Below are positions 1 through 64,000 of a DNA stretch of 64,000 nt, in pieces; position 1 is the stretch's first letter, and the number at the start of each line of letters is the position of its first letter. The DNA comes from a virus. The notes under the pieces were generated by a model that had not been told where the DNA came from, ran no database searches, and was given only the letters and a program-made list of their open reading frames with translations. The stretch spans positions 1 to 64,000 of IMG/VR virus record IMGVR_UViG_3300047476_001812, one strand, 5' to 3'. Both the position numbers and the translations under genes were made by a program.

Positions 1-125
1 ATCTTTATATTACCAGAAAGTCCACTAATTACTGTATTGCCATTGACGGTAATAACGCCGTTGACAATACTAAAATTGCCGCCGGAGACTTCAAAGGTTT
101 GTCCGTTCACTTTTATTTTGTTCAC
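1..125 (-). CDS. hypothetical phage protein, partial (runs off window start)
   Basis: GTG at 123-125 with GGAG RBS; open frame MNKIKVNGQTFEVSGGNFSIVNGVITVNG...; class A element at 152-175. Confidence 0.65.
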   Translation of the reverse strand, partial: MNKIKVNGQTFEVSGGNFSIVNGVITVNGNTVISGLSGNIK

Positions 126-151
126 TTGAATACTCCACTAATTTATTTACA

Positions 152-175
152 TCATCACTACTAGTGCGTTAGCCC
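152..175 (-). promoter_or_regulatory. class A hairpin element
   Basis: TCAT-N10-GCGTTAGC. Confidence 0.65.
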
Positions 176-214
176 TTACTAGGAATATTATATCAAGGTT
201 TATATAAAAATCCT

Positions 215-514
215 ATGGCTGTTGTGTACAAATGCAATTGTCAAGACAGTGCTAAAAATCGTGATGCCGCTAATAAGATAATTAATTTTGTTCCTTTTGA
301 ATCTGGCTGGGAAAATTCAGAAGGTGGTGCAATACTAGGTCAATGTAAACATATATTGGCTGCCAGAATTATCCGTGGGGAATTAAAAAAAGGGGATATT
401 CCTACTGACCTTCAATTTGAATTTGAAAAGGAAGAAGTTGAGAAGGAAAAATATCAAAAGGGTTATGCGGGAAATTCTTTTATGGGAAACATTAATAAAA
501 TTGGAGGTATATAA
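215..514 (+). CDS. SWIM-type zinc-finger protein
   Basis: CxC...CKH pattern (YKCNC...QCKHI). Confidence 0.6.
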   Translation: MAVVYKCNCQDSAKNRDAANKIINFVPFESGWENSEGGAILGQCKHILAARIIRGELKKGDIPTDLQFEFEKEEVEKEKYQKGYAGNSFMGNINKIGGI

Positions 515-1708
515 ATGGCAGATTATGAAAAGCCTTTAATTCATGTAGTAGACGCTAATGGCAACAAAGTTCCTGCTACTGTTTCTATGCTAACTTCTGG
601 TGGAGGCGGTGGAGGTGGTGGAGGTGGTGATGCAAGTGCAGCTAACCAAGTTATAGGAAATACATCACTAGCAAATATTGACGGTAAGTTGCCTGTATTA
701 GTCAATGGCAAAGTTCCGGTAGATATTGCCAGTCTTAGTGTAACTGTTAATAACGCAAATTTAGAGATTTCTAATGACGTAGGAAATCCTGTACCTGTTA
801 GCGGCACATTTTGGCAAGCAACACAACCTGTAAGTGCTAGTAGTTTACCTTTACCAAGCGGTGCTGCTACTAGTAGTTTGCAGACTACCGCCAATACATC
901 TTTATCTAGTATTGATACCAAGACTCCGGTATTAGGACAAGCGTTAGCTGCAGCTAGTACCCCTGTTGTTTTACCAGCCGCACAAATTACAGCACTTACA
1001 CCACCAACATCTGTTGGTATCAGTGGTACATTACCAGCTTTTGCTGCCACACCTACCTTTACAGCCAATGCTGGTACTAATTTAAACACTTCCTTATTAG
1101 CACTTGAATCGGGTGGCAATTTAGCAAGCATTAATACCAAACTACCTAGCAACCTAACTGTAAGTGCAACCAGGTTATTAGTTGATGGAAGTGGGGTAAC
1201 ACAACCTATAAGCATGGTTAATGCTCCTCTAGGGGTAGGCTATATGTCTACAGTTACGATTACTCGTGCAGCTAACACAACATCTTATACGGCTAATGAT
1301 GTTTATGGGACGGTATTTGAAATAACTAGTGTTGGAGCAAGCGGTGGCTATATATTTTTAGATAGCATTGATATTATGTTTAATATCACAAGCTTACCAA
1401 CTGGCATGGGGGGTTTTTCTGTTTATCTATATTCAAGTTCTCCTCCATCAGCTATTACAGACAACTTACCTTTTTCAGTTAGTAGCGGAGATAGAGCAAG
1501 TCTGATTACAAAACTTGGAATTGACTTAACAGCTTCCCTTGCTAGAGGCGGCGGAACTGTTGTAGCTGAAAGAGTTGATATTAAAAGAGAGATAAAATTA
1601 GCAACTGGCAGCACTTCTCTATGGGCGTATTTAGTGACTTTAGGCGCATTTACTCCTGTTGCTAATAGTGAAACTGCAACTATTACCGTAAGGAGCTTTG
1701 CGCTATGA
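515..1708 (+). CDS. probable tail/virion fibre protein
   Basis: poly-Gly linker, Ser/Thr/Ala-rich shaft, beta-rich C-terminal domain; translationally coupled to neighbours. Confidence 0.55.
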   Translation: MADYEKPLIHVVDANGNKVPATVSMLTSGGGGGGGGGGDASAANQVIGNTSLANIDGKLPVLVNGKVPVDIASLSVTVNNANLEISNDVGNPVPVSGTFWQATQPVSASSLPLPSGAATSSLQTTANTSLSSIDTKTPVLGQALAAASTPVVLPAAQITALTPPTSVGISGTLPAFAATPTFTANAGTNLNTSLLALESGGNLASINTKLPSNLTVSATRLLVDGSGVTQPISMVNAPLGVGYMSTVTITRAANTTSYTANDVYGTVFEITSVGASGGYIFLDSIDIMFNITSLPTGMGGFSVYLYSSSPPSAITDNLPFSVSSGDRASLITKLGIDLTASLARGGGTVVAERVDIKREIKLATGSTSLWAYLVTLGAFTPVANSETATITVRSFAL

Positions 1709-2805
1709 GACCTTCTGCTAGAAAGATGGTTGTGTTTAATAAAAAACGTCCTTCATTTCCTAACTATTACTTTCCCCTAACACCTATTGCTGACTTTATA
1801 GCAGCACGTAGTTATAATTACGGAACTTTGTATAATATAACAACATTCCCTGTATCATCTTATCCTGGAACTGCTGGAATTTTTGGGGGAGTTCTTTTAG
1901 GAGATGGTAGAGTTTTTTGTGTGCCTAGCAACTCAACTAGTGCAAGGATTTACGACCCTGCTAATGATACAGTAACAACTCCATCCGGCTCTTATCCTGG
2001 GAGTGGTGCATTTCGCGGAGGAGTTCTTTTACAAGATGGTAGGGTCTTTTGCGTACCTTTCAACTCAACTACTGCAAGGATTTATGACCCTACTAACGAT
2101 ACAGTAACAACTCCATCAGGTACTTATCCTGGAGCTACTTCATTTGCCGGAGGGGTACTTTTACAAGATGGTAGGGTGTTTTGTGTCCCGTTCAGTTCAA
2201 CTACTGCAAGGATTTATGACCCTGTTACTGACACATTAACGACTCCATCAGGTACTTATCCTGGAAATCTTATTGGTGGGGTACTTTTGTACGATGGTAG
2301 AGTTTTTTGCGTACCTCATAGTTCAAGCACAGCAAGAATTTATGACCCTGTTACTGATACAACAATAACCCCGTCAGGCACTTATCCTGGAAGTGCTTCA
2401 TTTTATGGAGGAGTTCTTTTGTCAGACGGTAGAGTTTTTTGCGTACCTCATAGTTCAAGCACAGCAAGAATTTATGACCCTGTTACTGATACATTGACAA
2501 CTCCGTCAGGCACTTATCCTGGAGCTACTTCATTTGCCGGAGGGGTACTTTTACAAGATGGTAGAGTTTTCTGTGTACCTGCTAATGCATTTGTCGCGAG
2601 GATTTACGACCCTATTACTGATACGTTGACTAACCCATCAGGTACTTATCCTGGGAGTGGTGCATTTGCTGGAGGAGTTCTCTTACAAGATGGTAGAGTT
2701 TTCTGTGTACCTAATAACTCAACTAGTGCAAGGATTTACGGATTACCCTTAAGCGAGAATCTTCCAATGGCTAGAACACATTCTGCTTTCGATAATAAAT
2801 TTTAG
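1705..2805 (+). CDS. seven-repeat beta-propeller (kelch-like) protein, possible receptor-binding protein
   Basis: 7 copies of a ~42-aa unit GGVLLxDGRVFCVP..ARIYDP..TPSGTYPG. Confidence 0.7.
   Translation: MRPSARKMVVFNKKRPSFPNYYFPLTPIADFIAARSYNYGTLYNITTFPVSSYPGTAGIFGGVLLGDGRVFCVPSNSTSARIYDPANDTVTTPSGSYPGSGAFRGGVLLQDGRVFCVPFNSTTARIYDPTNDTVTTPSGTYPGATSFAGGVLLQDGRVFCVPFSSTTARIYDPVTDTLTTPSGTYPGNLIGGVLLYDGRVFCVPHSSSTARIYDPVTDTTITPSGTYPGSASFYGGVLLSDGRVFCVPHSSSTARIYDPVTDTLTTPSGTYPGATSFAGGVLLQDGRVFCVPANAFVARIYDPITDTLTNPSGTYPGSGAFAGGVLLQDGRVFCVPNNSTSARIYGLPLSENLPMARTHSAFDNKF
1886..2740 (+). repeat. seven ~126-bp coding tandem repeats
   Basis: recurring gatggtag(a/g)gt..tt.tg.gt.cc and acttatcctgg. 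Confidence 0.85.
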
Positions 2806-2813
2806 GATTAATT

Positions 2814-3245
2814 ATGAACAAACAAGAATGGCTACTTATTCAAATTGCACAATTTCCTGAATTATCTGCTAGGGAATTAGCTGCTAAATTAAACGATAAA
2901 ATATTAGTAGATAATCCTGAACCTCAGAAAGAATTACCTCTAATGCCTTCTTTGGAAGAAATATTAGAGACAATCACGCCACAAGAACGGTTTGCTATTG
3001 CTGAAACCAAGACTTACGACAGGATTCTAGATGCTGTTAATCAGCAAAAAATTAATTGGATTATAGGCAATTTACAGACTTTAGTGGGTGGTGATGTTTT
3101 GTCTAAAGAAAGTTATGACAGGCTAATTAAACTACTTCAACAAACACAACCAGACCCAAGTTACCAAGGGCAAATTTGGTTAAGTACCGCAGAGTTAGCC
3201 GGGTTTAGTGTTGTACTGGTTAATGAAATTGAAGAGTTAATTTAG
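2814..3245 (+). CDS. hypothetical protein (tail-fibre cluster)
   Basis: 143-aa ORF co-oriented with fibre genes. Confidence 0.6.
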   Translation: MNKQEWLLIQIAQFPELSARELAAKLNDKILVDNPEPQKELPLMPSLEEILETITPQERFAIAETKTYDRILDAVNQQKINWIIGNLQTLVGGDVLSKESYDRLIKLLQQTQPDPSYQGQIWLSTAELAGFSVVLVNEIEELI

Positions 3246-4558
3246 CCTTGGATTATCTTTTCATACTTTAAATTAGCTAATTGATAACTTTTTCCTCCAC
3301 CTTTTGTAGCTCCCCACACTTGATAAATAATATCTTTTTTGGAAAGTCCTTGCATCCGTCTTCTAGTAACACCAAATCTTTCTTCTAGAGTAGGTTCTAA
3401 ATCATCAGAATTTTCTTGAGGTTCTAAAGGTTCTGTGGTTTTTTCTGGTTCTAAATCCATAGAACCCTTGTCATTACTCAATCCGTCCTTTTGACCGGGT
3501 TCAGCGAACCTTGGAACTAACCCTACATAATACTCACCAATAAAGGCAAAACAAATAGGTTGACAGTTATTTCTACTCTCTTCTTTTTTAATATAATATT
3601 GTTCTCTAATATCTTCTTTAATCTTTAAATCAACTATTACTTGAGTACCTGTAATAGCTCTTTCAATTATTCCATAGGCATCTAATTGTCTACCACCTTT
3701 AACATATCTATTTCCTAGAAGAACTACTTTTAACATACTTCTAGAATTGGAATCCATTGACTTAATACCAATAGCTTCAAGATTTAAAGAATGAAGATTA
3801 ACAAAGAATTTCATATTAAATTCTCTACCAATTGTGAGTATATTATAAAGGATAGAGCCAAAGTCTATATCCTCAATTGGTGCATTATCTTCATCAACTT
3901 TTCTTCTAGGTTGTCTAGACTGATGTTTAATTAATGCACTACTGATAGATATCCAGTCATCAAGAATAACTACGTAAGGTGATAAACATCCCCGCTTATC
4001 TTCAGGTAATTTCTTTCTTCTTTTATATTCATCTTTTACCTGCTTGAAAAAGCTTAGGGCTACGTCAATCTCATCCTCATCAAACTGAGTAACATTCCCG
4101 GATTCTCGCAATCCACAAAAACTATCATTCTTAACCGCCAATACTTTAATTACAGCCTTGTCAGAACTCTGTTGGACTTGCCGGATATACTCACGGGTAA
4201 TTGTAGATTTACCAGTTCCAGGGTCGCCACATAAAGCCGTACTCCCGTCTTCTCTAGCTATCCTGCTCAGAAGTTCCGAGATGTCATCAGAGAATTTAAA
4301 GCTATAAGTAGGAATACTTGGAATATCAACTTCCGTTGTAAGTTGAACCGCCGCTTCCGTTTTCACATCGCTTTTTGTTTTGCTAGAAGGTTGGGGAGGA
4401 GGAGTAGAGACTTCCTCCTTTGACCCTCTAATTCTGTTTTTCTCCCAAAGAAATAATCCCCCCACCAAAGAAATAAACCCAGCAAACACTAAACCATCTG
4501 TGTGACGGGGTTGAGGTTGTTGGGTTAAGAGGTAGAGGGATAGGAATTGGGATAGCAT
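3242..4558 (-). CDS. membrane-anchored P-loop ATPase, FtsK/HerA-like
   Basis: N-terminal TM segment, Walker A GDPGTGKS, Walker B VVILDD, downstream GRE motif. Confidence 0.7.
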   Translation of the reverse strand: MLSQFLSLYLLTQQPQPRHTDGLVFAGFISLVGGLFLWEKNRIRGSKEEVSTPPPQPSSKTKSDVKTEAAVQLTTEVDIPSIPTYSFKFSDDISELLSRIAREDGSTALCGDPGTGKSTITREYIRQVQQSSDKAVIKVLAVKNDSFCGLRESGNVTQFDEDEIDVALSFFKQVKDEYKRRKKLPEDKRGCLSPYVVILDDWISISSALIKHQSRQPRRKVDEDNAPIEDIDFGSILYNILTIGREFNMKFFVNLHSLNLEAIGIKSMDSNSRSMLKVVLLGNRYVKGGRQLDAYGIIERAITGTQVIVDLKIKEDIREQYYIKKEESRNNCQPICFAFIGEYYVGLVPRFAEPGQKDGLSNDKGSMDLEPEKTTEPLEPQENSDDLEPTLEERFGVTRRRMQGLSKKDIIYQVWGATKGGGKSYQLANLKYEKIIQG

Positions 4559-4568
4559 TTAATCAACC

Positions 4569-4594
4569 TTACTACTGTTGGGGCAATCGCCCCA
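4569..4594 (-). promoter_or_regulatory. class A hairpin element, AATC-loop variant
   Basis: TTAC-N10 geometry; TGGGGC-AATC-GCCCCA; immediately upstream of ATPase start. Confidence 0.55.
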
Positions 4595-4610
4595 TTAACT
4601 GTGTGCGGGG

Positions 4611-4844
4611 TTATATCCCCAACCTTTGATAAACTTTGTTAACCCCACAGCTCACATTCTTTAAAGCTTGCTGTATTGGCTTAGGGAATAATAAAGCTAT
4701 AGGAGATGGAATTATTAGCCAACCTACTATAAGACCTACCGCTAATGATTTGGGGTTTAAACTTATTAAGAACTTGTAAAAACCAACCGTTCCTACTATA
4801 AATAAATTAGGTTTTACACTTTCTTTTGCATTATTTTCTAACAT
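4611..4844 (-). CDS. small membrane protein
   Basis: hydrophobic LAVGLIVGWLIIPSPIALLF. Confidence 0.65.
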   Translation of the reverse strand: MLENNAKESVKPNLFIVGTVGFYKFLISLNPKSLAVGLIVGWLIIPSPIALLFPKPIQQALKNVSCGVNKVYQRLGI

Positions 4845-4953
4845 ATTCTTGAGTGGTTGAAGTCGTGTAAGCAGCTAGACATAGAGTGTAGTAAATCCCA
4901 AAAAGGGAACTAGCTGCAATGATAATTGATGCAACTAATTTAATTAATCTCAT
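4831..4953 (-). CDS. 40-aa membrane peptide (not in ORF track)
   Basis: MRLIKLVASIIIAASSLFGIYYTLCLAAY...; ATGA overlap with upstream ORF. Confidence 0.6.
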   Translation of the reverse strand: MRLIKLVASIIIAASSLFGIYYTLCLAAYTTSTTQEYVRK

Positions 4954-5111
4954 CTTCTTTTTTTCTTATTCCCAAACATAATTTCAAGGTTGGGCATGGA
5001 GATATTTTTGCCTTTAATTTTGCGGTCTAATTTCTTATTACTTGTTCTATCAAGAGCTAGGAGCAAACCTAGCACACACATTCCTAATGCCAGATAAACT
5101 ATAAATGCCAT
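4950..5111 (-). CDS. 53-aa membrane peptide (not in ORF track)
   Basis: MAFIVYLALGMCVLGLLLAL then basic tail; tightly packed in operon. Confidence 0.6.
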   Translation of the reverse strand: MAFIVYLALGMCVLGLLLALDRTSNKKLDRKIKGKNISMPNLEIMFGNKKKRR

Positions 5112-5115
5112 TTGT

Positions 5116-5634
5116 TCACTTCCTTGGTTCTAATATTGTTGCAAAGAGAAAAAGTATTTCATCAATAAATGCTATAAACAATCCACTAAAAATGCTAGTG
5201 ATATAAGTGGAAATGTCTATTAATTCTTTTTGCCCAAAGTTGGGAATTGCAAATACACCTTTAGTCATTCCCAATGAATTACCAGTAGCCATCCAACTAA
5301 AATGGATAAGGTAGACAGCTAAACCAGCAACTACAATAAGAAACAACTTGGGTAGCATACCACTTTCAAAAGGGGTTACTACCCATTGCTTCCTTTTGTC
5401 TGAATCTACTAGTAGTTCAAACAAGACTTTCTGAGCAAATGCACAACTTACTCCAAAGGCTACAGCCACAAACAATCTAAGGAAGAAATTAGGTGGTTTG
5501 AAAGCATCAAAGGCACGGCTTATTGTAAAGGATGAATCAAGTATCATCCAGCCTGTTGCCACCCAAGTAATTATCACTGGGAATAAATTATTGATGAAAT
5601 CAGGTCTGTGACTACTCCTACTTGTCATAAGCAC
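5116..5634 (-). CDS. polytopic membrane protein (~4 TM)
   Basis: four hydrophobic segments. Confidence 0.7.
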   Translation of the reverse strand: MLMTSRSSHRPDFINNLFPVIITWVATGWMILDSSFTISRAFDAFKPPNFFLRLFVAVAFGVSCAFAQKVLFELLVDSDKRKQWVVTPFESGMLPKLFLIVVAGLAVYLIHFSWMATGNSLGMTKGVFAIPNFGQKELIDISTYITSIFSGLFIAFIDEILFLFATILEPRK

Positions 5635-5845
5635 CTACCTTTTGAACTGGATTATCAGAAACTCTAGATGCTGTTGGTTGTCTAATAGCTGAATAGGAGA
5701 GACTAATAACTAAGATAACTATGCTAATTGCTAATGCGTTAGTCATATTATCTTTGTTAAGAAGACTCCAAAAGTCAGGTTTGTCTATGTTGATGTCAGT
5801 TGTTAATTCCTGTTGTTTATTGTAGACCTGTATGCGCTTTTTCAC
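5618..5845 (-). CDS. small membrane protein
   Basis: ALAISIVILVISLSY segment. Confidence 0.65.
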   Translation of the reverse strand: MKKRIQVYNKQQELTTDINIDKPDFWSLLNKDNMTNALAISIVILVISLSYSAIRQPTASRVSDNPVQKVGAYDK

Positions 5846-6088
5846 TTATTTTAATTCTCCTTTACTCCATTTACCTGCGTAAATTAAACCAGCAAATAAA
5901 ACTATCCCTAGAGGGAATAAAGCTGCACCACCAGTAGCGACTGATATAGATGCAGCGCAATAACTAAGGGTTGCAATGCTACCGCCAATAGAACCCAAAC
6001 CCAATACACCTGCCAAAACATCATTAAACATCTTCTTTTTTCTTTCCTGTATCTCAACATCTGTTAACAGAATTGCAACCATTCGCAA
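5846..6088 (-). CDS. small membrane protein (2 TM)
   Basis: Gly/Ala-rich hydrophobic segments; true start may be downstream. Confidence 0.6.
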   Translation of the reverse strand: MRMVAILLTDVEIQERKKKMFNDVLAGVLGLGSIGGSIATLSYCAASISVATGGAALFPLGIVLFAGLIYAGKWSKGELK

Positions 6089-6108
6089 TTCCTGGGGCGT
6101 TAGACCCT

Positions 6109-6675
6109 CTAGGGTTGATGCCCTAATGCCGCTTGCAATATTTGATTCTTCAAGTCCTGTGAGTTCTGACGGGTAGTTAGGAGACTTTGGGACTGAACCG
6201 CTAATCTCCCTTGCAACTCCCCCAAGAACTTAGAGCGACTCATAGCAGATTGAGATATCTTGACATCAAAAGATTTACGTCTTTCTTGTAATTGCCCAAT
6301 GTCTTTACAGGCTAAATCTGTAATAATTTCTGTGTATACAGCTTTAGCTTGTTGATAGTCACTGACTGCTTGATGGGCAGATTCAACTAATAATTGGTAA
6401 GTTCTTTCATCAGCTAAACTTTCCAGTATAGCATAGTCCAAAGACTCAAGGACTAGCGTAGATTCCCTCACAGCTTCAATAGCATTTTGAGCTTCTTGCT
6501 TGGGTAATCCAACTACTTGCTGATATTCTTGGGAGTGAACATTTAATTGCTCAACAAACTCTTGGGGAAGAATTGTATCGGCTTTCCAAGTAGTTTCAGG
6601 AACAGCCTTGGTCATTTTGTCAATTAACTCCCTAACTGGAGTATTTAAAATCTTCGCTGCATCACTTAACTTCAC
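6109..6675 (-). CDS. hypothetical coiled-coil protein, possible N-terminal HTH
   Basis: MKLSDAAKILNTPVRELI N-terminus. Confidence 0.6.
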   Translation of the reverse strand: MKLSDAAKILNTPVRELIDKMTKAVPETTWKADTILPQEFVEQLNVHSQEYQQVVGLPKQEAQNAIEAVRESTLVLESLDYAILESLADERTYQLLVESAHQAVSDYQQAKAVYTEIITDLACKDIGQLQERRKSFDVKISQSAMSRSKFLGELQGRLAVQSQSLLTTRQNSQDLKNQILQAALGHQP

Positions 6676-6962
6676 TTCTTGTACTCCTCTGCGATTTTAA
6701 TTCTTGCCTTAACTAAAGATTTGGTTTCTCTGACGTATTCCCGTATCTTTTGTAGGGTGGGAATGTGAATTGGTTTAATAGGGGCATTAGATAACCCACC
6801 TTCTAAACCATTAAACACATCAAACCCTGGAATAAATAATCGGGCTATGTTTAAATACTCCTGAACTTGTCTAGCAGACACCGGAGGTACTAACTCCATT
6901 CCTGCTTCTGTCCTGGTGTAAATAGTTGGGGACTCTATTGAATCCCCGTTTATGGCTTTCAT
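6672..6962 (-). CDS. hypothetical protein, first gene of ATPase/membrane operon
   Basis: 96-aa ORF overlapping next gene. Confidence 0.6.
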   Translation of the reverse strand: MKAINGDSIESPTIYTRTEAGMELVPPVSARQVQEYLNIARLFIPGFDVFNGLEGGLSNAPIKPIHIPTLQKIREYVRETKSLVKARIKIAEEYKK

Positions 6963-7061
6963 TGGTTAACAGTTCTCAGCAGTTCTTGGAACTCATAATG
7001 AAAAGATATCTTATGAGTGTGATACTTGTCAAGAGAATAATCACACTCATTTTTTTTAGGT

Positions 7062-7499
7062 TTATCTGTCTAATTGTTCAAAGCGTTGGCTGGTAACCCC
7101 AATGAGTAATTCAGCTACTTTCGTAGAGTAGATTCCAGAAGGGTAGTCTTCTGACTGAGCAAGAAATTTCACTCCCTCTACAACGACCTCAACATAACTC
7201 CAGTCATAGTGTTGAGGGACTAATTTGTCAAACCAAGGATGTTCGGATTCAACCCTAAAGCAAACAGGGTTTATGTATGCTGTTGAGCTTCTGTGGCTAA
7301 GTTCACAACCTGCATCTGTTATTATTCCAGGGATTTCCTGGATGTTAAAACAGGCTGCCTTTACTGTAGCTGTGCCAGCAATACCATCGTCATCCTCTCC
7401 ATCCAACCCTAAGTCAGAAACAGAGACTAAATTAAATCCAATGTTGGATACGTTAACAGGAAAAGTTACATCAGCCAAAGAACCTGTGTAAATAGACAT
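7062..7499 (-). CDS. hypothetical protein
   Basis: AGGAG RBS, class A element upstream. Confidence 0.7.
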   Translation of the reverse strand: MSIYTGSLADVTFPVNVSNIGFNLVSVSDLGLDGEDDDGIAGTATVKAACFNIQEIPGIITDAGCELSHRSSTAYINPVCFRVESEHPWFDKLVPQHYDWSYVEVVVEGVKFLAQSEDYPSGIYSTKVAELLIGVTSQRFEQLDR

Positions 7500-7528
7500 A
7501 ATTCAAACTCCTTTCAATCTTTTTTTTA

Positions 7529-7553
7529 TCACCACAAATAAGGCGTTAGCCTT
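7529..7553 (-). promoter_or_regulatory. class A hairpin element
   Basis: TCAC-N10; AAGGC-GTTA-GCCTT. Confidence 0.75.
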
Positions 7554-7608
7554 GTATTTTTATTCTACAATGGTTAATTCCACAAAGACGTTATAGCGGT
7601 AAAACACT

Positions 7609-7860
7609 GTGAGTAAAAATGTAAAGTTTAAGTCTGTTAATCTACATCCTAGAGTCATAGAGAAAATAGACAGACTACCAGGACATTCTTATACCCAAAG
7701 AATAGAGTGGGCGTTGAATGCCTTGGAAGTTAAAGCTAATACAACAGAAACTAAAATGAGCTATGACGAGTTAATAGATTACGTCATAGCTCAAAGTAAG
7801 ATTCAGTGCAAAGAAAAGGTATTAGGGCTAATTGTGGGATTGCTCAGGTGTTTTCTTTAG
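7609..7860 (+). CDS. small putative DNA-binding protein
   Basis: ribbon-helix-helix-like N-terminus (FKSVNLHPRVIEKID). Confidence 0.45.
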   Translation: MSKNVKFKSVNLHPRVIEKIDRLPGHSYTQRIEWALNALEVKANTTETKMSYDELIDYVIAQSKIQCKEKVLGLIVGLLRCFL

Positions 7861-7864
7861 TAGA

Positions 7865-8098
7865 CTAATCCATTTCATTAAAACATTGAACTTCGCCTAT
7901 TGGCACAAAGACAGTTAACCCATCCTTGTCTTTAAGCCATAGCCCTGAATTAGAGCTAAAGACGTATTCAAAAACATCTCCTATTTCATATCCTGGGGAA
8001 ACTTTTTGATTTAGATGGCTTCTTGATACTCTGTAACTTGCATCTTCAGCACCGCTAGGGGTGATTTTCTTTAAATTGCAGGTTGTTTCAAATTGCAT
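7865..8098 (-). CDS. hypothetical protein
   Basis: GGAG RBS. Confidence 0.6.
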   Translation of the reverse strand: MQFETTCNLKKITPSGAEDASYRVSRSHLNQKVSPGYEIGDVFEYVFSSNSGLWLKDKDGLTVFVPIGEVQCFNEMD

Positions 8099-8236
8099 AA
8101 CTACTCCATTCTGGCTATAAATAATTCGCCAGCCCTAATAGGGAGTATTGTTTGAGGTAATACCTCGGTCGTTTGTTTTGGGCATCTATTAGCTTTAACT
8201 AAATTACCCCACCTAATAGGCATTGCGACATGAGGG

Positions 8237-8572
8237 TTATTCTAACACATCTTCAGACACTTCCTTCAAAACGGATAAGTTGAAGTTTAATTGTTGACCA
8301 TCGGCAGAAGCCATAAAATCTTCTATCTGATTAATTAAGTCTTTGGCATACTTAAAAATGCTTTCACTGTCAGCATAGTCAAACTGGGGATATGTTTCTT
8401 TGGCAAAATAATAGTTGCGCTCTAGGTGAATTAAGTCTATTCCCAAAATGCCCCCGTTAGGACTAAGTAAATAAATAGACCATTCTCGGTATTGCAAATC
8501 TGGTTTACTGTCACTTAGTGGAGCAATACCCATAGAGAATTTATCTCTAATTTGCTTTTCTAGTTCTGTCAT
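8237..8572 (-). CDS. hypothetical protein
   Basis: 111-aa ORF. Confidence 0.6.
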   Translation of the reverse strand: MTELEKQIRDKFSMGIAPLSDSKPDLQYREWSIYLLSPNGGILGIDLIHLERNYYFAKETYPQFDYADSESIFKYAKDLINQIEDFMASADGQQLNFNLSVLKEVSEDVLE

Positions 8573-8850
8573 AACTTTATATTTTGCCCCAATTACTTTT
8601 ATCCGCTACGTCCCAAAATTGACCTCCCGTAATCCCATCGTCAGTGAAAATCAATGTAATTTTTTTGGTTTTTACACTGAAAACTACAAAGTATTTTTTA
8701 TTCCTAATCTTCATTATGTACCTCCAGTTCACGTCTATCCCCCAATTATTGCTAATTGGGGGTGTTCTATAATCTTTTTCAGGAATTAGTCTATAACGGG
8801 CATTTTTGCCTTTATTAAAGGTTAGGGAGTGAAAGTTTGCAGCAGTAGAT

Positions 8851-9415
8851 TTAATCTACTATTAAAATCTCAGCCTCTACCATCAATCTTTCAGCCCATA
8901 AGATAAAAGGCAACATTCCGTCATGGTATGCTTGGGGCGTACCAACAGTTGCATACCAGTTGTCGTAGTCAAGTCTTTCTTTTACGGCTACGCCTTTTAA
9001 GATTTTTATGACTGGACAAGGAAAAGTATCTCCATTTTGGATTATGGCTTCTTTTCTTATATGGAAATCTCCACCTGGACAACCAGGAGATTGCTCCCAA
9101 AGATTACAAGACAAAACCCACTGATGGAGTTCAGGGTATTGAGATAACTCAAACTCGTATTCATTCGCCGCATACCTTCCTTTGTAATGTTTTGCGACGT
9201 TACCTTTGGGGTCGAAAGATACTCCATTAATGGAGATGTGAGTGCATTCTTCTTTAGGTGCGTGTACTTTTTCAATCACTTTCTTGTAACCCCCTTTACC
9301 CATGTGAATGGTGTCAGTCATAAAATTACTATCTGACTGCTTAACTGAAATAGTGTCAGCAACGTAGCGGCTAACTTCAGCATATTTGAAAATGGAAATT
9401 TCTGGATAAATCATC
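8851..9415 (-). CDS. hypothetical protein (start revised to 9415)
   Basis: AGGAG RBS before ATG 9415; the longer ORF would run through the class A element. Confidence 0.65.
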
Positions 9416-9437
9416 TTAACTACTCCTAATTTTACTT

Positions 9438-9462
9438 TCAAAAAACATTCAGGCGTTAGCCT
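9438..9462 (-). promoter_or_regulatory. class A hairpin element
   Basis: TCAA-N11; AGGC-GTTA-GCCT. Confidence 0.7.
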
Positions 9463-9488
9463 TGTTCTTCCCTTGACAAACAACTTAG

Positions 9489-9896
9489 TCAATCAAAAAT
9501 GTCCTGATTAACTAAAATGGGTTCAGCTAAATGGTCAAACTGTTTTAGACAGTCATCCCATGACATTACTTTTTCTGAAGACTGCTCCAACCCATAACCT
9601 TGAGTACCAAATCCAGATGAGCAATAAATAAACTCTTTTGTGAAAGGGTGAAATCTTACACCATGCCAGTAACAGTAGCCAGAAGAAGATTTCTCCTTAA
9701 CCTGACACAAAATTGCTAATGGTGTACAGATTAAATCCTCTTCATCCCTATACTGCCATTCGTACATATAGCATCTGGGAATAAAGTAAGAAATATCCCT
9801 TTGCTCTATTCTTTCAACTTTCCAGTCTTTTGGTAGACTTAAGGTTTCTTTAAGTTGAATTGTATCTTGTCGTTTGATTTCTTCAACGTTTGGCAT
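9489..9896 (-). CDS. hypothetical protein
   Basis: AGGAG RBS; degenerate class A element at 9924-9948. Confidence 0.7.
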   Translation of the reverse strand: MPNVEEIKRQDTIQLKETLSLPKDWKVERIEQRDISYFIPRCYMYEWQYRDEEDLICTPLAILCQVKEKSSSGYCYWHGVRFHPFTKEFIYCSSGFGTQGYGLEQSSEKVMSWDDCLKQFDHLAEPILVNQDIFD

Positions 9897-9940
9897 TTTA
9901 ACTACTCCTAATTAGTTTTACTCTGACCAATGCTAATGCG

Positions 9941-10348
9941 TTAGCCTTGTTCTTTTTTCTTTGGGTAAACAAACTTTACTGGCTTACCATACTCTTTTAC
10001 CTGAATAGGCTTAGGAAGTTGATTACCATATTGTAAGACAAACCAGCAATAAAACTCATTGAGGACACATTCTTTGTTTAACTTTTTGAATTGCCTTCTA
10101 GTCCAAGATTTATATTCCCTAAAAAAGAGAACCTCTTGACCTTTATAACATTCTATTACAGCCCTAACTTTACTTCCAGTAGTATTGAGTGAAAGCTCAA
10201 AGTAAGAATCAGGAAATCTGTTGTCAATTTGGCAATACTCAACATAAGTTTTACCAAAGTGTTTTACAAAGAAATTTAGGGTGATGCCTTTCACCCCAAT
10301 CTTAAAACTACCATCATAGTGGTAGGAATCTATTTCAGTTATTTGCAT
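9941..10348 (-). CDS. hypothetical protein
   Basis: 135-aa ORF. Confidence 0.6.
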   Translation of the reverse strand: MQITEIDSYHYDGSFKIGVKGITLNFFVKHFGKTYVEYCQIDNRFPDSYFELSLNTTGSKVRAVIECYKGQEVLFFREYKSWTRRQFKKLNKECVLNEFYCWFVLQYGNQLPKPIQVKEYGKPVKFVYPKKKEQG

Positions 10349-10457
10349 ACAAATAATAGAATCCCTTTACAAAAGAGAATGTGCCTTTGAAGCAAAATAG
10401 TCTCGTATTCCATTAACTCTATATCTTCTCTGAGATGATAGAGGTATGCTGATATGC

Positions 10458-10883
10458 TCATCTTCTAATCCCCCAATTTTCCAGCTTTAAAAGTTTTCTT
10501 GCTGTTAGTATTTCGTCTATAGAAAGACAAATGCGTTCAGGTGCAGAAGAGTCTTGTGTGGGGGTTTCTAATTTGCACCACCACCAATAACCTCCAATAC
10601 CATGAGGTCTATCTACCAAAAAGCAAGATGAAGAATCAGATGCCAGAACTTTAATTAACAGTTTATGGCTTTTTAATTGTTCTACAACAGCCTCTACCAT
10701 CTTTGATTGAATCCAGCACTCAATGTCAAAAACATCAAGTTCGCCTTTTAGATGTTTCTCAACACCTTCTTTAAGTGCATATATTAAAGACGGCTCAATA
10801 AGTATCCCCCTGCTCTCGTATGCAGCCATATTAGACATTATGTAATCAAAAAGAATGTGTTTCTTTGTTTGTGTTGAAGCCAT
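10458..10883 (-). CDS. hypothetical protein
   Basis: 141-aa ORF, class A element upstream. Confidence 0.65.
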   Translation of the reverse strand: MASTQTKKHILFDYIMSNMAAYESRGILIEPSLIYALKEGVEKHLKGELDVFDIECWIQSKMVEAVVEQLKSHKLLIKVLASDSSSCFLVDRPHGIGGYWWWCKLETPTQDSSAPERICLSIDEILTARKLLKLENWGIRR

Positions 10884-10922
10884 TATTTTAATCCCATCTT
10901 TTTAAAACAAGAACATCTTTCA

Positions 10923-10947
10923 TCACTACTAAATTGGCGTTAGCCAA
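10923..10947 (-). promoter_or_regulatory. class A hairpin element
   Basis: TCAC-N10; TTGGC-GTTA-GCCAA. Confidence 0.75.
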
Positions 10948-10976
10948 GTTTTTCAACTCAACTAACACCTTAATTG

Positions 10977-11240
10977 CTAGGCTGCGTGAGACTCTTCTTC
11001 TACTTCCTTGATTCCTTCTTCAATAATTTCTTCAATCATTTTAAAGAACTCATCAGAGGCTTGAATTAGAATCTCAGGCATATAACCTGTTTTAACAATC
11101 CTTTTAAGAGGCAATCCCCAATCAATTAAACAAATAGATTGAGGCATAGATTCAGGGTGACAGAAATTAACTGTACCACCTAGACTTCTAATTCTATCAA
11201 TCATTGTTTGAATTTCTGCGTAAGTCATTATCAAATTCAC
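10977..11240 (-). CDS. hypothetical protein
   Basis: 87-aa ORF. Confidence 0.55.
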   Translation of the reverse strand: MNLIMTYAEIQTMIDRIRSLGGTVNFCHPESMPQSICLIDWGLPLKRIVKTGYMPEILIQASDEFFKMIEEIIEEGIKEVEEESHAA

Positions 11241-11484
11241 TCCTTTTTTTAATTGCTATCTTGATTGAGCCAAAAAGCTGTTGTTCATTACTTTCTCTGA
11301 TGCCAAATACTTCACCTTTATAGTGAACAACAGCCATGTACTTACCATCAAAATAACCACCAGCTATGTCAGCAACTTCGGGTTTTATAGGTTCAAACTT
11401 TTCTTCTTCCATTAGTTCCTGAAATAGGTTTAAAGCCAACCTTAACGCCCCTAGAAACTTTAGCAACTTTGCCAACATCTTCAC
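11197..11484 (-). CDS. hypothetical protein (true start probably near 11412)
   Basis: ORF overlapping gp157-like gene end. Confidence 0.5.
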   Translation of the reverse strand: MKMLAKLLKFLGALRLALNLFQELMEEEKFEPIKPEVADIAGGYFDGKYMAVVHYKGEVFGIRESNEQQLFGSIKIAIKKRSEFDNDLRRNSNND

Positions 11485-11962
11485 CTCTTTTATGAGCGGC
11501 TAACAATTCTTTTTTTAAGGGAATATATTCAACCCTAGTCTCCCTAAATTGTTCAGGAAACTCTGGAGATGAAGGGTCAATCAGTAACTCCTCGACTTTG
11601 GGAGGGTTAAGTGAAAAGAATATTCTTTTAGAAGTCCCTAGAGTTTCTTCTGTGAGAATATTCTTTTCATAAAGTTTAATCAAGACATCAGTGCGAGATT
11701 GGATTTGTTTTTTGATAGAATCAACTCTTAACTGATACTTCTCTTTGGCTGCTTTGAGTTCAGCCTCTGCCCCAACTAAAGCTATTTCCAAATCATCCAT
11801 TTCATTTACTACAAAATCTACCAATTCAGGAATAAATTCTTGTAGTACAGAAATGCGTTCTATTACTTCACTCTCCCCAGCTTCGATGTATTCATCAAAA
11901 TTTTCCCAAAGAGATTGAAGTACGTGGGAATAGTATGATAGTTTATTAATTGTGTTAGTCAT
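11393..11962 (-). CDS. Siphovirus Gp157/Gam-like protein
   Basis: coiled coil then NPPKVE...PLKKELLAAHKRGEDV C-terminus typical of Gp157. Confidence 0.65.
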   Translation of the reverse strand: MTNTINKLSYYSHVLQSLWENFDEYIEAGESEVIERISVLQEFIPELVDFVVNEMDDLEIALVGAEAELKAAKEKYQLRVDSIKKQIQSRTDVLIKLYEKNILTEETLGTSKRIFFSLNPPKVEELLIDPSSPEFPEQFRETRVEYIPLKKELLAAHKRGEDVGKVAKVSRGVKVGFKPISGTNGRRKV

Positions 11963-11989
11963 TGTCTGTTCCTCTTCCTCTAATTTCTA

Positions 11990-12012
11990 TCACCAACACT
12001 AAGGCGTTAGCC
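11990..12012 (-). promoter_or_regulatory. class A hairpin element
   Basis: TCAC-N10-GCGTTAGC. Confidence 0.7.
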
Positions 12013-12069
12013 ATTTATTCAACTAGTTAAATAATTAAGGGAGACCTTGTAGCCTCCCTTGTGGTTTAT

Positions 12070-12954
12070 TTAGTAGTCAACTTCACCTGGTGGTAATGCT
12101 GACTTTATAAGTTGTGGCTCATCAAGTAGGTTAAGATTGCCATTAATAGGATGAAACTCTTCAAGTTGTTTAAGAATCCTGTCTGCAAAAGCAGCAAATG
12201 ATTTCCGAGTACCTTGAATCCGTCCATACTTAGGCATATTGAACGACTTATTTAATTCAGCTTTTGATTTGCTGCTAGGCTCTGTAAATGACTCTACAAC
12301 ACACACAAAAGACTGGTTCTCCTCACCAACTAATTCACCCGTAAACTTGGGATTAAATATTAAGCAAGCTTTAGCCTGTTCATTTAAAGTCAAGTATTCT
12401 CCATCCGAAGAATAGTTTTTGGTGTAAGCAGACTCAGCGAGTTTGCCAAAAGCATCCCAAGCTTTGCCAAATGTTGCAGCAGCCGCACCTTTGACGCTTA
12501 AAACTAGGGGTAAACTGTGAATAAACTCACCTTTAGAATCTAGCAATTGAATCAGATAAAAGGTTCTTAAAGAAGTCCCACCCCTAGTCTCAGGGTTGTG
12601 GTGAATGTATTGACCTATTTCGTTTTCGTACGATTGAAGTATAGCTCCAACCTTACCTAAACCCAATTCCGCTCCTTTCTTAGTAACCTCTACTAGGCGT
12701 GGACTGACACCCAGGATATGAAGCTTGGGTGAAGAGAAAAAATAACCAGATTCTTTGGTTTTCTCTTTATCCCTATATTGATGAGTGTATTTATCATACT
12801 CACCATCAACCTCATTCCATCCCGCCAATTTAGCGTCTTTTTCTTTTACAAATAGCCCCGGACGACTTTCCGAGTTCAATAACTGACAAACTGGAAGCTT
12901 GCCAATATTTCCACGGAACTCATCTTGAGTAAACATATCTAAAGTAGCTGTCAT
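12070..12954 (-). CDS. conserved cyanobacterial/phage protein (DUF5895-like), possible recombination or ssDNA-binding protein
   Basis: LPVCQLLN N-terminal motif; adjacent to gp157-like gene. Confidence 0.5.
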   Translation of the reverse strand: MTATLDMFTQDEFRGNIGKLPVCQLLNSESRPGLFVKEKDAKLAGWNEVDGEYDKYTHQYRDKEKTKESGYFFSSPKLHILGVSPRLVEVTKKGAELGLGKVGAILQSYENEIGQYIHHNPETRGGTSLRTFYLIQLLDSKGEFIHSLPLVLSVKGAAAATFGKAWDAFGKLAESAYTKNYSSDGEYLTLNEQAKACLIFNPKFTGELVGEENQSFVCVVESFTEPSSKSKAELNKSFNMPKYGRIQGTRKSFAAFADRILKQLEEFHPINGNLNLLDEPQLIKSALPPGEVDY

Positions 12955-13012
12955 TGTTTTGTTCCTTGTGATTCTAAGTAAGACTTTATGATTCTTGTTG
13001 AGAAATTATTCC

Positions 13013-13038
13013 TCACAATTGAAGGGGCAATCGCCCCT
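13013..13038 (-). promoter_or_regulatory. class A hairpin element, AATC-loop variant
   Basis: TCAC-N10; AGGGGC-AATC-GCCCCT. Confidence 0.7.
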
Positions 13039-13109
13039 ATAGCCTTGAGGGAAGTACAGACAAATTAAAAGGGAACTTCGTGCTTCGCAAAGCTAAAGCT
13101 AAAGCTCCC

Positions 13110-13132
13110 TCACAACCACTAAGGCGTTAGCC
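13110..13132 (-). promoter_or_regulatory. class A hairpin element
   Basis: TCAC-N10-GCGTTAGC. Confidence 0.7.
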
Positions 13133-13135
13133 GCC

Positions 13136-13372
13136 CTATTTCAAGCGATTTTGAAGAAACCCTTCTAAGCCATCACGGTCTTCATCACCAGCAAAAAAAT
13201 CCACTACTGGAAGGAAATAGGCAGGGGAAAGAGATAGAGGTTCGCGAATTTGAGTTAAAATGCCGCAAGCTTCTTTTAAAGTTTCATCTTCAACTTCTGA
13301 ATATCTCTTGACAAGAGTCTCTAACTCTCGTGCCAAGGTTTTGTGAGTCAATGCTTTTTCTGATTTAGCCAT
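13136..13372 (-). CDS. hypothetical protein
   Basis: 78-aa ORF with leader motif at 13383-13397. Confidence 0.6.
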   Translation of the reverse strand: MAKSEKALTHKTLARELETLVKRYSEVEDETLKEACGILTQIREPLSLSPAYFLPVVDFFAGDEDRDGLEGFLQNRLK

Positions 13373-13429
13373 GGTTTTAATTCCTGTTTACTTTGCTGTT
13401 TTAAGTTTATACTGCATTACACTTATTGT

Positions 13430-13681
13430 CTACTCTTTCACCAAAAATTCTGGATTAAAAAAGTAAGTTAACTGCCAATTCCAACCAGCCATGTAATGAG
13501 CAGAATGAGTCCTTTGTGGCTTATCTATCTGCCCATTCATAAAAGACTTAGCATCATCAACTCCATTGCAGTAATCTAACTCGTCCTCAGTTACAGAATT
13601 GGGAAAATCTGGAAGGCATGAGTAATCCTTGACTGAGAACTCCATTGCTTGAGCTTCAGCCATTCCAGCTAGATATGACAT
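13430..13681 (-). CDS. hypothetical protein
   Basis: 83-aa ORF. Confidence 0.6.
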   Translation of the reverse strand: MSYLAGMAEAQAMEFSVKDYSCLPDFPNSVTEDELDYCNGVDDAKSFMNGQIDKPQRTHSAHYMAGWNWQLTYFFNPEFLVKE

Positions 13682-13747
13682 AGTAGTAAAATCCTTTAGA
13701 TAATTTAGTGATGCCCATTCCCGATAAGTCAGGATATGGGCTTTTTT

Positions 13748-13945
13748 TTATTCGACTTCAGTCCAACCAGGTTCGATGAAGTTAGAAATCCATTCTTGAA
13801 CGTAATTATCAAGAATCTCTTCAATTTGTTTGGGATTCAATTTAGACCACTCTTCCTCTGAATAACCCAGTTCATCTATGTTAACCGTGTCTTCATGAAT
13901 TGCACTAGCAAACCCCGTCTTGCAGTATAATTTGTACGTTTTCAT
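13748..13945 (-). CDS. hypothetical acidic phage protein
   Basis: 65-aa ORF followed by terminator-like hairpin. Confidence 0.65.
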   Translation of the reverse strand: MKTYKLYCKTGFASAIHEDTVNIDELGYSEEEWSKLNPKQIEEILDNYVQEWISNFIEPGWTEVE

Positions 13946-14211
13946 AATAAACTCAACTGATTCCCTAGAGTTTCCATCACCACTTCTCTGGCGTTAGCCA
14001 GTCTGTAATAAGATTTTTGCCCAGACTGAGAAAGTTTAGGCAAAGAACTACAACTACCTTCTCTCAGAATAAGAATATTACATCCCTTTTTCCGTAACTT
14101 GTGAACTGCATCACCGTATCTGGCATCAGCAATTTTGGAAAGCTCATCTGAGTAATGCCATTGACCATCTTGAAGAAGGTCTAGTAAAAGGTCTTGTTTA
14201 GTTTGCAACAT
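13942..14211 (-). CDS. winged helix-turn-helix protein
   Basis: LLDLLQDGQWHYSDEL...AVHKLRKKGCNI. Confidence 0.65.
   Translation of the reverse strand: MLQTKQDLLLDLLQDGQWHYSDELSKIADARYGDAVHKLRKKGCNILILREGSCSSLPKLSQSGQKSYYRLANAREVVMETLGNQLSLL
13977..14001 (-). promoter_or_regulatory. class A hairpin element (inside 3' end of upstream gene)
   Basis: TCAC-N10; CTGGC-GTTA-GCCAG. Confidence 0.7.
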
Positions 14212-14238
14212 TGTCCAAACCTATCCGTTTATTTTGCT

Positions 14239-14263
14239 TCACAATCACTAAGGCGTTAGCCTT
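14239..14263 (-). promoter_or_regulatory. class A hairpin element
   Basis: TCAC-N10; AAGGC-GTTA-GCCTT. Confidence 0.75.
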
Positions 14264-14581
14264 TACTCTTATCCTATATTACCTCTAGTCTGACTGCAAT
14301 AATATTGCATTGGTGTAACATTCTAGTTAAATGCACTGCTTAAAAATAAAATCATCTATCAAAAGTAGTAAATATAAGTGAGTCAAATCACTTCCCATGT
14401 GTCTAAAGTGATGCTATAGTAAACTAGACAAGAAAAAACCCACCGCAGTTAACGGCAGGTTTATTAGCAAAATAAACGGAATTTAAGCAAAAGCAGTCAA
14501 TCTCAAGTTGGGTACGAACCAACTCATACCAAGGTTGATAGCTTTTGCCTTGGTTCAGTTATACCCCTAACTATATTCTCT

Positions 14582-14920
14582 ATGGTCGCAATTTGCAATA
14601 CTGATAACCAAGAAAATAACAAAAGACTCCACTTCTACCTTTTTGCTTATGAATCCATACTTAGGGCAAATCTACTACCATCAGTAAAGGTAGTAGCTCA
14701 AATATTAATCTACCAAGGTGCATTAAAAGATTGCGGTTCTTGCATAACCAATGAAATCATAGCAGGACTTGCTGGGCTTGATATAGCTACAGTGCAAAGG
14801 CAAGTAGGCTTACTTGTCAAGCTAAAAATATTTTATCGTCATAGAGAGGGACGGAATAGCCCCTACACCTACCACTTCAACAGGAATACTGAAGAATGGG
14901 AGGTAGAGAGATATGTGTAG
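14582..14920 (+). CDS. winged HTH protein (HTH_36-like)
   Basis: TNEIIAGLAGLDIATVQRQVGLLVKLKI; TGnTATAGT extended -10 near 14412. Confidence 0.65.
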   Translation: MVAICNTDNQENNKRLHFYLFAYESILRANLLPSVKVVAQILIYQGALKDCGSCITNEIIAGLAGLDIATVQRQVGLLVKLKIFYRHREGRNSPYTYHFNRNTEEWEVERYV

Positions 14921-15034
14921 GCTCTTTATTTATGATATTCTTTATTTAAGTTTCCAAAATAAAGACCCCGCAATGCTGGAAACATTCGGGGATTGGCGAC
15001 TCACTCATTTGTTTAAACCTCTTGGAGTCACATT

Positions 15035-16168
15035 ATGAATATAGCACAAGATTTTAATTCGACAACATTTAATTTAATTTCCAGTTTGCTTTCTTCTCCC
15101 ATCAGCTTTCACCAAATCTTTGCAAGAGTAGGTGGTGGAGCAACAGAGGGATTGTTCCTAAGCCAGCTCTACCACTGGACACAAGCTGTGAAGGAAGAGA
15201 ATAAGTGGATTGAAAGAACCTACCAGCAATGGCATGAACTTACCTATCTCACCCGCAGAGAGTTAGATGCAGCCCGCAAAAAACTAAAAGCATTAGGTAT
15301 TCTTGAGGAAAAGAAAGTAGGTTCTAAACAAAACATTCTTTATAAGTTAGATATCTCTGGTTTGTTCAAGCTGATTATAGAAACTTGTAATCCCAGTACA
15401 GATATACTAGACCAGCCTACAACGGTAGAATCAGGGTTTGAGGGTGCGCCAGTAAAAGGGGCAAAAGAGCTAGGACTCTTACCGGTATTGGATTTTCCTG
15501 TGCGCGAGATGGCTAGTCCACTACAGGAGTTTCCAGTAGTAGATTCAATTCCACCAATTCAAGAATTAAAATTTGTAGAACCTTTACCAATACTTGATTT
15601 CCTATCCCACCAGCCTATAGACTATGAACCACTTCCACTACAGCAAAGCTATTCCTCTACCCAGAAGTTTGAGGACAAATGGAAGCCTAAACCCTTGCAG
15701 CCTTGGAGGACTAGTCTTGGTAAACACCAATATAAACCTGATGTAGTTAAATACCTTAAAGAAGTTTATCTACCCAGGACACCGCATTACGAAGGCAAAG
15801 AAATTACTTCTGGTCAAGTTATGATGTGGCTTGCTAAACGAGAATATGATGAGCAGGGTTTAGCTTTAATTGAAGCCATGATGTTGGATTTCCAGGAATA
15901 CACCACATCACCTGCGGCTAACGCCGCTAGAGCGTTGAAGGAAATAGATAATCTTCCTTCATGGGTCAAAACCTCTTGGGCTTGGGTAAAAACTCAATAC
16001 AAAGAATATTTGGAATGTAAATGCGACTTATCTAAGTTCCATTACACCAAATCTCAAGCTGAGATAGACGTGTGGGAATTATGGATTAGTAAAACATTCC
16101 CTGACAATTTCCCCAATATGCTTGCAGACAAAAACAAGATATTGAGTAATTTAAGGAATGTGGCATAA
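15035..16168 (+). CDS. phage replication initiator-like protein
   Basis: N-terminal LSQLYHW..W...TYQQWHELTYLTRRELDAARKKL wHTH; upstream of dnaB. Confidence 0.65.
   Translation: MNIAQDFNSTTFNLISSLLSSPISFHQIFARVGGGATEGLFLSQLYHWTQAVKEENKWIERTYQQWHELTYLTRRELDAARKKLKALGILEEKKVGSKQNILYKLDISGLFKLIIETCNPSTDILDQPTTVESGFEGAPVKGAKELGLLPVLDFPVREMASPLQEFPVVDSIPPIQELKFVEPLPILDFLSHQPIDYEPLPLQQSYSSTQKFEDKWKPKPLQPWRTSLGKHQYKPDVVKYLKEVYLPRTPHYEGKEITSGQVMMWLAKREYDEQGLALIEAMMLDFQEYTTSPAANAARALKEIDNLPSWVKTSWAWVKTQYKEYLECKCDLSKFHYTKSQAEIDVWELWISKTFPDNFPNMLADKNKILSNLRNVA
15914..15938 (+). promoter_or_regulatory. class A hairpin element in + orientation
   Basis: GCGGC-TAAC-GCCGC with TTGA exactly 10 nt after core; points toward dnaB. 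Confidence 0.55.
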
Positions 16169-16170
16169 TC

Positions 16171-16194
16171 TCACCGCCCCCAAAGCGTTAGCTT
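16171..16194 (-). promoter_or_regulatory. class A hairpin element antisense to the initiator gene
   Basis: TCAC-N10; AAGC-GTTA-GCTT. Confidence 0.6.
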
Positions 16195-16257
16195 CCTTAA
16201 TACCTTTGCCCTGTGCTATCTTTAGATTAATGTAACAATTAGTCTGAAGATATCTTT

Positions 16258-16488
16258 ATGGGATATAACTCAGGTCGTGGTGGTAAAAGAAATGGTGCTG
16301 GTAGACCTGCTACTGGTGTTGGGAAAGTAATGAGAATAGCTACTAACTTATCCCGTGAGCAGTTAGAAGCTGCTCTTAATTTACTTGATGAGTATGAGGA
16401 GATATCTGAAAAGAGTTCTCCTACATCCCCAAGGTTTGAACGGTTGAGAGAAATGTTGAATAAATATAAGGCGATTAAAAATGGATAA
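16258..16488 (+). CDS. small DNA-binding protein
   Basis: RGGKRNGAGRP motif. Confidence 0.65.
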   Translation: MGYNSGRGGKRNGAGRPATGVGKVMRIATNLSREQLEAALNLLDEYEEISEKSSPTSPRFERLREMLNKYKAIKNG

Positions 16489-16828
16489 CGATGTTAAAGG
16501 GCTTTATAAATTGTGTAGTGAAATTCTTTTAAAAGAAGGATTTTTCTTCTCACACTGCTACTGGAATCTTGATGGAAATAAACACCCTGTTGCTAAATCT
16601 GCTGATTGTGATTGCCCGGGAATCCAAGTTTACCTTCCTGAAGAAAATGGGAATATTGGTATTCAGTCAGTTGTTGAAACAGATTATTTTTCCACTGATG
16701 CTATCACCATAGAGAATGAATCTCAACTTAGGGCTGTGTTATCAGCGTTGATTTTGTTAATAAAGAATTGGCATGAGCGTTTAATTAGATTAGAAGAAAT
16801 TTACAAAGACCAATTAATGTCTGAATAG
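16481..16828 (+). CDS. hypothetical protein
   Basis: 115-aa ORF overlapping upstream gene. Confidence 0.6.
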   Translation: MDNDVKGLYKLCSEILLKEGFFFSHCYWNLDGNKHPVAKSADCDCPGIQVYLPEENGNIGIQSVVETDYFSTDAITIENESQLRAVLSALILLIKNWHERLIRLEEIYKDQLMSE

Positions 16829-16915
16829 TATTTATAGTAGCCTATGGTGTTTAATTCATAGGCTATTGCCTTATTTGTAGTGAAGATTAATAGCAAAATA
16901 AACAGGTTAACAGTT

Positions 16916-18265
16916 ATGTTAGAACTAAACTTTAGTGGTAATCCGTCTTTACCCCCACAAAACATGGAAGCAGAAGAAGCGATTCTAGGTGGTATTTTAT
17001 TAGACCCAGATGCAATTTCTAGGGTAATAGATAAACTACGTCCTGAAATGTTTTACCTTAGTGACCACGGCATTATTTACGATGCTGCTGTAGTTTTACA
17101 TTCTCAAGGTAAACCAACGGATTTATTATCAATAACAAGTTGGTTAACTGACCACGATAAATTAATGAGAGTTGGTGGTAGGAACAAACTGGCAACATTG
17201 ACAGACAGAGTAGTTTGTGCCGTTAATATTGATGCCTTGGCAGAATTAGTAATAGAAAAATATGATAGACGGCAAATAATTAAAACTGGAAATGAGTTAG
17301 TTCAATTAGGGCATCAAACCAATTTATCTATTGATGAGGTAAAAAATATAGCAGAACAGAAGGTTTATGCTGTTACTCAATCAGGTAGAAAAGCCATTTT
17401 TACCAATGCTAACACCATTGCTGCGGTGAATTTTAACCACACAATTAATGTTGCTAATGGTTTAATTCCTCCTGGTATTCCCTGTGGTTTCTATGATTTA
17501 GATGCCATGACTGCGGGATTCCAAAGAAGTGATTTAATCATAGTTGCTGGTAGACCAAGTATGGGAAAAACAGCAATTGCGGTAAACATTTCTAAGTATA
17601 TTGCCACCCAACACAATTTACCTGTTGCTATCTTTTCTCTGGAAATGAGTAAAGAACAATTAGTAAATAGAATGCAAAGTGCTGATGCAAAAGTTCCATC
17701 TATTGCATTGAAGACGGGAAAATTAACTAAAGAACAATGGGATAATTTACAACTTGCTACCAGGAATATAAGTCCCAACATTCACATCTGTGATACTGGT
17801 AATGTTAGTGTTGGAGTTATTAACAGCCAATGCCGTAGTTTAGCCAGTGAACAAGGGCAACTTGGTTTGGTAATGATAGATTACCTACAACTAATGTCTG
17901 ACCCTAGATTTGATGGGAAAGACAACAGAGTAGCTGAATTATCATACATCACTAGAATGTTAAAACAAATGGCTAGAGAACTCCATTGTCCTGTGATAGC
18001 TCTATCTCAATTAAGTCGTGCTGTAGAAGCAAGAACAAATAAACGTCCTATGCTAAGTGACTTACGTGAAAGCGGAAGTATTGAGCAAGAAGCAGATATA
18101 GCAATGTTTTTGTATAGGGATGAGTATTACAATTCCGAAACCATGGACAAGGGTTTAGCAGAAATCATAATTGCTAAACACAGAAATGGACCAACGGGAA
18201 CTGTGAAGTTGTTGTTCGATGCTGAATATACTCAGTTTAAAAATATGGTTCAGCAGACCTGGTAA
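16916..18265 (+). CDS. dnaB: replicative DNA helicase DnaB (start revised to 16916)
   Basis: LPPQNMEAEEAILGGILLD, AGRPSMGKT, IDYLQL, LSQLSR, SDLRESGSIEQEAD, KHRNGPTG. Confidence 0.97.
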   Translation: MLELNFSGNPSLPPQNMEAEEAILGGILLDPDAISRVIDKLRPEMFYLSDHGIIYDAAVVLHSQGKPTDLLSITSWLTDHDKLMRVGGRNKLATLTDRVVCAVNIDALAELVIEKYDRRQIIKTGNELVQLGHQTNLSIDEVKNIAEQKVYAVTQSGRKAIFTNANTIAAVNFNHTINVANGLIPPGIPCGFYDLDAMTAGFQRSDLIIVAGRPSMGKTAIAVNISKYIATQHNLPVAIFSLEMSKEQLVNRMQSADAKVPSIALKTGKLTKEQWDNLQLATRNISPNIHICDTGNVSVGVINSQCRSLASEQGQLGLVMIDYLQLMSDPRFDGKDNRVAELSYITRMLKQMARELHCPVIALSQLSRAVEARTNKRPMLSDLRESGSIEQEADIAMFLYRDEYYNSETMDKGLAEIIIAKHRNGPTGTVKLLFDAEYTQFKNMVQQTW

Positions 18266-18352
18266 TGTAATTTCTCGCCTGTTTGCAGCAAAATTTCCTG
18301 AGCAGCATCATAGATGCTTTTGTAATTGCTCAGGAAAGGACTTAAGAGAGGG

Positions 18353-18913
18353 TCATTCAATCCACCAACCAGTCTCGTTCTCAAAGTAGGTTATGTTCAC
18401 TTCTGCTTGCGACATCAGCTTTTCGCAAGCAGGTATAAATTCTTTTAAAATCCAATCATCCATACTTTCACCGTCCTCATCTTTGTAGGTAAAGCCATAA
18501 ACGGGAACATTCTTATCCCATCTTCGGCTGTTAACTGCCCTCAAATCGCAGTTTTCTCCGTCACGGTTGTTCCATTCGTGACTTTGCGTTGTCACCATAG
18601 CTCCGTAGCTTTTGACGACCTTTTCTTTTTTTAAACCTATTCCCTCCAAGATATGATCCATCCATTTTAGTGGATCTTCGAGGAAACAATGCTTAAAGAC
18701 GAAGCTAAAACGCTTCGTCTGACAGGATAAGCTCCTATCTTTTTCGACAACGAACCTACCGTCACCCAGCTCTAAAATATCGCCAGGGCAAACGGACGCG
18801 TAAATGGCGTCTTTCACCAACTCATCCGAGTCGGCCAACCTAAAACCTTCGTTGGTGAAAGACATCCCTTCCATCGCGTGCCAAATTTTGATAGCTTCTG
18901 TAATATTTGTCAT
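18353..18913 (-). CDS. hypothetical protein, compositionally atypical
   Basis: AGGAG RBS; more CpG and GC than neighbours, two GATC sites. Confidence 0.7.
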   Translation of the reverse strand: MTNITEAIKIWHAMEGMSFTNEGFRLADSDELVKDAIYASVCPGDILELGDGRFVVEKDRSLSCQTKRFSFVFKHCFLEDPLKWMDHILEGIGLKKEKVVKSYGAMVTTQSHEWNNRDGENCDLRAVNSRRWDKNVPVYGFTYKDEDGESMDDWILKEFIPACEKLMSQAEVNITYFENETGWWIE

Positions 18914-18950
18914 TTCCCTAACTCCTTTATTGAGATTTTCACCTTTTTTT

Positions 18951-18974
18951 TCACAAACATTCAGGCGTTAGCCT
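18951..18974 (-). promoter_or_regulatory. class A hairpin element
   Basis: TCAC-N10; AGGC-GTTA-GCCT. Confidence 0.75.
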
Positions 18975-19110
18975 TGTTCTATTGCTTTCATTAGTCCTGA
19001 AATATTGGGATTTTCACCCCATAAACAGCCAAACTCTAGGGAGAGCTTTTCGAGTTCGGCTTTGTAATCCGGGGAGACAGAGAGCATAACGCTCTCTGAC
19101 TTTCTAGACA

Positions 19111-19416
19111 TTATGCCAATAAATGACTTATGGTGTTGCTGTAGCCTACTGTTTTTTCTTGTGCAATTCTGGCTGCATCAGCAGAAAATCTTGTTGCCTC
19201 TTCTTTATTGGGGGTTTTTGTCCATTCAATTTCCTGTCTTTTCCCACCAACTGAATCAGTCTCTACCTTAGTCCCTAGTATTCGAATATATTTTTTATCC
19301 TTGTTATCAAATAGGACTGTAGTTGCATTTTTCATGGCATCATCCTCGATGATTTCTATTGCTGGCAGTTCTTTCTGCAAAGAGCCATTGAATTTATAGT
19401 CAAATGAGTTAGACAT
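19111..19416 (-). CDS. hypothetical protein
   Basis: AAGGAG RBS. Confidence 0.65.
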   Translation of the reverse strand: MSNSFDYKFNGSLQKELPAIEIIEDDAMKNATTVLFDNKDKKYIRILGTKVETDSVGGKRQEIEWTKTPNKEEATRFSADAARIAQEKTVGYSNTISHLLA

Positions 19417-19505
19417 GATAATGCTCCTTGATACTTTGCTTGGGTTGTTGATATGTCATAGACTTGGTAATTAGTTAGGGGGTGTTGAATCCCCCAATTA
19501 ATTAC

Positions 19506-19874
19506 TTATTCAATTTCTTCTATGATTTGCCTAGCAGCTTCCTTGCAAGTGCAAACACAATCGCTCAGGGAGATGCTACTATTACCGTTAGCTTCTTTCA
19601 TCGCTTTAGTAAATTCAGAGAAATCATGGGGTATGAAAGGCTTAGTTTTCCAACTCTTACCTATAGAACTATCATTAAAAGTTCCACCCATAATCATTCT
19701 ATCCCACTTGTGTAAAGGCAGAGTATTAAAACTCTCGTCATTTTGAAAAGCATGAACTAATTTCTCCTTGGAAAACACCCTTAACACCGCTTGTTTAATC
19801 TCATCAGACACAAATTGACCATAATACTCGCGGTGAGTACATTCATTTGTCATGTATTGTTTTCTTGTAAACAT
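19506..19874 (-). CDS. hypothetical phage protein (start revised to 19874)
   Basis: AGGAG RBS before MFTRKQY; class A element at 19946-19968. Confidence 0.7.
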   Translation of the reverse strand: MFTRKQYMTNECTHREYYGQFVSDEIKQAVLRVFSKEKLVHAFQNDESFNTLPLHKWDRMIMGGTFNDSSIGKSWKTKPFIPHDFSEFTKAMKEANGNSSISLSDCVCTCKEAARQIIEEIE

Positions 19875-19982
19875 TTTCTCAACTACTCCTAATTTATTTA
19901 GTACCGATTCAAACCATTTTCTCGACATCAAGAAAATGGTTATCTCCAAAACTACTAAGGCGTTAGCCGTTGTTTCCTAAGA

Positions 19983-20276
19983 CTACTCAAAAGATACAGC
20001 AAACAATGTACCGTCTTCACTGTTTTCAATAATTACTGCATTAGGAGGTAATTCGTAAACTTCTCCAGGAACAACATTTTGAGCCAACTCATAATTTGAA
20101 AAATCCCAATCCTGTATGTCTTGGTAGTCCTCAAATACTTTTTGTTCTGAATCCGCAACAAGATTGGTGCAAAGGTTGTCCACATAGTTGACACCCCCGC
20201 GCACCCGCGCCCAATGCGTAACCTTATTTGCCTTGTTGGTGATTTCCTTTAATGTTTTTGATTTTGTAAAATCCAT
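19983..20276 (-). CDS. hypothetical protein
   Basis: AGGAG RBS before MDFTKS. Confidence 0.65.
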   Translation of the reverse strand: MDFTKSKTLKEITNKANKVTHWARVRGGVNYVDNLCTNLVADSEQKVFEDYQDIQDWDFSNYELAQNVVPGEVYELPPNAVIIENSEDGTLFAVSFE

Positions 20277-20374
20277 AACTACTCCTATTCCCAAAGGAAA
20301 ACTAGTTTAATGGGTGAACGCCTGCTTCGTTCAGTGTGAGTGAGTTATTTAATCGAACTCACTCTTAGCCTTAA

Positions 20375-20782
20375 CTATTTAAACCAAAATACCATCCTTA
20401 CGTCCTCAATCTCTTGAGGATAGTCAGAGCGGTATTCATAAAACCTTTCGACTGAATTGTCAAACAGGTATCCTAACTCATTACCTTGCATAATATTGAA
20501 TGAGTCTAATTGTGGAAATTTGCTAGAGACTATCTTTAACTCATCAGGAGTAACCCAAGAAGGATTAAATAAATTAGCAACGTCTCTATTGTAGGCAATA
20601 CGAGTAACTACAGAAATGTCTTCAGGTAAGCCTTTAGCTTTAAACCGATTATTACCAGTTAATGAATTTTCCGCACCTAGAAAATCCATTAAGTCGTAAT
20701 TCCTGAGAATTGACGGACAAGAGTAGTGATGCCATTGTTTGTCAATCTTAACCTCAATGTGAGCTTTAATATCAAATCCCAT
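20375..20782 (-). CDS. conserved hypothetical phage protein
   Basis: MGxDI..HIEV / RNYxL / KGLPED / VRMVFWF pattern common in phages. Confidence 0.7.
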   Translation of the reverse strand: MGFDIKAHIEVKIDKQWHHYSCPSILRNYDLMDFLGAENSLTGNNRFKAKGLPEDISVVTRIAYNRDVANLFNPSWVTPDELKIVSSKFPQLDSFNIMQGNELGYLFDNSVERFYEYRSDYPQEIEDVRMVFWFK

Positions 20783-20804
20783 TCCGTTTACCTCTAAAAC
20801 TATA

Positions 20805-20829
20805 TCACTACCAGTTGGGCGTTAGCCCA
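20805..20829 (-). promoter_or_regulatory. class A hairpin element
   Basis: TCAC-N10; TGGGC-GTTA-GCCCA. Confidence 0.75.
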
Positions 20830-21149
20830 TTAACACTCACCTCAAACAGACTATTCCCTATTTGAAAGAACAAGGGAACACCTTTAACATCTACATTATC
20901 ACCTAAACAAAACAGCAATGTCTGTAGAGTTTTAATCTCATACTTTCTATCACCTATTGCAAACTCGCAATAATATTGTGGAATATGTTTTGTACACAAC
21001 TTAAAGGAAGCTGTGTACTCAGGATGAAAGAATAAGTATTCAGGAGCTTGATGTGTAGCTATAAACTTATCTAAGTCAATGAGGTCATTCACCGTTTGTT
21101 GATATGAATTACCTTTGATTGTGCAGTCAATTACCAGTTTAGTTTTCAT
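20808..21149 (-). CDS. hypothetical protein
   Basis: 113-aa ORF. Confidence 0.6.
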   Translation of the reverse strand: MKTKLVIDCTIKGNSYQQTVNDLIDLDKFIATHQAPEYLFFHPEYTASFKLCTKHIPQYYCEFAIGDRKYEIKTLQTLLFCLGDNVDVKGVPLFFQIGNSLFEVSVNGLTPNW

Positions 21150-21194
21150 GGTTGATACAATATTTACCCTGAGTCATAATTACCTTTAGTTACT

Positions 21195-21219
21195 TCACCA
21201 CCACTAAGGCGTTAGCCTT
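21195..21219 (-). promoter_or_regulatory. class A hairpin element
   Basis: TCAC-N10; AAGGC-GTTA-GCCTT. Confidence 0.75.
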
Positions 21220-21224
21220 TTTGG

Positions 21225-21842
21225 TCATTTAAACCCACAAACATTTTTTAGCCTACGGGATTTAAACTTAACAGGGTCAGGATTGAGGTTGCCTCTACGG
21301 GTTTTCTTCATAGACTCAATAGCTTTGTCGTGAGAGTATCTGAGAATTGCTAACTCCCAACGAATGTGTTTAAGAATCTCATTTAACTCACTGAGATGTT
21401 TTTCATAACTTTGTTTTTCAAAGTCGTAAAAGATTTCCTTTTTTCGGAGCAAGGACATCATCTCTAATACTAACTTCTCCCTCTCTTTGGCAGGCATTTT
21501 AGTTCCTTTTTTGCCAGTAATCGTGAAAGAAATAGTAGGAATACTTTGTATTCCATAATCTTCAGTTCCATTCCTTCTAGTATACTTAATAACTCTACCA
21601 ACAAACCCTACTTTCTCATTTAGTCTGGGAATTTTTTTAGGGTGAGTTTTCTTCAAGTCATCATAAACTTCCATTTCACGTTCAGTAAAGAAAGTATTAA
21701 TGTGGTGTATTTCTCTAATTTCAGGATTAAGAGAATATTCCTTAACTTTGACGTTGATAATACAGTAGCTGTTTGATTCTATCTTATTAACAACTCCCAG
21801 GACTAATACTTTATGTCCTAACCAATCTTTTAAGTTTCTCAT
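21225..21842 (-). CDS. hypothetical basic protein
   Basis: 205-aa ORF. Confidence 0.65.
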   Translation of the reverse strand: MRNLKDWLGHKVLVLGVVNKIESNSYCIINVKVKEYSLNPEIREIHHINTFFTEREMEVYDDLKKTHPKKIPRLNEKVGFVGRVIKYTRRNGTEDYGIQSIPTISFTITGKKGTKMPAKEREKLVLEMMSLLRKKEIFYDFEKQSYEKHLSELNEILKHIRWELAILRYSHDKAIESMKKTRRGNLNPDPVKFKSRRLKNVCGFK

Positions 21843-21882
21843 AACTATTGATTCTGTTTATCTTGCTAGTAAACATTGTACA

Positions 21883-21907
21883 TCAAAATCAAAGGGGCGA
21901 TTGCCCC
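21883..21907 (-). promoter_or_regulatory. class A hairpin element, GATT-loop variant
   Basis: TCAA-N10; GGGGC-GATT-GCCCC. Confidence 0.65.
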
Positions 21908-21949
21908 AATAATTATGAAAGGTGTTAACAAATTAACTTATATTCTTTG

Positions 21950-23581
21950 CTAACTATCTAATTCCTCTTCTTTAGACTTCTGGCAATCTTTTGGACAATC
22001 ATCAGTCTTCTTGGATTGAGTTTTTTTAACTCCACCACTACAAGCTAAAATCAAAGTGCGTTTACTTCTAGTGAGAGCCACATACTGAAGATTCTTTTCT
22101 TGCTGTAAACTTTCTTTGTTTTGCCCCTTAAATGTATGAGGACATAATTCAGGATGCAAGAATACAACACGCTCTGCTTCTAATCCTTTGGCAGTGTGGA
22201 TGGTAGAAAGGGTAACACTATCTTGCCTTTCGAGAAATAGATTGCTAAGTGATTTTTTCAATGACTTGATGTTAACCAGATTATCAAATCCCTCAAAGCA
22301 AGCTAACAAAGCATCACACCTATCACGCAGATTTGCAATTATTTTAAATGCGCCTTGCTCAATTAGCCTGGACTGTCTGCTCTGAAATAAGATTTCTACA
22401 AACTCTGGGAATCTTTCAAATCTAAATCCAGATACCTTAGAAATGTCGTCTATAAGACTTGATAGAGACTGTTCAAGGTTAGAGTCACCAGCTATGATTC
22501 TTGCAGGAATACGGGCAATTATGAGTTTAATGCAAAGACTAATTAACGGTGCGGTTTTTCTACAAACAATTAACTCACCACCTGTTAAATGTGGGAGTAA
22601 TTCTTCATAGTCGTAATGCCCTGCCATGTTAGCTTTTAAATCAACATCAATTATTACACCCTCAATGGCAGTAGGTGAAGCTTCTATTGATGGTACTAAT
22701 TTCTGTGCTAATTTCAAGTGAGACTTAGGGCATCTATAGCAGATTGACAATGGCAAAGATATTGCATTGGTGCGATACTTCAACCTATCCAAAGCATCTG
22801 TATTTGCACCAGCAAAGCCCATAATAGACTGCCATCTGTCCCCTACTCCAAGAATACGAGTATTTTCATCAGTAAACTTCAGGAAAAGTTCTAGTGCAGC
22901 ACTAGAAACGTCCTGCATTTCATCACCAAATACCCAAGCGTACTTATAGGTAGAGTTTAGCTTCCATAGGTAGGGAAGAAATAGTTGGTCTTCAAACGAG
23001 AGAAAGCCTTCTTTAGCTAACCTATCCCCTTCTCTGACCACGTACCCTAACCAATTTCCTACAGTATTAAGATGACAGATATCCAGGTTGTAATCCTGAA
23101 TCATCTTTTCTAAAGCTTCTCTGGATTTAGTGCCAGTTAAGGTCTTCATTGAGAATGTAGTTAGAACCCACAACTCATTAGACAACTTTTCATTTACTTC
23201 CCAGTCTGTAGTTCCATTCTGGTCTTTAACTACTTTTCTGGCTATTTGAAGGTACTTTTTCCTATCAACATCTAAATCTCTATAATTTAGGGCTTTACGG
23301 ACTAATCCATGCCCAAGGGAGTTAAGAGTTTGAACTTGAGCTATATTCCCAATCTTTAACTCAAGCTCTTTCTGAATACGTTTACCAAACGCAATAGCTA
23401 AAGGTTTAACACCCTGCTTGTTATAGATAATTTCACAACTTCTTTTAATTAGAGTTGTTTTCCCACTTCCAGCTAGAGCCTCAACGATGATGTTGTGACT
23501 ACCGTATTCTATGGCATTATAAACCGCTTTCTGGTAGTCGGAGTCTATTAAAGTATTTATTGTTTGAACCATTGTTTTCAC
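21950..23581 (-). CDS. UvrD/Rep-family (SF1) helicase
   Basis: ALAGSGKTT, DEMQD, VGDRWQSIMGFAGA, LSICYRCP, STIHTAKGLE, YVALTR. Confidence 0.93.
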   Translation of the reverse strand: MKTMVQTINTLIDSDYQKAVYNAIEYGSHNIIVEALAGSGKTTLIKRSCEIIYNKQGVKPLAIAFGKRIQKELELKIGNIAQVQTLNSLGHGLVRKALNYRDLDVDRKKYLQIARKVVKDQNGTTDWEVNEKLSNELWVLTTFSMKTLTGTKSREALEKMIQDYNLDICHLNTVGNWLGYVVREGDRLAKEGFLSFEDQLFLPYLWKLNSTYKYAWVFGDEMQDVSSAALELFLKFTDENTRILGVGDRWQSIMGFAGANTDALDRLKYRTNAISLPLSICYRCPKSHLKLAQKLVPSIEASPTAIEGVIIDVDLKANMAGHYDYEELLPHLTGGELIVCRKTAPLISLCIKLIIARIPARIIAGDSNLEQSLSSLIDDISKVSGFRFERFPEFVEILFQSRQSRLIEQGAFKIIANLRDRCDALLACFEGFDNLVNIKSLKKSLSNLFLERQDSVTLSTIHTAKGLEAERVVFLHPELCPHTFKGQNKESLQQEKNLQYVALTRSKRTLILACSGGVKKTQSKKTDDCPKDCQKSKEEELDS

Positions 23582-23601
23582 TCGTTTATTTTGCTAGTTA
23601 A

Positions 23602-23634
23602 AAGTCCTGTTATAATTTAATTATAACAGGACTT
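23602..23634. repeat. perfect 15-bp inverted repeat in helicase leader
   Basis: AAGTCCTGTTATAAT-tta-ATTATAACAGGACTT. Confidence 0.85.
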
Positions 23635-23644
23635 ATTTTGTTCA

Positions 23645-23668
23645 TCACAGTTAGTAAAGCGTTAGCTT
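23645..23668 (-). promoter_or_regulatory. class A hairpin element
   Basis: TCAC-N10; AAGC-GTTA-GCTT (compensatory stem). Confidence 0.7.
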
Positions 23669-24326
23669 AGAACTCATCATCTTTAGCGTCTTTGCTTCCC
23701 ATTAAGATTACTTTGTTGGCATTAATCTTGATACCATTTCTGGGTTCACCAGTGGTCTTGTCTGCCCAAGTTTCAAAGACTAAAGTGCCTTCAATCCCAA
23801 GGTTCTCGCCTTTACGGCAATACCTTTCTATGGCTTCACCCTGCTTATTCCAAGCAGTAATGTTATAGAAATACCCCTTCCTTCTTTCACTAATTAAAAG
23901 CGAAGTCTGAATAAAAGATTTGCCACTTTCATAGATTCTCTTTTCAGGCATTTTCATCATCTTACCTGCAAGATAAATGGTATTGTAATTGACTTCTGCT
24001 TTGACTGGACAGACTGAGTGAGCCAGGATGTAGGGCTGTTCAATAACTTGTTTAGTTTCTTTATCTTTTTGCTCAGTAAACAATTGACCTGTAACAAGCA
24101 TTTTCATTCCTGGCTTAAATAAACTTAACCTGTCGGAGGTAATGCCAGAAAAGGTTTTGTCGTAGGAGTTATTAAATCCTTTGACGGATATTAAATGCTC
24201 TACAGGATTACCGTCTTTGTCAGCTTGAAGATAACTACACTGGGCAATGGAAAATGGTTGTTGCCCAGGAATGTCAGCAAAGGTTTCTACAAAGTTAACT
24301 GTGAGCGTAATGTTGATAATGTTCAT
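23667..24326 (-). CDS. ssb: single-stranded DNA-binding protein, probably two OB folds (start revised)
   Basis: NTIYLAG...NITAWNKQGE...KGENLGIEGTL..ETWADKTTGE, acidic DDEF tail. Confidence 0.85.
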   Translation of the reverse strand: MNIINITLTVNFVETFADIPGQQPFSIAQCSYLQADKDGNPVEHLISVKGFNNSYDKTFSGITSDRLSLFKPGMKMLVTGQLFTEQKDKETKQVIEQPYILAHSVCPVKAEVNYNTIYLAGKMMKMPEKRIYESGKSFIQTSLLISERRKGYFYNITAWNKQGEAIERYCRKGENLGIEGTLVFETWADKTTGEPRNGIKINANKVILMGSKDAKDDEF

Positions 24327-24370
24327 GGATTTAATTGGTAAGTGAGTAAAGAGGAAATGCAATAATTTCC

Positions 24371-24394
24371 TCACAAACATTTAGGCGTTAGCCT
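24371..24394 (-). promoter_or_regulatory. class A hairpin element
   Basis: TCAC-N10; AGGC-GTTA-GCCT. Confidence 0.75.
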
Positions 24395-24440
24395 GTTGAA
24401 ATTGTTTTTCAATTTCTTGAATAATTGAACTATCAGGAGT

Positions 24441-24953
24441 CTATAAGCCTTGCTTCCCTTTAATAGGAATAGGTTTAGGTAATGTCATGACATCACCTAA
24501 CTCCCATGCGTATCTACCTGCTTGCCATTCACCACAAAGAAGCTCTAATTCTGACACTTCTGTGAGTTTATCATTAAGATAAAAACTATCTTTATCATTA
24601 CGGAAAACATTAGTTCCTATCTTTAAGCAGTCAACTAAATCAACTACGCAAAGAACCTTACCTAATGGCAGGTCATTAGAGCATTGAAGCCTTTTTTTGA
24701 TAAAAGGTTTTATTCCTGCTAAATCACAAATTTTTTCCGTTCTATCTAAATACGTTTCCAGTCTAGTTACGTCGTATTCATTGAAAATAAATACAGAAGA
24801 AATTTGCTTTTGAGGTTTGTATTCCTTCTTTGCAGAACAAATTAAAAGCTTTCCTCTAAACTTTGTACTCCAACTTCTAGTCTCATACCTCTTAATTCCC
24901 AAGGCAACAAGAGAAGCCCAGGGTTGATGTAATGATATTGCTCTGTATTCCAC
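24441..24953 (-). CDS. ASCH domain protein
   Basis: AISLHQPWASLVALGIKRYETRSW..RGKLLI; PIPIKGKQGL. Confidence 0.9.
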   Translation of the reverse strand: MEYRAISLHQPWASLVALGIKRYETRSWSTKFRGKLLICSAKKEYKPQKQISSVFIFNEYDVTRLETYLDRTEKICDLAGIKPFIKKRLQCSNDLPLGKVLCVVDLVDCLKIGTNVFRNDKDSFYLNDKLTEVSELELLCGEWQAGRYAWELGDVMTLPKPIPIKGKQGL

Positions 24954-24965
24954 CTATCCTACTCC

Positions 24966-25682
24966 TTAAAATGCTATTTCAACCTTGTCATTTTCTAAAA
25001 CCACAAAACCAAGCTTCTCTATAGTTTTAACAACATGAGTTCTCATTTGTCCTACAGTACCATTTAGTTGCGCTTCAAGTTGTGCAACTTTCTCCTCATA
25101 AGTTTTTTCAGAGAATGGCTTAGTCTCTTCTTTGTACTTTGCTTCTCGGTTTCGTAACTCTTTGGAAACTATTAAATCAAAGATTCTATTACTAATACCC
25201 CATACTTTTACCTCAAACTCAAATCCAAATTTAGACAATCTATTGGACTTTCTGATAGCTGCTAAACGACAATGCCCATTTTTCAACAGCCATTGTCTAA
25301 ACCTTTCTGCATTTTGTTCAGCATTTCCTTCTGAGGACTTACTAAAACCGAAGTAGGTAATCCAATGGTCACAGCCGGGCGCGCCACTACAATAATTAAA
25401 TTCATAAATCCGGTCACAAACAGCAACTAACTCTGAATCGTACATTGCAGTTTGATTTTGACAAGTTTTAACACTCCAAATAGCATGAATAATCTCGGCT
25501 TTTGTCATGTTAGACATGACTTTCCCAAACTTGGCTTTGACAATTACTTGTCCTAGCTGCTTATTGATTTTAGAGGCTAACGCCTTTAATTGTCTGATGT
25601 TTAAAACTTGTAAATGTTCAATTCTTTTGATGTCACTAAATAGAATAACAGCCTTTTCTCTTGCAGATAATTTTGTTTTCAT
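24966..25682 (-). CDS. hypothetical protein with Rho-N-like helical motif
   Basis: LNIRQLKALAS...MTKAEII. Confidence 0.6.
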   Translation of the reverse strand: MKTKLSAREKAVILFSDIKRIEHLQVLNIRQLKALASKINKQLGQVIVKAKFGKVMSNMTKAEIIHAIWSVKTCQNQTAMYDSELVAVCDRIYEFNYCSGAPGCDHWITYFGFSKSSEGNAEQNAERFRQWLLKNGHCRLAAIRKSNRLSKFGFEFEVKVWGISNRIFDLIVSKELRNREAKYKEETKPFSEKTYEEKVAQLEAQLNGTVGQMRTHVVKTIEKLGFVVLENDKVEIAF

Positions 25683-25756
25683 GATATAATCTCCTACGAT
25701 TACCAAACATCAAGAACCCCTCCTAGGAGATTCCTGAGAGGGGCTTTACTTTTACT

Positions 25757-25781
25757 TCATAACTATTAATGCGTTAGCATT
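25757..25781 (-). promoter_or_regulatory. class A hairpin element
   Basis: TCAT-N10; AATGC-GTTA-GCATT (compensatory stem). Confidence 0.7.
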
Positions 25782-26077
25782 GCATTCTCTTTGTCTTCTA
25801 AGCTTTGAACTTTCCAAGACCGTTGTTCTAGAAAGCCCCGTGGTTCTTTAATAAACTCTTCCCTATCTTTAGTTATTTCAGCAGCTAATGGAATTAGGTG
25901 TTGATAATGTTCAAGAGTTGCATACCTATTGTCATGAATCCTGGTAGTTAAATTCTGATGAAAAAAGTGAATTGTTAAAACAACATTTTTGTCCATCAAT
26001 GAAAATTCTATTACAACATTTTCATCTTCACCATGTTTTTTAAGTGTAAGCTGAGTGTTCTCTTTTCTTATTAACAT
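25766..26077 (-). CDS. hypothetical protein
   Basis: 103-aa ORF. Confidence 0.65.
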   Translation of the reverse strand: MLIRKENTQLTLKKHGEDENVVIEFSLMDKNVVLTIHFFHQNLTTRIHDNRYATLEHYQHLIPLAAEITKDREEFIKEPRGFLEQRSWKVQSLEDKENAMLTH

Positions 26078-26095
26078 TGTTACTTTTAAGATGCC

Positions 26096-26120
26096 TCACC
26101 ACTAAAGGGGCGTTAGCCCC
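26096..26120 (-). promoter_or_regulatory. class A hairpin element
   Basis: TCAC-N10; GGGGC-GTTA-GCCCC. Confidence 0.75.
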
Positions 26121-26128
26121 ATGTATTC

Positions 26129-29100
26129 TTAGTATTTGTTTACCACGCCTTGCTGCTGCCTCCTGTCTTCATCCTGTTGTCTACGGGCGTTAGCAGCTAA
26201 CCCTAACCACACAGCACCCAGTGTAGCAGGAATAGCCCATTTAGGAATCTTCATACCACCTGTTATTTTAACTTCAGGGTCTATGGGATTATTGAAAGAT
26301 TGAGTTCCAGGGGTTCTAGGGGTTCTAACTTGTTGAGGTTCTGACTGAACCCCTTGCTGTACGTTGGTTTTAGCTTGAGGGGGTATGTAATCCCCAGGAA
26401 TAGAACCACCATCAAATCCCATACCTCCTGAGTCATTAGTAATAGGCATATCCCATATTCCATAGTCAGCATTGCCACCACTTCCGTATTGATAGTTCTC
26501 GGAACTGCTGGGAACTATATTAATTACCTGATTGCCTGCGGGTACAAATTGTTGAATCACTTTTGACGGATTTGGAATATAATCCCCAGGAATAGAACCA
26601 CCATCAAACCCCATGCCTCCCAACATACTTTCAGGGTTTCCCATGTAGTCTTCAACAAACTTTACTCTACCTAATTTAGCAACATTAGAAGTGGGAACTG
26701 TAGGTAGTTCAACTTTTTGTCGTGTGCGGTAAGCAGGTAGTAGTCTAGCATTTTGCATAGACCTAATTTGCCGTTCACTAAAATCACCACTTTCTATGGC
26801 ATCCTGAATATCTTGTGGATGATAAAGCCTGGATTCATTTAACTCCTGTGCTTGTTCATAGGGTAAATATGTATTAGGTAAACTACCAGTAACGGAAGCA
26901 GTTAACTTTTCATCAGGATTATTTTTATACCTAAAAGAATCGTCTTCAGTCTGCATTCCCAAAGTATTTGCGGCAGAAATAAATGCGTTTAATTGTTGTG
27001 GATTCCCTTGTCTTTTGATTACAACTTCAGGGGAGTCTTCAATGTTAACTATTGCGTTATGTGCTGCACTAGCACGGTTAATTTCTTCTGCTAAATAGTC
27101 AGAGTATTCTTGTAAATCTCTAGGACGAGTAGACTGAACAGGAGCTATATCTTTTGTGTTCAATAAAACATCAGAAGCGTTAGGCTGATAATTTCTTATA
27201 AACTCAACCCTTTTCGCATCAGATAGTGGCAAGATTTCTGGGTTAATACTAAAAGACCTGTCTTGACCAAGGGTTGTATAGTTCCCATCAATAAATGAAC
27301 TTATTTTTCCATCTAGATTATTAGCAACTCTCTGTTGTGGAGAGTCTATCAATAAATCTATTTGTGCTTTTTGCTGTAAAGCCCTAAGCCTGTCAATATC
27401 AGTCCTTGCCTCTTGTGCTTCTTTACCTAGTACATAGGACTTGTATTTTAGAACTTCAATATCACTTTGAGGTTTAGCTACTTGACGTTGTTTTCTGTTA
27501 CTGATTACTGCATCAATCTGATTTTTCTTCTGTTGAGTTCTATTAATAGCTCCAAGGATGTCTGTTGGCTCTTCATAACCAGCATTGTAAACTTCTTTCT
27601 GATTTAAAATTGCCTTATCATCAGGACTAATGTAATCATCAGGATTAAAGCTTAGATTGCCACTGATAGCTTGTTCTACTATCCATTCAGGAGTAGGTTC
27701 AGATATTCTTGCACCTGCTTTAAATGGTAAGTCTATCCTTGCTGCTCTACCTTGACTCCTAGTCTCAGCCATTGCATAATTCCCACCAGCAACAGGATTA
27801 AATTCGGCTACAGTAGCTTGTGGGGTTACATCATAATATTTCCCATCAATTAATATTTTGGCGTTAGCCAAAGCATTATCTCTAGCAAGATTAGGGTTAA
27901 CATTTGCCCAAGCTTGTATAGCGTCATCGCTAAAACCTTTTAATTCTAATTCCTCACGTTTGCTTTTAGGTAAATAATTAGTAGTGGCATTATCTAAGTT
28001 AAGTGGAACGTAAGCGAATGTGTTAGCATCCTTCCCTTGAACCTTTCTACCAGATTCTGTAGTGTAGATTTTATCGTCTTTCAGAAAGCCTTGTTCTCCT
28101 CCAGCCAATATAGTTCTAGGGGTAATAGTTACCGGAAGGTAAGCCCCATCAATTACACCTTGGGGAATTACGCCAGGAATATTTTCTTTCCAGAATGTTA
28201 AGTCAGGGCTATCATCATAAGTTGCTAAGTCTAAATATTGAGTATATTGTGGACTCTCAACACCTGCTGTTCTACTAGGAGTAATAGTGTACTTTCTATC
28301 AAATGCAGGTTTAGATTCTCCCTTCTTTGCTATCTTAATTAAGGCATCAACCTCATCACCACCAAGAACTGCTAATGGTTGTGCAAATAATTCATCAACT
28401 TTAGCCCTCTTTTCTTCGGGTGTAAAAGAACTATCTGCAAGTATAGACTGTCTTTGTTGAACCAAGAAAGGGATTTGCCGCCTCGCCACTTGTGCGGCAA
28501 TTGCCGCTTGAGTTCTGGGGTTAGACTCATCAAGAACCCTAGCTAAACCCACACCTTTGGGTAAAGGGATTTGGTAACTGCTATTTAACCCCACTGTTCT
28601 GCTATTAAAGATGGGATTTAATAATCCTTTCCTGTCTGCCTCCTCATAACTCATACCATCGGGAATAGGCTGATAGTCAGGAGTTGTACCTTTAAAGTCC
28701 CGTACCATTAAGCGAGGTCGAGATACAGATGACTCTATAAATAAAGGGTCGTCATTCTCGTCTAAAACAAGAAATGGATGTGCTTCTCCTCCCCGCATAT
28801 AGCCTAGTTCATTTATATCTCTTTCTCGCTGAAAGTTTGCTATTTGTGCTGACCTTGGGAGGGTTAATGGGTTTCCGTATAACGGCGTTAACACTTCTTG
28901 AGGAAATCCATACTCATTGGGAATTGGTGTTCCGTACTCATTTACCTTATAAGCACCCAAAGGAGTTTCAGGATTGGTTTTAAATCTGTAGAATTTAGTG
29001 TTGGTAAAATCTCCAAGGTAGTTAGCATTGACACCAAATACATCTACAGTTCCAGGCTCATAACCTTCAATTGTTTGTTGCCGTGAAACTTGTAAATTTG

Positions 29101-31984
29101 CAGGAGTATAAACTGTAGGAGGATTGGGGTTACCAGACTCAGGAACATCAGCTACACTTCTTGACCTTTGATTTAATGATAGGTTTTGCTTTTCCCCATA
29201 AATAGGTCTGTTTACTTGGTAAGTTCCGGTTTTCTGATACCTATCTTCTTTATAAGGAACTACTGCAAAGTTACCATTATCAAGTCCTGTGTTACCCGTT
29301 CTAATGTAAACAGTTCTGTTAGGGTCATAGATAACTTTTCCAGTTCGTGTATCCCTAACAGTTTGTGGGGAATTAGAATAAAACTCACTTGCTGGAGTAA
29401 AGTTATTTATACCTTTTGCGGCTGGAGCATTGCTAGGAACATCAACAACAATTCCATCAGTATTAAAAGCTAATCTGCCACCAAGATAATCTGTTTCTTG
29501 AAGTGATGGATATGCAGATGTGGCATTGGTATCTTGATATCCTGTAGGTGCAGAAACTGTTATAGAATTCCCAGAATTAAATATTGTAGTTTCTCCTCTT
29601 TCTGGAACAAAATTTCTTCTGAGTTGCAAGTTTCCAGCAGCATCATAATCCAGATAAGGTGAAATATTCATATTAGCAGGTGCTTTTCTAACTTCAGCAG
29701 TTCTTCTGCCACCTCTAGCTAAATCAAGAGCATCCATTGATTGTCCACTACTTTCGGCATTAGCGTTAAAGTAGTTGAATAAATCTTGTGGGTTATTATC
29801 GTCTACCCACTTTCTAGCAACAGGCTTAAAAGCATTCCTGCTTGCTTCCCCAAGCAATTGAACATTAGGAGGTTTGGGAGTTCCCATTCTTTTATCCCAA
29901 ATCTCAATAAAATTGTCAGTAGGAATTGGATTTCCTTCTTTGTCTAAAACAGCGTATTGACTGTAATCAACCCTAGGTTCAATAGCTTCAGGTTGTAAAG
30001 TTTCTGGATTAACTAAATTCCCGGTGTGAACATATTTATTAATTGTCTCACCTGTAATTGGATTAATAGCAGGAACAGGTCTAGTAAATGCTTCTAACCC
30101 TGGATTAGTAGGGTCTTCCCTGATAATGTCAACTAAGTTATCTCTACCACCTTCTCTCATCGCTCGGTTAATGTCAGTTATTTCCTGAGCAAGATTAGTA
30201 GTTTGTTTTCTAATAGGTAGCCCACCAGACTCCTCACTTACTGCGGGTCTTACTAAATAAAACCCACCATTTTGAGTAACATTAAAAACCTCTTTTGTTA
30301 GAGGATTCATGTAAGTAGCACGGTAGTTTTTTCCTTGATTATCTGTAGTCTCATAGAGTTTTATATTATCTCTATTAAAACTATCCATGTTACTAGCAGG
30401 AATGAACTTAGTTTGAGCAGCTTGATTAATATAATTATTGTATTGCTCAGGACTAATTAGTTGACGTTTAACTGCATCCTCAAAGGTAACTAATTCATTA
30501 CCAAGACCATCAACTCTAGGAATAGAAATACTTGGGATTGCATTGCCTTCTTTGTCACCTGTATAAACAATAGTAGTTGGAGTTCCCCTGCCTTTACTAA
30601 ACACCCTCTGATTAGTTTCTTTATCTATCCAAGTATTAGGTAGTTTAATAGAACCAGCATTATTTAAGAACCCACCTTGTCCTATCCTGGACATTACTTC
30701 TGGAGAGTATTCTTGTCCTACCCCTGCTATTGTTGGTGCTATGCCAATAGTTCTAGGATAGGGAACTGAATTGTCTCTATTAGCAATGTAACTAGCAGTA
30801 CCAAAAAACCTACCTTCACCATCAGTTATTTGATTACCTACTTCTTGCTGTTGTTGAATATAGGCTCTTTCTTTGTCTCTATTCCATTGTCTATCAATTA
30901 AATATTGTCTAGCTTGTGGAGAGAGATTAGTGTACTCAGCTAAAGTGGAATTATTTTTAATAGCTAAAGGTGCGTGCCATTTATATTGGCTATTATTATT
31001 GCTCGACAATGGTGTTGATTGGTAAGACACTCCTGGAGTAGTAGGAGTAAATTGATTACCTTGTTGAATAAAAAAGTTGCTATCACCTGCAAATTCAGGG
31101 TTTTGATTGACTTCAAATCCTATACTTGATTGTATTGATGGTACAGGAATAAAATTACTTTGTTCACCTTGAATTAAATTAGGAATTTCTAATTTAGTAG
31201 GAATAGTTCTACCACCGCTAATCAACTTTTGAGTAACGCCAGTGGCAGGGTTAAAAACTAACCCTCTGTTATAGTCATAAACTAAACCAGTTAGCAAATC
31301 TGTTTTAATACCAACTGGTTTAGGTATAGGAATATTCGGAATATTTGCAGTTCTATTTTCTCTATCTTCTAATACATTGAACTGATATTTCTCACCTTGT
31401 GCTTTAGGCGTTTGAATCCCAGCAGTTCTATTAGTATTTACAGGAACAACGGTAGGATTAACACCTGAATCCTCACCCCTTATAAACGCTAACGCCCATC
31501 TCTCATAATCATTTCTTGGTTGCCAATTAGAGTCTTGTGCAATAGCATTCTGGACACCTGCTATATCTAACGGTGCTTGTGAAGCTCCAGTGCTTTTTTG
31601 ACTAACCGCTGATGGGATATAAGCTGAATCATCTAATAAATCGTAATTAAAATCGTCATAACTTCCAGGAGCAGCATCGTAGATTCCATCATCAAAGTTA
31701 GTATAGTTGCCAACGTTAGCTGTTCTGGGTTCTTGAGATTGTTGAACTTCTGGACTAACGTACCTACCTAAACTACTAAGTACGGCTTCTTGAGTAGCAT
31801 TCATAGCAGGGCTAGTTACAGCTTTGGCTAATCTATCTGCTACAATTCTTTTTTTATCTTGTTCAGTTTGCCCCTGTCTAAACATAAAGTTTCCACCAAC
31901 TAAATCAGGGAATGATTGGTTGATGAAAGCATTTAATTGTCCAGGAGTCATCTGAGATACTAAATACTCAATTTCATTATTCAT
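26129..31984 (-). CDS. 1951-aa protein, probable internal virion/ejection protein
   Basis: P/Q/N/G-rich, no Cys seen, duplicated GGMGFDGGSIPGDYIP, C-terminal hydrophobic helix with basic tail like the 38-43 kb proteins. Confidence 0.6.
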   Translation of the reverse strand: MNNEIEYLVSQMTPGQLNAFINQSFPDLVGGNFMFRQGQTEQDKKRIVADRLAKAVTSPAMNATQEAVLSSLGRYVSPEVQQSQEPRTANVGNYTNFDDGIYDAAPGSYDDFNYDLLDDSAYIPSAVSQKSTGASQAPLDIAGVQNAIAQDSNWQPRNDYERWALAFIRGEDSGVNPTVVPVNTNRTAGIQTPKAQGEKYQFNVLEDRENRTANIPNIPIPKPVGIKTDLLTGLVYDYNRGLVFNPATGVTQKLISGGRTIPTKLEIPNLIQGEQSNFIPVPSIQSSIGFEVNQNPEFAGDSNFFIQQGNQFTPTTPGVSYQSTPLSSNNNSQYKWHAPLAIKNNSTLAEYTNLSPQARQYLIDRQWNRDKERAYIQQQQEVGNQITDGEGRFFGTASYIANRDNSVPYPRTIGIAPTIAGVGQEYSPEVMSRIGQGGFLNNAGSIKLPNTWIDKETNQRVFSKGRGTPTTIVYTGDKEGNAIPSISIPRVDGLGNELVTFEDAVKRQLISPEQYNNYINQAAQTKFIPASNMDSFNRDNIKLYETTDNQGKNYRATYMNPLTKEVFNVTQNGGFYLVRPAVSEESGGLPIRKQTTNLAQEITDINRAMREGGRDNLVDIIREDPTNPGLEAFTRPVPAINPITGETINKYVHTGNLVNPETLQPEAIEPRVDYSQYAVLDKEGNPIPTDNFIEIWDKRMGTPKPPNVQLLGEASRNAFKPVARKWVDDNNPQDLFNYFNANAESSGQSMDALDLARGGRRTAEVRKAPANMNISPYLDYDAAGNLQLRRNFVPERGETTIFNSGNSITVSAPTGYQDTNATSAYPSLQETDYLGGRLAFNTDGIVVDVPSNAPAAKGINNFTPASEFYSNSPQTVRDTRTGKVIYDPNRTVYIRTGNTGLDNGNFAVVPYKEDRYQKTGTYQVNRPIYGEKQNLSLNQRSRSVADVPESGNPNPPTVYTPANLQVSRQQTIEGYEPGTVDVFGVNANYLGDFTNTKFYRFKTNPETPLGAYKVNEYGTPIPNEYGFPQEVLTPLYGNPLTLPRSAQIANFQRERDINELGYMRGGEAHPFLVLDENDDPLFIESSVSRPRLMVRDFKGTTPDYQPIPDGMSYEEADRKGLLNPIFNSRTVGLNSSYQIPLPKGVGLARVLDESNPRTQAAIAAQVARRQIPFLVQQRQSILADSSFTPEEKRAKVDELFAQPLAVLGGDEVDALIKIAKKGESKPAFDRKYTITPSRTAGVESPQYTQYLDLATYDDSPDLTFWKENIPGVIPQGVIDGAYLPVTITPRTILAGGEQGFLKDDKIYTTESGRKVQGKDANTFAYVPLNLDNATTNYLPKSKREELELKGFSDDAIQAWANVNPNLARDNALANAKILIDGKYYDVTPQATVAEFNPVAGGNYAMAETRSQGRAARIDLPFKAGARISEPTPEWIVEQAISGNLSFNPDDYISPDDKAILNQKEVYNAGYEEPTDILGAINRTQQKKNQIDAVISNRKQRQVAKPQSDIEVLKYKSYVLGKEAQEARTDIDRLRALQQKAQIDLLIDSPQQRVANNLDGKISSFIDGNYTTLGQDRSFSINPEILPLSDAKRVEFIRNYQPNASDVLLNTKDIAPVQSTRPRDLQEYSDYLAEEINRASAAHNAIVNIEDSPEVVIKRQGNPQQLNAFISAANTLGMQTEDDSFRYKNNPDEKLTASVTGSLPNTYLPYEQAQELNESRLYHPQDIQDAIESGDFSERQIRSMQNARLLPAYRTRQKVELPTVPTSNVAKLGRVKFVEDYMGNPESMLGGMGFDGGSIPGDYIPNPSKVIQQFVPAGNQVINIVPSSSENYQYGSGGNADYGIWDMPITNDSGGMGFDGGSIPGDYIPPQAKTNVQQGVQSEPQQVRTPRTPGTQSFNNPIDPEVKITGGMKIPKWAIPATLGAVWLGLAANARRQQDEDRRQQQGVVNKY

Positions 31985-32226
31985 AGAAACTCTAAATTAA
32001 TTTGTTGCTAGAGTTCCTATGAAGTTCACTACATTTCAGATGGCAAAGGAATTACTTGACCATGTTCATAAAAACCTTGAGTTTCTTCATATAAAGTAAT
32101 AGGATATTTGAGAGATAAGTAATACTCAATCGGTTATTGGTTTGATTGTTGGTTCAGTTGTTGGTTCATGTTAAAAAAAAAATAAAGTAGGCATCCCCAG
32201 CAATTAAGCCAGGGAACAATCCTATC

Positions 32227-34653
32227 CTACTTCACAACGTAAGCTTCGTTGTAACTTGGATGTCCTACGTTATTAAATCTTGTGTGAAGATGAACCGTAA
32301 TTTCATCTCCTAATTTAATAGGTGGCGTGTCCTTAACTGGGACTACACCAATGCTATAGCCATTGGACTTAGCAATGAAGTAATGCTTGCCGTCATTACC
32401 AATGCCTGACTCAATCTTCATGACAATAGCCTCACCTTTGAAGACTATTTCACGAAAATCTGAATATAGCCGTCCTACTATATTCAGTTTGTCAATTTTG
32501 AGAGTCTTAAGTTGTTCACATATCTGTTCTATACCTAATAGAAAACAGATATTAGTTGAGATGCCTACCCTGTCCTCATGCTCCTTTGCTTGAGGATTGG
32601 GAATCCCCGTTTTGTTGTTCCGGTGTTTGACATCCCAAAAGGCAGCCACAGCCATCATCCTCTGTGTAGGGGGTAAATGATTAAGTATTCCCTCATAGTA
32701 TCTGCAGATATCTTTTTGAGAAGATAACCTACGCTCTTTAATAATTCTGGGAACTCTCTTACCTGGATTATCTTCTTCCCACTTGCGCTGCTCTAATCCA
32801 GCAGCATACATGGCAGATGAGTATTCGGAAGACACGACTTCTGCCCTCTCAATCCATTTCTTACTAGGATTGAGATGTGAGAAAAGAATGTTAAAAGGTC
32901 TGAGATTGGTAGCCTTAAGTTCTGGGTAAACCCAAAACTTATTTATTTCAGCTACAAGCAGTCCTACGGTATCATTAGGACGTGATGACATCTGGGATGA
33001 CATATAGCAGTCGTCATTTTTGACCTGCTTCAACCAATCAACTCTTTCAGACTTGAGAGCATTACCGATATCATCTAGCAACTTCCTGTTAGGTGGTGTA
33101 GCACCTTTGAGGGAGTCTACTGCCGCTTGCAGCTGCGGCACTAACTGAAATACAAAGTCCTCACGTTTACAAGCCCAGGATTTGGCTATGTAGTATGTGA
33201 TAAGACCAGTCAAGTTTTCCATTGACTTAACCAGGATTTGCCCTAGAGTCCCTTCAATGGGAATCTTCTTAGGTTTTAACCCTGCTTGGTCTAAGTCAGG
33301 TTCACCGAAGTTCTTGACTGCCTGAGCTACGTTAGGTAGAGTTGATGCAGGTAGCCACATAAGGAAATCCCCATCTGTGTCACGCCCCAGTTTCATTAAG
33401 GTATTGCAGTTACCTACAATAATCCCCTCCATCTGCTCCCATTTAGGCAAGACTTTATTTGTCCATACCTTAATATCATATTTCCATCTACAAGGATAGG
33501 GGAATACGATTACCTCTTCACCGTCAGGAAGTCCTGGGATATAACAGCAGTCATCTGGCAACTCCTCGTCTGGCATTACCATAGAGGAGTTAAATTTCAT
33601 CCCACCAGATGTAGCTATCTCGCGCCACCGTCGGGATAGCATTCCCATAGTTGCCTTGATAACCCAAGGGTGGGTAGACAACTGACCGTGTACGTCAGAC
33701 TTTAAAATCTGACTTAACCGAGATTCACTAACCTCACTAAACTCCTCGCTTTCATCCCCTTTCCGCAGGAGATACGCTAACAATTTCTGAGGATTGTTGA
33801 CTAAGATATTTAACTCCTGTGCTCTCATTTGCGCTACGGGAACTATATCTTTCTGTACACAATCCCAAGGAAGGAACTGTACTACTGAGTATGAAAGATT
33901 GGACTTACGGAAGTCCCACCCCATTGCATACCGTTCAATAATCTCGGTATCAGTCTCTTCGACCTCAATAAGTCTGGACTTTCTAGACGGAGATTTAAAC
34001 ACCACACCAAAAGCCAATTTAGGAAGTGTATACTCCCCAGGTTTAACTTTATTGCCTTTGAAACAGGACGTAGGTAAAACAAGGTCATACTTACCTTTCT
34101 TAAACCCCACTGCAATTGTACCCTTTGCACACCAATCAGGGTACATATTGAAAGCCCTAAACTGGAATGGATTGAATATGGAATCCACAAACTCCATAGC
34201 AAACTTCTCAGAGCATTTCCCGTGGCAATCCCCAGTCCTATATTTCTTGGACTTGGCATCACCGTCATTAACAACTAAGAGTTTGATGGCAATATCCTTA
34301 ATCAACTTACATTCAGTAGTCAGGTTAGAACCGTAGTTGGCAGCATTCATATTGCTACCAAAGAATCGAGTAAAGCAATTAAGTTCTGAGGTAGAATAGA
34401 TTGCTTTACCTTCTTTCCTAGAGCCTGAACCACCAACTAATACATAGTCTTCAAAGCCTTTGTCAAGAACTTCAGAGATGTATTCTAAGTCAGGATTTTC
34501 ATCAGCTAATAAACTACCCACATCACCGATAGCAAACTTAACGTCAGGGAATAGATGCCCCAACATCGTATTGTGATATGTGCTTTGGCAATGCTCTGGT
34601 AGCCACTGTTGACTAACTAGGTCGTATTGCCTTAGAATAAGCTTAGATGGCAT
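32227..34653 (-). CDS. single-subunit RNA polymerase, YonO/cellular RdRP (double-psi beta-barrel) family
   Basis: catalytic GRDTDGD (DxDGD, ~33367-33387) preceded by GDCHGKCS, PFQFR..KG and FPYP, matching RdRP motif order; later ENLTG and QAAVDSLK. Confidence 0.8.
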   Translation of the reverse strand: MPSKLILRQYDLVSQQWLPEHCQSTYHNTMLGHLFPDVKFAIGDVGSLLADENPDLEYISEVLDKGFEDYVLVGGSGSRKEGKAIYSTSELNCFTRFFGSNMNAANYGSNLTTECKLIKDIAIKLLVVNDGDAKSKKYRTGDCHGKCSEKFAMEFVDSIFNPFQFRAFNMYPDWCAKGTIAVGFKKGKYDLVLPTSCFKGNKVKPGEYTLPKLAFGVVFKSPSRKSRLIEVEETDTEIIERYAMGWDFRKSNLSYSVVQFLPWDCVQKDIVPVAQMRAQELNILVNNPQKLLAYLLRKGDESEEFSEVSESRLSQILKSDVHGQLSTHPWVIKATMGMLSRRWREIATSGGMKFNSSMVMPDEELPDDCCYIPGLPDGEEVIVFPYPCRWKYDIKVWTNKVLPKWEQMEGIIVGNCNTLMKLGRDTDGDFLMWLPASTLPNVAQAVKNFGEPDLDQAGLKPKKIPIEGTLGQILVKSMENLTGLITYYIAKSWACKREDFVFQLVPQLQAAVDSLKGATPPNRKLLDDIGNALKSERVDWLKQVKNDDCYMSSQMSSRPNDTVGLLVAEINKFWVYPELKATNLRPFNILFSHLNPSKKWIERAEVVSSEYSSAMYAAGLEQRKWEEDNPGKRVPRIIKERRLSSQKDICRYYEGILNHLPPTQRMMAVAAFWDVKHRNNKTGIPNPQAKEHEDRVGISTNICFLLGIEQICEQLKTLKIDKLNIVGRLYSDFREIVFKGEAIVMKIESGIGNDGKHYFIAKSNGYSIGVVPVKDTPPIKLGDEITVHLHTRFNNVGHPSYNEAYVVK

Positions 34654-34801
34654 TGAGTAGACTCCAATGTTATTGAATAGAAAACCCCCTAGTAGACAGC
34701 GACCAAACTAACTACTAAGGGGTTTTTGTTTAAATCTGCACGAAGTGAACATAAAAATAACTCACTTCAATTCAACCTAAGTCAAATCAAAGTGAGTTAG
34801 T

Positions 34802-34826
34802 TCAATCCTATTTAGGCGTTAGCCTA
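34802..34826 (-). promoter_or_regulatory. class A hairpin element upstream of the RNA polymerase gene
   Basis: TCAA-N10; TAGGC-GTTA-GCCTA. Confidence 0.75.
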
Positions 34827-34837
34827 TTGATTCTGCA

Positions 34838-35020
34838 TCATCTGCATAAATAATAATCTATTCCCAGTGATAAACTCACAGCATTCCAAAATTCGCCCCA
34901 TGCAAGAGCCTCACTGTGATGGAAATTTGTTAGTCGGAACTTCCCTTCCCTCGTTCCTCTCCAATACACGGCAATACCTTCTTCTGTTTTTTCGACAAAA
35001 GGTTTTTGTTCTGCTTTCAT
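34838..35020 (-). CDS. small hypothetical protein
   Basis: 60 aa; class A element at 35039-35062. Confidence 0.6.
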   Translation of the reverse strand: MKAEQKPFVEKTEEGIAVYWRGTREGKFRLTNFHHSEALAWGEFWNAVSLSLGIDYYLCR

Positions 35021-35344
35021 AACTTAACTCAAATTAACTCAAAACTGATTAGGCGTTAGCCTTGTTCAGTTTGAGGGCGCAAGGTGCATTGAAATTTCAA
35101 TGCAAAAGCCCTTGCAGCCTTATAATTTTTACATTCTGCTACCCTGCCATCAGGGTAGACAATATGCCATTCTGTCGCATTTAAGATAACATCCGGAGGA
35201 ATGTTATCTTGTGGACTATAATAAATCATTAACAAGAAACTCCCTTTCTGTGTACAAAAAGCTTCTCATTAATTTTAAACTACAGTCGTTTAAATGGAAA
35301 CATTTCGCGAGATATTTTCTGTCAATTCCCTCGTCGCTATCATT

Positions 35345-35467
35345 AACTACAAGTACAAAAATAGGTGCGTAGCACCCCATAAAAAAACTCTTCACTCCTA
35401 ATCCCAAAAGAATACTAACTCCGAAGGAACTAAAACTACGACTAGGGAGCGTAGCGACCCATAAAAA
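35345..35467 (-). promoter_or_regulatory. two tandem class B hairpin elements
   Basis: AACTAC-N16 with GGTGC-GTA-GCACC..CATAAAAAA, and GGAGC-GTA-GCGACCCATAAAAA. Confidence 0.75.
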
Positions 35468-35531
35468 CTTTCTTTAGTTTAAACCTGAGTTATGTTATTA
35501 TTTAAAGCAAGCAAAATAAACTAAGTTTACC

Positions 35532-36020
35532 ATGACAGTATTAGTTGACCATCAAATCAAATCTTTTTGTGAGAAAGGACTTGTTAAGCCCTATGATGAA
35601 TCCTTGGTTAATCCATCTTCCTTAGATATTAGGTTAGGAAATAATCTAATTATTGACAATGAGATTGCAAATATTTCTCATCACACAAAAGAAAATCCCT
35701 ACATCTTAGATGCTAATGAATTTGTGCTGGCAGAAACTCTAGAATATTTAACAGTTCCAAGTAATGTTGCTATAGAGTTAAAGTTAAAATCTTCTAGGGC
35801 TAGAGAAGGATTGTCTCACGCATTAGCAGGTTGGGTAGATAACGGATTTCATGGAGTATTGACTTTGGAATTAAAGAATTACTCTACAAAAAAACCAGTG
35901 TTTATCTACCCAGGATTGAGAATAGGTCAGCTAATTATTCACTCTACAGAAAAACCCACTACTCCCTATCAAGGAAAATATAGCGGGTTCACTACTGTTA
36001 TGAGTAGTTTGGATAAATAA
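35532..36020 (+). CDS. dcd: dCTP deaminase
   Basis: VNPSSLDIRLG, KSSRAREG, AGWVDNGFHGVLTLEL, PGLRIGQL. Confidence 0.93.
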   Translation: MTVLVDHQIKSFCEKGLVKPYDESLVNPSSLDIRLGNNLIIDNEIANISHHTKENPYILDANEFVLAETLEYLTVPSNVAIELKLKSSRAREGLSHALAGWVDNGFHGVLTLELKNYSTKKPVFIYPGLRIGQLIIHSTEKPTTPYQGKYSGFTTVMSSLDK

Positions 36021-36021
36021 A

Positions 36022-36372
36022 CTAAGCCTTGAGATAATCAAGATTAAAAGCCTCTCTACTTCTAATGGTGTCGGCTATTATATTTAACCACTCTTCAGTT
36101 ATCATTTTATTTGATAACTGAAATGTGACATAACCATAGTAAAGGCAAAGGTTATTTTTTATATAATCTCTTTCTATCCCACCTCCGCTACTATGCCCAC
36201 CTTTACCCCAAGTACCACCATTGATTTCTATGAGAACCTTAGATTTAATATGAGCATAGTCTGCCCTAAATCTGCGTTTAGGAACAGGCTTAAACTCATT
36301 TATTAAATCAATGCTAGGATAAAGAGTAAGCCATAGTTCTTCAAACTTTAATTCAAGAGTTGACTTTGGCAT
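36022..36372 (-). CDS. PD-(D/E)XK endonuclease (DUF559/Vsr-like)
   Basis: RFRADYA..KVLIEINGG..GGH....RDYIKNN. Confidence 0.75.
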   Translation of the reverse strand: MPKSTLELKFEELWLTLYPSIDLINEFKPVPKRRFRADYAHIKSKVLIEINGGTWGKGGHSSGGGIERDYIKNNLCLYYGYVTFQLSNKMITEEWLNIIADTIRSREAFNLDYLKA

Positions 36373-36432
36373 CTTCTTTTGCTAAATACCCTAAGTTTAT
36401 TTTTCTCAATCATAATTACTTCACAAATTACT

Positions 36433-36457
36433 TCACTATTAATGGGGCAATCGCCCC
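36433..36457 (-). promoter_or_regulatory. class A hairpin element, AATC-loop variant
   Basis: TCAC-N10; GGGGC-AATC-GCCCC. Confidence 0.7.
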
Positions 36458-36678
36458 TATACTTTTGATGGTTTAACTACCGAATCCAAGCAACGCATTT
36501 ACTGGAAAATCTATTTTCTTTTTTATATTGTTGTTATTAGCTTGTGTGTCTAATCTAATTGCACTAGGGGCAACTAAATATCTATTATCAAGTTGTTGTT
36601 TTTTCATAACTCACCTGTTTATTTTGCCGAATATATTATACCATAGAGCAAGCAAAATAAACAGTGGTTGGTTAAATA

Positions 36679-37668
36679 ATGGAACTAAATAAATCTACGG
36701 AACTGAGCAACAGCTTGGGAATAGCTATTGTTAATAGGAATACAGACTTAGCTAAATCAGTTATAACGGAACTGTCAGATTTGGAAGAAACTCATTTAGC
36801 TAAGATAACTTCTAGGGTTAGAGAGAATATATCTAATGAAGAATGGTCTTGGTTTCAATCACTTCTTAATGATGGGAACGAGAGTAAACCTGTAGCTCCG
36901 TTGGCTGATGAAGATAAGGAATTAAAACAAAAATTAGAAACAAGAATTATAGAGAACACAAAAAGGTTTTTTATAGACACAGGCAGGGATTTATATATTC
37001 TCAAGCAGAGAAAACTTTATCGTGAACAATACAATAGTTGGCAGTCTTATTGTCAACTAAGTTTAGGCATTAATCCTACTACCGCAAGTAGAGCTATTAA
37101 GGCATATCAAGATTGTGAAAGTATTCGCATTTACTTTAATGATGATACCTTGCTTCCTAAAACAGATTATGTTCTTAGATTATTAGGACAAATAAAAGAT
37201 GTAGAGTTAAGAGCTAATGTGTGGCGTAAAGCTTTAGAAGATTGTGGTAATTCACCCACTACCTCAGACATTAGAAGGGTATATGCTGAGATAATTAACC
37301 CTGAAGTTAAACCACCTAAGCCTAATAACTTAGAATTTAAAGTTGGTGATTTTGTATCTATAAAAGAATCCTGCATTAAGTGGGGTAAAGTAATTGAGAT
37401 TACATCAGGATTAAGATACAAAATTAAGTCAGGAGATATCACTTCAACATACCAGACTTATCAAGTAACTGAATTAGAAATACCTCTGTTTATTGCTGAG
37501 GCAGTAGAACAACTTTATCAATCTCATTCACCTAAATTAAATACAAATACTCTACTGAGTGACAATCACCCTCATACAAAATCTATTGCCACTACATTTT
37601 ATGGGTATAACGAATTTGCTGATTGGCAAATATCTTTGTTAGGGAGTCTAAGAAGCTTATGTCAATAG
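36679..37668 (+). CDS. cyanobacterial-type putative DNA-binding protein
   Basis: GRDLYILKQRKLYREQYNSWQSYC motif; KOW-like FKVGDFV segment. Confidence 0.6.
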   Translation: MELNKSTELSNSLGIAIVNRNTDLAKSVITELSDLEETHLAKITSRVRENISNEEWSWFQSLLNDGNESKPVAPLADEDKELKQKLETRIIENTKRFFIDTGRDLYILKQRKLYREQYNSWQSYCQLSLGINPTTASRAIKAYQDCESIRIYFNDDTLLPKTDYVLRLLGQIKDVELRANVWRKALEDCGNSPTTSDIRRVYAEIINPEVKPPKPNNLEFKVGDFVSIKESCIKWGKVIEITSGLRYKIKSGDITSTYQTYQVTELEIPLFIAEAVEQLYQSHSPKLNTNTLLSDNHPHTKSIATTFYGYNEFADWQISLLGSLRSLCQ

Positions 37669-38285
37669 AACTCTTCAGGAAGTATCAACAAACAAAGTCT
37701 ATTGCTATTAGAAATAAATTGGTAATGCTCAATGAAGGATTAGCTTATAAAGCTGCACATACAGCTAAGTTATACTGCAATGAAAGTTTTGATGACTTAT
37801 CACAAGAAGCGTTTATAGGATTGATTAGAGCGGTGGAAGACTATGACCCCTATAAAGGAACTATGTTTTCTTCCTACGCAGTCCCTAGAATATCAGGAAA
37901 GATATTGCAATATCTTAGAGATAGGTCTAAGTTAATTAGGCTTAGTCAGTCAATGCAAAAGTTAATAGCAGACATTAAAAGGATAAGCAAACAATCAATT
38001 ACTGTAGAGGAAATATGTAGACAATTAAATATTACTCAGGAAGAATATCAACTAGCTATTGGTGCTTATGCTGCATCTACTCATCTTCATTCTATTGATG
38101 ATGATAGTGATGATAGAAAACCACTAGAGTTACCATCACATGATAATCAAATAGAGGAAAGTAAAGTATTCAAAGTTGATTACAGCAATGCTACTAATGA
38201 GGAACTGAAATCTCTTACTAGTGGTGATTTAAATGTTAGAAGTATTTGGTTAATGGCAAGTAATTGGATTAAAGAAGAAGGATAA
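37659..38285 (+). CDS. sigma-70 family sigma factor (SigB/F/G-like), region 4 apparently degenerate
   Basis: RNKLVMLNEGLA, DLSQEAFIGLIRAVEDYDP.KG..FSSYAVPRISGKILQYLRD. Confidence 0.88.
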   Translation: MSIELFRKYQQTKSIAIRNKLVMLNEGLAYKAAHTAKLYCNESFDDLSQEAFIGLIRAVEDYDPYKGTMFSSYAVPRISGKILQYLRDRSKLIRLSQSMQKLIADIKRISKQSITVEEICRQLNITQEEYQLAIGAYAASTHLHSIDDDSDDRKPLELPSHDNQIEESKVFKVDYSNATNEELKSLTSGDLNVRSIWLMASNWIKEEG

Positions 38286-38286
38286 T

Positions 38287-40248
38287 ATGACATTTAGGAT
38301 ACCAACACTTACATCTGCTGATGACGTTGCTGTATGGTTGAGTGGGGCAAAACAACAGCTTGATGATTACTTTGTTCAGCTACCCGCTTCTCATTATGAT
38401 GAGTTTTTCTCGCATCTTCCTGCCGCTGAACAATTAGTAGAAGCACAGGCAATGAGAAATGCAGAACAAAAAAACTATTTGCTAGAAATAGAAAGACAAG
38501 CTAAAAGATTTGGGTACAAACCAGAAAGAAGAAGAGTTGAAGAAGCAGTATCAGGTGGTGACATAGATACGGAATTTGTTCCTGAAAATGCTCCAGTTAA
38601 TTCTCAAGCACGTTCTGCTAAAGCTCCTCAAGGTGCAATCCGAATTGAAGGTGATATTTTTATGCCTTTAGAAGAAGAGCAAGCAATGAGAGAGCAGTTC
38701 AGAGGAAAAGGAAATGCTTTCTTTGATGAATTAAAAAAGAGAGGGTTAATTCAAGTATTAACTCCTGAAGGAAATAGGGTAGTTCCAAAGAAGTATGCAA
38801 TTTTTGATGAAACACTAGGAGAAAGAGGTAGGTATACTCTCAAGCCTGAAGTCCAATCGTATTTAGAATCCAGGAAAGTCAATACTCCTCAAGGTGTAGT
38901 AAGTCAACCCATTGCTGAAACCCCTCTTGTACAATCGTCTCCTCTTCCCAATAATGCTGAATCCGAAGCAACCTTAAATGATTTAGATAATCTCTTTTTA
39001 AACTCACAAACTCAACCTACCCCCCAAGAAGTTCCGGGAACTGTAACAACTATCTCTACAGATAATGGGGCAATTGCCCCAGACGTTGTGAGCGTATTAT
39101 CAACACAGCCGGGGTTTAGTGTAGTTCCAGAACCCGTATCTTATAGCCCACTACCCATACCAGAAGGAACTCCTGAGAGTGGTATTAATCGTAGTGTTTA
39201 CCCTGGAAGTAAAGCTGTATCTACTTCTTCCGGTATTCCTATGAGTGGAGGTGGTGGGAGTATTCCCCCTAAACCCCCCACAGGTGGTGGTAACTATGAC
39301 TTTGATGGGGAAGAGTTTAACCGTCAGAATAACTACACTCCTTACGGTGGCACACCCAACCATCCAGAAATACCAGGATTAAATGACCCTGTAGATGCTG
39401 ACGCAAATCTTAAATGGTTATGGGAAAGAAATCAACGAGAAACGCAAGCCCGTCAACAATATCTAAACGACAAGGCAAGACAAGTGGCTGATACTGGTAG
39501 TTGGTGGGGGAATGTATGGGATGGAGTTGGTAGAGGTTTTAATTATTCTGTTGAAGCTGGCAGAATGCCTGGTAGAACGGCATCTGTAATATGGAATCGC
39601 GCACCTAAAAAAGAATATGAACATCTTACTCCTGAAGGTAAAGCAGCTTTTTTTGGTGGCAGGGTTGCTGGAGAAATAGGTAATGGAACTAAACAAGTAT
39701 TATGGGAACTACATCCTGATGACTTTACCGCTACCCATTCTGTAAGAGCAGTTAGAGAGTCCGGTGGTAATCGTATAGCTCAAGTTTTGATACCTTATAT
39801 GACAACAACCGCATTGCAGCTAGGGTCACAAACCTATAACCCATTTAACCTGGGTGAAGGCGGTAGGGTTGCAGGATATCAAGCTATTAATCCTGATGAG
39901 GATGACCCACGTATTTCTACATCACCAGTGAGTGAGTTATTAATTGACAGAGGATTGTTAGGTAGAAGAGGTAAGCTACTTCCTTGGGAGCAATTTAGAC
40001 AAGAAAGAACTGATATCCCCTATGAACAGTATCAGAAGTATCAAGACTATTTACGTAATAAAGATGATAACTTCCTAAGAGATGCTACCGGGGGACTAAT
40101 TAAGGGGACTATGGATGGAATTAATGGACCAGAGTTGTCAGTGATGGGTTATTCTGTCACACCTACTGGGGCGTTAGCCGCCGGGGCTGCACTGTTAGCG
40201 GGTAGGGAATTAGTTAGAACAGGAAGAATAGCAGGGTTAAGGAAGTAA
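38287..40248 (+). CDS. probable internal virion protein
   Basis: 653 aa, P/G-rich linker, C-terminal Ala/Gly helix. Confidence 0.55.
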   Translation: MTFRIPTLTSADDVAVWLSGAKQQLDDYFVQLPASHYDEFFSHLPAAEQLVEAQAMRNAEQKNYLLEIERQAKRFGYKPERRRVEEAVSGGDIDTEFVPENAPVNSQARSAKAPQGAIRIEGDIFMPLEEEQAMREQFRGKGNAFFDELKKRGLIQVLTPEGNRVVPKKYAIFDETLGERGRYTLKPEVQSYLESRKVNTPQGVVSQPIAETPLVQSSPLPNNAESEATLNDLDNLFLNSQTQPTPQEVPGTVTTISTDNGAIAPDVVSVLSTQPGFSVVPEPVSYSPLPIPEGTPESGINRSVYPGSKAVSTSSGIPMSGGGGSIPPKPPTGGGNYDFDGEEFNRQNNYTPYGGTPNHPEIPGLNDPVDADANLKWLWERNQRETQARQQYLNDKARQVADTGSWWGNVWDGVGRGFNYSVEAGRMPGRTASVIWNRAPKKEYEHLTPEGKAAFFGGRVAGEIGNGTKQVLWELHPDDFTATHSVRAVRESGGNRIAQVLIPYMTTTALQLGSQTYNPFNLGEGGRVAGYQAINPDEDDPRISTSPVSELLIDRGLLGRRGKLLPWEQFRQERTDIPYEQYQKYQDYLRNKDDNFLRDATGGLIKGTMDGINGPELSVMGYSVTPTGALAAGAALLAGRELVRTGRIAGLRK

Positions 40249-40253
40249 TAATC

Positions 40254-40874
40254 ATGCAAATATTTGGTAGAGAAATAAACCCACAAGTTGCTTTTAAAAG
40301 GTATGGAAATGCCATTAGAGACGGAAGAATGTATGCTACCCGTCCTCACATCCCTCAAGAGTATTATGGTAATGCTGACAAAGCATCTTTTTGGTTAGGG
40401 CAACAACCTGGTATTGGTAATGCCTTAGAGTTTGCCGTTGATAATCCCTATGGTGCTGCTGCTGCATTGGCTGGCGGTACTGTAGTAAATAATTTAATTG
40501 GTAATCCAGTAGGAGGGGCTATTGATTTCCTCTCAATGGGATTAACTAATTTAAAACCTGATGAGTATGAACCGACAGACAAACAAAGAGTTATGTTTGT
40601 TGACTTACCAAGTCAGGAAATTGTTTACACAAATAGATATGGAGTTTCTGCCAAAATTCCATCTTCCAATGCTGCCTCTGTGGTGGCTGCTGATACTTTA
40701 GCTACACAACCTGGAATGCAGCAGCCCAACCAAGTTCAAATACCAGAACTTAATGAGGAAGAGCGGGATAAATTTATGAAGTACACTACTAACCGCACTG
40801 CTCAACAGATATTAACTTATCAGGCGTTGCAAGACTTTCTTAATCAACAACCTGGAATGGAGGGCTATCAATGA
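40254..40874 (+). CDS. probable virion protein
   Basis: Gly/Ala-rich segment, operon context. Confidence 0.55.
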   Translation: MQIFGREINPQVAFKRYGNAIRDGRMYATRPHIPQEYYGNADKASFWLGQQPGIGNALEFAVDNPYGAAAALAGGTVVNNLIGNPVGGAIDFLSMGLTNLKPDEYEPTDKQRVMFVDLPSQEIVYTNRYGVSAKIPSSNAASVVAADTLATQPGMQQPNQVQIPELNEEERDKFMKYTTNRTAQQILTYQALQDFLNQQPGMEGYQ

Positions 40875-41278
40875 ACTGGGGAAGTGTAGGAAGAGGATTT
40901 GCTTCTGTAGCTGATGACATTGCCCGTAGTCAAATGGGTAGAAGAATTGGTGAGGAGTATGTTGACAATGCTGCCAAAGCAGTTGCTAGAGAATTGAATG
41001 TTAATGATTTATTCACTGCTGATGACGCTGCTAAATATATGGCAGAAGCACAAGAAGATGCTGCTAAATGGTACGCAACTTTTGTTGCGCCTAATGGTCA
41101 AATACCTGTGGATGAAAATGAAATCCTTTATCGGATAGGCAGGGGTGCAGCACAAACAGGGCAATTTGCTAGGAACAATGTTGGTAATGCTTTAAATGTA
41201 GGAGTAAATGCCATGTTTTTAGCACCAATGGCTATGCAAATGTTACCACGCTCTGAAGAGGAACAATATTATGGGTAA
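40871..41278 (+). CDS. probable virion protein
   Basis: Ala-rich, coupled to neighbours. Confidence 0.55.
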   Translation: MNWGSVGRGFASVADDIARSQMGRRIGEEYVDNAAKAVARELNVNDLFTADDAAKYMAEAQEDAAKWYATFVAPNGQIPVDENEILYRIGRGAAQTGQFARNNVGNALNVGVNAMFLAPMAMQMLPRSEEEQYYG

Positions 41279-42443
41279 CTTTGGCAGGATAGCAGGTAGA
41301 GCATTCAATTATGGTATGCCTGTAGTTGGTGGTTTTGTAGACTACCAAAGCGGGAAAGAAGAGGGAGAAGATGACATTCGGGCTGGTGTTGGTGCTGTAG
41401 GTTCTACCCTTGGTGGTTTAGCCGCCACTGGTGCTGCCACTGCTGCTGGTGCTAAGGTTGGGGCTGCCCTTGGTACTGCCTTAGCACCAGGAGTAGGAAC
41501 ACTTGCTGGTGGTGCTATTGGTGGACTTGCAGGATTGGGTACTTCATTAGCAACACAAGGTTTAGGTAGCTTTGCCGGGGGATGGACTGCTGACAGATTA
41601 GATGAAGCTGTTAGGGGTAAAAATACAGGAGTTAAAAATAAGATGTCTCAATATGTACAAGACCAAAGAACAGGCGATATTGCAGAGGTTGATGATAACG
41701 GGAATATAGTTGGTTGGATTGTTAAAGGTGGTGTGGTTGTTGCTGGTGGTAACACCATGCTTAATATTGGCAATGAATTAAAAGACATTCCTTACGATTA
41801 CGCTAGGAATAAGGCTATATTTCAAGCTGACCCATTATTAAATGCAACACCTGAAGAGGCTGCTCGCTGGGCTGCAAGAGAAGTTCCAAGTGACATAGGA
41901 AGAGCCATAGGTAGAGGCTTTCGTACCACCGGAAATAATATTGGTAGGGTCTGGAATGCTATTCCTGGCAATAATGTAGTAAAAGCTGGTGCTGCATTAG
42001 CTTTTGTTGGCGACCAGCTAACTGGTGCTAACTTCTCAAAGGGTGTTGGTAGAGTTCTTGCTGGTGGTGCTGACGCTGTTGCTAACACTGTAGGTTTTAA
42101 CACAGATTTTGATGGACGAAACAGGATGAGTCAACAACAAATAAAGCAAAACAATGAGACTGCTAGGGTTGAAGATAATCTAAAAATCTACAACCCTTAT
42201 GATGAAGCAATCTATCAGAAAGGCTTTCGTAGTCGGCAGGAAATGGAAAACTACGAAAACAGAATATGGCAGCGCAACGAAGACAAAGCTGCTGAGGTCT
42301 TCAAAAAGCGTGATGACATTGCTCGTCGTAACTTTATGACTGAGTTTACAGCACAGCAAGCATCTGATTTGTTATCAAGGTATGCTGAGATGCCTCAATC
42401 TGTAGCTAATAGCATTGCACAAATCTATCAAGCAGCAAGGTAA
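41271..42443 (+). CDS. glycine-zipper protein, probable ejection/pilot protein
   Basis: GAALGTALAPGVGTLAGGAIGGLAG. Confidence 0.6.
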   Translation: MGNFGRIAGRAFNYGMPVVGGFVDYQSGKEEGEDDIRAGVGAVGSTLGGLAATGAATAAGAKVGAALGTALAPGVGTLAGGAIGGLAGLGTSLATQGLGSFAGGWTADRLDEAVRGKNTGVKNKMSQYVQDQRTGDIAEVDDNGNIVGWIVKGGVVVAGGNTMLNIGNELKDIPYDYARNKAIFQADPLLNATPEEAARWAAREVPSDIGRAIGRGFRTTGNNIGRVWNAIPGNNVVKAGAALAFVGDQLTGANFSKGVGRVLAGGADAVANTVGFNTDFDGRNRMSQQQIKQNNETARVEDNLKIYNPYDEAIYQKGFRSRQEMENYENRIWQRNEDKAAEVFKKRDDIARRNFMTEFTAQQASDLLSRYAEMPQSVANSIAQIYQAAR

Positions 42444-42594
42444 GAGATGGAAATCAAAGAGCAAGCTTTAAACAAATCTAAAATGTGGCAAGCCAAAAAA
42501 GCTAAATCTTCTTCTTATGATGCGCCAACTAGCACAGGTTTAGACACAAGTTATTCTACTCAGAAAAGTGTAGATAGAATAGGGGGAGTAAAAT

Positions 42595-43443
42595 ATGAAT
42601 AAACAACTGCAAGCTTTAGAGAAAGCTACGTTGTGGAAAGAAAGAAGAACTTCGGACGGTAATTACATAGAAAGGCTTGACAAAAACGGTAACGTTTATG
42701 AAAGAGTTTATTCTCCTATTCCAAAACAAACCACAATTAAAAAACCTACTCAAGCTAGACCTCAACCACCCAAAGTAAAACCACCGTCTAAGACAAGATA
42801 CACACCAACTCCAGAGCAAGAATACATAAGACAGCAAGGGGATCTAGCATTAGAGAAACAACTACGAAATCAAAAATATTGGTTTAACCTATTCAATGAA
42901 AATGCTAAGGAGGCTCAACAAAGTAATCAGAAGTATGGTCGTGAATTGCAAGACTCAATAAACAATACCAATTTACGGATGCAAGAAAAAAGAACATGGG
43001 GTGATGTAGAAGAAGCAAAGATTACTAGTGGGAGTAATCAGAATATTGCAAAAACACAAGCTGAAAGTGCTGGCAATGTTGCAAACATTAATGCCACAAG
43101 TGCTGAAACTGTTGCAAACATTAATGCCACAAGTGCTTTCAAAGTAACTGAGCTTGAAACTAAGTCTAAAAATTATGGTTATGATAAACAATATGAGTGG
43201 ACTAAGTATCAAGCTGACAGAGATGCTGAAGCAAGGAATAGACAAACCGATGCAAACTACTTTGTAGAAAGAGAGAAAAATGCAAACCAGAAAGAAAAGA
43301 ACAAACAGGATTTTTATCTTAACGCTGGTCTAGGTATATTAGACTCAATGAACAAACAAAGAGCTTCTAGTAGTCAAGCAGCAGCACAAATATACAGTTC
43401 TTTTTTGTCAAGTAATCCGTATAACTTTAAGTATTGGAATTAA
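42595..43443 (+). CDS. probable ejection protein
   Basis: Q/N/K-rich coiled coil with duplicated VANINATSA. Confidence 0.55.
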   Translation: MNKQLQALEKATLWKERRTSDGNYIERLDKNGNVYERVYSPIPKQTTIKKPTQARPQPPKVKPPSKTRYTPTPEQEYIRQQGDLALEKQLRNQKYWFNLFNENAKEAQQSNQKYGRELQDSINNTNLRMQEKRTWGDVEEAKITSGSNQNIAKTQAESAGNVANINATSAETVANINATSAFKVTELETKSKNYGYDKQYEWTKYQADRDAEARNRQTDANYFVEREKNANQKEKNKQDFYLNAGLGILDSMNKQRASSSQAAAQIYSSFLSSNPYNFKYWN

Positions 43444-43457
43444 AGAAAGGGTAGAGT

Positions 43458-43976
43458 ATGATTGGTTTTTTTGGAGCTTTATTAGGTGGGCTTGCAAGCG
43501 GTGTTGTTGGTGGATTATTTGGAAACAGTCAACAAAAAAGGCAACACCAGCAAGCAAAGGATTTAGCACAGCAACAATTGGAAAATAGTATGAGACTAGG
43601 TCAACAGGCATTTGACTTTAGAAGGCAAGAAGCTGACCAAGATTTTGGCTTTAGAAAGACCTTAGCTGATGATGGCTATGCGTTTCAAATTAGAAAAGCT
43701 AATGTTGATGATGAAATAACCCGTCGTCAGAATCAACAGCGATTTGGTTTTGAAAAACAATTAGCTGATGATAACTACGCTTTTCGTAACAAAGATAGGG
43801 CAGAAAGAGAGCGTGCTGCTGACGAGACCACGGAAAGAGATTACCAAATGAGAAATGAAACTACTAATGCTGCTAGACAAGCTGCTAATAGTGCTTTCTT
43901 TGGTGGTGGTGGTAATAGATTTAATAGGTTTAACAGTGGCAGTAATAGATTTAATAGGTTTAACGCTAGAAGTTAA
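43458..43976 (+). CDS. DNA pilot/ejection-like protein
   Basis: N-terminal GALLGGLASGVVGGLFG then Q-rich coiled coil; terminator-like hairpin ~43984-44002. Confidence 0.6.
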   Translation: MIGFFGALLGGLASGVVGGLFGNSQQKRQHQQAKDLAQQQLENSMRLGQQAFDFRRQEADQDFGFRKTLADDGYAFQIRKANVDDEITRRQNQQRFGFEKQLADDNYAFRNKDRAERERAADETTERDYQMRNETTNAARQAANSAFFGGGGNRFNRFNSGSNRFNRFNARS

Positions 43977-44011
43977 TGTAAAAGGGAGGTAATAACCTCC
44001 CTCAATTAAAT

Positions 44012-44338
44012 CTAGTAATCTTGAAAATCTATTAACTCCCTCATTTCTTCATTTTTGATTATTGAATCGGCATTATTAATCGCCTTATTCCAGTATTCCC
44101 AATTTCTAACAATCCAACCTTTAGGTGAAAATGGATATTTTGTTTCAGCTACAACTATCCAGTCGCCTGAAGGTTGAAAATATATCAACAGTCCGCCACT
44201 GTAAACAAATTTACTTGATACATCAATGGTAAGAAGTTCTGTGGCTAGAGGGTCATTATTGTTTTGCTCCCTAGCCTGCAACCAGGGGAAAGGGTATACT
44301 GTTTGGGTTTTGTTGAGTGGGATTTCTCTTAACAACAC
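44012..44338 (-). CDS. hypothetical protein
   Basis: 108 aa; class A element upstream. Confidence 0.6.
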   Translation of the reverse strand: MLLREIPLNKTQTVYPFPWLQAREQNNNDPLATELLTIDVSSKFVYSGGLLIYFQPSGDWIVVAETKYPFSPKGWIVRNWEYWNKAINNADSIIKNEEMRELIDFQDY

Positions 44339-44360
44339 AATTTCTAATTCCTTGATTACA

Positions 44361-44386
44361 TCACCATCATTAAGGCGTTAGCCTTA
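44361..44386 (-). promoter_or_regulatory. class A hairpin element
   Basis: TCAC-N10; TAAGGC-GTTA-GCCTTA. Confidence 0.75.
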
Positions 44387-44420
44387 CAAATATAATACTT
44401 TATAAAACTAAAACTAAACT

Positions 44421-45014
44421 ATGACAAATCAAAAAGTAGAATCAGTACAAGAATATGTGGACAATCTCCCTAATGAAATCTTTTCAATGATAATGGAGAT
44501 TGTGTATTCCCCTACTCCCAGCGAGAAAGAAATTTACCAAACTTTAATTGATTGGGGAAAGGAAAACGACACTCCTTTTGTGTTTGGTTTTACCTATGTA
44601 AAAACCTGGGTAAGGTCTAAACAAAAAGTAGGAACGTTAGCACAAGATTACAATAAAGACCTAGAGAAATATCAAGGTGCTGACTTGTCTCTAGGTTTAG
44701 CTCGCAAGGTAGGAGCTACTATGGGCAAACTTCTGGATAAAGGAGTAGCGCAATTAGAGGAAACTGATTGGTCTAAAATTCCCCCATCTGAAATCTTAAA
44801 GTTTATACCTGCTGCTGCCAGAGAACAAAATAACACTTTAAAAATTGTTTCTGAGTTTCAACAAATTAAAGATAAAAAAGACCTAGTATTTGCAGGTGCA
44901 TACAGGATGCAACAGGAAATACTAGAAACTTTTAAAGATAATCCATTAATTTATGAAGCAGTTCAGGAGGCAGCAAGGGCTGCTATGTTAGTTATTGAAG
45001 AGGCAGAATATTGA
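44421..45014 (+). CDS. possible terminase small subunit
   Basis: helical 197-aa protein co-oriented with and near terL (positional inference). Confidence 0.4.
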   Translation: MTNQKVESVQEYVDNLPNEIFSMIMEIVYSPTPSEKEIYQTLIDWGKENDTPFVFGFTYVKTWVRSKQKVGTLAQDYNKDLEKYQGADLSLGLARKVGATMGKLLDKGVAQLEETDWSKIPPSEILKFIPAAAREQNNTLKIVSEFQQIKDKKDLVFAGAYRMQQEILETFKDNPLIYEAVQEAARAAMLVIEEAEY

Positions 45015-45603
45015 CCATACTTATCGCCTCTTCAATCCAGTAGAACTGAATCTCAACATTTTCCGCCGCTTGTTTATCTTCTTCTCTGTCACCAATCATG
45101 ATTACTTTTTCTAGTTTGTTTTTGTCCACCGAGTTTCTCGAGTAATACCATATTGCTTGTTCTAACATCCCAGAGCAAGGCTTTCTGAATTTACCTTTTG
45201 TCCCTAATTTCTGAGCAGATGAAGTATTGGATAAATCCCAAGGCTTCCCACCAATCCATGACTGACTATGAGTTGAATATCCGGATATTTCTCCAACATA
45301 GCAGGTATTTCCTTGAAAATCTGGACAAAAGTAAATTCTTTCAAATACAGGCATATCTAATTCTTTAACAAAAAGATTATTGCAATACATCATTTCATCA
45401 AACACTGTATCCAAAGATTTAAAACGTTTTTCTACACCACCTTGATTAGAGACAATTGCTAAAGTAAAATCTTGTGACAGCAATCTTTTTACTAAATCCA
45501 AAGAACCAGGTTTAATGATTTGTTGTTCTGGCTTGTTAATAAAACCATTTTCTTCTGTTGAAATGACAAGAGTTCCGTCTTTATCCAATAAAGCTAACTT
45601 CAT
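44992..45603 (-). CDS. HAD-IIIA phosphatase (GmhB/polynucleotide 3'-phosphatase-like)
   Basis: LDKDGTL, IVSNQGG, RKPCSGM, MIGDREED. Confidence 0.9.
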   Translation of the reverse strand: MKLALLDKDGTLVISTEENGFINKPEQQIIKPGSLDLVKRLLSQDFTLAIVSNQGGVEKRFKSLDTVFDEMMYCNNLFVKELDMPVFERIYFCPDFQGNTCYVGEISGYSTHSQSWIGGKPWDLSNTSSAQKLGTKGKFRKPCSGMLEQAIWYYSRNSVDKNKLEKVIMIGDREEDKQAAENVEIQFYWIEEAISMVNILPLQ

Positions 45604-45621
45604 TTTAACCTTTTAACTACA

Positions 45622-45646
45622 TCACTGCTCCTGGGGTGTTAACCCC
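45622..45646 (-). promoter_or_regulatory. class A hairpin element with T-A closing pair
   Basis: TCAC-N10; GGGGT-GTTA-ACCCC. Confidence 0.65.
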
Positions 45647-45669
45647 TTTATTTATGATACTACTAACCA

Positions 45670-47181
45670 ATGGCCAATCAACTACTAAGAACACAACGGG
45701 ATGCTGCTAGAGAACGAGCCAAAGATAAAGCTCGTGAGGCTATGATTACAGCACCATCAGAAGAGATGGTAAAAGCACAGAATGAATTTCCATTCTTCTG
45801 TGAATATGTTACCCGTAACTCTGAGCGTCCTATTGTTCTAGCCAAACATCATTTGGGGTGGGTAAAACATTGGATTACAGGAAAAGATAGTGAGAATCTT
45901 GTAGGTATAGCAGGTGTGGACATAGATTTACTCGCCCCACGCGGAAGTGCTAAGTCTACAGTATTGGGTTTATTTCTTGCGTGGTCTATAGGTAAACACG
46001 CATTAGCTAAAAGAGTATTACAAATACTATATGTAAGTAACAGTATTGAATTAGCCCGTGCTAAATCTGCTGCTATAAAAGATATTATAAGTAGTCCAGA
46101 ATACCAAGAAGTATTTCCTACAGTTATCCCAGCAAAACACAGATGGGCTGACAGTTATTGGGCTATAGATTTTAGTTACGCTGGTATTAAATCTAGTGGT
46201 ACTGAGAGATTTACCATGATTGCTGCTGGCGTAAAGGGTGGTATTGTCAGTAAACGCTTTAACTTGGTTATTTTTGATGACTTAATTAAATCTGTAGATG
46301 AAATGGCTACAGGAGAAGCCAGGGTTAAGCTAGAAAAGTTGGTATCATCTTCTATTAACCCTACGTTACTACCAGGAGGGCGTAAACTTTCTTTGGGTAC
46401 TAGATTCCGTCCTGATGACATTCACTGCACTGCTTTTACCCCTGACAAGGGATGGTATCAAATTCAGGAAAGCGCAATACTCATAGATGAAGAAGGAAAT
46501 GAGTATAGCTTTTGGGAAGAATGGTTAAAGCTAGAAGATTTGCAAAGACGTAGACAAGAAGACCCCTTGGCGTTTGCCTACCAATACCAGAATACAATTG
46601 TTCCCCTGGAAGATATTGGTTTAGAACCAGGATGGATTTACTTTGAAAACATTCCCACTGAATTTGATAATTATGTTGTCGGTGTAGACTTAGCTGCTAG
46701 TTTAAAGCAGAAAGCAGACTACACAGTGATGATGTTGCTAGGAGTATTGGACGGTAAGTTTTATTTCCTTGATTACCGTAGGGGTAAATGGCAAGGTAAC
46801 TTACAGATACTAGATGCCTTATTGGAAATGTATGAAGAATGGTATGAAGATGGTGTACCATTCAACATTTACGTTGAGTCAGTAGCTTATCAGTCATCTT
46901 TGCAGGGAGACTTTCAACGTTATGTTGTCAACGAAAAAGGTTTATACGACATCAACTGTTACCCCTACAGACTGAAAGGAGATAAGTTAGCCCATCTCCT
47001 GTCAATCAGTGGGGCTTACGCCTCTGGGGTGGTGAGGTATAATAAATATAAGTTCAAGCTCAAAGATGAAGTTATAGATGAGCTTGTAAACTTTGGAAGT
47101 AAATCGCATGATGACTGCTTAGATGCCTCTGCAATAGCGTTACAAGCTGCTGGGGTCAGAAAGAGGATAGAGGCAAGGTAA
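45670..47181 (+). CDS. terL: terminase large subunit
   Basis: APRGSAKST Walker A, IFDD Walker B, GTR coupling motif, GVDLA..ADYTV, HDDCLDA nuclease motifs. Confidence 0.92.
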   Translation: MANQLLRTQRDAARERAKDKAREAMITAPSEEMVKAQNEFPFFCEYVTRNSERPIVLAKHHLGWVKHWITGKDSENLVGIAGVDIDLLAPRGSAKSTVLGLFLAWSIGKHALAKRVLQILYVSNSIELARAKSAAIKDIISSPEYQEVFPTVIPAKHRWADSYWAIDFSYAGIKSSGTERFTMIAAGVKGGIVSKRFNLVIFDDLIKSVDEMATGEARVKLEKLVSSSINPTLLPGGRKLSLGTRFRPDDIHCTAFTPDKGWYQIQESAILIDEEGNEYSFWEEWLKLEDLQRRRQEDPLAFAYQYQNTIVPLEDIGLEPGWIYFENIPTEFDNYVVGVDLAASLKQKADYTVMMLLGVLDGKFYFLDYRRGKWQGNLQILDALLEMYEEWYEDGVPFNIYVESVAYQSSLQGDFQRYVVNEKGLYDINCYPYRLKGDKLAHLLSISGAYASGVVRYNKYKFKLKDEVIDELVNFGSKSHDDCLDASAIALQAAGVRKRIEAR

Positions 47182-48306
47182 ACGGAAACGGTAAGTTTTA
47201 ACTCCATTTAGTTCAGATATTTCACACTTCCATTCTTTTAAAAGCCTCCGAACATATCTTCTAGTCCCACCACTACCAGATTTGCAGCCAACAACAGAAT
47301 AACACTGGTCTAATGTTACCGCATTACCTTCTTCCATAAATCTTCTTAATATATTTTCTGTTGAGTCGTAAGTTACAAATTCAAATTGTTCAAGTAGATG
47401 TTCATTATTGATTGGCACAATAACCAAAGCGGCATTGTGTCTTCTACCCTTCGCGCATTTAACTAACCCTAATTCTATGAGTTCATGAACCGCCCTTAAA
47501 GATGTACTTTTATCCGCCCTTAATACATTAGTTAAATCTTTTATATAAGTAACTCCATTATTTGAATTAATAAAATCTAAGGCTTTTTTTCTGTTTCCAC
47601 CTAAAACATCTATCTTTTTATATTGGTTAAAATCATCAAGTAAATGTTTTCTATCAATGTCAATATAAATTTTTTTAACTCTATTGAGCTTGAGAAAAAC
47701 AACTTTTTCAGTTTTGACTAATTTAACTAGTGCAGTATAAACGGACTTTTTGACCCAAGTTTTCTCCTCATTAATCTGAGATGCAGTAGATGGACGTGAT
47801 AAACTTTTTAATCTTTTTAAGATTTCATCGGGTAAAGTTGTCTTTTTCTTTGGTTTAAGACTTTCTATATAATCATCAAGTAAATCTTTTCTATCAGCAT
47901 CTATGTAATAGGTTCTAGCTGTAGACCTCATACTTACTATTTCACCACTTGCCAGTAAGACTTTCAACCATCTTTCCAGGGTAACTTTACTTGATACTCT
48001 ATCTGCATACATCTCTCTGACAGACAAAGGTTTATCAGTGTTTTTTAGGTGGTTTAATACTGTCTGTTTGTAGTTGGTTATTTCTCTTTTAGGCTTATCT
48101 TCTTTAACTTTTTTGCCTGTTTTAGTTGTATCTACTTCAACCTTCTCAACTCGTTTAACTACTTCATCTATTAACTTTTGGTTTTTGAGCATTTTAAAGC
48201 AGTCAATACAAACTACTCTACTTTCTACTTGCCACTCCATGTTATTACGAAATTTATGGCACGACTCACACCGCCCAACCTTGGTTTCTATTTGAATAGC
48301 TATCAT
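47140..48306 (-). CDS. basic protein with tandem winged-HTH repeats and N-terminal Cys pairs
   Basis: CxxC..CxxC then repeated YID.DRK.LLDD units. Confidence 0.65.
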   Translation of the reverse strand: MIAIQIETKVGRCESCHKFRNNMEWQVESRVVCIDCFKMLKNQKLIDEVVKRVEKVEVDTTKTGKKVKEDKPKREITNYKQTVLNHLKNTDKPLSVREMYADRVSSKVTLERWLKVLLASGEIVSMRSTARTYYIDADRKDLLDDYIESLKPKKKTTLPDEILKRLKSLSRPSTASQINEEKTWVKKSVYTALVKLVKTEKVVFLKLNRVKKIYIDIDRKHLLDDFNQYKKIDVLGGNRKKALDFINSNNGVTYIKDLTNVLRADKSTSLRAVHELIELGLVKCAKGRRHNAALVIVPINNEHLLEQFEFVTYDSTENILRRFMEEGNAVTLDQCYSVVGCKSGSGGTRRYVRRLLKEWKCEISELNGVKTYRFRLPCLYPLSDPSSL

Positions 48307-48405
48307 AACTTTAACTTCTGTTTATTTTGCTATTGGTTATTATAACCTGCAAGGTAACAAAAGAAAAGGGGCATGGTAGCCCCTAAATTTTATTTAATAC
48401 ACTTA

Positions 48406-48474
48406 AACTACATCAAACTAAATAGGGGCGTAGCCCCCATGTTTCAAACTTCACAAATAATTAGGCGTTAGCCT
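48406..48474 (-). promoter_or_regulatory. adjacent class B (48406-48440) and class A (48451-48474) elements
   Basis: GGGGC-GTA-GCCCC with AACTAC at N16; TCAC-N10-GCGTTAGC. Confidence 0.75.
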
Positions 48475-48575
48475 TGCCCCCTATTCTTAGTATAAAAACA
48501 CTAGGAATAGGGGGCTTCCAGTCAATTACCTGCCTGAACCGCGTTCCATAAGAAACTCCATTTATTGCTAATACT

Positions 48576-48600
48576 TCAATTCTAATGGGGCAATCGCCCC
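48576..48600 (-). promoter_or_regulatory. class A hairpin element, AATC-loop variant
   Basis: TCAA-N10; GGGGC-AATC-GCCCC. Confidence 0.65.
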
Positions 48601-48669
48601 TGTACCACTGGGAAAAGTGGGGAGGATAATCCCCAGTGGTAGTCATCAGGTCAGGCTAGGGAACACCAC

Positions 48670-49560
48670 CTAACTTGCTGCAATGATATCACGTAATTGT
48701 GATACTGACAACCCTGCAAGTAGAATATTTTCAATTACTTGCTGCATTATTTTTTCAGCATTGCGCTTGTCAGTCGCCTTGACAATTACTTGAAAATCAG
48801 GGATGGATTTACCAACACCAATAATCCACTGTTTGCAGCGTCTAGCATTGGATTTATAGCCATCAGCCATCATTTGTCTAACTTGAGAGTCCGTAGCTGG
48901 GATATGTTCAATGAGTTCTGGCGGCTGCTCAAGCTCAACTAAGGGAGGAGCAACGTCGTCCAAGGTTAAGCCATATTGGGGAACAGGAACGGCTAACTGA
49001 GGCGTTAGCCGTTCACAAGTTGCCAAATAATTGTCAATAAACTTCTGAGTACGTTGAGACTCAGGGCAACGGTCGAATAAATACTTGGCTTGGTCAATAG
49101 TTTCACACTTAGCAAAAGACTGGGGTTGGCGTGGGTCAAATCTGCGGAAAACAGATTTAGCTACTTTGGAAACGGTTTCTTTAGCTTGAGTTACTGCTGC
49201 TTTAATGGGCTTGACAAATTCGTAAGCAGTTTTAGCAAAGCCACGAAACTTCATCAAGGCATAGGCCGTTTGATTCTGAAACCACTTGGCTTTGATGCCA
49301 CTGGCAGGATTACAGTTAGCAACTAAATACTCAAGACTAGAGAGTGACGTGATAGCAAATTCACACACCCGATGGTATGTGTTCTTGGTATCCTTAAGCA
49401 AATACACCCCATCTAACTTTCGGTCAGAAGGAACATACTTAGAGTAATCCGCCCAATATAATCGAGCAATGAAAGTGCCGATAGGGCATTCGGCAAACTG
49501 GTAACGACGTGATTCTTTGAGGCAGGTTAATGTTAATTCGGGCTTAATAGATACTGACAT
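48670..49560 (-). CDS. hypothetical early-type protein
   Basis: 296 aa; leader motif at 49572-49585. Confidence 0.7.
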   Translation of the reverse strand: MSVSIKPELTLTCLKESRRYQFAECPIGTFIARLYWADYSKYVPSDRKLDGVYLLKDTKNTYHRVCEFAITSLSSLEYLVANCNPASGIKAKWFQNQTAYALMKFRGFAKTAYEFVKPIKAAVTQAKETVSKVAKSVFRRFDPRQPQSFAKCETIDQAKYLFDRCPESQRTQKFIDNYLATCERLTPQLAVPVPQYGLTLDDVAPPLVELEQPPELIEHIPATDSQVRQMMADGYKSNARRCKQWIIGVGKSIPDFQVIVKATDKRNAEKIMQQVIENILLAGLSVSQLRDIIAAS

Positions 49561-49662
49561 GAGATTTTCCTCTGTTTATTTTGCTAATAAATTGAACTGA
49601 ACATTGAACTGAACACGGTCGTTGTAGGGGCTATCTAGAATTACCTAAAGTGCGTCCACTTA

Positions 49663-49707
49663 AACTACAACTACAAAAAAAATAGAACGCGTAGCGCACA
49701 TAAAAAA
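49663..49707 (-). promoter_or_regulatory. class B hairpin element
   Basis: AACTAC-N14; CGC-GTA-GCG; CATAAAAA. Confidence 0.7.
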
Positions 49708-49744
49708 TACCCAATGGATTAAACCAATGGGTAAAAATTGAGCA

Positions 49745-50206
49745 TTAAGCTGCTGCTAAAAGATTACGACGACGAACTCCAATTCCTTCACATTCAATGT
49801 AATCAAGGGGAACGATATAACAAACTTCACCGCGCCGGACAAAGAAGTTAAAATCGTCGGAGTTTGTTCGGTTTTTCAAAAGGTTGTTTAGACCTGCCAG
49901 GGGAATGAGTACGCTATCGAAAGTTTTTATGTCAATCCACAAGATATGGGTTACTTCCTTGTGGAATGGCATTTCGAGATATAATCCACGAGTGGATTTA
50001 TACTTTTGAAAGTACAAATTCTCAATGCCTTTAGTGGAAGCCTTAATCAAAATCGTTACACTTTTAATCTCACTATTTTTCCAGAAAACCCATCGGAAGA
50101 CATTAGCTTCAAGCTGGGTTAGGTTCAGGGTATCAACAGACTTAAAAGCCCATTGAGAAAAGATATTGCAAGCTAATTTGCTGATTTCAACTGTTGTGTA
50201 AGCCAT
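49745..50206 (-). CDS. hypothetical protein
   Basis: GGAG RBS before MAYTT. Confidence 0.65.
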   Translation of the reverse strand: MAYTTVEISKLACNIFSQWAFKSVDTLNLTQLEANVFRWVFWKNSEIKSVTILIKASTKGIENLYFQKYKSTRGLYLEMPFHKEVTHILWIDIKTFDSVLIPLAGLNNLLKNRTNSDDFNFFVRRGEVCYIVPLDYIECEGIGVRRRNLLAAA

Positions 50207-50226
50207 GATAAGCTCCAATCAAATAA

Positions 50227-50267
50227 AACTACAAACAAAAAAAAGGGAGCGTAGCTCCCCATAAAAA
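50227..50267 (-). promoter_or_regulatory. class B hairpin element
   Basis: AACTAC-N16; GGGAGC-GTA-GCTCCC; CATAAAAA. Confidence 0.78.
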
Positions 50268-50284
50268 CCTTCTTTCGATTAAGC

Positions 50285-50569
50285 CTAGATAAAGAAATTC
50301 CCTTCACGCTTTAATTTTTCTATCAAGTTTTCATCTTTTAAAGGATGAACTTCAATTTCAAAGCCCAAAGCCGAGGATATTTTCTCATATTCTAATTTTC
50401 CATTTACGGAAAATTTTTTTGTCTTAAACCTACCAAAACACGGATTACCGGAATGGAAATCCGTAAAGTAATAAGTCATTTCTTCTGGTAACGACTCTTC
50501 ATTCAGTAAATTCATTACATTCCGGTAAACTTCGGATGTTTGAAGCAAGTCTTTATTTAAGTTGGTCAT
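50285..50569 (-). CDS. hypothetical protein
   Basis: 94 aa; class A element at 50599-50622. Confidence 0.65.
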   Translation of the reverse strand: MTNLNKDLLQTSEVYRNVMNLLNEESLPEEMTYYFTDFHSGNPCFGRFKTKKFSVNGKLEYEKISSALGFEIEVHPLKDENLIEKLKREGNFFI

Positions 50570-50644
50570 TTTCTTTTTCTCCGATTAGTTAATTTCCACC
50601 AAAAGTAATTAGGCGTTAGCCTTGTACTTGCTAACGCCAACCAA

Positions 50645-51358
50645 TTAAACCTTGCTTTCTGCAATAAGCCAATTAATGGCTTTTACAATGCTGTTTCCGT
50701 GACAGTCTAAGGGTTCACAGAAACAGATTAATCTGACATTGACACCTGACTTAACAAGCAAAGCAATACGTTTTAACTCATTCCAAACTGAGTTTTGGGC
50801 GTCAGGTTCACGCCATGCAATTTGCATCTGCTTCCAAAGCCATCTGTGATACAAGTCACAAACAGTTTTTCTGGTATGTTCACCACCCATAGGGTATGGA
50901 TTCCCTAAAACACTAGGTCTACCAATGTAAATATCGGTATAACCAAGCTCAGGAGAAAGTGTTTTCTTATTGACAACTTTGATGTTGCCAACCTTGAAAG
51001 TTTGAATCACTTTTGTTTTGGGAACACGCTTGATATTTTCAGCAGTCCCTTTGCTAAATCCGTCCCAAATAGCTAAACCAAAGTCAGCTTGAGAACACAT
51101 AAACTTATCTCTGTCAGTATAACTGCCATCAACTTTAACTGTACAAAAGCCAGCATTATTTCTTGGCTTTTGATAAGCATGAAAAACAGTTACCGCTTTA
51201 TAATCTTTGGACTTCAGATATTGCTGAACTAAGAGGTCAATTCCGGGAGCATCTCCAACAAGAATCTCAAATCTTTGCTCCATGATTTTATCTAAAGACT
51301 TAATAACGTCTTTAGGTAAAACAGGTATTGAACGGCTGCCAGAAATTACTACTTTCAT
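50645..51358 (-). CDS. SLOG-like (YspA/DprA-related) domain fused to DUF4326-like domain
   Basis: KVVISGSR..LVGDAPGID..AIWDGFSKGT; YIGRPSVLGNPY..LICFCEPLDCHG. Confidence 0.75.
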   Translation of the reverse strand: MKVVISGSRSIPVLPKDVIKSLDKIMEQRFEILVGDAPGIDLLVQQYLKSKDYKAVTVFHAYQKPRNNAGFCTVKVDGSYTDRDKFMCSQADFGLAIWDGFSKGTAENIKRVPKTKVIQTFKVGNIKVVNKKTLSPELGYTDIYIGRPSVLGNPYPMGGEHTRKTVCDLYHRWLWKQMQIAWREPDAQNSVWNELKRIALLVKSGVNVRLICFCEPLDCHGNSIVKAINWLIAESKV

Positions 51359-51371
51359 AGCCAAGTAAATA

Positions 51372-51432
51372 AACTACAACTAAATAATTTAGGAGCGTAG
51401 CGACCATAAAAAAAGGTGGCTTTTACACCACC
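51372..51432 (-). promoter_or_regulatory. class B element fused to terminator of upstream gene
   Basis: AACTAC-N17-GCGTAGC; A7 tract then GGTGG/CCACC hairpin. Confidence 0.75.
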
Positions 51433-51439
51433 TAATAAT

Positions 51440-51634
51440 TTATAAATCGTCTATCGTTTCTGCCATTACAGGCTCGTTTAAGCCTGCGGGTTCGTCAAAA
51501 CGAGGTTCATTTTCCCACTCCTCGTCTATGGACTTTACTGATAGTCTATACTCCAAGAATATAGACAGTAAATCTTGAGAATCCTTGAGGAATTTCTCTT
51601 CAAGAAATTCGTTAAAATTAAAGTTAAGGTTCAT
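51440..51634 (-). CDS. small acidic protein
   Basis: E/D-rich 64 aa. Confidence 0.6.
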   Translation of the reverse strand: MNLNFNFNEFLEEKFLKDSQDLLSIFLEYRLSVKSIDEEWENEPRFDEPAGLNEPVMAETIDDL

Positions 51635-51650
51635 AATAGACCCCAAATTA

Positions 51651-51691
51651 AACTACAACTAACTAATAGGAGCGTAGCGACCATAAAAAAA
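51651..51691 (-). promoter_or_regulatory. class B hairpin element
   Basis: AACTAC-N15-GCGTAGCGACCATAAAAAAA. Confidence 0.78.
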
Positions 51692-51720
51692 CCGTCAGCA
51701 TTTAAGCCAACGGATAAACT

Positions 51721-52152
51721 CTAAATTTGAACTATTACTGCATTTGGGCAGTGAGTTCGTATCAAGTTGCCGACTACATTCCAACCCCCACCAGCTAAAC
51801 CACATCCCATTTTATAGGGAAGATATGGGGTTAACCCTAACTCAATGGATTTAGTGTGAAGTTTATTGAGGCAAACCGTCAAAGCATCATAATCAGTTTG
51901 ACGTTTACCAATCCCATAGCCATTTTGACCTGCCATGTTGCAAATATATAAACCAGGATTGACCTTTACAAACTGCACCATTCCAAGGAGGAATTTACCC
52001 TCCTTGCAATACTTGGAATAGGAGGTAAAGCAAACTGGGTATTTTTCTCGCAGGGATTTAGCTAACCCCGCACCCATCACGCCCTTGCAATTAACTTGAT
52101 GGCAAATAATGCCAGATTCAATTGTTAACAAATTACCTTTGATTAATTCCAT
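51721..52152 (-). CDS. macrodomain (ADP-ribose-binding/hydrolase) protein
   Basis: IKGNLL..ICHQVNCKGVMGAGLA..PYKMGCGLAGGGW. Confidence 0.9.
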   Translation of the reverse strand: MELIKGNLLTIESGIICHQVNCKGVMGAGLAKSLREKYPVCFTSYSKYCKEGKFLLGMVQFVKVNPGLYICNMAGQNGYGIGKRQTDYDALTVCLNKLHTKSIELGLTPYLPYKMGCGLAGGGWNVVGNLIRTHCPNAVIVQI

Positions 52153-52169
52153 GCCAATAAACCACCATA

Positions 52170-52209
52170 AACTACACCTATTTTGCAGGAGCGTAGCGAC
52201 TCATAAAAA
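52170..52209 (-). promoter_or_regulatory. class B hairpin element
   Basis: AACTAC-N15-GCGTAGCGACTCATAAAAA. Confidence 0.78.
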
Positions 52210-52212
52210 TCT

Positions 52213-52434
52213 TTATTGTTTTAAATTTTTGTTCAAAGCTTCTGCCAATTTAATGGCTTTGGCTTTAGTTAAACCAACTTTAATGTTAGTTAATTTACCA
52301 TTAAGTTTCCAGATAACAGACCAGTATGTGTCATTGTTTATCAGCATTTGGACAGCATGAAAACTGTTTTCAGATAACAATTTTCTAGCGTTGTTAAATT
52401 CAACTACAGCAGCCTGAGTTATTTCTTTAGACAT
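52213..52434 (-). CDS. hypothetical protein
   Basis: 73 aa; class A element at 52447-52469. Confidence 0.6.
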   Translation of the reverse strand: MSKEITQAAVVEFNNARKLLSENSFHAVQMLINNDTYWSVIWKLNGKLTNIKVGLTKAKAIKLAEALNKNLKQ

Positions 52435-52484
52435 ATACTTAACACTTCACTACTTATAAGGCGTTAGCCCTGTACTTTGTATGC

Positions 52485-52727
52485 TTACCAATCAGGATAA
52501 TCTGTGTTGTCAAGATTAATCCGTTCTTCTTCTAATTTTTGCTTGAGATAATTAGCCAAGTCTAACACTTCTTCATAAGCGTCTTGTAAAGCACTTCTGT
52601 TGTTGAAAGGTTGTAGTGGAGTACCGTATTTTTGAATGCCTATCTGTTTCCGGTACAAGATGTCTGCGGCAACCAGATTGGCTATGTGGGGAAGGTTGTT
52701 AGGGACTGGATTAGGCAATGGTTGCAT
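52485..52727 (-). CDS. conserved phage protein, all-alpha NTP-pyrophosphatase-like
   Basis: RKQIGIQKYGTPL...LQDAYEEVLDLANYL. Confidence 0.6.
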   Translation of the reverse strand: MQPLPNPVPNNLPHIANLVAADILYRKQIGIQKYGTPLQPFNNRSALQDAYEEVLDLANYLKQKLEEERINLDNTDYPDW

Positions 52728-53751
52728 AAAATTTTGTAGTGGTTTTAGATTATCCCTTTAATTTTCCTTGTTAAAGCCTCTTGGATTTGGATTAATAACC
52801 AAATACCCCAGAAAGATATTAAAGGCATTTAAAACACAAAAATAGAGGCAAATCAGAGGACGTGCGGCGGAAAGCTTATCCCCAGGAAAAGGCAAAGGCG
52901 TAGACCAAAGAAGGAAATTCTGTGGTGGGAAAGCAAGGGTAAACCCAGTACAGAAGGTTTTCTAGCATTGTGTACCCTCTAGCCCTCTAACCTCTGGTTT
53001 TCTAACAGCCTGTTTTTCTAATAGCTTACATACCCTAACAGCCTGTTTTAACAAAGCTAATTTAAACTTTCTTGCTGGTTTAAAATTCTTTTGGTTTTTA
53101 GGTGAAAGCTTTCCGTGCGCGCACCAGGCGATAGCCTGTCCATATTCGGAGGTGTGTTGTAAATAGGACACCTGTTCAAATAAAGTAGTCTTCTTATATC
53201 GTGTGTAATTTAATTAATATAATATATTAACTAATATATATATAATATAAGAGCAGCGTTTATTTGCTTGATGGTAGCAATAGAGACGTTGGGTAAAAAG
53301 GTATTTTGATAGGGTTGAAATAGGCATTTAAAAGTTATTTTGTATTAATTGAAAGCATTGTTGTTAAAGGGTTTTGGTTTATTTTAATTGTTAACAAATA
53401 GTAGGAAATAAGTATATCTTTGTACGGATTACTGAGAAGGTATGTAGAATGACTGAGTTCACTATGATATTGTACGATTGAGCATATACTATAAGTGGTT
53501 AATGTGATTATAGTATTGAGTGATAACCGTACTACTGATGACTAAAGCTTGATTATTGCGCCATTTGCTATAAGTGACAGAGTATCCGCTGAGTCTGTAC
53601 GTTTGAGCATATACGGACTAGCCTTTCAAAGAGCTTATTGTCTGTAGTTTGTGGTATAATTGAATAGTCAATAAAAAAAAATCCCCTCGCAAACCTGGTA
53701 CTGGTAATACCGAAGATTTCAGGGGAAGTAACCTATAGGGCAGGTCACAAT

Positions 53752-54126
53752 ATGATTATTCTAAATGGTTTTAACCACCGCGTCTATCCTGAGCGGAAAT
53801 GTATTCCTGGACTTATTTATTTAGTCAAATGCCATGAATACTACAAAATTGGACAAACAGGTGGACATATCAACGCAAGAATTTCGCAAATACAAACTGG
53901 AAACCCATACGCTGTAGAGCTTATTGACCAGTTCTCTTCATACAAGCCAAGAAAAGATGAGGACTTTCTGCACCGTTTATTTGATAACGTCAGGGTAAGG
54001 GGTGAGTGGTTTGAAATTCCTTCTATTTATATTGAAAGCAGAGAAATTTGGTTTAAACCATTTGAAAATATGTCGGTTAAGCAGATTCAAGATGAGATAG
54101 AATCCAAGATTCTAGCTGGCAAGTAA
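53752..54126 (+). CDS. GIY-YIG (T5orf172/MUG113-like) nuclease
   Basis: IYLV..YYKIGQT...RISQIQTGNP..LHRLF..RVRGEWF; TGGTATAAT -10 at ~53652. Confidence 0.85.
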   Translation: MIILNGFNHRVYPERKCIPGLIYLVKCHEYYKIGQTGGHINARISQIQTGNPYAVELIDQFSSYKPRKDEDFLHRLFDNVRVRGEWFEIPSIYIESREIWFKPFENMSVKQIQDEIESKILAGK

Positions 54127-54406
54127 TCCTGTCTACGTAAAACACAAACCAATTACCCACTAGCTAATCACCTTGGTTTAGAGTTAGTGGATATTACCTT
54201 ATCTAAAGCTCTCTTATAGATTACACTGTCGTATTACTCCGTACAAATTGAAGTATCCAGCAATTAGTCTATTGTAATTCCCCTTAATTTAATGTCATCT
54301 GAAAGACTAAGTGTATTAATATTGCAAACGTAGTTGTAGTCTTGGTTTCAGGGGTTTTGCAAAGCTAACAAAAGAAAAGGAGGGACAATGCCCTCCGAGT
54401 GAAAAT

Positions 54407-54568
54407 TTATTTTGAGATAACTATTGAAACAGTCAAACTTGCCTGCGATATCGCAAGCAGATTTACCCCACTTAGCTTGTTGAACTCCCTTGTCACCAAG
54501 GAACTCAAGAATCTTGCTTTGCCGTTGCTGTAAACAACAGCTTTAGTCCTGACTTTTCTGAGTTTCAT
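54407..54568 (-). CDS. small basic protein (start revised)
   Basis: MKLRKVRTKAVV; class B element at 54583-54622. Confidence 0.55.
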   Translation of the reverse strand: MKLRKVRTKAVVYSNGKARFLSSLVTREFNKLSGVNLLAISQASLTVSIVISK

Positions 54569-54582
54569 GATAAAATCCCATT

Positions 54583-54640
54583 GATTACGCCACAAACAGG
54601 AAGCGTAGCGACCATAAAAAAAGGAGGGACTAAGCCCTCC
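54583..54640 (-). promoter_or_regulatory. class B element fused to terminator
   Basis: GATTAC-N14-GCGTAGCGACCATAAAAAAA then GGAGGG/CCCTCC hairpin. Confidence 0.7.
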
Positions 54641-54648
54641 CAAAATAG

Positions 54649-54840
54649 TTAATATTCAATAAAGTCGTCCTCAATGGGCTCATCGAATGAGGACTTTACC
54701 TCCTCAAGGGCTTCTCTCAACATTTCCATATTCATATCTTCGTACCCCTCCACATCATAAAATTCAGCAAGAAGGAGTAACCCCTCCTTACCAGAGGAGT
54801 GGATTCTGTCCAGAGCGGACAGTCTAAATGTGATTCTCAT
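54649..54840 (-). CDS. small acidic protein (start revised)
   Basis: MRITFRLSALD...; class B element upstream. Confidence 0.6.
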   Translation of the reverse strand: MRITFRLSALDRIHSSGKEGLLLLAEFYDVEGYEDMNMEMLREALEEVKSSFDEPIEDDFIEY

Positions 54841-54855
54841 AACCAAACCTGAATT

Positions 54856-54894
54856 AACTACAACTATATATAGGGAGCGTAGCGACCATAAAAA
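54856..54894 (-). promoter_or_regulatory. class B hairpin element
   Basis: AACTAC-N15-GCGTAGCGACCATAAAAA. Confidence 0.78.
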
Positions 54895-54924
54895 CAACTC
54901 TGCCAGAGCAGCAAGCTGCAAGAC

Positions 54925-54954
54925 TTGTCACTTAACCACAAAGTCTGCTATATT
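54925..54954 (+). promoter_or_regulatory. sigma70-type promoter
   Basis: TTGTCA-N18-TATATT with TGn extension. Confidence 0.6.
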
Positions 54955-54959
54955 GTATT

Positions 54960-55440
54960 TACTTGGTTGAACTAACTACGAGTGAGTAGACGCAAACCAC
55001 CACGATGTAAGGCTCTTGAGGCTTTGAAGTGTAGAGCTAGTGAGGAACTGAGCTTGGTTAGCAGACGAAATGCCGGATAGAGTTCAGACTTGGTAAAACA
55101 GTCCTCTAAGCAATCGTGAGGACACCGGGCTAAAGTTCTGCCTTACCTGGGAAACCGGGACTTGGTTGAGAGACCCTCAATTAAAGTAAAGAATTAGTTG
55201 GCAACTCTAAAGTTGTGATTGCAAGTTGGTTGTAAAACCTGATTACCTGTAATGTAAATCCCACCTGACTGTAAAACCAAATAATCCCCATTGTTAAAGG
55301 ATTCTATCTTTTAACCAAGTCTTCTCTAATCCTGTTTGGTTTACTGCGTAGAGCCAAAGCTAAAGAGGTTAAGAAAACTTACTTGGTTTATAAAAGATGG
55401 AAGTTTTGTCGTGTTTACCTATAACCCGAAGGCAATAAAA
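54960..55440 (+). ncRNA. candidate ~480-nt structured non-coding RNA
   Basis: no ORF of 60 aa or more, upstream promoter, several stems including a GAAA tetraloop. Confidence 0.45.
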
Positions 55441-55472
55441 GAAAAAGAGAGCCGAAGCCCTCCTAATCAAAA

Positions 55473-55718
55473 TTAGTAACTGTAAGTACCTACGCACTCA
55501 CCGTCCAGGTAGACATCTACTACATAGCTTTTGTCCCCTATGCGGGTTTTTCTAGTTTTGATATCAATGTTGGCGTTGTCAGGTATTTCCCCAACAATAC
55601 CTTTAATCTTGTCTATCTGCTCCCAATTCTGGGAATACCCCTGTAGCTGTTTCGCCCACATGGGACGATTGTCCTGACGACCTTCGCTTTCAAACACACC
55701 GTTATCTAAATCAAACAT
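55473..55718 (-). CDS. hypothetical protein
   Basis: GAGG RBS; class B at 55739-55788 and class A at 55801-55824. Confidence 0.65.
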   Translation of the reverse strand: MFDLDNGVFESEGRQDNRPMWAKQLQGYSQNWEQIDKIKGIVGEIPDNANIDIKTRKTRIGDKSYVVDVYLDGECVGTYSY

Positions 55719-55738
55719 AACCAAATCCTCAATACGTT

Positions 55739-55824
55739 AACTACAACAAAACTAAAGGGGCGTAGCCCCCATAAAAAACCAACATTAGACAAAGCTAACA
55801 TCAAAACCTATCAGGCGTTAGCCT
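55739..55824 (-). promoter_or_regulatory. adjacent class B and class A elements
   Basis: AACTAC-N15, GGGGC-GTA-GCCCC; TCAA-N10-GCGTTAGC. Confidence 0.75.
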
Positions 55825-55867
55825 TGTCCATGCGAAGGACAAACGGGGGAATTTAACCCCCAGGAAG

Positions 55868-56290
55868 CTATAACTGCAAGGCTGCAATCAGCTCAGACTT
55901 TCGCATACTACCGTATTTGGGTATAGCCCTTTCCTTGGCTATAATTTTGAGTTCTTTGACAGTTAAAGAGTTGTAATCTAAGTCCTTGCACTTAGATTGC
56001 TCAAATTGAGCATCTAAGGTCTCCCAAAGCTTGTCACCAGGGTTTGGAAGCTTAGGAGTCATTTGTTCTTTAGCCAATTCAATTACATTTATTTCAGGTT
56101 CAGACTCTTGGGAGTCTAAAGTAACTTGAACCCAAGAAATGTCGGCAACTTTTAAAGTCTGTTGCTGAGTTCCAATTAATTGGTGTCCAGCGTTATTCCA
56201 GATTGTTTCCATATCCAAAATAAAGTCTGCGGTCATGCAAGCAAACAATGCAACTATTAAAACCAAGCAGAAAAAGACTGAGTAATCCAT
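55868..56290 (-). CDS. membrane-anchored protein with C-terminal Rho-N-like domain
   Basis: N-terminal TM; LTVKELKIIAKERAIPKYGSMRKSELIAAL. Confidence 0.75.
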   Translation of the reverse strand: MDYSVFFCLVLIVALFACMTADFILDMETIWNNAGHQLIGTQQQTLKVADISWVQVTLDSQESEPEINVIELAKEQMTPKLPNPGDKLWETLDAQFEQSKCKDLDYNSLTVKELKIIAKERAIPKYGSMRKSELIAALQL

Positions 56291-56329
56291 ATCTTTTATA
56301 AACCGTTATTTTGCTAACTACAATTACTA

Positions 56330-57491
56330 TAGGAATCCTAGTTGATTTTTGAAAAAGATTCAGAGAAAATACGTATGAGAATATAAGTGTAAAAGTAGAC
56401 AATGATAAACCAGCATCTATCAAATGTATCATACCCACCAAAAGTGGCAACTGCAATTGCCGAACTACAAGACTTCATAGCAGGTTGTCGTGATGCTCGT
56501 GAAGCCAGAAAAGCCTTGGCGGTGAAATTGGTTTACCAAGATTACTTATACGAAGAGATCCAGACAATTTTAGATGTGTCTTTAGGTTCGATAACTGGTT
56601 GGAAGCAAGCTTACGAGCAAAACGGACTTAATGGCTTAAAGTTAAACCATAAAGGGCGAAAAAGCTATTTGAGTAGCGAACAACGAGAACAAGTGTTAAG
56701 TTGGTTGCAAACCAAGAACTGCTGGGAACTGGGGGAATTGGAGTACAAATTAGCCTTTGAATATGATGTGGTTTATGAGTCAAAGCAAAGTTACTATGAT
56801 TTATTCGATGCTGCTGACATAGCTTGGAAGAAGACCACAAAGTTAAATCCCAAAGCCAACCCAGAGGCTGTGGCAGAAAAAAAAAAGAGATTGAAACACT
56901 ACTGGCAAGCAAGCGTTCCGAAATAGAAACCGGAAAATTGAGGGTATTATTAATTGATGAGTGTCATTTAATGTGGGGAGACTTAAGTGGCTATGTCTGG
57001 GGGAGAACTGATACAGAAATCACAGTTCCAGTGGTGAATGAGCGCAATAAACAAACATATTATGGGGCAGTTGATTATCTTGAAGGAAAATTGCTGCTTA
57101 GAGCTTACGATAAGGGGAACTCAGAAAATACAATTGATTATCTGCGATATTTACTAAATGAGTCTGGCGAGCAACAATTGTTACTTTTTTGGGATGGTGC
57201 GACCTATCATCGTTCCAAAGAAATTCAAGAGTTTTTGGATGAAGTTAATCAAGGTTTGACAATTGACCAATGGAAAATACGCTGCGTCCGTTTTGCACCC
57301 AATTGTCCAGAACAAAATCCTATTGAGGATATTTGGTTACAAGCCAAAACATGGGTGCGGCGTTTTTGTGCCTTAATTCCAACATTCTCACATTTGAAAT
57401 GGATGTTTGAATGGTTTATTCGACACACTACCTTTGATTTTGCCACTCTTCAGATGTACGGATTTTTTTCAAAAATCAAATAGGAGTCCTA
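56330..57491 (+). mobile_element. IS630-family insertion sequence
   Basis: ~27-bp terminal IRs TAGGA(A/C)TCCTA(G/T)TTGATTTTTGAAAAA; TA flanks at 56328-56329 and 57492-57493. Confidence 0.93.
56402..57483 (+). CDS. IS630 transposase, two ORFs joined by a -1 frameshift
   Basis: HTH orfA 56402-56926; orfB with IDE, WDGATYH, PEQNPIEDIW; A10 slippery run at 56877-56886. Confidence 0.9.
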
Positions 57492-57538
57492 TAGACAGGG
57501 CGTAGCCCACATAAAAAAAGGGGCAATTGCCCCTGTAC

Positions 57539-58102
57539 TTATGACTTAGAAAGTCTCATAGCCTCCTCGTTAGGAGAATACTTGAAACCGCAAGATTCAA
57601 GTAACTCACGTAGGTTCAGATTAATGCGAGTGTCGTAATAGAAGGCGATATTGCCTTCTATAGAGTTGATTGCCATTTCAATGAAGGTCTTTAGCTTGAG
57701 GTCTAAGTTATCTTGAGCTAACCACCATTTATGGTCATTGAGGTCGTCCCCACTAGCAGGGACTTCCTGTCCATTCACTTTAATAGAGAGCAGTTGCTCT
57801 CCTGTTAGTGGGCAAACCTCAAGATGGACTTTGATGGATTCACCCAGATTAACCTTGCCTTGGTTGGCAAGGGTTCTTTCGCAAATTGCATCCAAGACCT
57901 TTGGAGGAATTTCCTCCACAAAGAATTCACATCTATTTAGCCGATTGATACTCCAGCGCTGCTGGAATTTGCAGCGGTGGTGTTGTAAATAGGCACACAA
58001 TTTGTCCCCTAAATAGCTGGGGACGCATACCATGTAAGCAGGTATGCGAGATGAACATTTCCACTCAGGGATATACAAAACCTCAAATCTTGGGTCAGAC
58101 AT
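57539..58102 (-). CDS. hypothetical early-type protein
   Basis: 187 aa; class B element upstream; terminator-like GGGGC-AATT-GCCCC plus U tract downstream. Confidence 0.7.
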   Translation of the reverse strand: MSDPRFEVLYIPEWKCSSRIPAYMVCVPSYLGDKLCAYLQHHRCKFQQRWSINRLNRCEFFVEEIPPKVLDAICERTLANQGKVNLGESIKVHLEVCPLTGEQLLSIKVNGQEVPASGDDLNDHKWWLAQDNLDLKLKTFIEMAINSIEGNIAFYYDTRINLNLRELLESCGFKYSPNEEAMRLSKS

Positions 58103-58116
58103 AACAAAACCTGGTT

Positions 58117-58158
58117 AACTACGCCAATTGGTTGGGAGCGTAGCGAACATAAAAAAAA
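58117..58158 (-). promoter_or_regulatory. class B hairpin element
   Basis: AACTAC-N15-GCGTAGCGAACATAAAAAAAA. Confidence 0.78.
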
Positions 58159-58186
58159 GGGAATGGATAAACCACTCCCTAATAAG

Positions 58187-58474
58187 TTAGAACCCAACCA
58201 ATGGGTCATACGACCCAATCATAAGTTCATTCCATAAGTCGTACTCAGCCTGAGTTAGTTTGAACGTCCTGCGAAGTTCAAGATATTGAAGAATATCTTG
58301 AAGAGTTACCCATCTACTCTCAAGAATCTCTGAACATTGTTGAATGGAAAAAGGAACGTGATATTCAGGATGTTCTTGGTCTGGAAGAATATCCAGGTCA
58401 ACGAGTGACTGCATAACGGCGGCTAAGTCACTTTCTGATAGTGTAGAAAGAAATTCCGTAAACATATTAAGCAC
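58187..58474 (-). CDS. hypothetical acidic protein
   Basis: 95 aa. Confidence 0.65.
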   Translation of the reverse strand: MLNMFTEFLSTLSESDLAAVMQSLVDLDILPDQEHPEYHVPFSIQQCSEILESRWVTLQDILQYLELRRTFKLTQAEYDLWNELMIGSYDPLVGF

Positions 58475-58480
58475 CTTGTC

Positions 58481-58520
58481 AACTACACCAATTGGTTGGG
58501 AGCGTAGCGACCCATAAAAA
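58481..58520 (-). promoter_or_regulatory. class B hairpin element (rightmost)
   Basis: AACTAC-N15-GCGTAGCGACCCATAAAAA. Confidence 0.78.
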
Positions 58521-58595
58521 CATTTATTGGTTAAAAATTGAGGGCATCACCCCCTTTTTTCTTTTGGTTAAAATAATATATATAGATTAGGTTTG

Positions 58596-58678
58596 CCCCC
58601 TCAAATATATATAAATAATATAGTGACGTTATTGAAACTTCCCCCTCAAATATATATAAATAATATAGTGACGTTATT
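58596..58678. repeat. 38-bp perfect direct repeat x2 (45-bp period)
   Basis: CCCCCTCAAATATATATAAATAATATAGTGACGTTATT at 58596 and 58641. Confidence 0.9.
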
Positions 58679-58796
58679 CAAATTTATAAGGTCAAAAAAA
58701 TATATATAAAACTGTACACATACGCAAAAGAAAATATCCACCCTAACTCGCATAGGATGGATAAAGTGAAGTAGTTAAAGTGTATTCTTATAGTTC

Positions 58797-58940
58797 CTAA
58801 AAACCATAATGTAAATAACGGTTTTCAACTGAGTTGAGATATTCGTTTTCATAGTATTCGTCTTCTTCTATTTCCAGTTGTAGGGACGTAATAACATCAG
58901 CAAATAGATTGAGAGTTTTGTCAAGAAGTAGCGTAGTCAT
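58797..58940 (-). CDS. 47-aa acidic peptide (not in ORF track)
   Basis: MTTLLLDKTLNLFADV...; class A element at 58960-58984 directly upstream. Confidence 0.55.
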   Translation of the reverse strand: MTTLLLDKTLNLFADVITSLQLEIEEDEYYENEYLNSVENRYLHYGF

Positions 58941-59029
58941 AAATCACAAATTACAAACATCACCACTTCTAAGGCGTTAGCCTTTGTAATAGGAAAACTA
59001 CTGCAAGCAAAACAAATACAGGATTTAAA

Positions 59030-59593
59030 ATGGAATCAATAATCGAAAAACAAGAAGAGATAATTACTCAATTGCAATTAGCAATAGAGCATTATTTAGA
59101 AAAAGGTGACTTAGAGACAGCACTTGTTTATTCTGAGTTATTTAAACTTAATTGCGAAGCTTATAAGTCTTTAGTTTGTAATAAAGAGGCTAAAGAAGAA
59201 AAGCCTGTATTTAGATTTGGGAAAGGAAATCCTCAAGCTATTTCTCAAAAACAGACACCAGTAATAACAAGTGAAAAAGCTAGACAGAATTATGAAGCTA
59301 AAATGCTCAACGAATATTTACAACAACTACCTCAAGTTGCTGTTGTAAACAAGGTTCAATCTTATCAAGAACCAAAGACTATAGTTTCACAATACAGCTA
59401 CGGTGATGGACAGGACAACCCCAAGATTAGAGCTAATGATATTAATGGTAATTGGGGTAAAAATGGAGAACCTAATCAAATTATTACACCACCACAACAG
59501 TTAATTAACAATCCCAGGATTGCCAACACAGAAATGAGTGAAGAAGACAATTTATGGGGAGAAGACCCACGTAGAAGTTTAAATAAGAGATAA
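59030..59593 (+). CDS. hypothetical protein
   Basis: 187 aa, first gene of the rightward head cluster. Confidence 0.65.
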   Translation: MESIIEKQEEIITQLQLAIEHYLEKGDLETALVYSELFKLNCEAYKSLVCNKEAKEEKPVFRFGKGNPQAISQKQTPVITSEKARQNYEAKMLNEYLQQLPQVAVVNKVQSYQEPKTIVSQYSYGDGQDNPKIRANDINGNWGKNGEPNQIITPPQQLINNPRIANTEMSEEDNLWGEDPRRSLNKR

Positions 59594-59601
59594 AGGAAGA
59601 A

Positions 59602-59847
59602 ATGCAAATAAAAGATATTGAGTTAAATATGGAAACCATAGGCATTATTTGTTCAGTAATTGGTTTTATCTATCAGATTGCTAGAATGGAAGCAAAAATA
59701 GAAGATTCAATTGAAGCTGTAAATAAAAAGTTAGAACTTCACATTGAAGAGGTAGCTGGAGACAGAAAAATGATTGAGTACAAAATGACTACAATTACAG
59801 AACAAGTAAAAGAAATTGTAAGTTGTCTTCACAGTGGAGATAAATAA
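59602..59847 (+). CDS. small single-TM coiled-coil protein (holin-like?)
   Basis: TIGIICSVIGFIY segment followed by coiled coil. Confidence 0.5.
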   Translation: MQIKDIELNMETIGIICSVIGFIYQIARMEAKIEDSIEAVNKKLELHIEEVAGDRKMIEYKMTTITEQVKEIVSCLHSGDK

Positions 59848-59873
59848 AACGTAAAACTATTACAATTTAAATT

Positions 59874-62054
59874 ATGGCAACAATTAATCAAATATTAGAA
59901 GCTGTATACGCCAGAGAATACAAACAGAATGTAGGTGGTTCTACTCTTGTTATTCACAACCACCTAGCTCAAATGATAATGTTTGGGGTTAGACAAGGAA
60001 TAGAAATATACCCAGACCAAGATGATGATTTTGATAGTAGAAAAAAGTTTTTAGATAACATCTGGAAGCAAAATAAGGTTGGCATTTACCTAGATGAAAT
60101 TTGGAAAAGACATCTAGGTAAAGGTCAAGTTCTTTTCTATCTTAGACCAACCAAAGAAGGTAGTTATAAATTCTATTTCTTTGATAAAGATGAGTTTAGA
60201 GACTACTACAATCTTGATGGTGAATTGAATGAAGTTGTAATCCGTTATTCTTATAAAGAGCGTGGAAATTATCAGAATCAAACTAAGTGGATTAAGTTAA
60301 CAATTAATTCTGAAACAATCACACAGACTTATTCTGAATCTCCTCCTAACTTTGAACAAGACCAGCAGGCAATTTTTTCAACTAATGTTAAAACCACAAA
60401 AAACACTTTAGGCTTCATCCCTTGTGTTGTTGCTAAAAATAATCCGTCTAAACCAGGAGAACCCGGAGTAGGTGAGTTTGTTCAACTAGCATCTCAAATA
60501 GAAAAACATGATAGGCAACATCTAGCTATTGATGAAAACCTAGACTTTTTTGGTAATCCGAGTTTAGTTACTACACGGTCTATTAAGGAAGTTGTTACAG
60601 AGGCCTATGAAGACAGACGTAAATCCAGAACAATGTCCAGTGCCTCTGGTTTTTATGGCTCTACTCCTAGTACAGTAAATCAAGACCCCACAAGCTATGG
60701 AAAGAGTGTAAACGGCAAAGTTAAAAAAGTCATTGGTAATGTTCAGGGAGATGAAAGATTTGGATATATAGCACCCGACCCTATATCTCCTGACCATGTG
60801 CGCCATGTACAAGATAATAGAGAAGCAATTCATTACGCTCTAGGAGGAATAGATGAAAGAGGAATTAGTTCTAACGCCACAGCTTACGCAAATAAATCGG
60901 TTTACGGTAGAGTTAATGCAACAGCATCCAAAAAATGCGAAGCTATATACACCTACGGCATCTGCAAATTGTTCGAGATGGCAATTGCAGCAGAAGAGGA
61001 CTTATTTAGACTCTCACTTGCAGCAGCTTTAAATAAGTTTGATAAAGAAACTGGACAACCAGATATTTCACAAATAACTAATGAATTTATTGCAGGATTG
61101 CTTGATAAGAATAAAATCCCACCTAATGTATTTGGCTTATCTCCAGTAGGAAGAGTAAAAGGACAGTTACAACCTATTGGGAGTAGAGAAATTAAATGGC
61201 GACATAAAGGGGAAGTATTTGAACCCGACGCAAATGACATTCAACGAGCTACTATTGCAGCTAGAAACTATCAGGAGTTAGGAGTAAGGAGTCTTGAAGC
61301 TTTAAGAACTGTGTTCCCTAATAAAACTGAAAAAGAATTAGAAGCAATGTTGCAAGGTGGATACCCATTTAGATATATGAGTGCAGTTGCATCTTCTACA
61401 GGGCAAATGCTTCAGCTTTACGGACAAATGGGACAACTACCTAACAGTCAAAATAATGCTCCTTTAGCATCTGAAATACCTCTCATCCCATTAATCAATA
61501 GGTCAATTCAAACCCTTTACCAGGAATTAGATTACAACCCTGAATTAACTCCAGTACAACCTGGAGACATCCCTAACTATTCAACAGGATATTCAAATTA
61601 TGACCAATACAGCAATCAACTTCCCATCTCAGGGGTCAGCAGCAATGCAACCGGAGTACCAACCTCAACAAAGTCCAGGTCAAGTAGTTCAATTTCCCCA
61701 ACAGTCCCAACCTACCCAACCCCCTTACAGTCATCAGGAGTCCTACCCCTCAACGGAATCAATCAACAGAGCCAACAACCCGGACTCATGGAAGGACAAC
61801 TTAATCAACAACTTGCTATCCCGCCTGAGTACACCGTTGGGATTCCCTCAGCAGGGGCAACAGTCACGGATGCTACCAGGAACTCACAACCCCAACAATC
61901 CTTACTCGGTAGTCAACCAGGTTACGGAAGCACGCCAGCAGGCATACCCCCAGACCTCGCAGTATCAGCAAGCGAACCCGGTAGTATCTGGCAACAGTTA
62001 TTCCCAACATTCTCAAAAGCTTTCACCAAACGTAAACCCAGGCCAAAGAACTGA
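59874..62054 (+). CDS. probable portal protein with low-complexity C-terminal tail
   Basis: size; NTLGFIPCV motif; FFGNP; helical core typical of portals. Confidence 0.7.
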   Translation: MATINQILEAVYAREYKQNVGGSTLVIHNHLAQMIMFGVRQGIEIYPDQDDDFDSRKKFLDNIWKQNKVGIYLDEIWKRHLGKGQVLFYLRPTKEGSYKFYFFDKDEFRDYYNLDGELNEVVIRYSYKERGNYQNQTKWIKLTINSETITQTYSESPPNFEQDQQAIFSTNVKTTKNTLGFIPCVVAKNNPSKPGEPGVGEFVQLASQIEKHDRQHLAIDENLDFFGNPSLVTTRSIKEVVTEAYEDRRKSRTMSSASGFYGSTPSTVNQDPTSYGKSVNGKVKKVIGNVQGDERFGYIAPDPISPDHVRHVQDNREAIHYALGGIDERGISSNATAYANKSVYGRVNATASKKCEAIYTYGICKLFEMAIAAEEDLFRLSLAAALNKFDKETGQPDISQITNEFIAGLLDKNKIPPNVFGLSPVGRVKGQLQPIGSREIKWRHKGEVFEPDANDIQRATIAARNYQELGVRSLEALRTVFPNKTEKELEAMLQGGYPFRYMSAVASSTGQMLQLYGQMGQLPNSQNNAPLASEIPLIPLINRSIQTLYQELDYNPELTPVQPGDIPNYSTGYSNYDQYSNQLPISGVSSNATGVPTSTKSRSSSSISPTVPTYPTPLQSSGVLPLNGINQQSQQPGLMEGQLNQQLAIPPEYTVGIPSAGATVTDATRNSQPQQSLLGSQPGYGSTPAGIPPDLAVSASEPGSIWQQLFPTFSKAFTKRKPRPKN

Positions 62055-62520
62055 TAACTTTCCCGGTAGAAGAAATTACTCTAACAGTTCAACTGAAGAA
62101 CTAATTCAGCAATTTGGACCACGTGCTGCGGAAATTCTAAACGAGTACGCTTGTCAGCTTGAAGATAAGATGGAAGCACTGACTCAAGCCTATCAAGAGT
62201 CAATGGCTTATAACGTCCGCTCTTTCGAGACTATTCAGGCGTTAGCCCCACACATTCAACGCTATCAAGCGATGGAAAACCTGATGACTAACCCTGATAG
62301 TTTAGCTGCTTACACAGTAGATTTCTTTACTTACGTTCAACCATTACCAGAACGTCCCAACGCAGCACCACTAGTTAGACCTGACTTCCCAGCGGTTCTT
62401 AGCAGTCCTCAACCTGGAGTTCCTGACTTATCTCAAATCCACCCTTCAGAGCGATGGAAAGTAGCTGATGTTATGGAACGTCAAGGTATGTGGGAAGGTA
62501 AGGTCTTGATTCAGATATAG
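61600..62520 (+). CDS. probable scaffolding/head-assembly protein
   Basis: Q/P-rich N-terminal half, coiled-coil C-terminal half, follows portal. Confidence 0.55.
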   Translation: MTNTAINFPSQGSAAMQPEYQPQQSPGQVVQFPQQSQPTQPPYSHQESYPSTESINRANNPDSWKDNLINNLLSRLSTPLGFPQQGQQSRMLPGTHNPNNPYSVVNQVTEARQQAYPQTSQYQQANPVVSGNSYSQHSQKLSPNVNPGQRTDNFPGRRNYSNSSTEELIQQFGPRAAEILNEYACQLEDKMEALTQAYQESMAYNVRSFETIQALAPHIQRYQAMENLMTNPDSLAAYTVDFFTYVQPLPERPNAAPLVRPDFPAVLSSPQPGVPDLSQIHPSERWKVADVMERQGMWEGKVLIQI

Positions 62521-62571
62521 ATTTTTTGGGAGTTCAAATACTCCCTAATTAAATTATTCAGAGAAAAAAAT

Positions 62572-63003
62572 ATGGCAACTGCAATAGAATTAGCCGCAAT
62601 GGGTTTAATACCCGCAGGAGTTTATGGGGCTAACGCCTTAGCTAGTAATGGGGATGAAAGATGGGATAGAACCGCAGTTAACACAGTTGGTAACTTAGCT
62701 GGTGGTTTATCTGGATATAGGGCTTTTGGAGGTGGTATTCCTGGAGTTCTTGCCGGAACTATTGGTGCATTAGGTGGTGGCTACATTTCTGACCGACTAG
62801 CAGATTTAATTGACCCTACTAACGGTAAAGTTTCCGCTACAGCTTTACTAAATTCCCACCTCGAGAATGACCCCATGGCTCAAGAAGCTATGTACCAAGA
62901 AAAAATTCGGCAAGTAAGATTGATGCAACAAGAACAAGAACGTCAAAAGATTTTAAATTACAAAGCTCAAATGGCTCAAATGGCTCAACAAGAAGGAGCG
63001 TAA
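62572..63003 (+). CDS. glycine-zipper virion protein
   Basis: GGGIPGVLAGTIGALGGG. Confidence 0.55.
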   Translation: MATAIELAAMGLIPAGVYGANALASNGDERWDRTAVNTVGNLAGGLSGYRAFGGGIPGVLAGTIGALGGGYISDRLADLIDPTNGKVSATALLNSHLENDPMAQEAMYQEKIRQVRLMQQEQERQKILNYKAQMAQMAQQEGA

Positions 63004-63006
63004 GCA

Positions 63007-63918
63007 ATGCAAGCTAATGATGCAATGAGAATACTTGGTAGTGCAGCCGCCATGGGATTACTTGGAAGTGGTAGTGCATTAGCCTATAATGCTATCTCTA
63101 AACCAACACTAGATGAATATGGCAATACAATTGAGTCTAATGATATCAACCCTTTTGTTGCTGCTTTGGGTGGTGCAGCAATAGGGGCGGCAAGTAATTA
63201 TGGGTTTAACAAATGGGTAAAGAATAGAGTTCACAATAATTTGGATGCTTACGGAATAAAAGCAGACGTATCACCACAATCCCGGCAGTCGCCGGATATT
63301 GATATTGATGTTGATGTTGATGAAACCGTAAAACCTCCGTACCCTGATTTTCGCAACATGAACGATGACCAGTTTAAAGAGTTCTATACCACCAGGCATG
63401 ATTACAGTGGGTCAACAAACGACAGAAAAGCAATTCATACTAGAATGGCAGACATTGTAGACAAGGAAGTAGAAAAATATGAACAAACAGCACAAGCAGG
63501 GCAAAAGTTAGAGCAGCAACCTCAATTGGTTGTTCAAGTAGTCCCAGCAAGTCCAATGGAACTACAAAACCCAATGTCTCCACCTGGAATGAAAACTGTG
63601 GTAACAAAACAACCACCTAAAGAACCAGGACAGGAAGTGATGGAAGAAGCTTTGAGGTTACGGGAGTTAGCTGAACAGCAAAGACATCAAAGACAACAAG
63701 CCGCAACGCGCGATATGCGAGCTATGGGTTGGAATAATACTACGGCTAGTTATAATACTCAATATCCAGAAGACAATGTTTACAATATTGCTGGCTGGGA
63801 CTTGGTATCCCAGCCAGGTAAAACTCGCAAAGCATTAAATCAAGCATCTGATGAAGAAAAATATCAAGATTGGTTGCTTTCAAGGGCTACACAAGAGGCT
63901 CAAAAAAAAAGAGGCTAG
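63007..63918 (+). CDS. probable virion protein
   Basis: Gly/Ala-rich N-terminus, Q-rich C-terminus. Confidence 0.55.
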   Translation: MQANDAMRILGSAAAMGLLGSGSALAYNAISKPTLDEYGNTIESNDINPFVAALGGAAIGAASNYGFNKWVKNRVHNNLDAYGIKADVSPQSRQSPDIDIDVDVDETVKPPYPDFRNMNDDQFKEFYTTRHDYSGSTNDRKAIHTRMADIVDKEVEKYEQTAQAGQKLEQQPQLVVQVVPASPMELQNPMSPPGMKTVVTKQPPKEPGQEVMEEALRLRELAEQQRHQRQQAATRDMRAMGWNNTTASYNTQYPEDNVYNIAGWDLVSQPGKTRKALNQASDEEKYQDWLLSRATQEAQKKRG

Positions 63919-64000
63919 AGCAAATAGCTAACTTTGTTCCTTTAACTCCACAACAGCAATCTGCAATGGGGTGGGGTTCAGTGCAAGGTAGCTACAGTAG

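What the first reader, a model, noticed from the sequence alone, without database searches (positions are those of the whole stretch)
152..58984. Candidate new transcription system: YonO/RdRP-like phage RNA polymerase plus ~49 template-strand DNA-hairpin promoters
Seen: an 808-aa DxDGD polymerase gene (32227-34653) and two families of fixed-geometry hairpin elements that lie roughly 10-170 nt upstream of most minus-strand genes, including the polymerase gene itself. The GTTA or GTA loop lies on the template strand of the downstream gene. Established: SPbeta YonO is a single-subunit double-psi-barrel DNA-dependent RNA polymerase related to eukaryotic RNAi RdRPs. N4 virion RNAP (a T7-like, unrelated fold) recognises template-strand hairpins with GNA triloops, and GC-GNA-GC is an exceptionally stable DNA mini-hairpin. 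Inference: this polymerase starts transcription from extruded hairpins, converging on the N4 mechanism. I do not know of hairpin promoters described for YonO-like enzymes, but I cannot search the literature.
Basis: partly seen in the sequence, partly recalled or inferred. Interest (0 to 1): 0.95.

Follow-up and report, generated by a model that had tools for sequence, protein, structure and literature searches.

The report
Mini-hairpin promoters of a cyanophage polymerase
A freshwater cyanophage carries an RNA polymerase built like the enzymes of eukaryotic RNA interference, and in front of most of its leftward genes sit tiny DNA hairpin motifs (GCGTTAGC, GCGTAGC) that recur with relatives of this polymerase in other phages and are most likely its promoters, a kind of promoter so far known only from the unrelated polymerase of phage N4.

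Summary
GCGTTAGC occurs 37 times in the window (0.6 expected), 32 on the + strand. GCGTAGC occurs 15 times (1.5 expected), 14 on the + strand. In the window 32 of 56 minus-strand genes, and none of 29 plus-strand genes, have an element within 200 nt upstream (median about 42 nt). In 24 of the 32 + strand GTTA sites a TCA lies exactly 16 nt before the loop, and the stems covary.

The 808-aa protein folds like QDE-1/RDR2 and like Thermus phage gp64, with an invariant DxDGD loop. Similarity to YonO itself was not significant.

Relatives with polymerases only 25-47% identical carry G(N)TA-loop hairpins (GTTA, GATA, GGTA, GCTA, GTA) on the template strand of the adjacent small genes. One inverted gene block carries them on the other strand. 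The terminase-related phage S-EIVl has neither polymerase nor motif.

Both cores match the published "mini-hairpin DNA" consensus GCGNNAGC/GCGNAGC on the template strand only.

Best reading: these are promoters of the phage polymerase, probably recognised as template-strand hairpins. No start sites could be obtained. The first-stage scan noted the same elements on this genome.

The parts
32227..34653 (-). 808-aa single-subunit two-barrel RNA polymerase (QDE-1/RdRP-like), catalytic loop D425-T-D427-G428-D429
   Evidence: ORF and motif. D425, D427, G428 and D429 are invariant in 27 homologues. AF2 pLDDT 85.6. Foldseek: QDE-1 E 1.8e-15, RDR2, Thermus phage gp62/gp64 about 1e-9.
34654..34801 (-). 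Structured leader of about 150 nt for the polymerase gene: a 19-bp hairpin plus T-run (34799-34758) and a second hairpin
37623..38285 (+). Phage SigF-like (group 3) sigma factor, probably for plus-strand late genes
   Evidence: phrog_351 2e-30; Sigma70_r2; NF005644 SigF 1.4e-37
23667..24380 (-). Phage SSB; a possible helper for hairpin promoters (inference)
   Evidence: PF00436 1.8e-16; phrog_44
21950..23581 (-). UvrD-like SF1 helicase; a possible helper (inference)
   Evidence: PF00580 and PF13361; phrog_1967
152..176 (+). GTTA element, TCA at -16; repeated at the record's right end upstream of 79538-79858(-)
7529..7553 (+). GTTA element, 44 nt before ATG 7499(-)
9924..9948 (+). GTTA element (TGA at -16), 42 nt before 9896(-)
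10923..10947 (+). GTTA element, stem TTGGC/GCCAA, 54 nt before 10883(-)
11990..12014 (+). GTTA element, 42 nt before 11962(-)
13110..13134 (+). GTTA element, 170 nt before 12954(-)
13977..14001 (+). GTTA element, stem CTGGC/GCCAG, 46 nt before 13945(-)
14239..14263 (+). GTTA element in a divergent region, 42 nt before 14211(-)
18951..18975 (+). GTTA element, 52 nt before 18913(-)
19946..19970 (+). GTTA element (CCA at -16), 11 nt before annotated start 19949(-)
20805..20829 (+). GTTA element, stem TGGGC/GCCCA, 37 nt before 20782(-)
21195..21219 (+). GTTA element, 60 nt before 21149(-)
23645..23669 (+). GTTA element, stem AAGC/GCTT, 78 nt before the helicase gene start 23581(-)
24371..24395 (+). 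GTTA element at the annotated start of the SSB gene; the true start is probably further in
25757..25781 (+). GTTA element, stem AATGC/GCATT (orthologue in L004 has AAGGC/GCCTT), 65 nt before 25706(-)
26096..26120 (+). GTTA element, stem GGGGC/GCCCC, 33 nt before 26077(-)
34802..34826 (+). GTTA element 163 nt before the polymerase ATG
35039..35063 (+). GTTA element, 33 nt before 35020(-)
44361..44385 (+). GTTA element in a divergent region, 37 nt before 44338(-)
48451..48475 (+). GTTA element in tandem with the GTA element at 48402-48443, upstream of 48306(-)
50599..50623 (+). GTTA element (CCA at -16), 44 nt before 50569(-); an inverted second copy lies at 50630-50637
52447..52471 (+). GTTA element upstream of the 52213-52434(-) ORF
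55801..55825 (+). GTTA element in tandem with the GTA element at 55734-55775, upstream of 55724(-)
58960..58984 (+). GTTA element in a divergent region, 34 nt before 58940(-); followed by TAGGAAA in front of the + gene at 59030
9439..9463 (+). GTTA core near the 5' end of ORF 8851-9492(-); function possible
27847..27871 (+). GTTA core with stem TTTGGC/GCCAAA inside the 1951-aa ORF, kept in relatives; a possible internal promoter or coding conservation
927..951 (+). GTTA core inside an ORF without TCA; probably not functional. The cores at 26173-26197, 48988-49012 and 62225-62249 likewise lack the TCA (62225-62249 lies in an intergenic gap). Those at 16171-16195 (intergenic) and 40157-40181 (inside a + gene) keep the TCA but have no minus-strand gene downstream.
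35341..35382 (+). GTA element, stem GGTGC/GCACC
35423..35464 (+). GTA element in a divergent region, 42 nt before 35407(-); heads the unit that runs into the polymerase gene
48402..48443 (+). GTA element, stem GGGGC/GCCCC
49663..49704 (+). GTA element, stem CGC/GCG, 129 nt before 49560(-)
50223..50264 (+). GTA element, stem GGGAGC/GCTCCC, 31 nt before 50218(-)
51369..51410 (+). GTA element preceded by a terminator (51433-51414), 31 nt before 51364(-)
51646..51687 (+). GTA element preceded by a terminator (51713-51692), 26 nt before 51646(-)
52165..52206 (+). GTA element, 39 nt before 52152(-)
54577..54618 (+). GTA element preceded by a terminator (54641-54622)
54851..54892 (+). GTA element
55734..55775 (+). 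GTA element, stem GGGGC/GCCCC, 36 nt before 55724(-)
57474..57515 (+). GTA element next to the GGGGCAATTGCCCC hairpin at 57519-57534
58112..58153 (+). GTA element preceded by a terminator (58180-58158), 36 nt before 58102(-)
58476..58517 (+). GTA element, 28 nt before 58474(-)
4568..4606 (.). GGGGC-AATC-GCCCC hairpin, 23 nt before 4558(-)
13012..13050 (.). GGGGC-AATC-GCCCC hairpin with TCA at -16 on both strands
21882..21920 (.). GGGGC-GATT-GCCCC hairpin with TCA at -16 on both strands, upstream of 21842(-)
36432..36470 (.). GGGGC-AATC-GCCCC hairpin in a divergent region with TCA at -16 on both strands; candidate bidirectional promoter for 36372(-) and the + operon from 36528
39055..39093 (.). 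GGGGC-AATT-GCCCC hairpin inside a + gene, TCA at -16 on the minus strand only
48575..48613 (.). GGGGC-AATC-GCCCC hairpin, TCA at -16 on the + strand
57508..57546 (.). GGGGC-AATT-GCCCC hairpin plus T-run; also scores as a minus-strand terminator
16858..16886 (-). Minus-strand variant TTCACTACAAATAAGGC-AATA-GCCT at the head of the + strand DnaB gene

Best explanation
The GTTA, GTA and AAT(C/T) hairpin elements are the promoters of the phage's own single-subunit, QDE-1/RdRP-like two-barrel RNA polymerase (32227-34653).

Each element has two parts on the template strand. The first is a GC-clamped mini-hairpin: GGC-GTTA-GCC, GC-GTA-GC or GGGGC-AATY-GCCCC. The second is a pyrimidine-A-C initiator (TCAC(C)AC or ACTACAAC) that lies further along in the direction of transcription, at a fixed distance (TCA 16 nt from the loop in the GTTA class). 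The gene's ribosome-binding site and ATG follow 20-60 nt later.

Most likely mechanism (inferred, not shown): the polymerase binds the template-strand hairpin, whose G(N)TA loop closed by C-G forms the unusually stable 'mini-hairpin DNA'. It starts RNA synthesis at the initiator, as N4 virion RNAP does at its GNA-loop hairpins. Negative supercoiling, the phage SSB and the UvrD-like helicase may help.

Minus-strand early and replication genes are arranged as terminator-promoter-gene cassettes. GTA and GTTA elements are sometimes in tandem before one gene, which suggests two strengths or two times of use. The long plus-strand structural operons have few such elements and are probably read by host RNAP with the phage SigF-like sigma factor.
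For: 1. Enrichment and strand bias: 37 against 0.6 and 15 against 1.5 expected; 46 of 52 on the + strand.
2. Fixed geometry: TCA at -16 in 29 hairpins against 0-6 at other offsets.
3. Elements lie at heads, not tails, of transcription units. 32 of 56 minus genes and 0 of 29 plus genes have one within 200 nt upstream. GTTA cores: 7 in divergent and 14 in tandem-minus intergenic regions, against 1 in a convergent region.
4. Stem covariation: GC35/AU5/UA1, AU26/GC4/UA4, AU12/UA8/GC3. Covariation score 0.251 against 0.123 in shuffles (0 of 500 reach it) and 0.03-0.20 with slid partners. The orthologous site at 25771 has AATGC/GCATT here and AAGGC/GCCTT in L004.
5. The protein has the QDE-1/RDR2 fold and an invariant DxDGD loop.
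6. Co-occurrence with the polymerase family:
   - L002-L005 (81-88% identity) and L006 (47%) keep GGCGTTAGCC on the template strand, with TCA at -15 in L006. The complete L006 record has at least 20 forward and no reverse GCGTTAGC among the rows listed.
   - L113 (29%) has 10 copies of GGC-GATA-GCC just upstream of co-oriented small genes, about 30-35 nt upstream at four of them.
   - L020 (27%) has GGC-GGTA-GCC.
   - L016 has the same motif on the other strand, before genes of the other orientation.
   - L008 (25%) has AGC-GTA-GCT with TCAC at -16.
   - Over 2.14 Mb of loci around homologues, GSC-G(N)TA-GSC occurs 120 times on the polymerase's template strand and 23 times on the other.
   - S-EIVl (TerL 43% identical) has no detectable polymerase and no enriched or strand-biased motif.
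7. GCGNNAGC and GCGNAGC are the published mini-hairpin DNA consensus: Tm 69.5 C for GCGTTAGC, 70 C for GCGTAGC, 71 C for GCGATAGC. N4 vRNAP promoters contain GCGGAGC or GCGAAGC (PMC13037366; PMC4496689). Only the template strand matches.
8. Related enzymes prefer single-stranded DNA: crAss gp66, and QDE-1 with RPA and a helicase (bioRxiv 10.1101/2020.03.07.982082).
Against: - There are no transcription start sites. The four RNA runs are contigs only and give no 5' ends or strand.
- Stems are short (3-6 bp). Extrusion from duplex DNA is energetically demanding, and nearest-neighbour folding does not separate the two strands (-4.2 against -4.1 kcal/mol).
- About 8 of the 14 GTA elements have only the 2-bp clamp and read more like a conserved sequence than a hairpin. 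Some GTA hairpins followed by T-runs also score as terminators.
- The AATY loops do not fit the GNNA rule.
- The polymerase gene itself sits behind such elements, so the first round of its expression is unexplained: host RNAP or a packaged enzyme would be needed.
- A phage sigma factor exists.
- Most loci around the cellular homologues of the polymerase show no TCA-hairpin spike.
Confidence: 0.55

Rival explanations
1. The elements are promoters of the same phage polymerase, but they are read as ordinary double-stranded sequence, as T7 RNAP reads its 23-bp promoter. The palindrome would reflect the enzyme's contact pattern, or a second role such as a binding site for a regulator, and not an extruded hairpin.
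For: - The conserved block of about 27 nt is contiguous, like T7-type promoters.
- Stems are short, and many GTA sites have only a 2-bp clamp.
- For Thermus phage gp64, the nearest phage structure, a GC-rich promoter motif was reported and no hairpin is mentioned (PMC10770324).
- Folding energies are the same on both strands.
Against: - Base identity at stem positions 3-5 changes while pairing is kept. Duplex readout does not need this.
- Across lineages the loop keeps G...TA while the middle base and stems vary.
- The cores coincide exactly with the mini-hairpin consensus, on one strand only.
Confidence: 0.2
2. The hairpins act in RNA, not DNA. They would be 5'-UTR stem-loops (GGC-UAAC-GCC) that stabilise mRNAs, mark processing sites or bind a translational regulator, with promoters lying elsewhere.
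For: - The elements lie 20-60 nt before start codons.
- Covariation is equally expected for an RNA stem.
- Phages such as T7 have intergenic processing hairpins (general knowledge).
Against: - Nothing is conserved upstream of the hairpins that could serve as the promoter, apart from an A/T run. This includes the divergent regions where an element heads the unit.
- The conserved loop rule (GNTA, GTA) fits the DNA template strand. The RNA would carry UANC or UAC, which is not a known stable loop family (for the DNA rule; own knowledge for RNA).
- The TCA spacing lies on the 3' side in RNA sense, where an initiator fits better than an RNA element.
Confidence: 0.08
3. The elements are promoters for host RNA polymerase directed by the phage SigF-like sigma factor (37623-38285) or by a host sigma. 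The 808-aa protein would have another role.
For: - The phage encodes a group 3 sigma.
- Synechocystis SigF promoters have TAGGC at -32 (PMC2532724), and many elements contain TA(A)GGC.
- Four plus-strand operon heads combine the hairpin with a TAGGAAT box 35-41 nt before the ATG.
Against: - In the orientation that serves the minus-strand genes there is no two-block -35/-10 or -32/-12 layout.
- In the opposite orientation, 27 of the 36 elements would fire antisense into the preceding gene.
- No -12-like box follows most elements.
- Sigma recognition does not explain stem covariation.
- The motif tracks the polymerase family in other genomes.
- Sigma-70-type matches are not enriched: 35 found against 43.5 expected.
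Confidence: 0.05
4. The mini-hairpins are single-strand initiation (priming) signals for DNA replication, like the GCGTTAGC hairpin at the primase-dependent origins of phages St-1 and alpha3. The 808-aa enzyme would make primers rather than mRNAs.
For: - St-1 and alpha3 carry GCGTTAGC, and G4 carries GCGAAAGC, at their primase start sites (PMC13037366).
- The strand bias is strong.
- No conventional primase was recognised among the proteins scanned.
- The enzyme family likes single-stranded DNA.
Against: - Orientation follows the neighbouring gene, not a replication direction: reversed elements sit before the plus-strand DnaB and other plus genes, and the gene block in L016 is inverted together with its elements.
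- There is one element per small gene, at 5'-UTR distance.
- Terminator-element-gene cassettes make sense for transcription, not priming.
Confidence: 0.05

Closest known systems
Bacteriophage N4 virion RNA polymerase and its early promoters
   Same: The promoter is a small hairpin on the template strand with a GNA-type loop closed by GC pairs (GCGGAGC or GCGAAGC). It has conserved and freely covarying stem positions, a start at a fixed distance downstream, and help from supercoiling and SSB (PMC4496689; PMC13037366). The GTA class here (GCGTAGC) fits the same mini-hairpin rule.
   Different: N4 vRNAP is a T7-like right-hand polymerase of 3500 aa packaged in the virion. The enzyme here has the two-barrel QDE-1 fold, so any likeness is convergent. 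N4 has 3 such promoters; this phage has about 45. The main loop here is a tetraloop (GTTA). The start site and the dependence on SSB or gyrase are untested.
QDE-1 / RDR2, the eukaryotic RNAi RNA-dependent RNA polymerases (Pfam PF05183)
   Same: Best structural matches: E 1.8e-15, TM 0.56 over the query. The DxDGD catalytic loop is shared, and 4 of 27 family members reach PF05183. QDE-1 transcribes single-stranded DNA with RPA and a helicase.
   Different: Those are cellular enzymes with no known promoter. Sequence identity is 11-15%. The protein here gets no Pfam hit of its own.
Thermus phage P23-45 gp64 / P74-26 gp62 non-virion two-barrel RNAP
   Same: A phage-encoded minimal two-barrel RNAP that transcribes phage genes from its own GC-rich promoter motif (PMC10770324). 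It is the next-best structural match (8f5m and 8f72, E about 1e-9).
   Different: It is smaller (about 590 aa). The paper mentions no hairpin in its promoter. That phage has a second, tape-measure-fused virion RNAP, for which no counterpart was found here.
crAss-like phage phi14:2 gp66 virion RNAP
   Same: QDE-1-like fold and a strong preference for single-stranded DNA templates. It is a weaker structural match (6vr4, E 4e-5).
   Different: It is a 2180-aa virion protein, and no common motif was found upstream of its early transcripts.
SPbeta YonO
   Same: A single-chain two-barrel DNA-dependent RNAP of a phage that transcribes a set of phage genes. Its promoter sequence is not determined (PMC5467207).
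   Different: Similarity is not significant (hhalign probability 0.2, E 0.27), and there is no GCGN(N)AGC near its mapped start region.
Primase-dependent complementary-strand origins of phages G4, St-1 and alpha3
   Same: They contain the same mini-hairpin cores (GCGAAAGC, GCGTTAGC) on single-stranded DNA where an RNA chain is started.
   Different: There is one site per genome, used by host DnaG primase for replication, with no relation to gene starts.

Membership tests
Two-barrel (double-psi beta-barrel) RNA polymerases, QDE-1/RdRP branch | Overall fold matches solved members | tested here: met
   AF2 model pLDDT 85.6, pTM 0.80. Foldseek: QDE-1 2j7n E 1.8e-15, probability 1.00; RDR2; gp62/gp64; gp96; gp66; then beta' subunits of cellular RNAPs.
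Two-barrel (double-psi beta-barrel) RNA polymerases, QDE-1/RdRP branch | Catalytic DxDGD (metal-binding) loop | tested here: met
   RDTDGDF at 424-430. D425, D427, G428 and D429 are invariant in 27 homologues down to 26% identity.
Two-barrel (double-psi beta-barrel) RNA polymerases, QDE-1/RdRP branch | Sequence-profile membership (Pfam PF05183 RdRP) | tested here: inconclusive
   No Pfam hit for this protein. 4 of 27 aligned relatives hit PF05183, best E 1.2e-5. Profile against PDB sequences finds nothing.
Two-barrel (double-psi beta-barrel) RNA polymerases, QDE-1/RdRP branch | DNA-templated RNA synthesis activity | not testable with these tools
   Needs purified protein.
YonO family (SPbeta) | Detectable sequence homology to YonO | tested here: not met
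   hhalign of A1 against YonO: probability 0.2, E 0.27. tblastn of the protein against 50,697 phage records including SPbeta found no match.
N4-type DNA-hairpin promoters | Short inverted repeat with a 3-nt GNA loop, GC-clamped, on the template strand | tested here: met
   The GTA class GCGTAGC is on the + strand, which is the template of the minus genes. The GTTA class is the tetraloop analogue GCGNNAGC.
N4-type DNA-hairpin promoters | Stem positions free to vary if pairing is kept | tested here: met
   (GTTA class); perfect GTA stems of five different sequences
N4-type DNA-hairpin promoters | Transcription start at a fixed distance from the loop | not testable with these tools
   Only the conserved TCA at -16 is seen. 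RNA runs gave no 5' ends.
N4-type DNA-hairpin promoters | Hairpin extrusion dependent on supercoiling and SSB | not testable with these tools
   A phage SSB gene is present, but that is no test.
N4-type DNA-hairpin promoters | Recognised by a T7-like (right-hand) virion RNAP | tested here: not met
   The only polymerase found has the two-barrel fold. It therefore works like N4 but is not a member.
Mini-hairpin DNA (GCGNNAGC / GCGNAGC) | Sequence matches the consensus, with a G...A loop closed by C-G | tested here: met
   GCGTTAGC and GCGTAGC here; GCGATAGC, GCGGTAGC and GCGCTAGC in relatives. All are covered by the GCGNNAGC/GCGNAGC rule; measured Tm values were seen for GCGTTAGC, GCGTAGC and GCGATAGC (PMC13037366). 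The AATY class does not match.
Sigma-70-family promoters | Two conserved blocks at -35/-10 (or -32/-12) spacing on the non-template strand | tested here: not met
   One contiguous block; no enrichment of sigma-70-type sites.

The most novel reading that the evidence does not exclude
A whole clade of QDE-1/RdRP-like single-subunit RNA polymerases, in phages and mobile elements of cyanobacteria (670 clusters at E <= 0.001), initiates transcription at template-strand mini-hairpin DNA (GSC-G(N)TA-GSC) followed by a YCAC initiator. This would be a second, independent invention of the N4 hairpin-promoter principle, on the polymerase fold from which eukaryotic RNAi RdRPs are thought to derive. It would imply that structure-specific initiation on single-stranded DNA is an ancestral trait of that lineage.
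Probability: 0.4. Interest if true: 0.9.

Novelty: new variant of a known kind. Interest (0 to 1): 0.85.

Why it matters
The papers read here report a GC-rich promoter motif for P23-45 gp64, no common motif for crAss gp66, and an undetermined promoter for YonO. None of them describes a hairpin promoter for a two-barrel phage RNAP. This finding gives a concrete, sequence-defined promoter candidate of about 27 nt, with about 45 natural variants in one genome and diverged versions in several lineages. A purified enzyme can therefore be tested at once.

If the hairpin reading is right, three things follow:
- Promoter recognition through extruded DNA hairpins arose twice, on unrelated polymerase folds.
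- The puzzling preference of QDE-1-like enzymes for single-stranded DNA is linked to a physiological mode of initiation.
- A small orthogonal polymerase-promoter pair for cyanobacteria becomes available.

The finding also suggests a natural role for the 'mini-hairpin DNA' motif.

Tried and rejected
1. RNA evidence. One search found four metatranscriptomes holding 7-11% of the words of 48601-58600. Laid on 39001-59000, they are Logan contigs only: no 5' ends, no strand, and patchy cover. Nothing can be said about start sites or about parts without cover.
3. Sequence-only searches of the polymerase found nothing useful: Pfam, PDB sequences, megablast and tblastn against phages gave no match, and only PHROG 34895 (unknown function) hit.
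4. Nearest-neighbour DNA folding of both strands gave equal energies. That model has no term for GNA or GNNA loops, so it cannot decide which strand folds.
5. I looked for a general TCA-N12-hairpin spike in all 160 loci around homologues. There is none outside the close relatives and L008. The apparent hit in L108 is a CRISPR array.
6. A second polymerase was sought. No other ORF carries a DxDGD or DxDxD polymerase-like loop in a large protein. The 1951-aa neighbour has no hit in Pfam, PHROGs, NCBIfam or the Atlas.
7. The 'GGTGA' of the initiator as a Shine-Dalgarno sequence was rejected: it lies 19-64 nt from the ATG, and proper AAGGAG-type sites lie closer.
8. Circularity. The last 117 nt equal positions 75-191, but positions 1-74 are not repeated, so the ends are not a simple circular overlap.

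Full report
**What the window is**

The window is bases 1-64000 of a 79,924-bp IMG/VR virus record. Recognisable genes:
- DnaB-like helicase (16880-18265 +), a replication initiator (15035-16168 +), a UvrD-like helicase (21950-23581 -) and SSB (23667-24380 -);
- large terminase (45670-47181 +) and a portal-like structural protein (59874-62054 +);
- a SigF-like sigma factor (37623-38285 +).

The terminase is closest to the polar freshwater cyanophage S-EIVl (43% identity, 79-kb genome). The DNA occurs in freshwater and lake metagenomes. Homologues of the polymerase are found almost only in filamentous cyanobacteria and their plasmids, such as Pseudanabaena, Microcoleus, Phormidium, Spirulina and Coleofasciculus. 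The object is therefore a freshwater cyanophage. The host genus is unknown.

**The observation**

It is real.
- GCGTTAGC occurs 37 times against 0.58 expected, 32 of them on the + strand.
- GCGTAGC occurs 15 times against 1.52 expected, 14 on the + strand.
- Aligned on the core, the GTTA class reads tt.c.TCAc.acta.T.aGGCGTTAGCC.t on the + strand.
- Among all GC-closed hairpins with 3-4-nt loops on the + strand of the record, TCA lies 16 nt before the loop start in 29 cases and in 0-6 cases at any other offset.
- The GTA class reads AACTACAaCTA-N5-aGGgA-GCGTAGC-GACC-CATAAAAA and is confined to 35.3-35.5 kb and 48.4-58.5 kb.
- A third type, GGGGC-AAT(C/T)-GCCCC, has the same TCA spacing. At four sites of the record it has this spacing on both strands, among them the divergent regions at 36449 and 74581.
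- In the window, 32 of 56 minus-strand genes have a core within 200 nt upstream (median about 42 nt), against none of 29 plus-strand genes for the reverse orientation.
- Two thirds of the GTTA cores lie in the 14% of the record that is intergenic. They are in tandem-minus (14) and divergent (7) regions; only one is in a convergent region.

About eight GTTA cores are probably bystanders: they lie inside ORFs or have no minus-strand gene downstream, and most lack the TCA.

**Are they hairpins?**

For 46 GTTA sites (this phage, L004 and L006), the two inner pairs are invariant. The next three covary: GC35/AU5/UA1, AU26/GC4/UA4 and AU12/UA8/GC3. The covariation score is 0.251, against 0.123 in column shuffles (0 of 500 reach it) and 0.03-0.20 with slid partners. 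One orthologous site shows a double change: AATGC/GCATT here and AAGGC/GCCTT in L004. So pairing as such is under selection in the GTTA class.

The GTA class is mixed. Five or six copies have perfect 3-6-bp stems of different sequences (GGTGC, GGGGC, GGGAGC, GGGC, CGC). About eight share GGAGCGTAGCGACC, where only the 2-bp clamp pairs.

**Which strand?**

Thermodynamic folding cannot tell, but the literature can. GCGNNAGC and GCGNAGC are the consensus of 'mini-hairpin DNA', a three-pair structure with a sheared G-A pair. Measured melting points are 69.5 C for GCGTTAGC, 70 C for GCGTAGC and 71 C for GCGATAGC. The same review lists N4 early promoters (GCGGAGC or GCGAAGC) and the primase start sites of G4, St-1 and alpha3 (the latter two with GCGTTAGC) as natural cases (PMC13037366). 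Here the consensus is met on the + strand, the template of the minus-strand genes. The complement (GCTAACGC, GCTACGC) does not fit.

**The polymerase**

The 808-aa protein has no Pfam, NCBIfam or PDB-sequence hit. With an alignment of 27 homologues it folds confidently (pLDDT 85.6, pTM 0.80).
- Foldseek ranks QDE-1 first (E 1.8e-15), then plant RDR2.
- Next come the minimal non-virion RNAPs of Thermus phages (P74-26 gp62 and 8f72 'phage P32 gp64', about 1e-9), P23-45 gp96 and crAss gp66, and then cellular beta' subunits.
- D425, D427, G428 and D429 are invariant.
- Four relatives reach Pfam RdRP.
- A profile search of 1.84 billion representatives finds 670 clusters (280 at E <= 1e-30).
- Against SPbeta YonO the profile comparison is not significant (E 0.27), although the DxDGD loops are aligned.

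'QDE-1/RdRP-like' is therefore the accurate label, not 'YonO-like'.

**Link between motif and polymerase**

This is the strongest new evidence.
- Close relatives (81-88% identity) keep the elements.
- L006, a complete 75.7-kb genome with a 47%-identical polymerase, has at least 20 forward and no reverse GCGTTAGC among the rows listed, and places TCA at -15 instead of -16.
- L113 (Spirulina assembly, 29% identity) has ten copies of aaaaaaCAyCA..CTCTT.GGC-GATA-GCC on the template strand of an array of small genes that leads to the polymerase gene, each just upstream of a co-oriented ORF (about 30-35 nt at four of them).
- L020 and L016 (27%) have CGACTACCACAATAAGGC-GGTA-GCC. In L016 the gene block is inverted and the motif is on the other strand, 33-43 nt before the minus-strand starts.
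- L025 has GGC-GATA-GCC, and the Pseudanabaena loci have GGC-GCTA-GCC followed by an A-run.
- L008 (25%) has ACTCACCCCCCCCGT-AGC-GTA-GCT about 40 nt before plus-strand genes, again with TCA 16 nt from the loop.
- L007 has TTTCC-GTC-GGAAA.

Summed over 2.14 Mb around homologues, GSC-G(N)TA-GSC occurs 120 times on the polymerase's template strand and 23 times on the other. These counts include near-duplicate relatives. The loop rule across lineages is G-(N)-T-A.

Conversely, S-EIVl shares the terminase lineage, genome size and small-gene arrays. It shows no match to the polymerase profile and only scattered, unbiased GCGN(N)AGC matches.

**How it most likely works**

Shown:
- the motif, its geometry and its covariation;
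- its position at the heads of transcription units, and orientation that follows the gene;
- its association with the polymerase family;
- the fold and catalytic loop of the enzyme.

Inferred:
- The enzyme binds the template-strand mini-hairpin and starts at the YCAC initiator, probably opposite the C of TCA, giving 5' UTRs of 20-60 nt.
- Extrusion is helped by supercoiling, and by the SSB and UvrD-like helicase encoded on the same strand. The parallels are N4 (gyrase and SSB) and QDE-1 (RPA and the QDE-3 helicase).

In the 48-58.5-kb region, intrinsic terminators are enriched on the minus strand (34 found against 11.4 expected). Several stand directly before GTA elements, forming terminator, T-run, ATGG, hairpin, initiator and gene. 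GTA and GTTA elements stand in tandem before two genes (48428/48465 and 55760/55815), which suggests two classes of strength or timing for one enzyme. No second polymerase was found.

The polymerase gene has a GTTA element 163 nt upstream, followed by a structured leader with a terminator-like hairpin, and two GTA elements further up. How the first polymerase molecules arise is open.

**Plus-strand genes**

A few reversed elements precede plus-strand genes: 16867 before dnaB, and 36452 and 74584 in divergent regions. Four plus-strand operon heads instead share the hairpin plus a TAGGAA(T/A) box 35-41 nt before the ATG. This recalls the TAGGC/GGTAA promoters of Synechocystis SigF and fits the phage's SigF-like sigma. 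That suggests a division of labour, but it rests on four sites.

**Rivals**

- Duplex recognition by the same enzyme remains possible (0.2). It does not explain the covariation or the one-strand mini-hairpin match.
- RNA-level stem-loops (0.08) would leave the units without promoters and give loops of no known stable family.
- Sigma-dependent promoters (0.05) do not fit the layout, and in the sigma-compatible orientation most would fire antisense.
- Priming signals (0.05) are suggested by the St-1 and alpha3 precedent, but orientation follows genes, not replication.

**Novelty**

In the searched library I found no description of hairpin promoters for any two-barrel RNAP. YonO's promoter is undetermined. 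Early transcripts made by gp66 lack a common motif. For gp64 only a GC-rich motif is described. The library lacks most subscription journals, so absence is not proof.

I rate the finding a new variant of known kinds: phage single-subunit RNAP plus cognate promoters, and hairpin promoters. It joins two features not seen together before. First-stage notes of this scan on the same genome describe the same elements. They are not independent evidence.

Noticed in passing
window 166-186 and 58974-58996; genome 72271-72291 and 76936-76955 (L162:12271-12291 and 16936-16955): Four plus-strand operon heads share (A/G)CGTTAGCC-N6-8-TAGGAA(T/A), with the box 35-41 nt before the ATG. These are possible promoters for the phage SigF-like sigma that reuse the hairpin's left arm as a -32 element (Synechocystis SigF: TAGGC/GGTAA).
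   Followed up: partly
window 26129-31984 (-): A 1951-aa ORF directly downstream of the polymerase gene has no hit in Pfam, PHROGs, NCBIfam or the ESM Atlas. It carries two internal GCGTTAGC cores that are conserved in relatives.
   Followed up: partly
window 54925-55430: An ORF-free stretch with a + strand TTGTCA-18-TATATT promoter match. RNA contigs from two studies cover 54987-55423 at the highest depth of the laid stretch, so this is probably an abundant non-coding RNA.
   Followed up: partly
window 56328-57493: RNA contigs from several runs match only this block and continue into unlike sequence at both ends. One contig skips 56641-56993. It looks like a mobile unit shared with other genomes.
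   Followed up: no
L162:4753-5568 (-) and L162:6646-7545 (-) (genome 64753-65568 and 66646-67545): Two paralogous endonuclease genes (phrog_4645) lie antisense within the plus-strand structural region. The first has its own TCAC-N10-GGCGTTAGCC element 75 nt upstream (65643). Earlier notes call these LAGLIDADG genes inside group I introns of the capsid gene; I did not check the introns.
   Followed up: partly
window 1748-2833: Six tandem copies of a repeat of about 132 nt inside the 366-aa ORF 1705-2805 (+), encoding a repetitive protein.
   Followed up: no
window 75-191 and genome 79808-79924: A 117-nt direct repeat lies near both ends of the record and includes one GTTA element. Positions 1-74 are not repeated, so the ends are not a plain circular overlap.
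   Followed up: partly
L108:1392-3260: A CRISPR array (repeat GTTTCACGACCATTACCCCGCAAGGGGACGGAA) lies about 7 kb from a polymerase homologue in a Pseudanabaenales MAG. It is unrelated to the promoter motif but mimicked it in the scan.
   Followed up: no
L092-L112 (Pseudanabaena, Phormidium plasmids and chromosomes): Polymerase homologues of 29-30% identity sit on large plasmids, sometimes in two or three copies per strain. Conserved GGC-GCTA-GCC-ATAAAAAA and GCC-GCTA-GGC sites lie 1-2 kb downstream. The family is not confined to phages.
   Followed up: partly

Follow-up and report, generated by a model that had tools for sequence, protein, structure and literature searches.

The class A elements of this genome, that of a complete ~79.7-kb phage of an uncultured, cyanophage-like lineage, are probably template-strand hairpin promoters at which the phage's own 808-aa RNA polymerase would initiate. 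Because the genes run leftwards, the + strand is the template, and on it the element reads 5'-TCAC-N7-(4-5 bp stem, GTTA loop)-3', with an invariant core, GCGTTAGC, that belongs to the d(GCGNNAGC) type of DNA mini-hairpin. GCGTTAGC occurs 37 times in the window (the whole 64,000-nt stretch analysed), 32 of them on the + strand, against a shuffle expectation of 0.58 and a maximum of 3. In the whole genome, 26 of 36 occurrences are preceded by a TCA whose T stands exactly 16 nt ahead of the loop G, that is TCAN-N10-GCGTTAGC. One of the 26 is a terminal duplicate, and the non-redundant set of 35 genome copies gives 25/35 against 0.66 expected (p = 1e-35), which bears out the rigid 10-nt spacing between box and GCGTTAGC claimed in a preliminary description of this DNA. 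For TCAC combined with a fully paired 5-bp stem and 4-nt loop, the spacer peaks sharply at 7 (n=15), with 0-2 cases at each other spacer and 2 on the opposite strand. A position weight matrix (PWM) finds 35 GTTA-loop copies genome-wide, 33 of them on the + strand (a bias of 33:2) and about 28 within the window, so that the earlier figure of ~35 copies was fair. Bare GCGTTAGC at 941, 26189, and 49004 lacks the box and lies within ORFs, and these three are therefore probably not elements. The elements, their variants, and three relevant genes are as follows.

152..176 (+), class A: TCAT, N7, AGTGC-GTTA-GCCCT, PWM score 32.7; heads the minus-strand gene spanning the circular junction (79538-79858) and recurs at 79901 through the 191-nt overlap of the contig ends
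7529..7553 (+), class A: AAGGC/GCCTT; box 29 nt before the ATG of 7062-7499(-)
9439..9463 (+), class A with degenerate box CAAA: stem AGGC/GCCT; ATG with AGGAG ribosome site 24 nt downstream
9924..9948 (+), class A with box TGAC: 27 nt before 9489-9896(-); hairpin overlaps the upstream gene's stop codon
10923..10947 (+), class A: TTGGC/GCCAA; 39 nt before 10458-10883(-)
11990..12014 (+), class A: Gp157-like gene 11393-11962(-) 27 nt downstream; immediately upstream of the element is a terminator-like hairpin distinct from it (12060-12037)
13013..13048 (no strand assigned), palindromic variant with class A box and spacing: GGGGC-AATC-GCCCC; TCAC on the left, mirrored TTGA on the right
13110..13134 (+), class A: 155 nt before the DUF5895 gene 12070-12954(-)
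13977..14001 (+), class A: CTGGC/GCCAG; 31 nt before 13748-13945(-)
14239..14263 (+), class A at a divergent junction: AAGGC/GCCTT; heads the minus-strand unit beginning 13942-14211(-)
16171..16195 (+), orphan class A: AAGC/GCTT; antisense-pointing between two + strand genes; kept, with better pairing (GAAGC/GCTTC), in a relative whose polymerase is 81% identical (the 81% relative)
16859..16883 (-), sole convincing reverse copy: TCAC-N7-AAGGC-AATA-GCCTA; ahead of the + strand DnaB helicase gene
18951..18975 (+), class A: 37 nt before 18353-18913(-)
19946..19970 (+), class A with box CCAA: ATG of 19506-19949(-) 17 nt downstream
20805..20829 (+), class A: TGGGC/GCCCA; 22 nt before 20375-20782(-)
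21195..21219 (+), top-scoring class A: PWM score 46.1; 45 nt before 20808-21149(-)
21883..21918 (no strand assigned), palindromic GGGGC variant: GGGGC-GATT-GCCCC; 40 nt before 21225-21842(-)
23645..23669 (+), class A: AAGC/GCTT; 63 nt before the UvrD-type helicase gene 21950-23581(-)
24371..24395 (+), class A: ATG of the SSB gene (23667-24380, -) 44 nt downstream
25757..25781 (+), class A: AATGC/GCATT; differs by a compensatory double change from its orthologue in the 81% relative, AAGGC/GCCTT
26096..26120 (+), class A: GGGGC/GCCCC; 18 nt before 25766-26077(-)
34802..34826 (+), class A: TAGGC/GCCTA; RNA polymerase gene 148 nt downstream
35039..35063 (+), class A: 18 nt before 34838-35020(-), in the leader region of the polymerase operon
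36433..36468 (no strand assigned), palindromic GGGGC variant: between divergent 36022-36372(-) and 36528-36692(+), with boxes on both sides; may be bidirectional
40157..40181 (+), orphan class A: within the + strand gene 38287-40248; kept in relatives
44361..44385 (+), class A at a divergent junction: TAAGGC/GCCTTA; 22 nt before 44012-44338(-)
45622..45646 (+), class A with innermost pair changed: GGGGT/ACCCC (GGGGC/GCCCC in the 81% relative); 18 nt before the HAD/PNK phosphatase gene 44992-45603(-)
48451..48475 (+), class A: 144 nt before 47140-48306(-)
48576..48600 (+), palindromic GGGGC variant: TCAA-N7-GGGGC-AATC-GCCCC
50599..50623 (+), class A with box CCAA: 29 nt before 50285-50569(-)
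52447..52471 (+), class A: ATG of a 73-aa minus-strand ORF 12 nt downstream
55801..55825 (+), class A with box TCAA: 76 nt before 55473-55724(-)
58960..58984 (+), class A at a divergent junction: ATG of a 47-aa minus-strand ORF 19 nt downstream
23667..24380 (-), phage SSB: PF00436, E 1.8e-16; phrog_44
32227..34653 (-), two-barrel single-subunit RNA polymerase, 808 aa: proposed reader of the class A elements
37623-38285 (+), sigma-70 region-2 protein: PF04542, E 1e-14 to 1e-16

The stems named in the preliminary description were recovered at 7540, 14250, 10934, 13988, 20816, 16183, 23657, 25768, 26107, 34813, 44371, and 45633, and its view that the flanks co-vary holds. In this genome, stem pairs 3, 4, and 5 are paired in 31/33 (p = 0.0002), 25/33 (p < 0.0001), and 19/33 (p = 0.001) copies, respectively, and no pairing was found for pairs 6 and 7 in the covariation test, so the stem is 4-5 bp long. 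A wider set, 66 distinct copies drawn from relatives as well as this genome, was compared with 500 shuffles: paired cells amount to 88.5% against 78.0%, double-change cells to 41 against 12, and the covariation score to 0.300 against 0.109, with 0/500 shuffles reaching any observed value and every slid register scoring below the true one. The fifth pair is unpaired in 29/66 copies, which weighs against the polymerase-promoter reading.

Class A elements mark the heads, not the tails, of minus-strand units. Thirty of 35 are intergenic (6.6 under random placement), 24/67 minus-strand ORFs but 0/48 plus-strand ORFs have an element within 160 nt upstream, and, after start-codon refinement, about 30/35 elements have a co-oriented start 12-160 nt downstream. 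Divergent junctions carry an element in 11/16 cases and convergent junctions in 1/17 (Fisher p = 2.3e-4). As first described, the genes preceded encode SSB, a UvrD-type helicase, a weak Gp157-like protein, an HAD/PNK phosphatase, and RNA polymerase, and these would be genes of the middle class. The one good reverse copy (16867) precedes dnaB on the + strand. Four copies (16187, 40173, 62241, and 72273) have no credible gene downstream, which tells against promoter function, and assembled RNA contigs, which are unable to show starts, bridge some elements.

It is decidedly unlikely that the hairpin instead works as RNA at the end of the upstream gene, to terminate, process, or stabilise its transcript, with the box as a separate downstream signal (a terminator-promoter cassette). 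Many copies do lie between co-directional genes (17/41 minus-minus junctions), some hairpins overlap the stop codon of the upstream gene, and the covariation fits an RNA fold equally well, since pairing statistics alone cannot separate the two folds. However, 11 copies sit at unit heads with no upstream gene to terminate and 1 at tails, and the transcribed strand of the elements lacks U-tracts; these observations uphold the initial preference for promoters over terminators. In a terminator-like scan over 20 kb, only one class A hairpin passed on the transcribed (minus) strand. As RNA, the loop would read UAAC or UNNC, which is no known stable tetraloop, whereas the DNA strand obeys the GCGNNAGC rule; wobble pairs are not enriched, and the rigid hairpin-to-box spacing favours a single unit. 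The relevant structure is probably a single-strand mini-hairpin of the template strand and not a symmetric cruciform.

The strand bias also suits + strand priming sites for DNA replication, modelled on the GCGTTAGC and GCGAAAGC mini-hairpins of the St-1, alpha3, and G4 origins; those of St-1 and alpha3 contain the identical mini-hairpin sequence (PMC13037366). DnaB is present in the phage and no DnaG, Toprim, or Prim-Pol primase is detectable, so some enzyme must make primers. Priming sites, however, need not avoid ORFs, precede start codons by 12-160 nt, flip with gene orientation (16867), or be absent from + strand gene blocks, and this function is very unlikely.

The 808-aa protein, earlier labelled RNAP, is a genuine two-barrel RNA polymerase of the QDE-1/RDR2/YonO kind. 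Its DxDGD motif (D425, D427, G428, D429) is invariant across 25 homologues, its Atlas clusters carry the name RdRP, and its AlphaFold2 model (pLDDT 86.8) has as top Foldseek matches RDR2 and QDE-1 (E 1e-15 to 1e-13), P74-26 gp62, P23-45-type gp64, and crAss-like gp66. No T7-like polymerase was found in this genome. The presence of the sigma-70 region-2 gene weighs against the 808-aa polymerase as reader: host RNA polymerase, redirected by a phage factor such as this protein, could read the elements, with the hairpin arms as an activator site or unusual upstream element, and the positional evidence for promoter function suits any polymerase. This is nevertheless unlikely, as the hairpin and box centres lie ~16 nt apart and not the ~23 nt of -35/-10 centres, nothing further upstream of the elements is conserved, and sigma binding gives no reason for stem changes to compensate one another or for the middle loop bases to vary freely while G..A stays fixed. 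The sigma gene itself sits in a + strand block without elements, and sigma-70-like sites are not enriched over shuffled sequence (56 against 57.8).

Relatives at 81-88% polymerase identity retain the elements, with compensatory changes at orthologous sites. Across 18 orthologous pairs with the 81% relative, identity is 0.94 in the box and 0.98 in the inner stem and loop, but 0.63 in the spacer and 0.54-0.68 in the flanks, with 0/18 spacer indels. Spacer length is thus rigid though its sequence drifts, and with co-varying flanks this supports the original reading of a structure plus a box. A complete 75.7-kb relative with a 47%-identical polymerase carries GCGTTAGC 20 times forward and 0 in reverse, with the box one nucleotide closer (N6), and relatives use the mini-hairpins GCGGTAGC, GCGTAAGC, and GCGATAGC. 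Three lineages with 23-27% identical polymerases (L157, L158, and L195) possess box, spacer, and hairpin 40-50 nt ahead of a ribosome site and ATG, on the opposite strand to the polymerase gene; with GGTA, GTAA, GATA, and GTTA as loops, they keep only the loop G..A and closing C:G. Against the polymerase as reader, most of the distant contigs that bear the polymerase show no such element, and the co-occurrence of element and polymerase is among related phages, which have other genes in common too.

Conservation at orthologous positions, not scattered, also bears on whether the elements are duplex-DNA binding sites of a dimeric phage regulator, or a selfish repeat that plays no part in expression. 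In favour, the motif is an inverted repeat, and the GGGGC variants form extended palindromes flanked on either side by boxes; these variants lack GNNA loops, which, like a second hairpin class on the same strand (a GCGTAGC triloop, 13 copies), counts against a polymerase promoter. Class A itself has no such symmetry, its loop being non-palindromic and its box present on a single side, and half-site readout does not predict compensatory changes, making a regulator site or selfish repeat highly improbable.

In the favoured promoter model, negative supercoiling, possibly with phage SSB, would allow the template strand to fold into an exceptionally stable mini-hairpin, and by analogy with N4 the SSB may be the cofactor that keeps hairpins extruded. 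The polymerase, whose relatives favour single-stranded templates, would dock on the hairpin shape and contact the loop G and A and the GGC/GCC upper stem. The fixed 7-nt spacer would then bring the C/A of the template's TCAC box to the active site, RNA would begin with a purine (GUGA or GA), and the transcript would run leftwards through a 12-160 nt leader bearing the ribosome-binding site. Mini-hairpins of the d(GCGNNAGC) type are extraordinarily stable (Tm 69.5 C for GCGTTAGC and 83.5 C for its three-base-pair-stem version; PMC13037366), and for crAss-like gp66 and QDE-1 single-stranded DNA is a far better transcription template than duplex (bioRxiv 2020.03.07.982082).

Among known systems, the primase origins of G4, St-1, and alpha3 carry d(GCGNNAGC) and d(GCGNAGC) mini-hairpins, and the class A core is exactly GCGTTAGC; there, however, the phage genome is single-stranded and the hairpin marks one priming site or a few, whereas in this double-stranded phage it recurs ahead of genes, with a TCAC box coupled to it. 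The AR9/PBS2 non-virion RNA polymerase is likewise a non-canonical two-barrel enzyme that reads its promoter on the template strand, but it is multisubunit and recognises a linear, uracil-containing motif without a hairpin. SPbeta YonO, P23-45 gp64 and gp96, and phi14:2 gp66 belong to the same superfamily as the polymerase here, and no hairpin promoter for this superfamily is reported in the papers searched. P23-45 likewise has numerous short motifs conserved ahead of phage genes, with one class for each polymerase, but these are sequence motifs rich in either AT or GC, and the P23-45 paper never uses the word hairpin. Unlike class A, the YonO promoter is undefined in the literature and gp66 early transcripts share no common motif (bioRxiv 2020.03.07.982082). 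The closest likeness in logic is to the N4 virion polymerase, which reads a template-strand hairpin and then a single-stranded start site, requires supercoiling and SSB (PMC13492108), and has GCGGAGC or GCGAAGC in its promoters (PMC13037366). N4 early promoters and class A share a small GC-closed template-strand DNA mini-hairpin with a sheared G-A type loop, a fixed short distance to a single-stranded start region with a template C, and a structure that outweighs lower-stem sequence. They differ in loop (3 nt, GGA or GAA, in N4; 4 nt, GNNA, in class A), stem (5-7 bp against 4-5 bp), and spacer to the box (about 4 nt counted in the N4 P2 promoter oligo sequence, against 7 nt). N4 has three hairpin promoters of this type, unlike the about 30 copies here ahead of most minus-strand genes. 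The enzyme superfamily differs too, the N4 enzyme being a T7-like right-hand polymerase and the present one two-barrel and QDE-1/YonO-like; a hairpin-promoter design otherwise known only from N4 would thus be used by an unrelated polymerase.

Class A elements are probably template-strand mini-hairpin promoters, and their candidate reader is a two-barrel RNA polymerase encoded by the phage itself. The window contains 37 copies of the core of the element, GCGTTAGC, and 32 of these are on the + strand; shuffled sequences give an expectation of 0.58. Across the whole genome, 26 of 36 GCGTTAGC occurrences have a TCA with its T exactly 16 nt ahead of the loop G; once the terminal duplicate is removed, this holds for 25 of 35 non-redundant copies versus 0.66 expected (p = 1e-35), which bears out the claim of the preliminary description that exactly 10 nt separate a TCA(N) box from GCGTTAGC. 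A search for TCAC ahead of a hairpin with five perfect base pairs and a 4-nt loop returned 15 cases at a spacer of 7, 0-2 at each of the other spacers in the range 0 to 15, and 2 on the opposite strand. The + strand consensus reads (T)TCAC-cACtAnT-aaGGC-GTTA-GCCtt-g, and weaker conservation extends up to five bases to the left of the box. The core is kept in 32 of the 33 class A copies, the sole exception being GTGTTAAC, and 33 of 35 GTTA-type copies lie on the + strand.

The stem variants listed in the preliminary description were all found in their places, and its proposal that the stems co-vary was subjected to permutation. Within the genome, Watson-Crick pairing is present in 31, 25 and 19 of 33 copies at stem pairs three, four and five, respectively (p from 0.0002 to 0.001 by within-genome permutation). 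No pairing was found at pairs six and seven, and the structure is therefore a stem of 4-5 bp with a 4-nt loop. A wider set of 66 distinct copies, drawn from this genome and its relatives, showed 88.5% paired cells versus 78.0% after shuffling, 41 cells changed on both sides versus 12, and a covariation score of 0.300 versus 0.109; pairing thus exceeds that of shuffled flanks, as none of 500 shuffles reached the observed value of any of these measures, and every slid register scored worse than the true one. Compensatory change is also seen at orthologous sites in a relative with an 81% identical polymerase, where AATGC/GCATT (25773) is replaced by AAGGC/GCCTT and GGGGT/ACCCC (45638) by GGGGC/GCCCC. 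Across 18 orthologous pairs from the same comparison, identity is 0.94 in the box, 0.98 in the inner stem plus loop, 0.63 in the spacer and 0.54-0.68 in the flanks, the core values being somewhat inflated since the pairs were picked for the motif in both genomes; the spacers contain 0 indels. Nearest-neighbour DNA folding gave only -4 to -7 kcal/mol, alike on both strands, with parameters that miss mini-hairpin stability, and counts of G-T versus A-C mismatches did not discriminate among DNA, plus-sense RNA and minus-sense RNA folds.

Elements are concentrated at the starts of minus-strand genes. Thirty of 35 GTTA-type copies are intergenic or at an ORF edge, compared with 6.6 (maximum 15) under random placement, and an element lies within 160 nt upstream of 24 of 67 minus-strand ORFs versus 0 of 48 plus-strand ORFs. 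Following a search for small or mis-started ORFs, a co-oriented start codon was located 12-160 nt past the box in approximately 30 of 35 copies, often with a ribosome-binding site in between. The sole convincing reverse-oriented copy, at 16867, stands directly ahead of the + strand DnaB gene. Genes behind elements encode SSB, a UvrD-type helicase, a weakly matched Gp157-like protein, DUF5895, a HAD/PNK phosphatase, a LAGLIDADG nuclease and the polymerase operon, in agreement with the earlier proposal that the elements precede replication and metabolism genes. The 'middle' timing of these genes is a guess from gene content. Four copies (16187, 40173, 62241 and 72273) are orphans without a credible downstream gene.

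Features of the genome (window coordinates unless stated)
16171-16195 and 40157-40181: orphan elements of full class A form, antisense into plus-strand genes, no downstream ORF
16880-18265, + strand: DnaB-type helicase gene
23602-23634: perfect hairpin with a 15-bp stem, past a class A box and ahead of the helicase start codon, in the predicted 5' leader
25710-25737: perfect hairpin with an 11-bp stem, past a class A box and ahead of the start of gene 24966-25706, in the predicted 5' leader
26129-31984, - strand: 1951-aa ORF, directly downstream of the polymerase gene
32227-34653, - strand: 808-aa ORF, the polymerase
37623-38285, + strand: 220-aa sigma-like protein, in a plus-strand block
65626-65656 of the genome, past the window (1626-1656 of L147, a further stretch of the same genome): class A element, with a minus-strand LAGLIDADG nuclease gene (PF14528, E 1e-11) 60 nt on

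The two orphans listed are both kept in relatives and could be antisense promoters or elements of another role.

The placement of the elements is promoter-like, the opposite of what is expected of terminators. Where neighbouring ORFs of 75 aa or more meet, a + oriented element is present at 11 of 16 divergent junctions, which are heads of minus-strand units, versus 1 of 17 convergent junctions, which are tails (Fisher p = 2.3e-4), and this contrast is decisive for promoter versus terminator. Intrinsic termination was rejected on this position at heads rather than tails and on the lack of a T-run or U-tract, the transcribed strand past the hairpin reading A-n-T-A-G-T-G-G-T-G-A. In a terminator-like scan of 20 kb, just one of the hairpins flagged on the transcribed (minus) strand belonged to class A, and a separate terminator-like hairpin (12060-12037) divides the end of a gene from the element that follows. 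A sigma-70-type promoter, with -35 and -10 hexamers 16-18 nt apart, was likewise rejected because the conserved blocks of class A are too close together; sigma-70-like sites in the scanned region numbered 56 versus 57.8 in shuffles, showing no enrichment. One run search gave matches to the phage, each only a small share, in two metatranscriptomes from freshwater and in two further runs; these consist of assembled contigs, in which cover is present and some contigs bridge elements, and the assembly shows no usable starts or ends. The overall observation of the preliminary description is confirmed and its interpretation, a recognised structure with a start-site box, is supported.

The source contig is a virus of 79,924 bases, of which the window is the first 64 kb, and its ends (window 1-191 and genome 79734-79924) repeat each other with 190 of 191 bases identical, so that the unit genome, circularly assembled or terminally redundant, is complete at approximately 79,733 bp. 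The database record is flagged linear and 57% complete despite this 191-base repeat. GC content is 36-41%. The genes are grouped in blocks, with most early-looking and replication genes on the minus strand and structural blocks on the plus strand. Its portal shares 38% identity with the portal protein of Synechococcus phage S-EIVl, beyond which megablast and tblastn against deposited phage genomes gave no match, and close relatives are found in metagenomes only. A genome-wide search for primase domains (DnaG zinc ribbon, Toprim_2 and Prim-Pol) detected none, and hairpin-directed initiation might therefore also supply replication primers. Of sigma-70, the 220-aa protein resembles region 2 alone (E 1e-14), region 4 not being detected, and it is a candidate late sigma factor.

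Pfam returned no match for the 808-aa ORF, with RdRP (PF05183) not above threshold; PF05183 is carried by one 40%-identical homologue in precomputed data. The family comprises 54 homologues in which D-x-D-G-D is kept, and D425, D427, G428 and D429 are invariant in 25 homologues. In a protein atlas the polymerase falls among clusters named RNA-dependent RNA polymerase, one of which is 80% viral. A Foldseek search with an AlphaFold2 model (mean pLDDT 86.8) matched maize RDR2 (E 1.8e-15) and Neurospora QDE-1 (6.5e-15), within matches of about 1e-15 to 1e-13 and with TM-scores (query) of 0.50-0.55 to these two, and also P74-26 gp62 and P23-45-type gp64, non-virion polymerases of P23-45-like Thermus phages, and gp66, the virion polymerase of a crAss-like phage. 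Given the DxDGD motif, the atlas clusters and the structure matches, the protein belongs to the YonO/QDE-1 type of single-subunit two-barrel RNA polymerase. It is the only recognisable polymerase of the genome; a search for a T7-like polymerase (PF00940) gave no match, and none in its control genomes either. The 1951-aa ORF, which has a hydrophobic C-terminal segment and is kept in relatives at 28-93% identity, has no match in Pfam, PHROGs, PDB (sequence and profile) or Atlas. It was considered as a possible second polymerase, and a scan found no DxDxD and no support for this role.

The association of element and polymerase was followed across relatives. The same elements occupy orthologous places in four contigs with 81-88% identical polymerases. 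In a complete relative of 75.7 kb, whose polymerase is 47% identical, GCGTTAGC is present in 20 forward and 0 reverse copies, the box is one base closer to the hairpin (N6), and 11 of 14 boxed copies sit 17-124 nt ahead of an ORF; MAFFT placed the N6/N7 gap outside the spacer. Three metagenome contigs of relatives (L157, L158 and L195) with polymerases only 23-27% identical exhibit the same architecture on the strand opposite the polymerase gene. In the nine copies of L157, an A-run leads to CTAC or TCAC as the box, and a gap of six or seven bases to AAGGC-GNNA-GCC, and all five of the GGTA-loop copies examined sit 40-50 nt ahead of a ribosome-binding site and ATG. Loops in these lineages are GGTA, GTAA, GATA and GTTA, so that the C:G closing pair is kept, as are the outer loop bases G and A, and the middle two loop bases vary. 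The element was not found in most other distant polymerase-bearing contigs. Across 76 relative loci, GCGN(1-2)AGC occurs 196 times on the strand opposite the polymerase gene versus 258 on the same strand, or 45 versus 40 when a third stem pair is also required, which is no general excess; the element, shown for several lineages and not for the whole family, is lineage-restricted. Among the matches listed in a pattern scan of viral contigs, most were single chance matches, and several copies occurred only in four close relatives. L006, a GC-rich contig of a relative with a 29% identical polymerase, has six identical triloop hairpins, TTTCC-GAC-GGAAA (1437, 6151, 7354, 11741, 16525 and 20853), mostly with a GAGAG-like box 4-6 nt on; comparison of these repeats with genes revealed no clear relation.

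Other motifs accompany class A in this genome. A variant hairpin, GGGGC-AATC/GATT/AATT-GCCCC, is present in nine copies with a TCAC-type box at class A spacing. The hairpin is palindromic, and many copies therefore have a box on both sides; three (36444, 68586 and 74576) lie between divergent genes. The loops are not GNNA, and the variants support a 'box plus hairpin' geometry over one fixed sequence. A second promoter-like class, with 13 minus-strand copies, has the form TTTTTATGG-n-CGCTACGC-n-CC, usually with GTAGTT 12-16 nt later. Every copy lies in the gene direction of small minus-strand genes, and two of them stand at the head of the polymerase operon. On the + strand the complement of the motif is GCGTAGC, a triloop mini-hairpin d(GCGNAGC) of the N4 promoter type. 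A further motif, GCAAAATAAAC (variant GCAAGATAAAC), usually sits about 10-16 nt ahead of start codons on both strands, in the place of a ribosome-binding site, and in some cases past a class A element; a translation signal is one candidate role, and a late promoter with a very short leader is another.

Positions of the further motifs
Second class, motif starts in minus-strand reading: 35383, 35465, 49704, 50265, 51410, 51687, 52207, 54618, 54892, 55775, 57515, 58153, 58518
GCAAAATAAAC/GCAAGATAAAC, + strand: 14467, 16893, 35511, 36652, 59007
GCAAAATAAAC/GCAAGATAAAC, - strand: 14237, 21866, 23594, 36627, 48330, 49584, and 68511 past the window

The class A core fits the GCG-NN-AGC rule of the d(GCGNNAGC) mini-hairpin, with two G:C pairs and a G and A that can pair in the sheared form, and the features kept across relatives, the G..A and the closing pair, are exactly those of this rule. 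The complement GCTAACGC lacks the G..A pair, and the special hairpin is thus confined to the + strand, the template for the genes that follow. An RNA copy of the element would have a UAAC or UNNC loop, which to our knowledge is not among the known stable tetraloops. A 2026 review gives GCGTTAGC a Tm of 69.5 C, and its three-base-pair-stem version 83.5 C; phages St-1 and alpha3 have GCGTTAGC at their primase-dependent origins, and N4 virion polymerase promoters contain GCGGAGC or GCGAAGC (PMC13037366).

The elements bear on how two-barrel polymerases like YonO and QDE-1 choose their start sites, given that no promoter is defined for YonO and that no common motif is seen for the virion polymerase of the crAss-like phage (bioRxiv 2020.03.07.982082). 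The candidate promoter is compact, at 25 nt, and comes in approximately 30 natural forms in this genome, to which relatives add N6 versus N7 spacing and other loops; this opens start-site choice to direct testing with a single recombinant protein and synthetic oligonucleotides. A broader proposal, held more tentatively, is that a whole clade of QDE-1/YonO-like single-subunit phage RNA polymerases reads extruded template-strand d(GCGNNAGC) promoters, so that N4-style recognition of promoters by their structure arose a second time, independently, in the other polymerase superfamily, with the hairpin type (tetraloop class A versus triloop GCGTAGC) writing the temporal programme. If the promoter reading of class A is true, hairpin promoters evolved twice, a long-known and biologically obscure DNA mini-hairpin is tied to transcription in a second system, and a new small promoter and polymerase pair becomes available for single-stranded templates.

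The best explanation of class A is the principle of coliphage N4 in a different polymerase superfamily, where it would be new. N4 vRNAP uses a template-strand hairpin followed by a single-stranded stretch with the start site, and requires supercoiling and SSB (PMC13492108); an SSB gene is present in this phage genome. The crAss-like gp66 and QDE-1 transcribe single-stranded DNA far better than duplex, and QDE-1 needs a single-strand binding complex (bioRxiv 2020.03.07.982082). From the N4 logic and this single-strand preference of its relatives, a hairpin-plus-start-box promoter would be mechanistically plausible for the two-barrel enzyme. As in N4-type promoters, an inverted repeat that can fold into a small hairpin lies on the template strand upstream of the gene, here as a GNNA hairpin on the + strand. 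N4 hairpins, however, combine a 5-7 bp stem with a purine-rich loop of 3 nt (GGA or GAA), whereas in class A the stem is 4-5 bp and the loop, GTTA, is 4 nt, and the triloop class GCGTAGC of this genome fits the N4 stem-loop form better than class A does. By our own count, four bases separate the stem from the template C at +1 in the N4 P2 promoter oligonucleotide, and seven separate the stem from the TCAC box in class A. The reader in N4 is a T7-like virion RNA polymerase, whereas the candidate reader here has a two-barrel fold.

Follow-up and report, generated by a model that had tools for sequence, protein, structure and literature searches.

Described promoters of phage polymerases

To our knowledge, how single-chain two-barrel RNA polymerases (RNAPs), among them YonO, the phage non-virion RNAPs, and relatives of the RNAi polymerases, recognize promoters is poorly understood, and we know of no sigma-like partner for these enzymes. 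In coliphage N4, the virion RNAP is served by early promoters P1 to P3, and the template-strand sequence bound by the N4 mini-vRNAP is GCGGAGC (PMC13037366; PMC4496689). Promoters of the N4 type have a stem of 5 to 7 bp in which nonconserved bases are free provided that they pair, and the purine at the loop center (-11) is contacted by the enzyme (PMC4496689; PMC13037366). The mini-hairpin motif GCGNAGC has been defined (PMC13037366), and 7-mers of this kind have melting temperatures of 70°C (GCGTAGC) and 76°C (GCGAAGC) (PMC13037366; PMC4496689). Thermus phage P23-45 uses AT-rich promoters for gp96, a virion RNAP fused to the tape measure protein, and GC-rich promoters for gp64, its non-virion two-barrel RNAP (PMC10770324). 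In Bacillus phage 0305phi8-36, 21-bp phage-specific promoter candidates were proposed to serve the RdRP-like orf99 (PMC2147016). YonO of SPbeta has a single mapped promoter, PyonO, whose determinants were left open ("further investigation will be required") (PMC5467207); we found no later definition of them in the literature. Finally, promoters of the cyanobacterial group 3 sigma factor SigF consist of TAGGC (-32) and GGTAA (-12), 15 nt apart (PMC2532724).

Copies and placement of the class B element

The window analyzed here is a stretch of 64,000 nt from the 79,924-bp genome of an uncultured freshwater cyanophage. A preliminary description claimed 14 copies of an element called class B, and all of them were recovered at the coordinates in Table 1. 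The elements are real, but the literal pattern first proposed for them, AACTAC-N-CATAAAAA, is too strict and returns a single match because box sequence and spacing differ a little among copies. The heptamer GCGTAGC occurs 15 times in the window, compared with 1.52 ± 1.37 in shuffled sequences (0 of 100 shuffles reached 15). On the plus strand it occurs 14 times, between 35367 and 58502, each time inside a ~45-nt class B element; the 15th match (8987, minus strand) has no class B flanks. An nhmmer profile of class B gave exactly 14 matches, with E from 9e-12 to 5e-5 and each on the minus strand; it found no further copy in the whole 79.9-kb genome.

Table 1. Class B copies and neighboring features, in window coordinates
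Feature	Coordinates	Strand	Remarks
RNA polymerase, 808 aa	32227..34653	-	DTDGD motif; model pLDDT 85.6
Degenerate class B relic	34735..34760	-	TTATTTTTATG-TTCAC-TTC-GTGCA; under profile threshold
Copy 1	35343..35387	-	core GCGTAGC 35367-35373 on plus strand; perfect stem GGTGC/GCACC; E 3.9e-8; second of tandem pair heading leftward RNAP operon
Copy 2	35428..35470	-	first of tandem pair; divergent region beside plus-strand dCTP-deaminase-like gene
Sigma factor, group 3 (SigF-like)	37623..38285	+	Sigma70_r2 E 1.7e-16
Copy 3	48404..48440	-	precedes 388-aa gene 47140-48306; leader of ~100 nt includes terminator-like hairpin (48384-48367); no T-run because class A element (48463-48474) lies directly upstream
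Copy 4	49661..49708	-	GTAGTT box doubled; precedes 296-aa gene 48670-49560; leader ~100 nt
Copy 5	50226..50270	-	perfect stem GGGAGC/GCTCCC; 26 nt from GTA box to ATG of gene 49745-50218
Copy 6	51370..51416	-	adjoins terminator 51433-51414; precedes DUF4326/SLOG-like gene 50645-51364
Copy 7	51649..51692	-	adjoins terminator 51713-51692; precedes 68-aa gene 51440-51646
Copy 8	52168..52210	-	precedes Macro-domain-like gene 51721-52152
Copy 9	54581..54623	-	box is GTAATC; adjoins terminator 54641-54622
Copy 10	54854..54897	-	top profile match, E 9e-12
Copy 11	55737..55779	-	perfect stem GGGGC/GCCCC; class A element (55813-55824) ~30 nt upstream
Copy 12, downstream half	56316..56329	-	GTAGTT box 56316-56321; precedes Rho_N/SAP-domain gene 55868-56290
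IS630-type insertion sequence	56328..57493	+	HTH_33/HTH_23 and DDE_3; separates copy 12 hairpin from box
Copy 12, upstream half	57491..57520	-	T-run and hairpin; adjoins terminator 57534-57519
Copy 13	58115..58158	-	adjoins terminator 58180-58158; precedes 187-aa gene 57539-58102
Copy 14	58479..58523	-	first of array; precedes 95-aa gene 58187-58474

Read in the direction of the genes (minus strand), the element runs T5-8-AT-G, stem, TAC, stem, (T)GTAGTT. Across five genomes, the loop center lies 18 nt (16 cases), 19 nt (20 cases), 20 nt (11 cases), or 21 nt (6 cases) from the G of the GTA box, which is the spacing first given as "N14-17." A start codon (ATG) follows the GTA box after 15 to 31 nt, with a mode of 20 to 22. 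All 14 copies share a single orientation, that of the genes, and they precede 14 small early-type genes and the phage's own RNAP gene. The small genes are mostly of unknown function, with Macro-like, DUF4326/SLOG, and Rho_N/SAP domains among them, and represent typical early or accessory content. The copies are indeed confined to this small-gene block and to the start of the RNAP operon, and the placement is kept in five relatives.

Four close relatives (RNAP identity, 81 to 88%) carry between 3 copies (G004, a fragment) and 17 copies each, located, as here, within the small-gene block and immediately before the RNAP gene. The relic listed in Table 1 occupies the place at which G002, G004, and G005 have a third, intact copy ahead of the RNAP gene. 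A more distant relative, G001 (RNAP identity, 47%), has seven analogous copies of the form AATATTTTTCTTTAAAC-GCTTCGC-N13-TGTAAT, three directly upstream of its RNAP gene and four in a second cluster, with GCGAAGC as the plus-strand core. No class-B-like element was found up to 4 kb upstream of the genes for RNAP relatives at 37 to 43% identity. The splitting of copy 12 by an IS630-type element is real, as the orthologous copy is unbroken in three relatives; the limits of the insertion (~56328-57493) were taken from foreign RNA contigs matching that stretch alone. Metatranscriptome contigs give scant coverage of the class B array.

The interval from 47 to 59.2 kb contains 30 terminator-like sites, compared with 8.6 ± 2.5 expected. 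At least five intrinsic terminators end in a class B T-run, and the hairpin is thus located past transcript ends and ahead of the next gene. Class B was rejected as an intrinsic terminator itself: the scan accepts just 4 of 14 copies, the T-run precedes the hairpin, and separate terminators lie upstream. Sigma-70-type sites are not enriched (30, compared with 33.4 expected), and no consensus site coincides with class B. A group 1 sigma-70 promoter (TTGACA/TATAAT, A-11, T-7, 16 to 18 nt) does not fit the element, and in the hexamer TAGTTN the final position, the site of a -10's conserved T, varies among T, A, and G. Altogether, the promoter-like nature first proposed for class B is well supported by its one orientation, by the GTA box at a short distance from starts, and by its frequent placement right after terminators.

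Pairing of the class B hairpin

The hairpin pairing of class B is under selection. The stems covary as claimed, with pair 6-14 read as CG (7), GC (7), UA (4), or AU (1), and the covariation score of 0.291 exceeds that of shuffled alignments (0.177 ± 0.024; 0 of 500 as high) and of slid registers (≤0.20). The G-A mismatch noted earlier also recurs, as a tandem G.A/A.G on the plus (template) strand, equivalent to C.T/T.C on the sense strand. This variant is the commonest one (8 of 14 copies here), and the tandem mismatch occurs in 11 to 12 of 31 distinct stem variants; stems in G001 are only 3 to 4 bp. Orthologues of copy 2 in G002, G003, and G005 have a perfect stem, GGACGC/GCGTCC, and comparison of 35452 in G000 with 45107 in G002 shows a TC/TC mismatch converted to perfect pairs by three coordinated changes. 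A nearest-neighbor DNA model gives the commonest variant -0.6 kcal/mol on the template strand and 0 on the sense strand; the model does not include published mini-hairpin and G.A data, on which the stability of this variant rests. At pair 3-17, 13 of 31 variants have G.T wobbles on the sense strand, equal to A.C mismatches on the template strand, so pair statistics leave the strand undecided. The template core GCGTAGC is invariant in all 14 copies and across 31 distinct variants from five genomes. Together with GCGAAGC in G001, it matches the GCGNAGC mini-hairpin, a GNA loop of 3 nt with closing G-C pairs.

Given these pairings, we consider it improbable that the palindrome is a duplex operator, without a hairpin, for a dimeric phage regulator acting over a minimal GTA-box promoter. 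The core GC-TAC-GC and its flanking GG/CC are near-invariant, the commonest variant is mismatched when folded, and the G001 copies are so nearly identical that they supply no covariation, all of which would suit an operator. However, the inner stem varies freely yet complementarily, for which a sequence-reading dimer would not select, and two lineages keep the plus-strand loop G and A while the middle base changes from T to A, as the GNA rule predicts.

It is highly improbable, in our view, that class B functions either as RNA (a processing site, a stabilizer, or a terminator specific to one polymerase) or in DNA priming, as an ssi signal akin to the GCGTTAGC/GCGAAAGC mini-hairpins found at the origins of G4, St-1, and alpha3. 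Four copies do score as a hairpin with a T-rich tail (48440, 50260, 55770, and 49699), mini-hairpins of such sequence mark primase-dependent origins (PMC13037366), and one DNA strand carries every copy. Nevertheless, the commonest variant does not fold as RNA, where it would contain tandem C.U/U.C mismatches; a U-tract behind the hairpin is missing from most copies, and canonical terminators are already present just upstream. Furthermore, Rfam 15 gave no match at the gathering threshold in 34500-59500, and neither the strict tie to gene starts nor the fixed spacing of 15 to 31 nt ahead of start codons is expected of priming sites.

Class B resembles P1 to P3 of N4 (PMC4496689; PMC13037366) in its template-strand GCG-N-AGC hairpin with a 3-nt loop, in its position upstream of early genes, in its insensitivity to duplex sequence logic, and perhaps in outer stem bases that vary and covary. 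Single-stranded DNA-binding protein (SSB) and supercoiling are plausible helpers here also, and an SSB gene (23667-24380) is present in the phage itself. Differences lie in copy number (14 here, 3 in N4) and geometry. In N4, an A4 ruler separates the hairpin from the start and the loop center is at -11, whereas nothing is conserved 11 nt from the class B loop center; the conserved GTA box lies at +18 to +21, and the A/T run precedes the hairpin. At the loop center, N4 has a purine (G or A), this phage and its close relatives have T, and G001 has A. The label "N4-like" may suit the template core and the selected hairpin; it does not extend to the geometry or the T in the loop.

Candidate readers and implications

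The N4 enzyme is a T7-like virion protein of 3,500 aa, whereas the only RNAP found here is, from its modeled structure, a two-barrel RNAP of the QDE-1/YonO type. Foldseek searches with the 808-aa model returned QDE-1 (2j7n, E 1.6e-14), RDR2, the Thermus phage non-virion RNAPs (8f5m and 8f72), and crAss gp66. These structural relatives work from DNA templates, judging by PDB titles (QDE-1 with DNA templates) and by the match to phage non-virion RNAPs. In sequence, similarity to YonO is marginal (hhalign probability 2.7%, E 0.017), although the motif order agrees. A second phage RNAP had been suggested as a possible reader, but the 808-aa protein is the only one in the genome with DxDGD. No T7/N4-type RNAP was found with PF00940, a weak test since control genomes likewise gave no match, and a neighboring 1951-aa protein had no match in Pfam, PHROG, PDB, or Atlas.

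Other phages with two-barrel enzymes offer partial parallels. P23-45 also has two promoter classes, one of which drives pre-early genes that include the non-virion two-barrel RNAP gene, and the gp64 homologues P74-26 gp62 and P32 gp64 (8f5m and 8f72) are the structural matches named above. However, hairpins are absent from the P23-45 report ("hairpin" occurs 0 times in PMC10770324), P23-45 has two RNAP genes rather than one DxDGD protein, and start sites were mapped there and are predicted here. In 0305phi8-36, as here, an intergenic motif in 14 copies precedes small monocistronic genes, the polymerase is of the PF05183 type, and its role as reader is likewise a candidate one; unlike the present phage, 0305phi8-36 encodes no sigma factor, and its description mentions neither a hairpin nor a mini-hairpin. 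YonO belongs to the same polymerase superfamily but transcribes late genes as one long operon rather than many short cassettes.

The preliminary description overlooked a SigF-like sigma gene (Table 1), which adds a third candidate reader. Its product matches NCBIfam SigF PRK07408 (1.4e-37, below the cutoff, over residues 7-149 only), and region 4 is not recognizable. The gene sits within a plus-strand operon holding virion-type genes, suggestive of a late role. It is unlikely, in our estimation, that host core RNAP with this sigma (or a host group 3 sigma) reads class B, with the GTA box as -12/-10. The T-run and hairpin would then be an upstream activating or architectural element in place of -35 contacts, which a sigma with no recognizable region 4 cannot make. 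Such a reading gains from conservation of the sigma in G000 to G005, including G001, wherever class B or its analogue occurs, and from the box (T/G)GTA(A/G)T, which has GTA(A) in common with GGTAA, the -12 element of Synechocystis SigF (PMC2532724). It would also allow a simple cascade from host sigma to phage sigma to the RNAP gene, and the sister class A motif, (A)GGC-N15-GGTGA, has the spacing of TAGGC/GGTAA. The cassettes are flanked by canonical intrinsic terminators of the bacterial type, also suited to host RNAP, an observation that counts against the phage RNAP as reader.

As a SigF-type promoter, however, class B was rejected, since it has only the GTA(A/G) of -12; (A)GGC-N15-GGTGA fits class A and not class B. 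No TAGGC-like -32 element recurs at a constant spacing; 15 nt upstream, the pentamer belongs to the loop or stem and does not resemble TAGGC, and the upstream conserved part is too far off, at a distance that varies by 3 nt. SigF and sigma-B promoters conserve a G ahead of GTA, where class B mostly has T, and leaders of only ~7 to 10 nt, opening on the Shine-Dalgarno sequence, would result if transcription began 12 nt past the T of GTA. The late role suggested by the sigma gene's operon also argues against it, and neither the covarying stems nor the invariant GCGNAGC is accounted for by sigma-dependent promoters. A start-site register shared with class A had been suggested from a TAC 15 nt off the class A core in many copies; only 5 of 36 (~14%) have it, so "many" was overstated.

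We therefore lean, at slightly less than an even chance, toward class B as a phage-specific hairpin promoter with the phage two-barrel RNAP as its most likely reader. Negative supercoiling, aided by the AT-rich flank, would extrude the short GC-clamped hairpin, whose template form would be the very stable GCGTAGC, a GNA triloop with a sheared G.A pair. A polymerase unable to melt duplex DNA alone would dock on it, as the N4 virion RNAP does, possibly with a cofactor or as a premade copy. Transcription would most likely start at the (T)GTAGTT box and yield a ~20-nt leader with a Shine-Dalgarno sequence. The T5-8-AT tract appears often to double as the U-tract of the preceding gene's terminator, and class B may thereby divide the small-gene block into terminator-promoter-gene cassettes. 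Lying, with two class A elements, upstream of the RNAP gene, the tandem pair would supply the first promoters of its operon and, possibly, the earliest promoters of the phage. Sole reading by the phage RNAP would require another first promoter for its gene or a packaged enzyme.

More broadly, it is possible, if somewhat doubtful, that template-strand mini-hairpins, GCGNAGC in class B and GCGNNAGC in class A, are promoters of QDE-1/YonO-type RNAPs, with the two loop classes timing two gene sets. If so, a polymerase unrelated to the T7-like enzyme of N4 would have converged on docking to an extruded, SSB-resistant mini-hairpin, which would take the place of duplex melting by a sigma factor. One 808-aa polymerase and two sharply defined hairpin classes with ultrastable mini-hairpin cores make a compact, testable system, in which natural stem variants approximate a ready compensatory-mutation series and a diverged relative has a different loop base. 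Should the phage polymerase read these hairpins, DNA-hairpin promoters would for the first time be shown in use by an enzyme not of the T7 type, and a small orthogonal transcription module would be at hand; should the phage sigma read class B, the element would be an unusual structure-assisted sigma promoter. With either reader, the cassette array shows how this cyanophage lineage insulates and swaps its early accessory genes.

Layout of the class B array

Freshwater metagenomes are the source of this single virus contig, which measures 79,924 bp and whose first 64 kb make up the window; the portal protein it encodes shares 37.6% identity with the one in Synechococcus phage S-EIVl. Leftward genes occupy 3.2 to 14.2, 18.3 to 35.4, and 47 to 58.9 kb, and the virion and packaging blocks run rightward. 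From 35.4 kb, the leftward operon comprises, in order, two tandem class B copies, two small open reading frames (ORFs), two elements of the sister motif class A, a leader terminator, and the gene for an 808-aa polymerase (32227 to 34653). The strong hairpin ahead of this gene may act as its leader terminator or as an attenuator. Beyond the window, in an 851-aa ORF (76986 to 79541), several 9-mers are repeated every 132 nt at genome 77.2 to 78.1 kb (rc coordinates), a spacing that indicates a tandem 44-residue repeat in the protein.

The class B array exists as first described: the window contains the heptamer GCGTAGC 15 times versus 1.5 expected, and the same element of ~45 nt surrounds all 14 copies on the + strand. 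A profile of this element matches exactly those 14 sites in the whole genome, all in a single orientation. Read on the minus strand, the element has T5-8-AT-G first, then TAC between a 5′ and a 3′ arm, then a spacer rich in T, A, and G, and finally the box (T)GTAGTT(T/A)A. The leader between box and ATG is short and includes a Shine-Dalgarno sequence. Across five genomes, the distance from loop center to the G of the GTA box is 18, 19, 20, and 21 nt in 16, 20, 11, and 6 cases, respectively, and the ATG lies 15 to 31 nt past the box (mode, 20 to 22). The copy reported as split is indeed interrupted by an IS630-type element (HTH_33 plus DDE_3) that separates hairpin from box, and its orthologues are intact in three relatives. 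Position, orientation, and conservation together give good support to the proposal that class B is a promoter. An NtcA site (GTA-N8-TAC) was considered as its identity and rejected, since both order and spacing are wrong.

Between 47 and 59.2 kb there are 30 terminator-like sites versus 8.6 ± 2.5 expected, a 3.5-fold enrichment, and in at least five copies the class B T-run is the end of such a site. Because terminators are enriched and end in class B T-runs, with gene starts following, we interpret the small-gene block as an array of terminator-promoter-gene cassettes. The genes behind class B are small and mostly without a known family, the exceptions encoding Macro-like, DUF4326/SLOG-like, and Rho_N/SAP-domain proteins. 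Metatranscriptome contigs over positions 40000 to 59990 (four RNA runs) all come from relatives and cover virion genes, the insertion element, and an ORF-free island. Hardly any of the class B array is covered in the same runs, which therefore have no bearing on start sites. Within the island, which lies inside the cassette array, RNA contigs reach a depth of 17 to 26 in two metatranscriptome runs, far above adjacent genes, consistent with an abundant non-coding RNA.

Positions of promoter-like elements and other features
Feature	Position	Strand	Remarks
Class B core GCGTAGC	35367-58502	+	14 copies
Class A	7540-58984	+	36 copies of GCGTTAGC in genome
Class A variants with AATT, GATT, and GACT loops	13035, 63293 (window); 68597, 74587 (beyond)		
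Third motif, GCAAGCAAAA(T/C)AAA(C/T)	~35505-35520, ~36655-36670, ~59003-59018; weaker copy ~14470	+	
Strong hairpin CCCCTTAGTAG...CTACTAGGGGG plus TTTTCT	34680-34723	-	Between promoters and RNAP start codon; kept in close relative G004
ORF-free island	54987-55423		
Phage SSB gene (phrog_44)	23667-24380	-	
1951-aa protein	26129-31984	-	Directly downstream of RNAP gene; N/P/G/Q-rich; conserved hydrophobic C-terminus
Phage group-3 (SigF-like) sigma factor, 220 aa	37623-38285	+	Sigma70_r2 E 1.7e-16; best NCBIfam match cyanobacterial SigF

Evidence for a hairpin and its strand

Stem co-variation, noted earlier among the copies in the window, was confirmed in an ungapped alignment of 31 distinct class B variants. 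The core GC-TAC-GC is invariant in all of them and the next stem positions co-vary, with stem pair 6-14 found as CG (7), GC (7), UA (4), AU (1), and UG (1). The covariation score was 0.291; 500 shuffles gave 0.177 ± 0.024 and never reached it, and slid registers gave at most 0.20. Orthologous copies switch between a mismatched and a perfectly paired form through coordinated changes. A tandem mismatch occurs in about a third of the 31 variants, among them 8 of the 14 copies here, and reads C·T/T·C on the sense strand and G·A/A·G on the template strand.

Pair statistics alone proved ambiguous for assigning the strand, with G·A favoring the template strand and G·T wobbles at outer positions favoring the sense strand. 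Nearest-neighbor folding was also set aside for ranking strands; it gives mismatched variants nearly no stability (-0.6 and 0 kcal/mol), but the model does not know mini-hairpins and underestimates them. Heptamers of the form GCGNAGC are described as "mini-hairpin DNA," which has two G-C pairs plus a sheared G·A pair; they melt at 76°C (N = A), 73°C (G), 71°C (C), and 70°C (T) and are poorly bound by SSB (PMC13037366). The N4 mini-vRNAP docks on GCGGAGC (PMC13037366; PMC4496689). On the template (+) strand, the class B core is GCGTAGC here and GCGAAGC in the diverged relative G001, and the + strand core of class A is the GCGNNAGC mini-hairpin, found also at St-1/alpha3 primase origins. The G and A at the loop ends are kept and the middle base differs by lineage, as predicted by the GNA rule of a template-strand DNA hairpin. 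Such a hairpin is supported as the probable structure by the co-variation together with the exact mini-hairpin sequences.

Conservation in relatives and accompanying motifs

Relatives were found by scanning IMG/VR for the exact pattern and then searching whole records. Four close relatives (RNAP 81 to 88% identical) carry 3 to 17 class B copies each, always in one orientation, with 3 in the 43-kb fragment G004. In all four, the copies keep to the two places to which the preliminary description had confined them, the small-gene block and the head of the RNAP operon. The GCGTAGC element is absent from the complete 75.7-kb genome of G001, whose RNAP is 47% identical. An analogue, AATATTTTTCTTTAAAC-GCTTCGC-N13-(G)TGTAAT-N~20-ATG, is present there in seven copies, three directly upstream of the RNAP gene and the remaining four forming a second cluster. 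Since G001 keeps the layout with a different core, the architecture (T-rich box, GC-clamped triloop, GTA box at +18, and placement) predates the sequence. Separately, HIP1 palindromes abound across the whole G001 genome (23 occurrences of GCGATCGCA and 19 of its reverse complement), which points to a HIP1-rich cyanobacterium as its probable host; HIP1 enrichment was not seen in the window's own genome.

In the distant phage G006 (RNAP 29% identical, genome 86% complete, no sigma factor found), exact TTCCGACGGAA triloop hairpins number 14 and change orientation along the genome. Many of these apparently lie inside ORFs and their distance to starts is not fixed, and we did not accept them as support. 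No class-B-like element was found in the fetched flanks of three further RNAP relatives (L154, L156, and L157; 37 to 43% identity). Phage S-EIVl is without both motifs, RNAP, and sigma factor and is therefore uninformative for separating sigma factor from RNAP as the reader of class B.

Class A is conserved in G001 (20 copies). In 21 of the 36 copies in our genome, its sense-strand hairpin GC-TAAC-GC is followed by N10 and GTGA, and the class also fits (A)GGC-N15-GGTGA, a spacing shared with SigF promoters of cyanobacteria. The third motif, preceded by TATTAT or TGTAAT, lies 10 to 16 nt before the ATG of rightward genes (a dCTP deaminase-like gene, the sigma-gene operon, and the portal operon) and may be a late or host-type promoter or a leader element.

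Candidate readers and known systems

The preliminary description left the reading enzyme undecided and raised a second RNAP elsewhere in the genome, but a six-frame search returned one DxDGD motif only, that of the 808-aa protein. A PF00940 search for a second RNAP was negative, and its controls were equally silent. The 808-aa protein has a DTDGD motif, with PF05183 detected in a relative, and its model (pLDDT 85.6) matches QDE-1 (E 1.6e-14, TM 0.56), plant RDR2, Thermus phage non-virion RNAPs, and crAss gp66. Searches of Pfam, PHROGs, PDB (by single sequence and by profile), and the ESM Atlas gave no match for its 1951-aa neighbor; this neighbor is 55 to 91% identical in the close relatives G002 to G005, and G001 gave weak partial tblastn matches only.

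A candidate missing from the preliminary description is host core RNAP with the phage SigF-like sigma factor, whose gene lies among virion-type genes in a rightward operon and is found together with the RNAP in G001 to G005; its region 4 was not recognizable. Reading by this holoenzyme would account for the first expression of the RNAP gene and for the bacterial-type terminators flanking the cassettes, but SigF-type recognition of class B is weak, extending to the GTA of GGTAA with no -32 element, and we consider the sigma model unlikely, though well above negligible. Sigma-70-type recognition is unsupported. We assign a larger share to the phage two-barrel RNAP, since a selected, SSB-resistant mini-hairpin on the template strand would suit a polymerase without a melting factor and would not be needed by a sigma holoenzyme. 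The phage SSB gene is relevant to this question, as SSB is an activator of N4 hairpin promoters.

The label "N4-like" may fit the function but does not fit the kinship: by analogy, class B would work like N4 early promoters, outside that family. The two differ in central loop base, distance to the downstream box, side of the A/T-run, copy number, and polymerase type. The Thermus phage P23-45 relay comes closest as a precedent: of its two motif classes, one drives a non-virion RNAP gene. No hairpins are described there, and a second RNAP was not found in this genome. The YonO promoter was left undefined in a 2017 paper (PMC5467207), and our searches of the literature turned up none defined since; a 21-bp motif has been put forward, without proof, for the RdRP-like polymerase of phage 0305phi8-36 (PMC2147016). 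Class B offers a genuine prospect of putting promoter recognition by two-barrel single-chain polymerases to the test.
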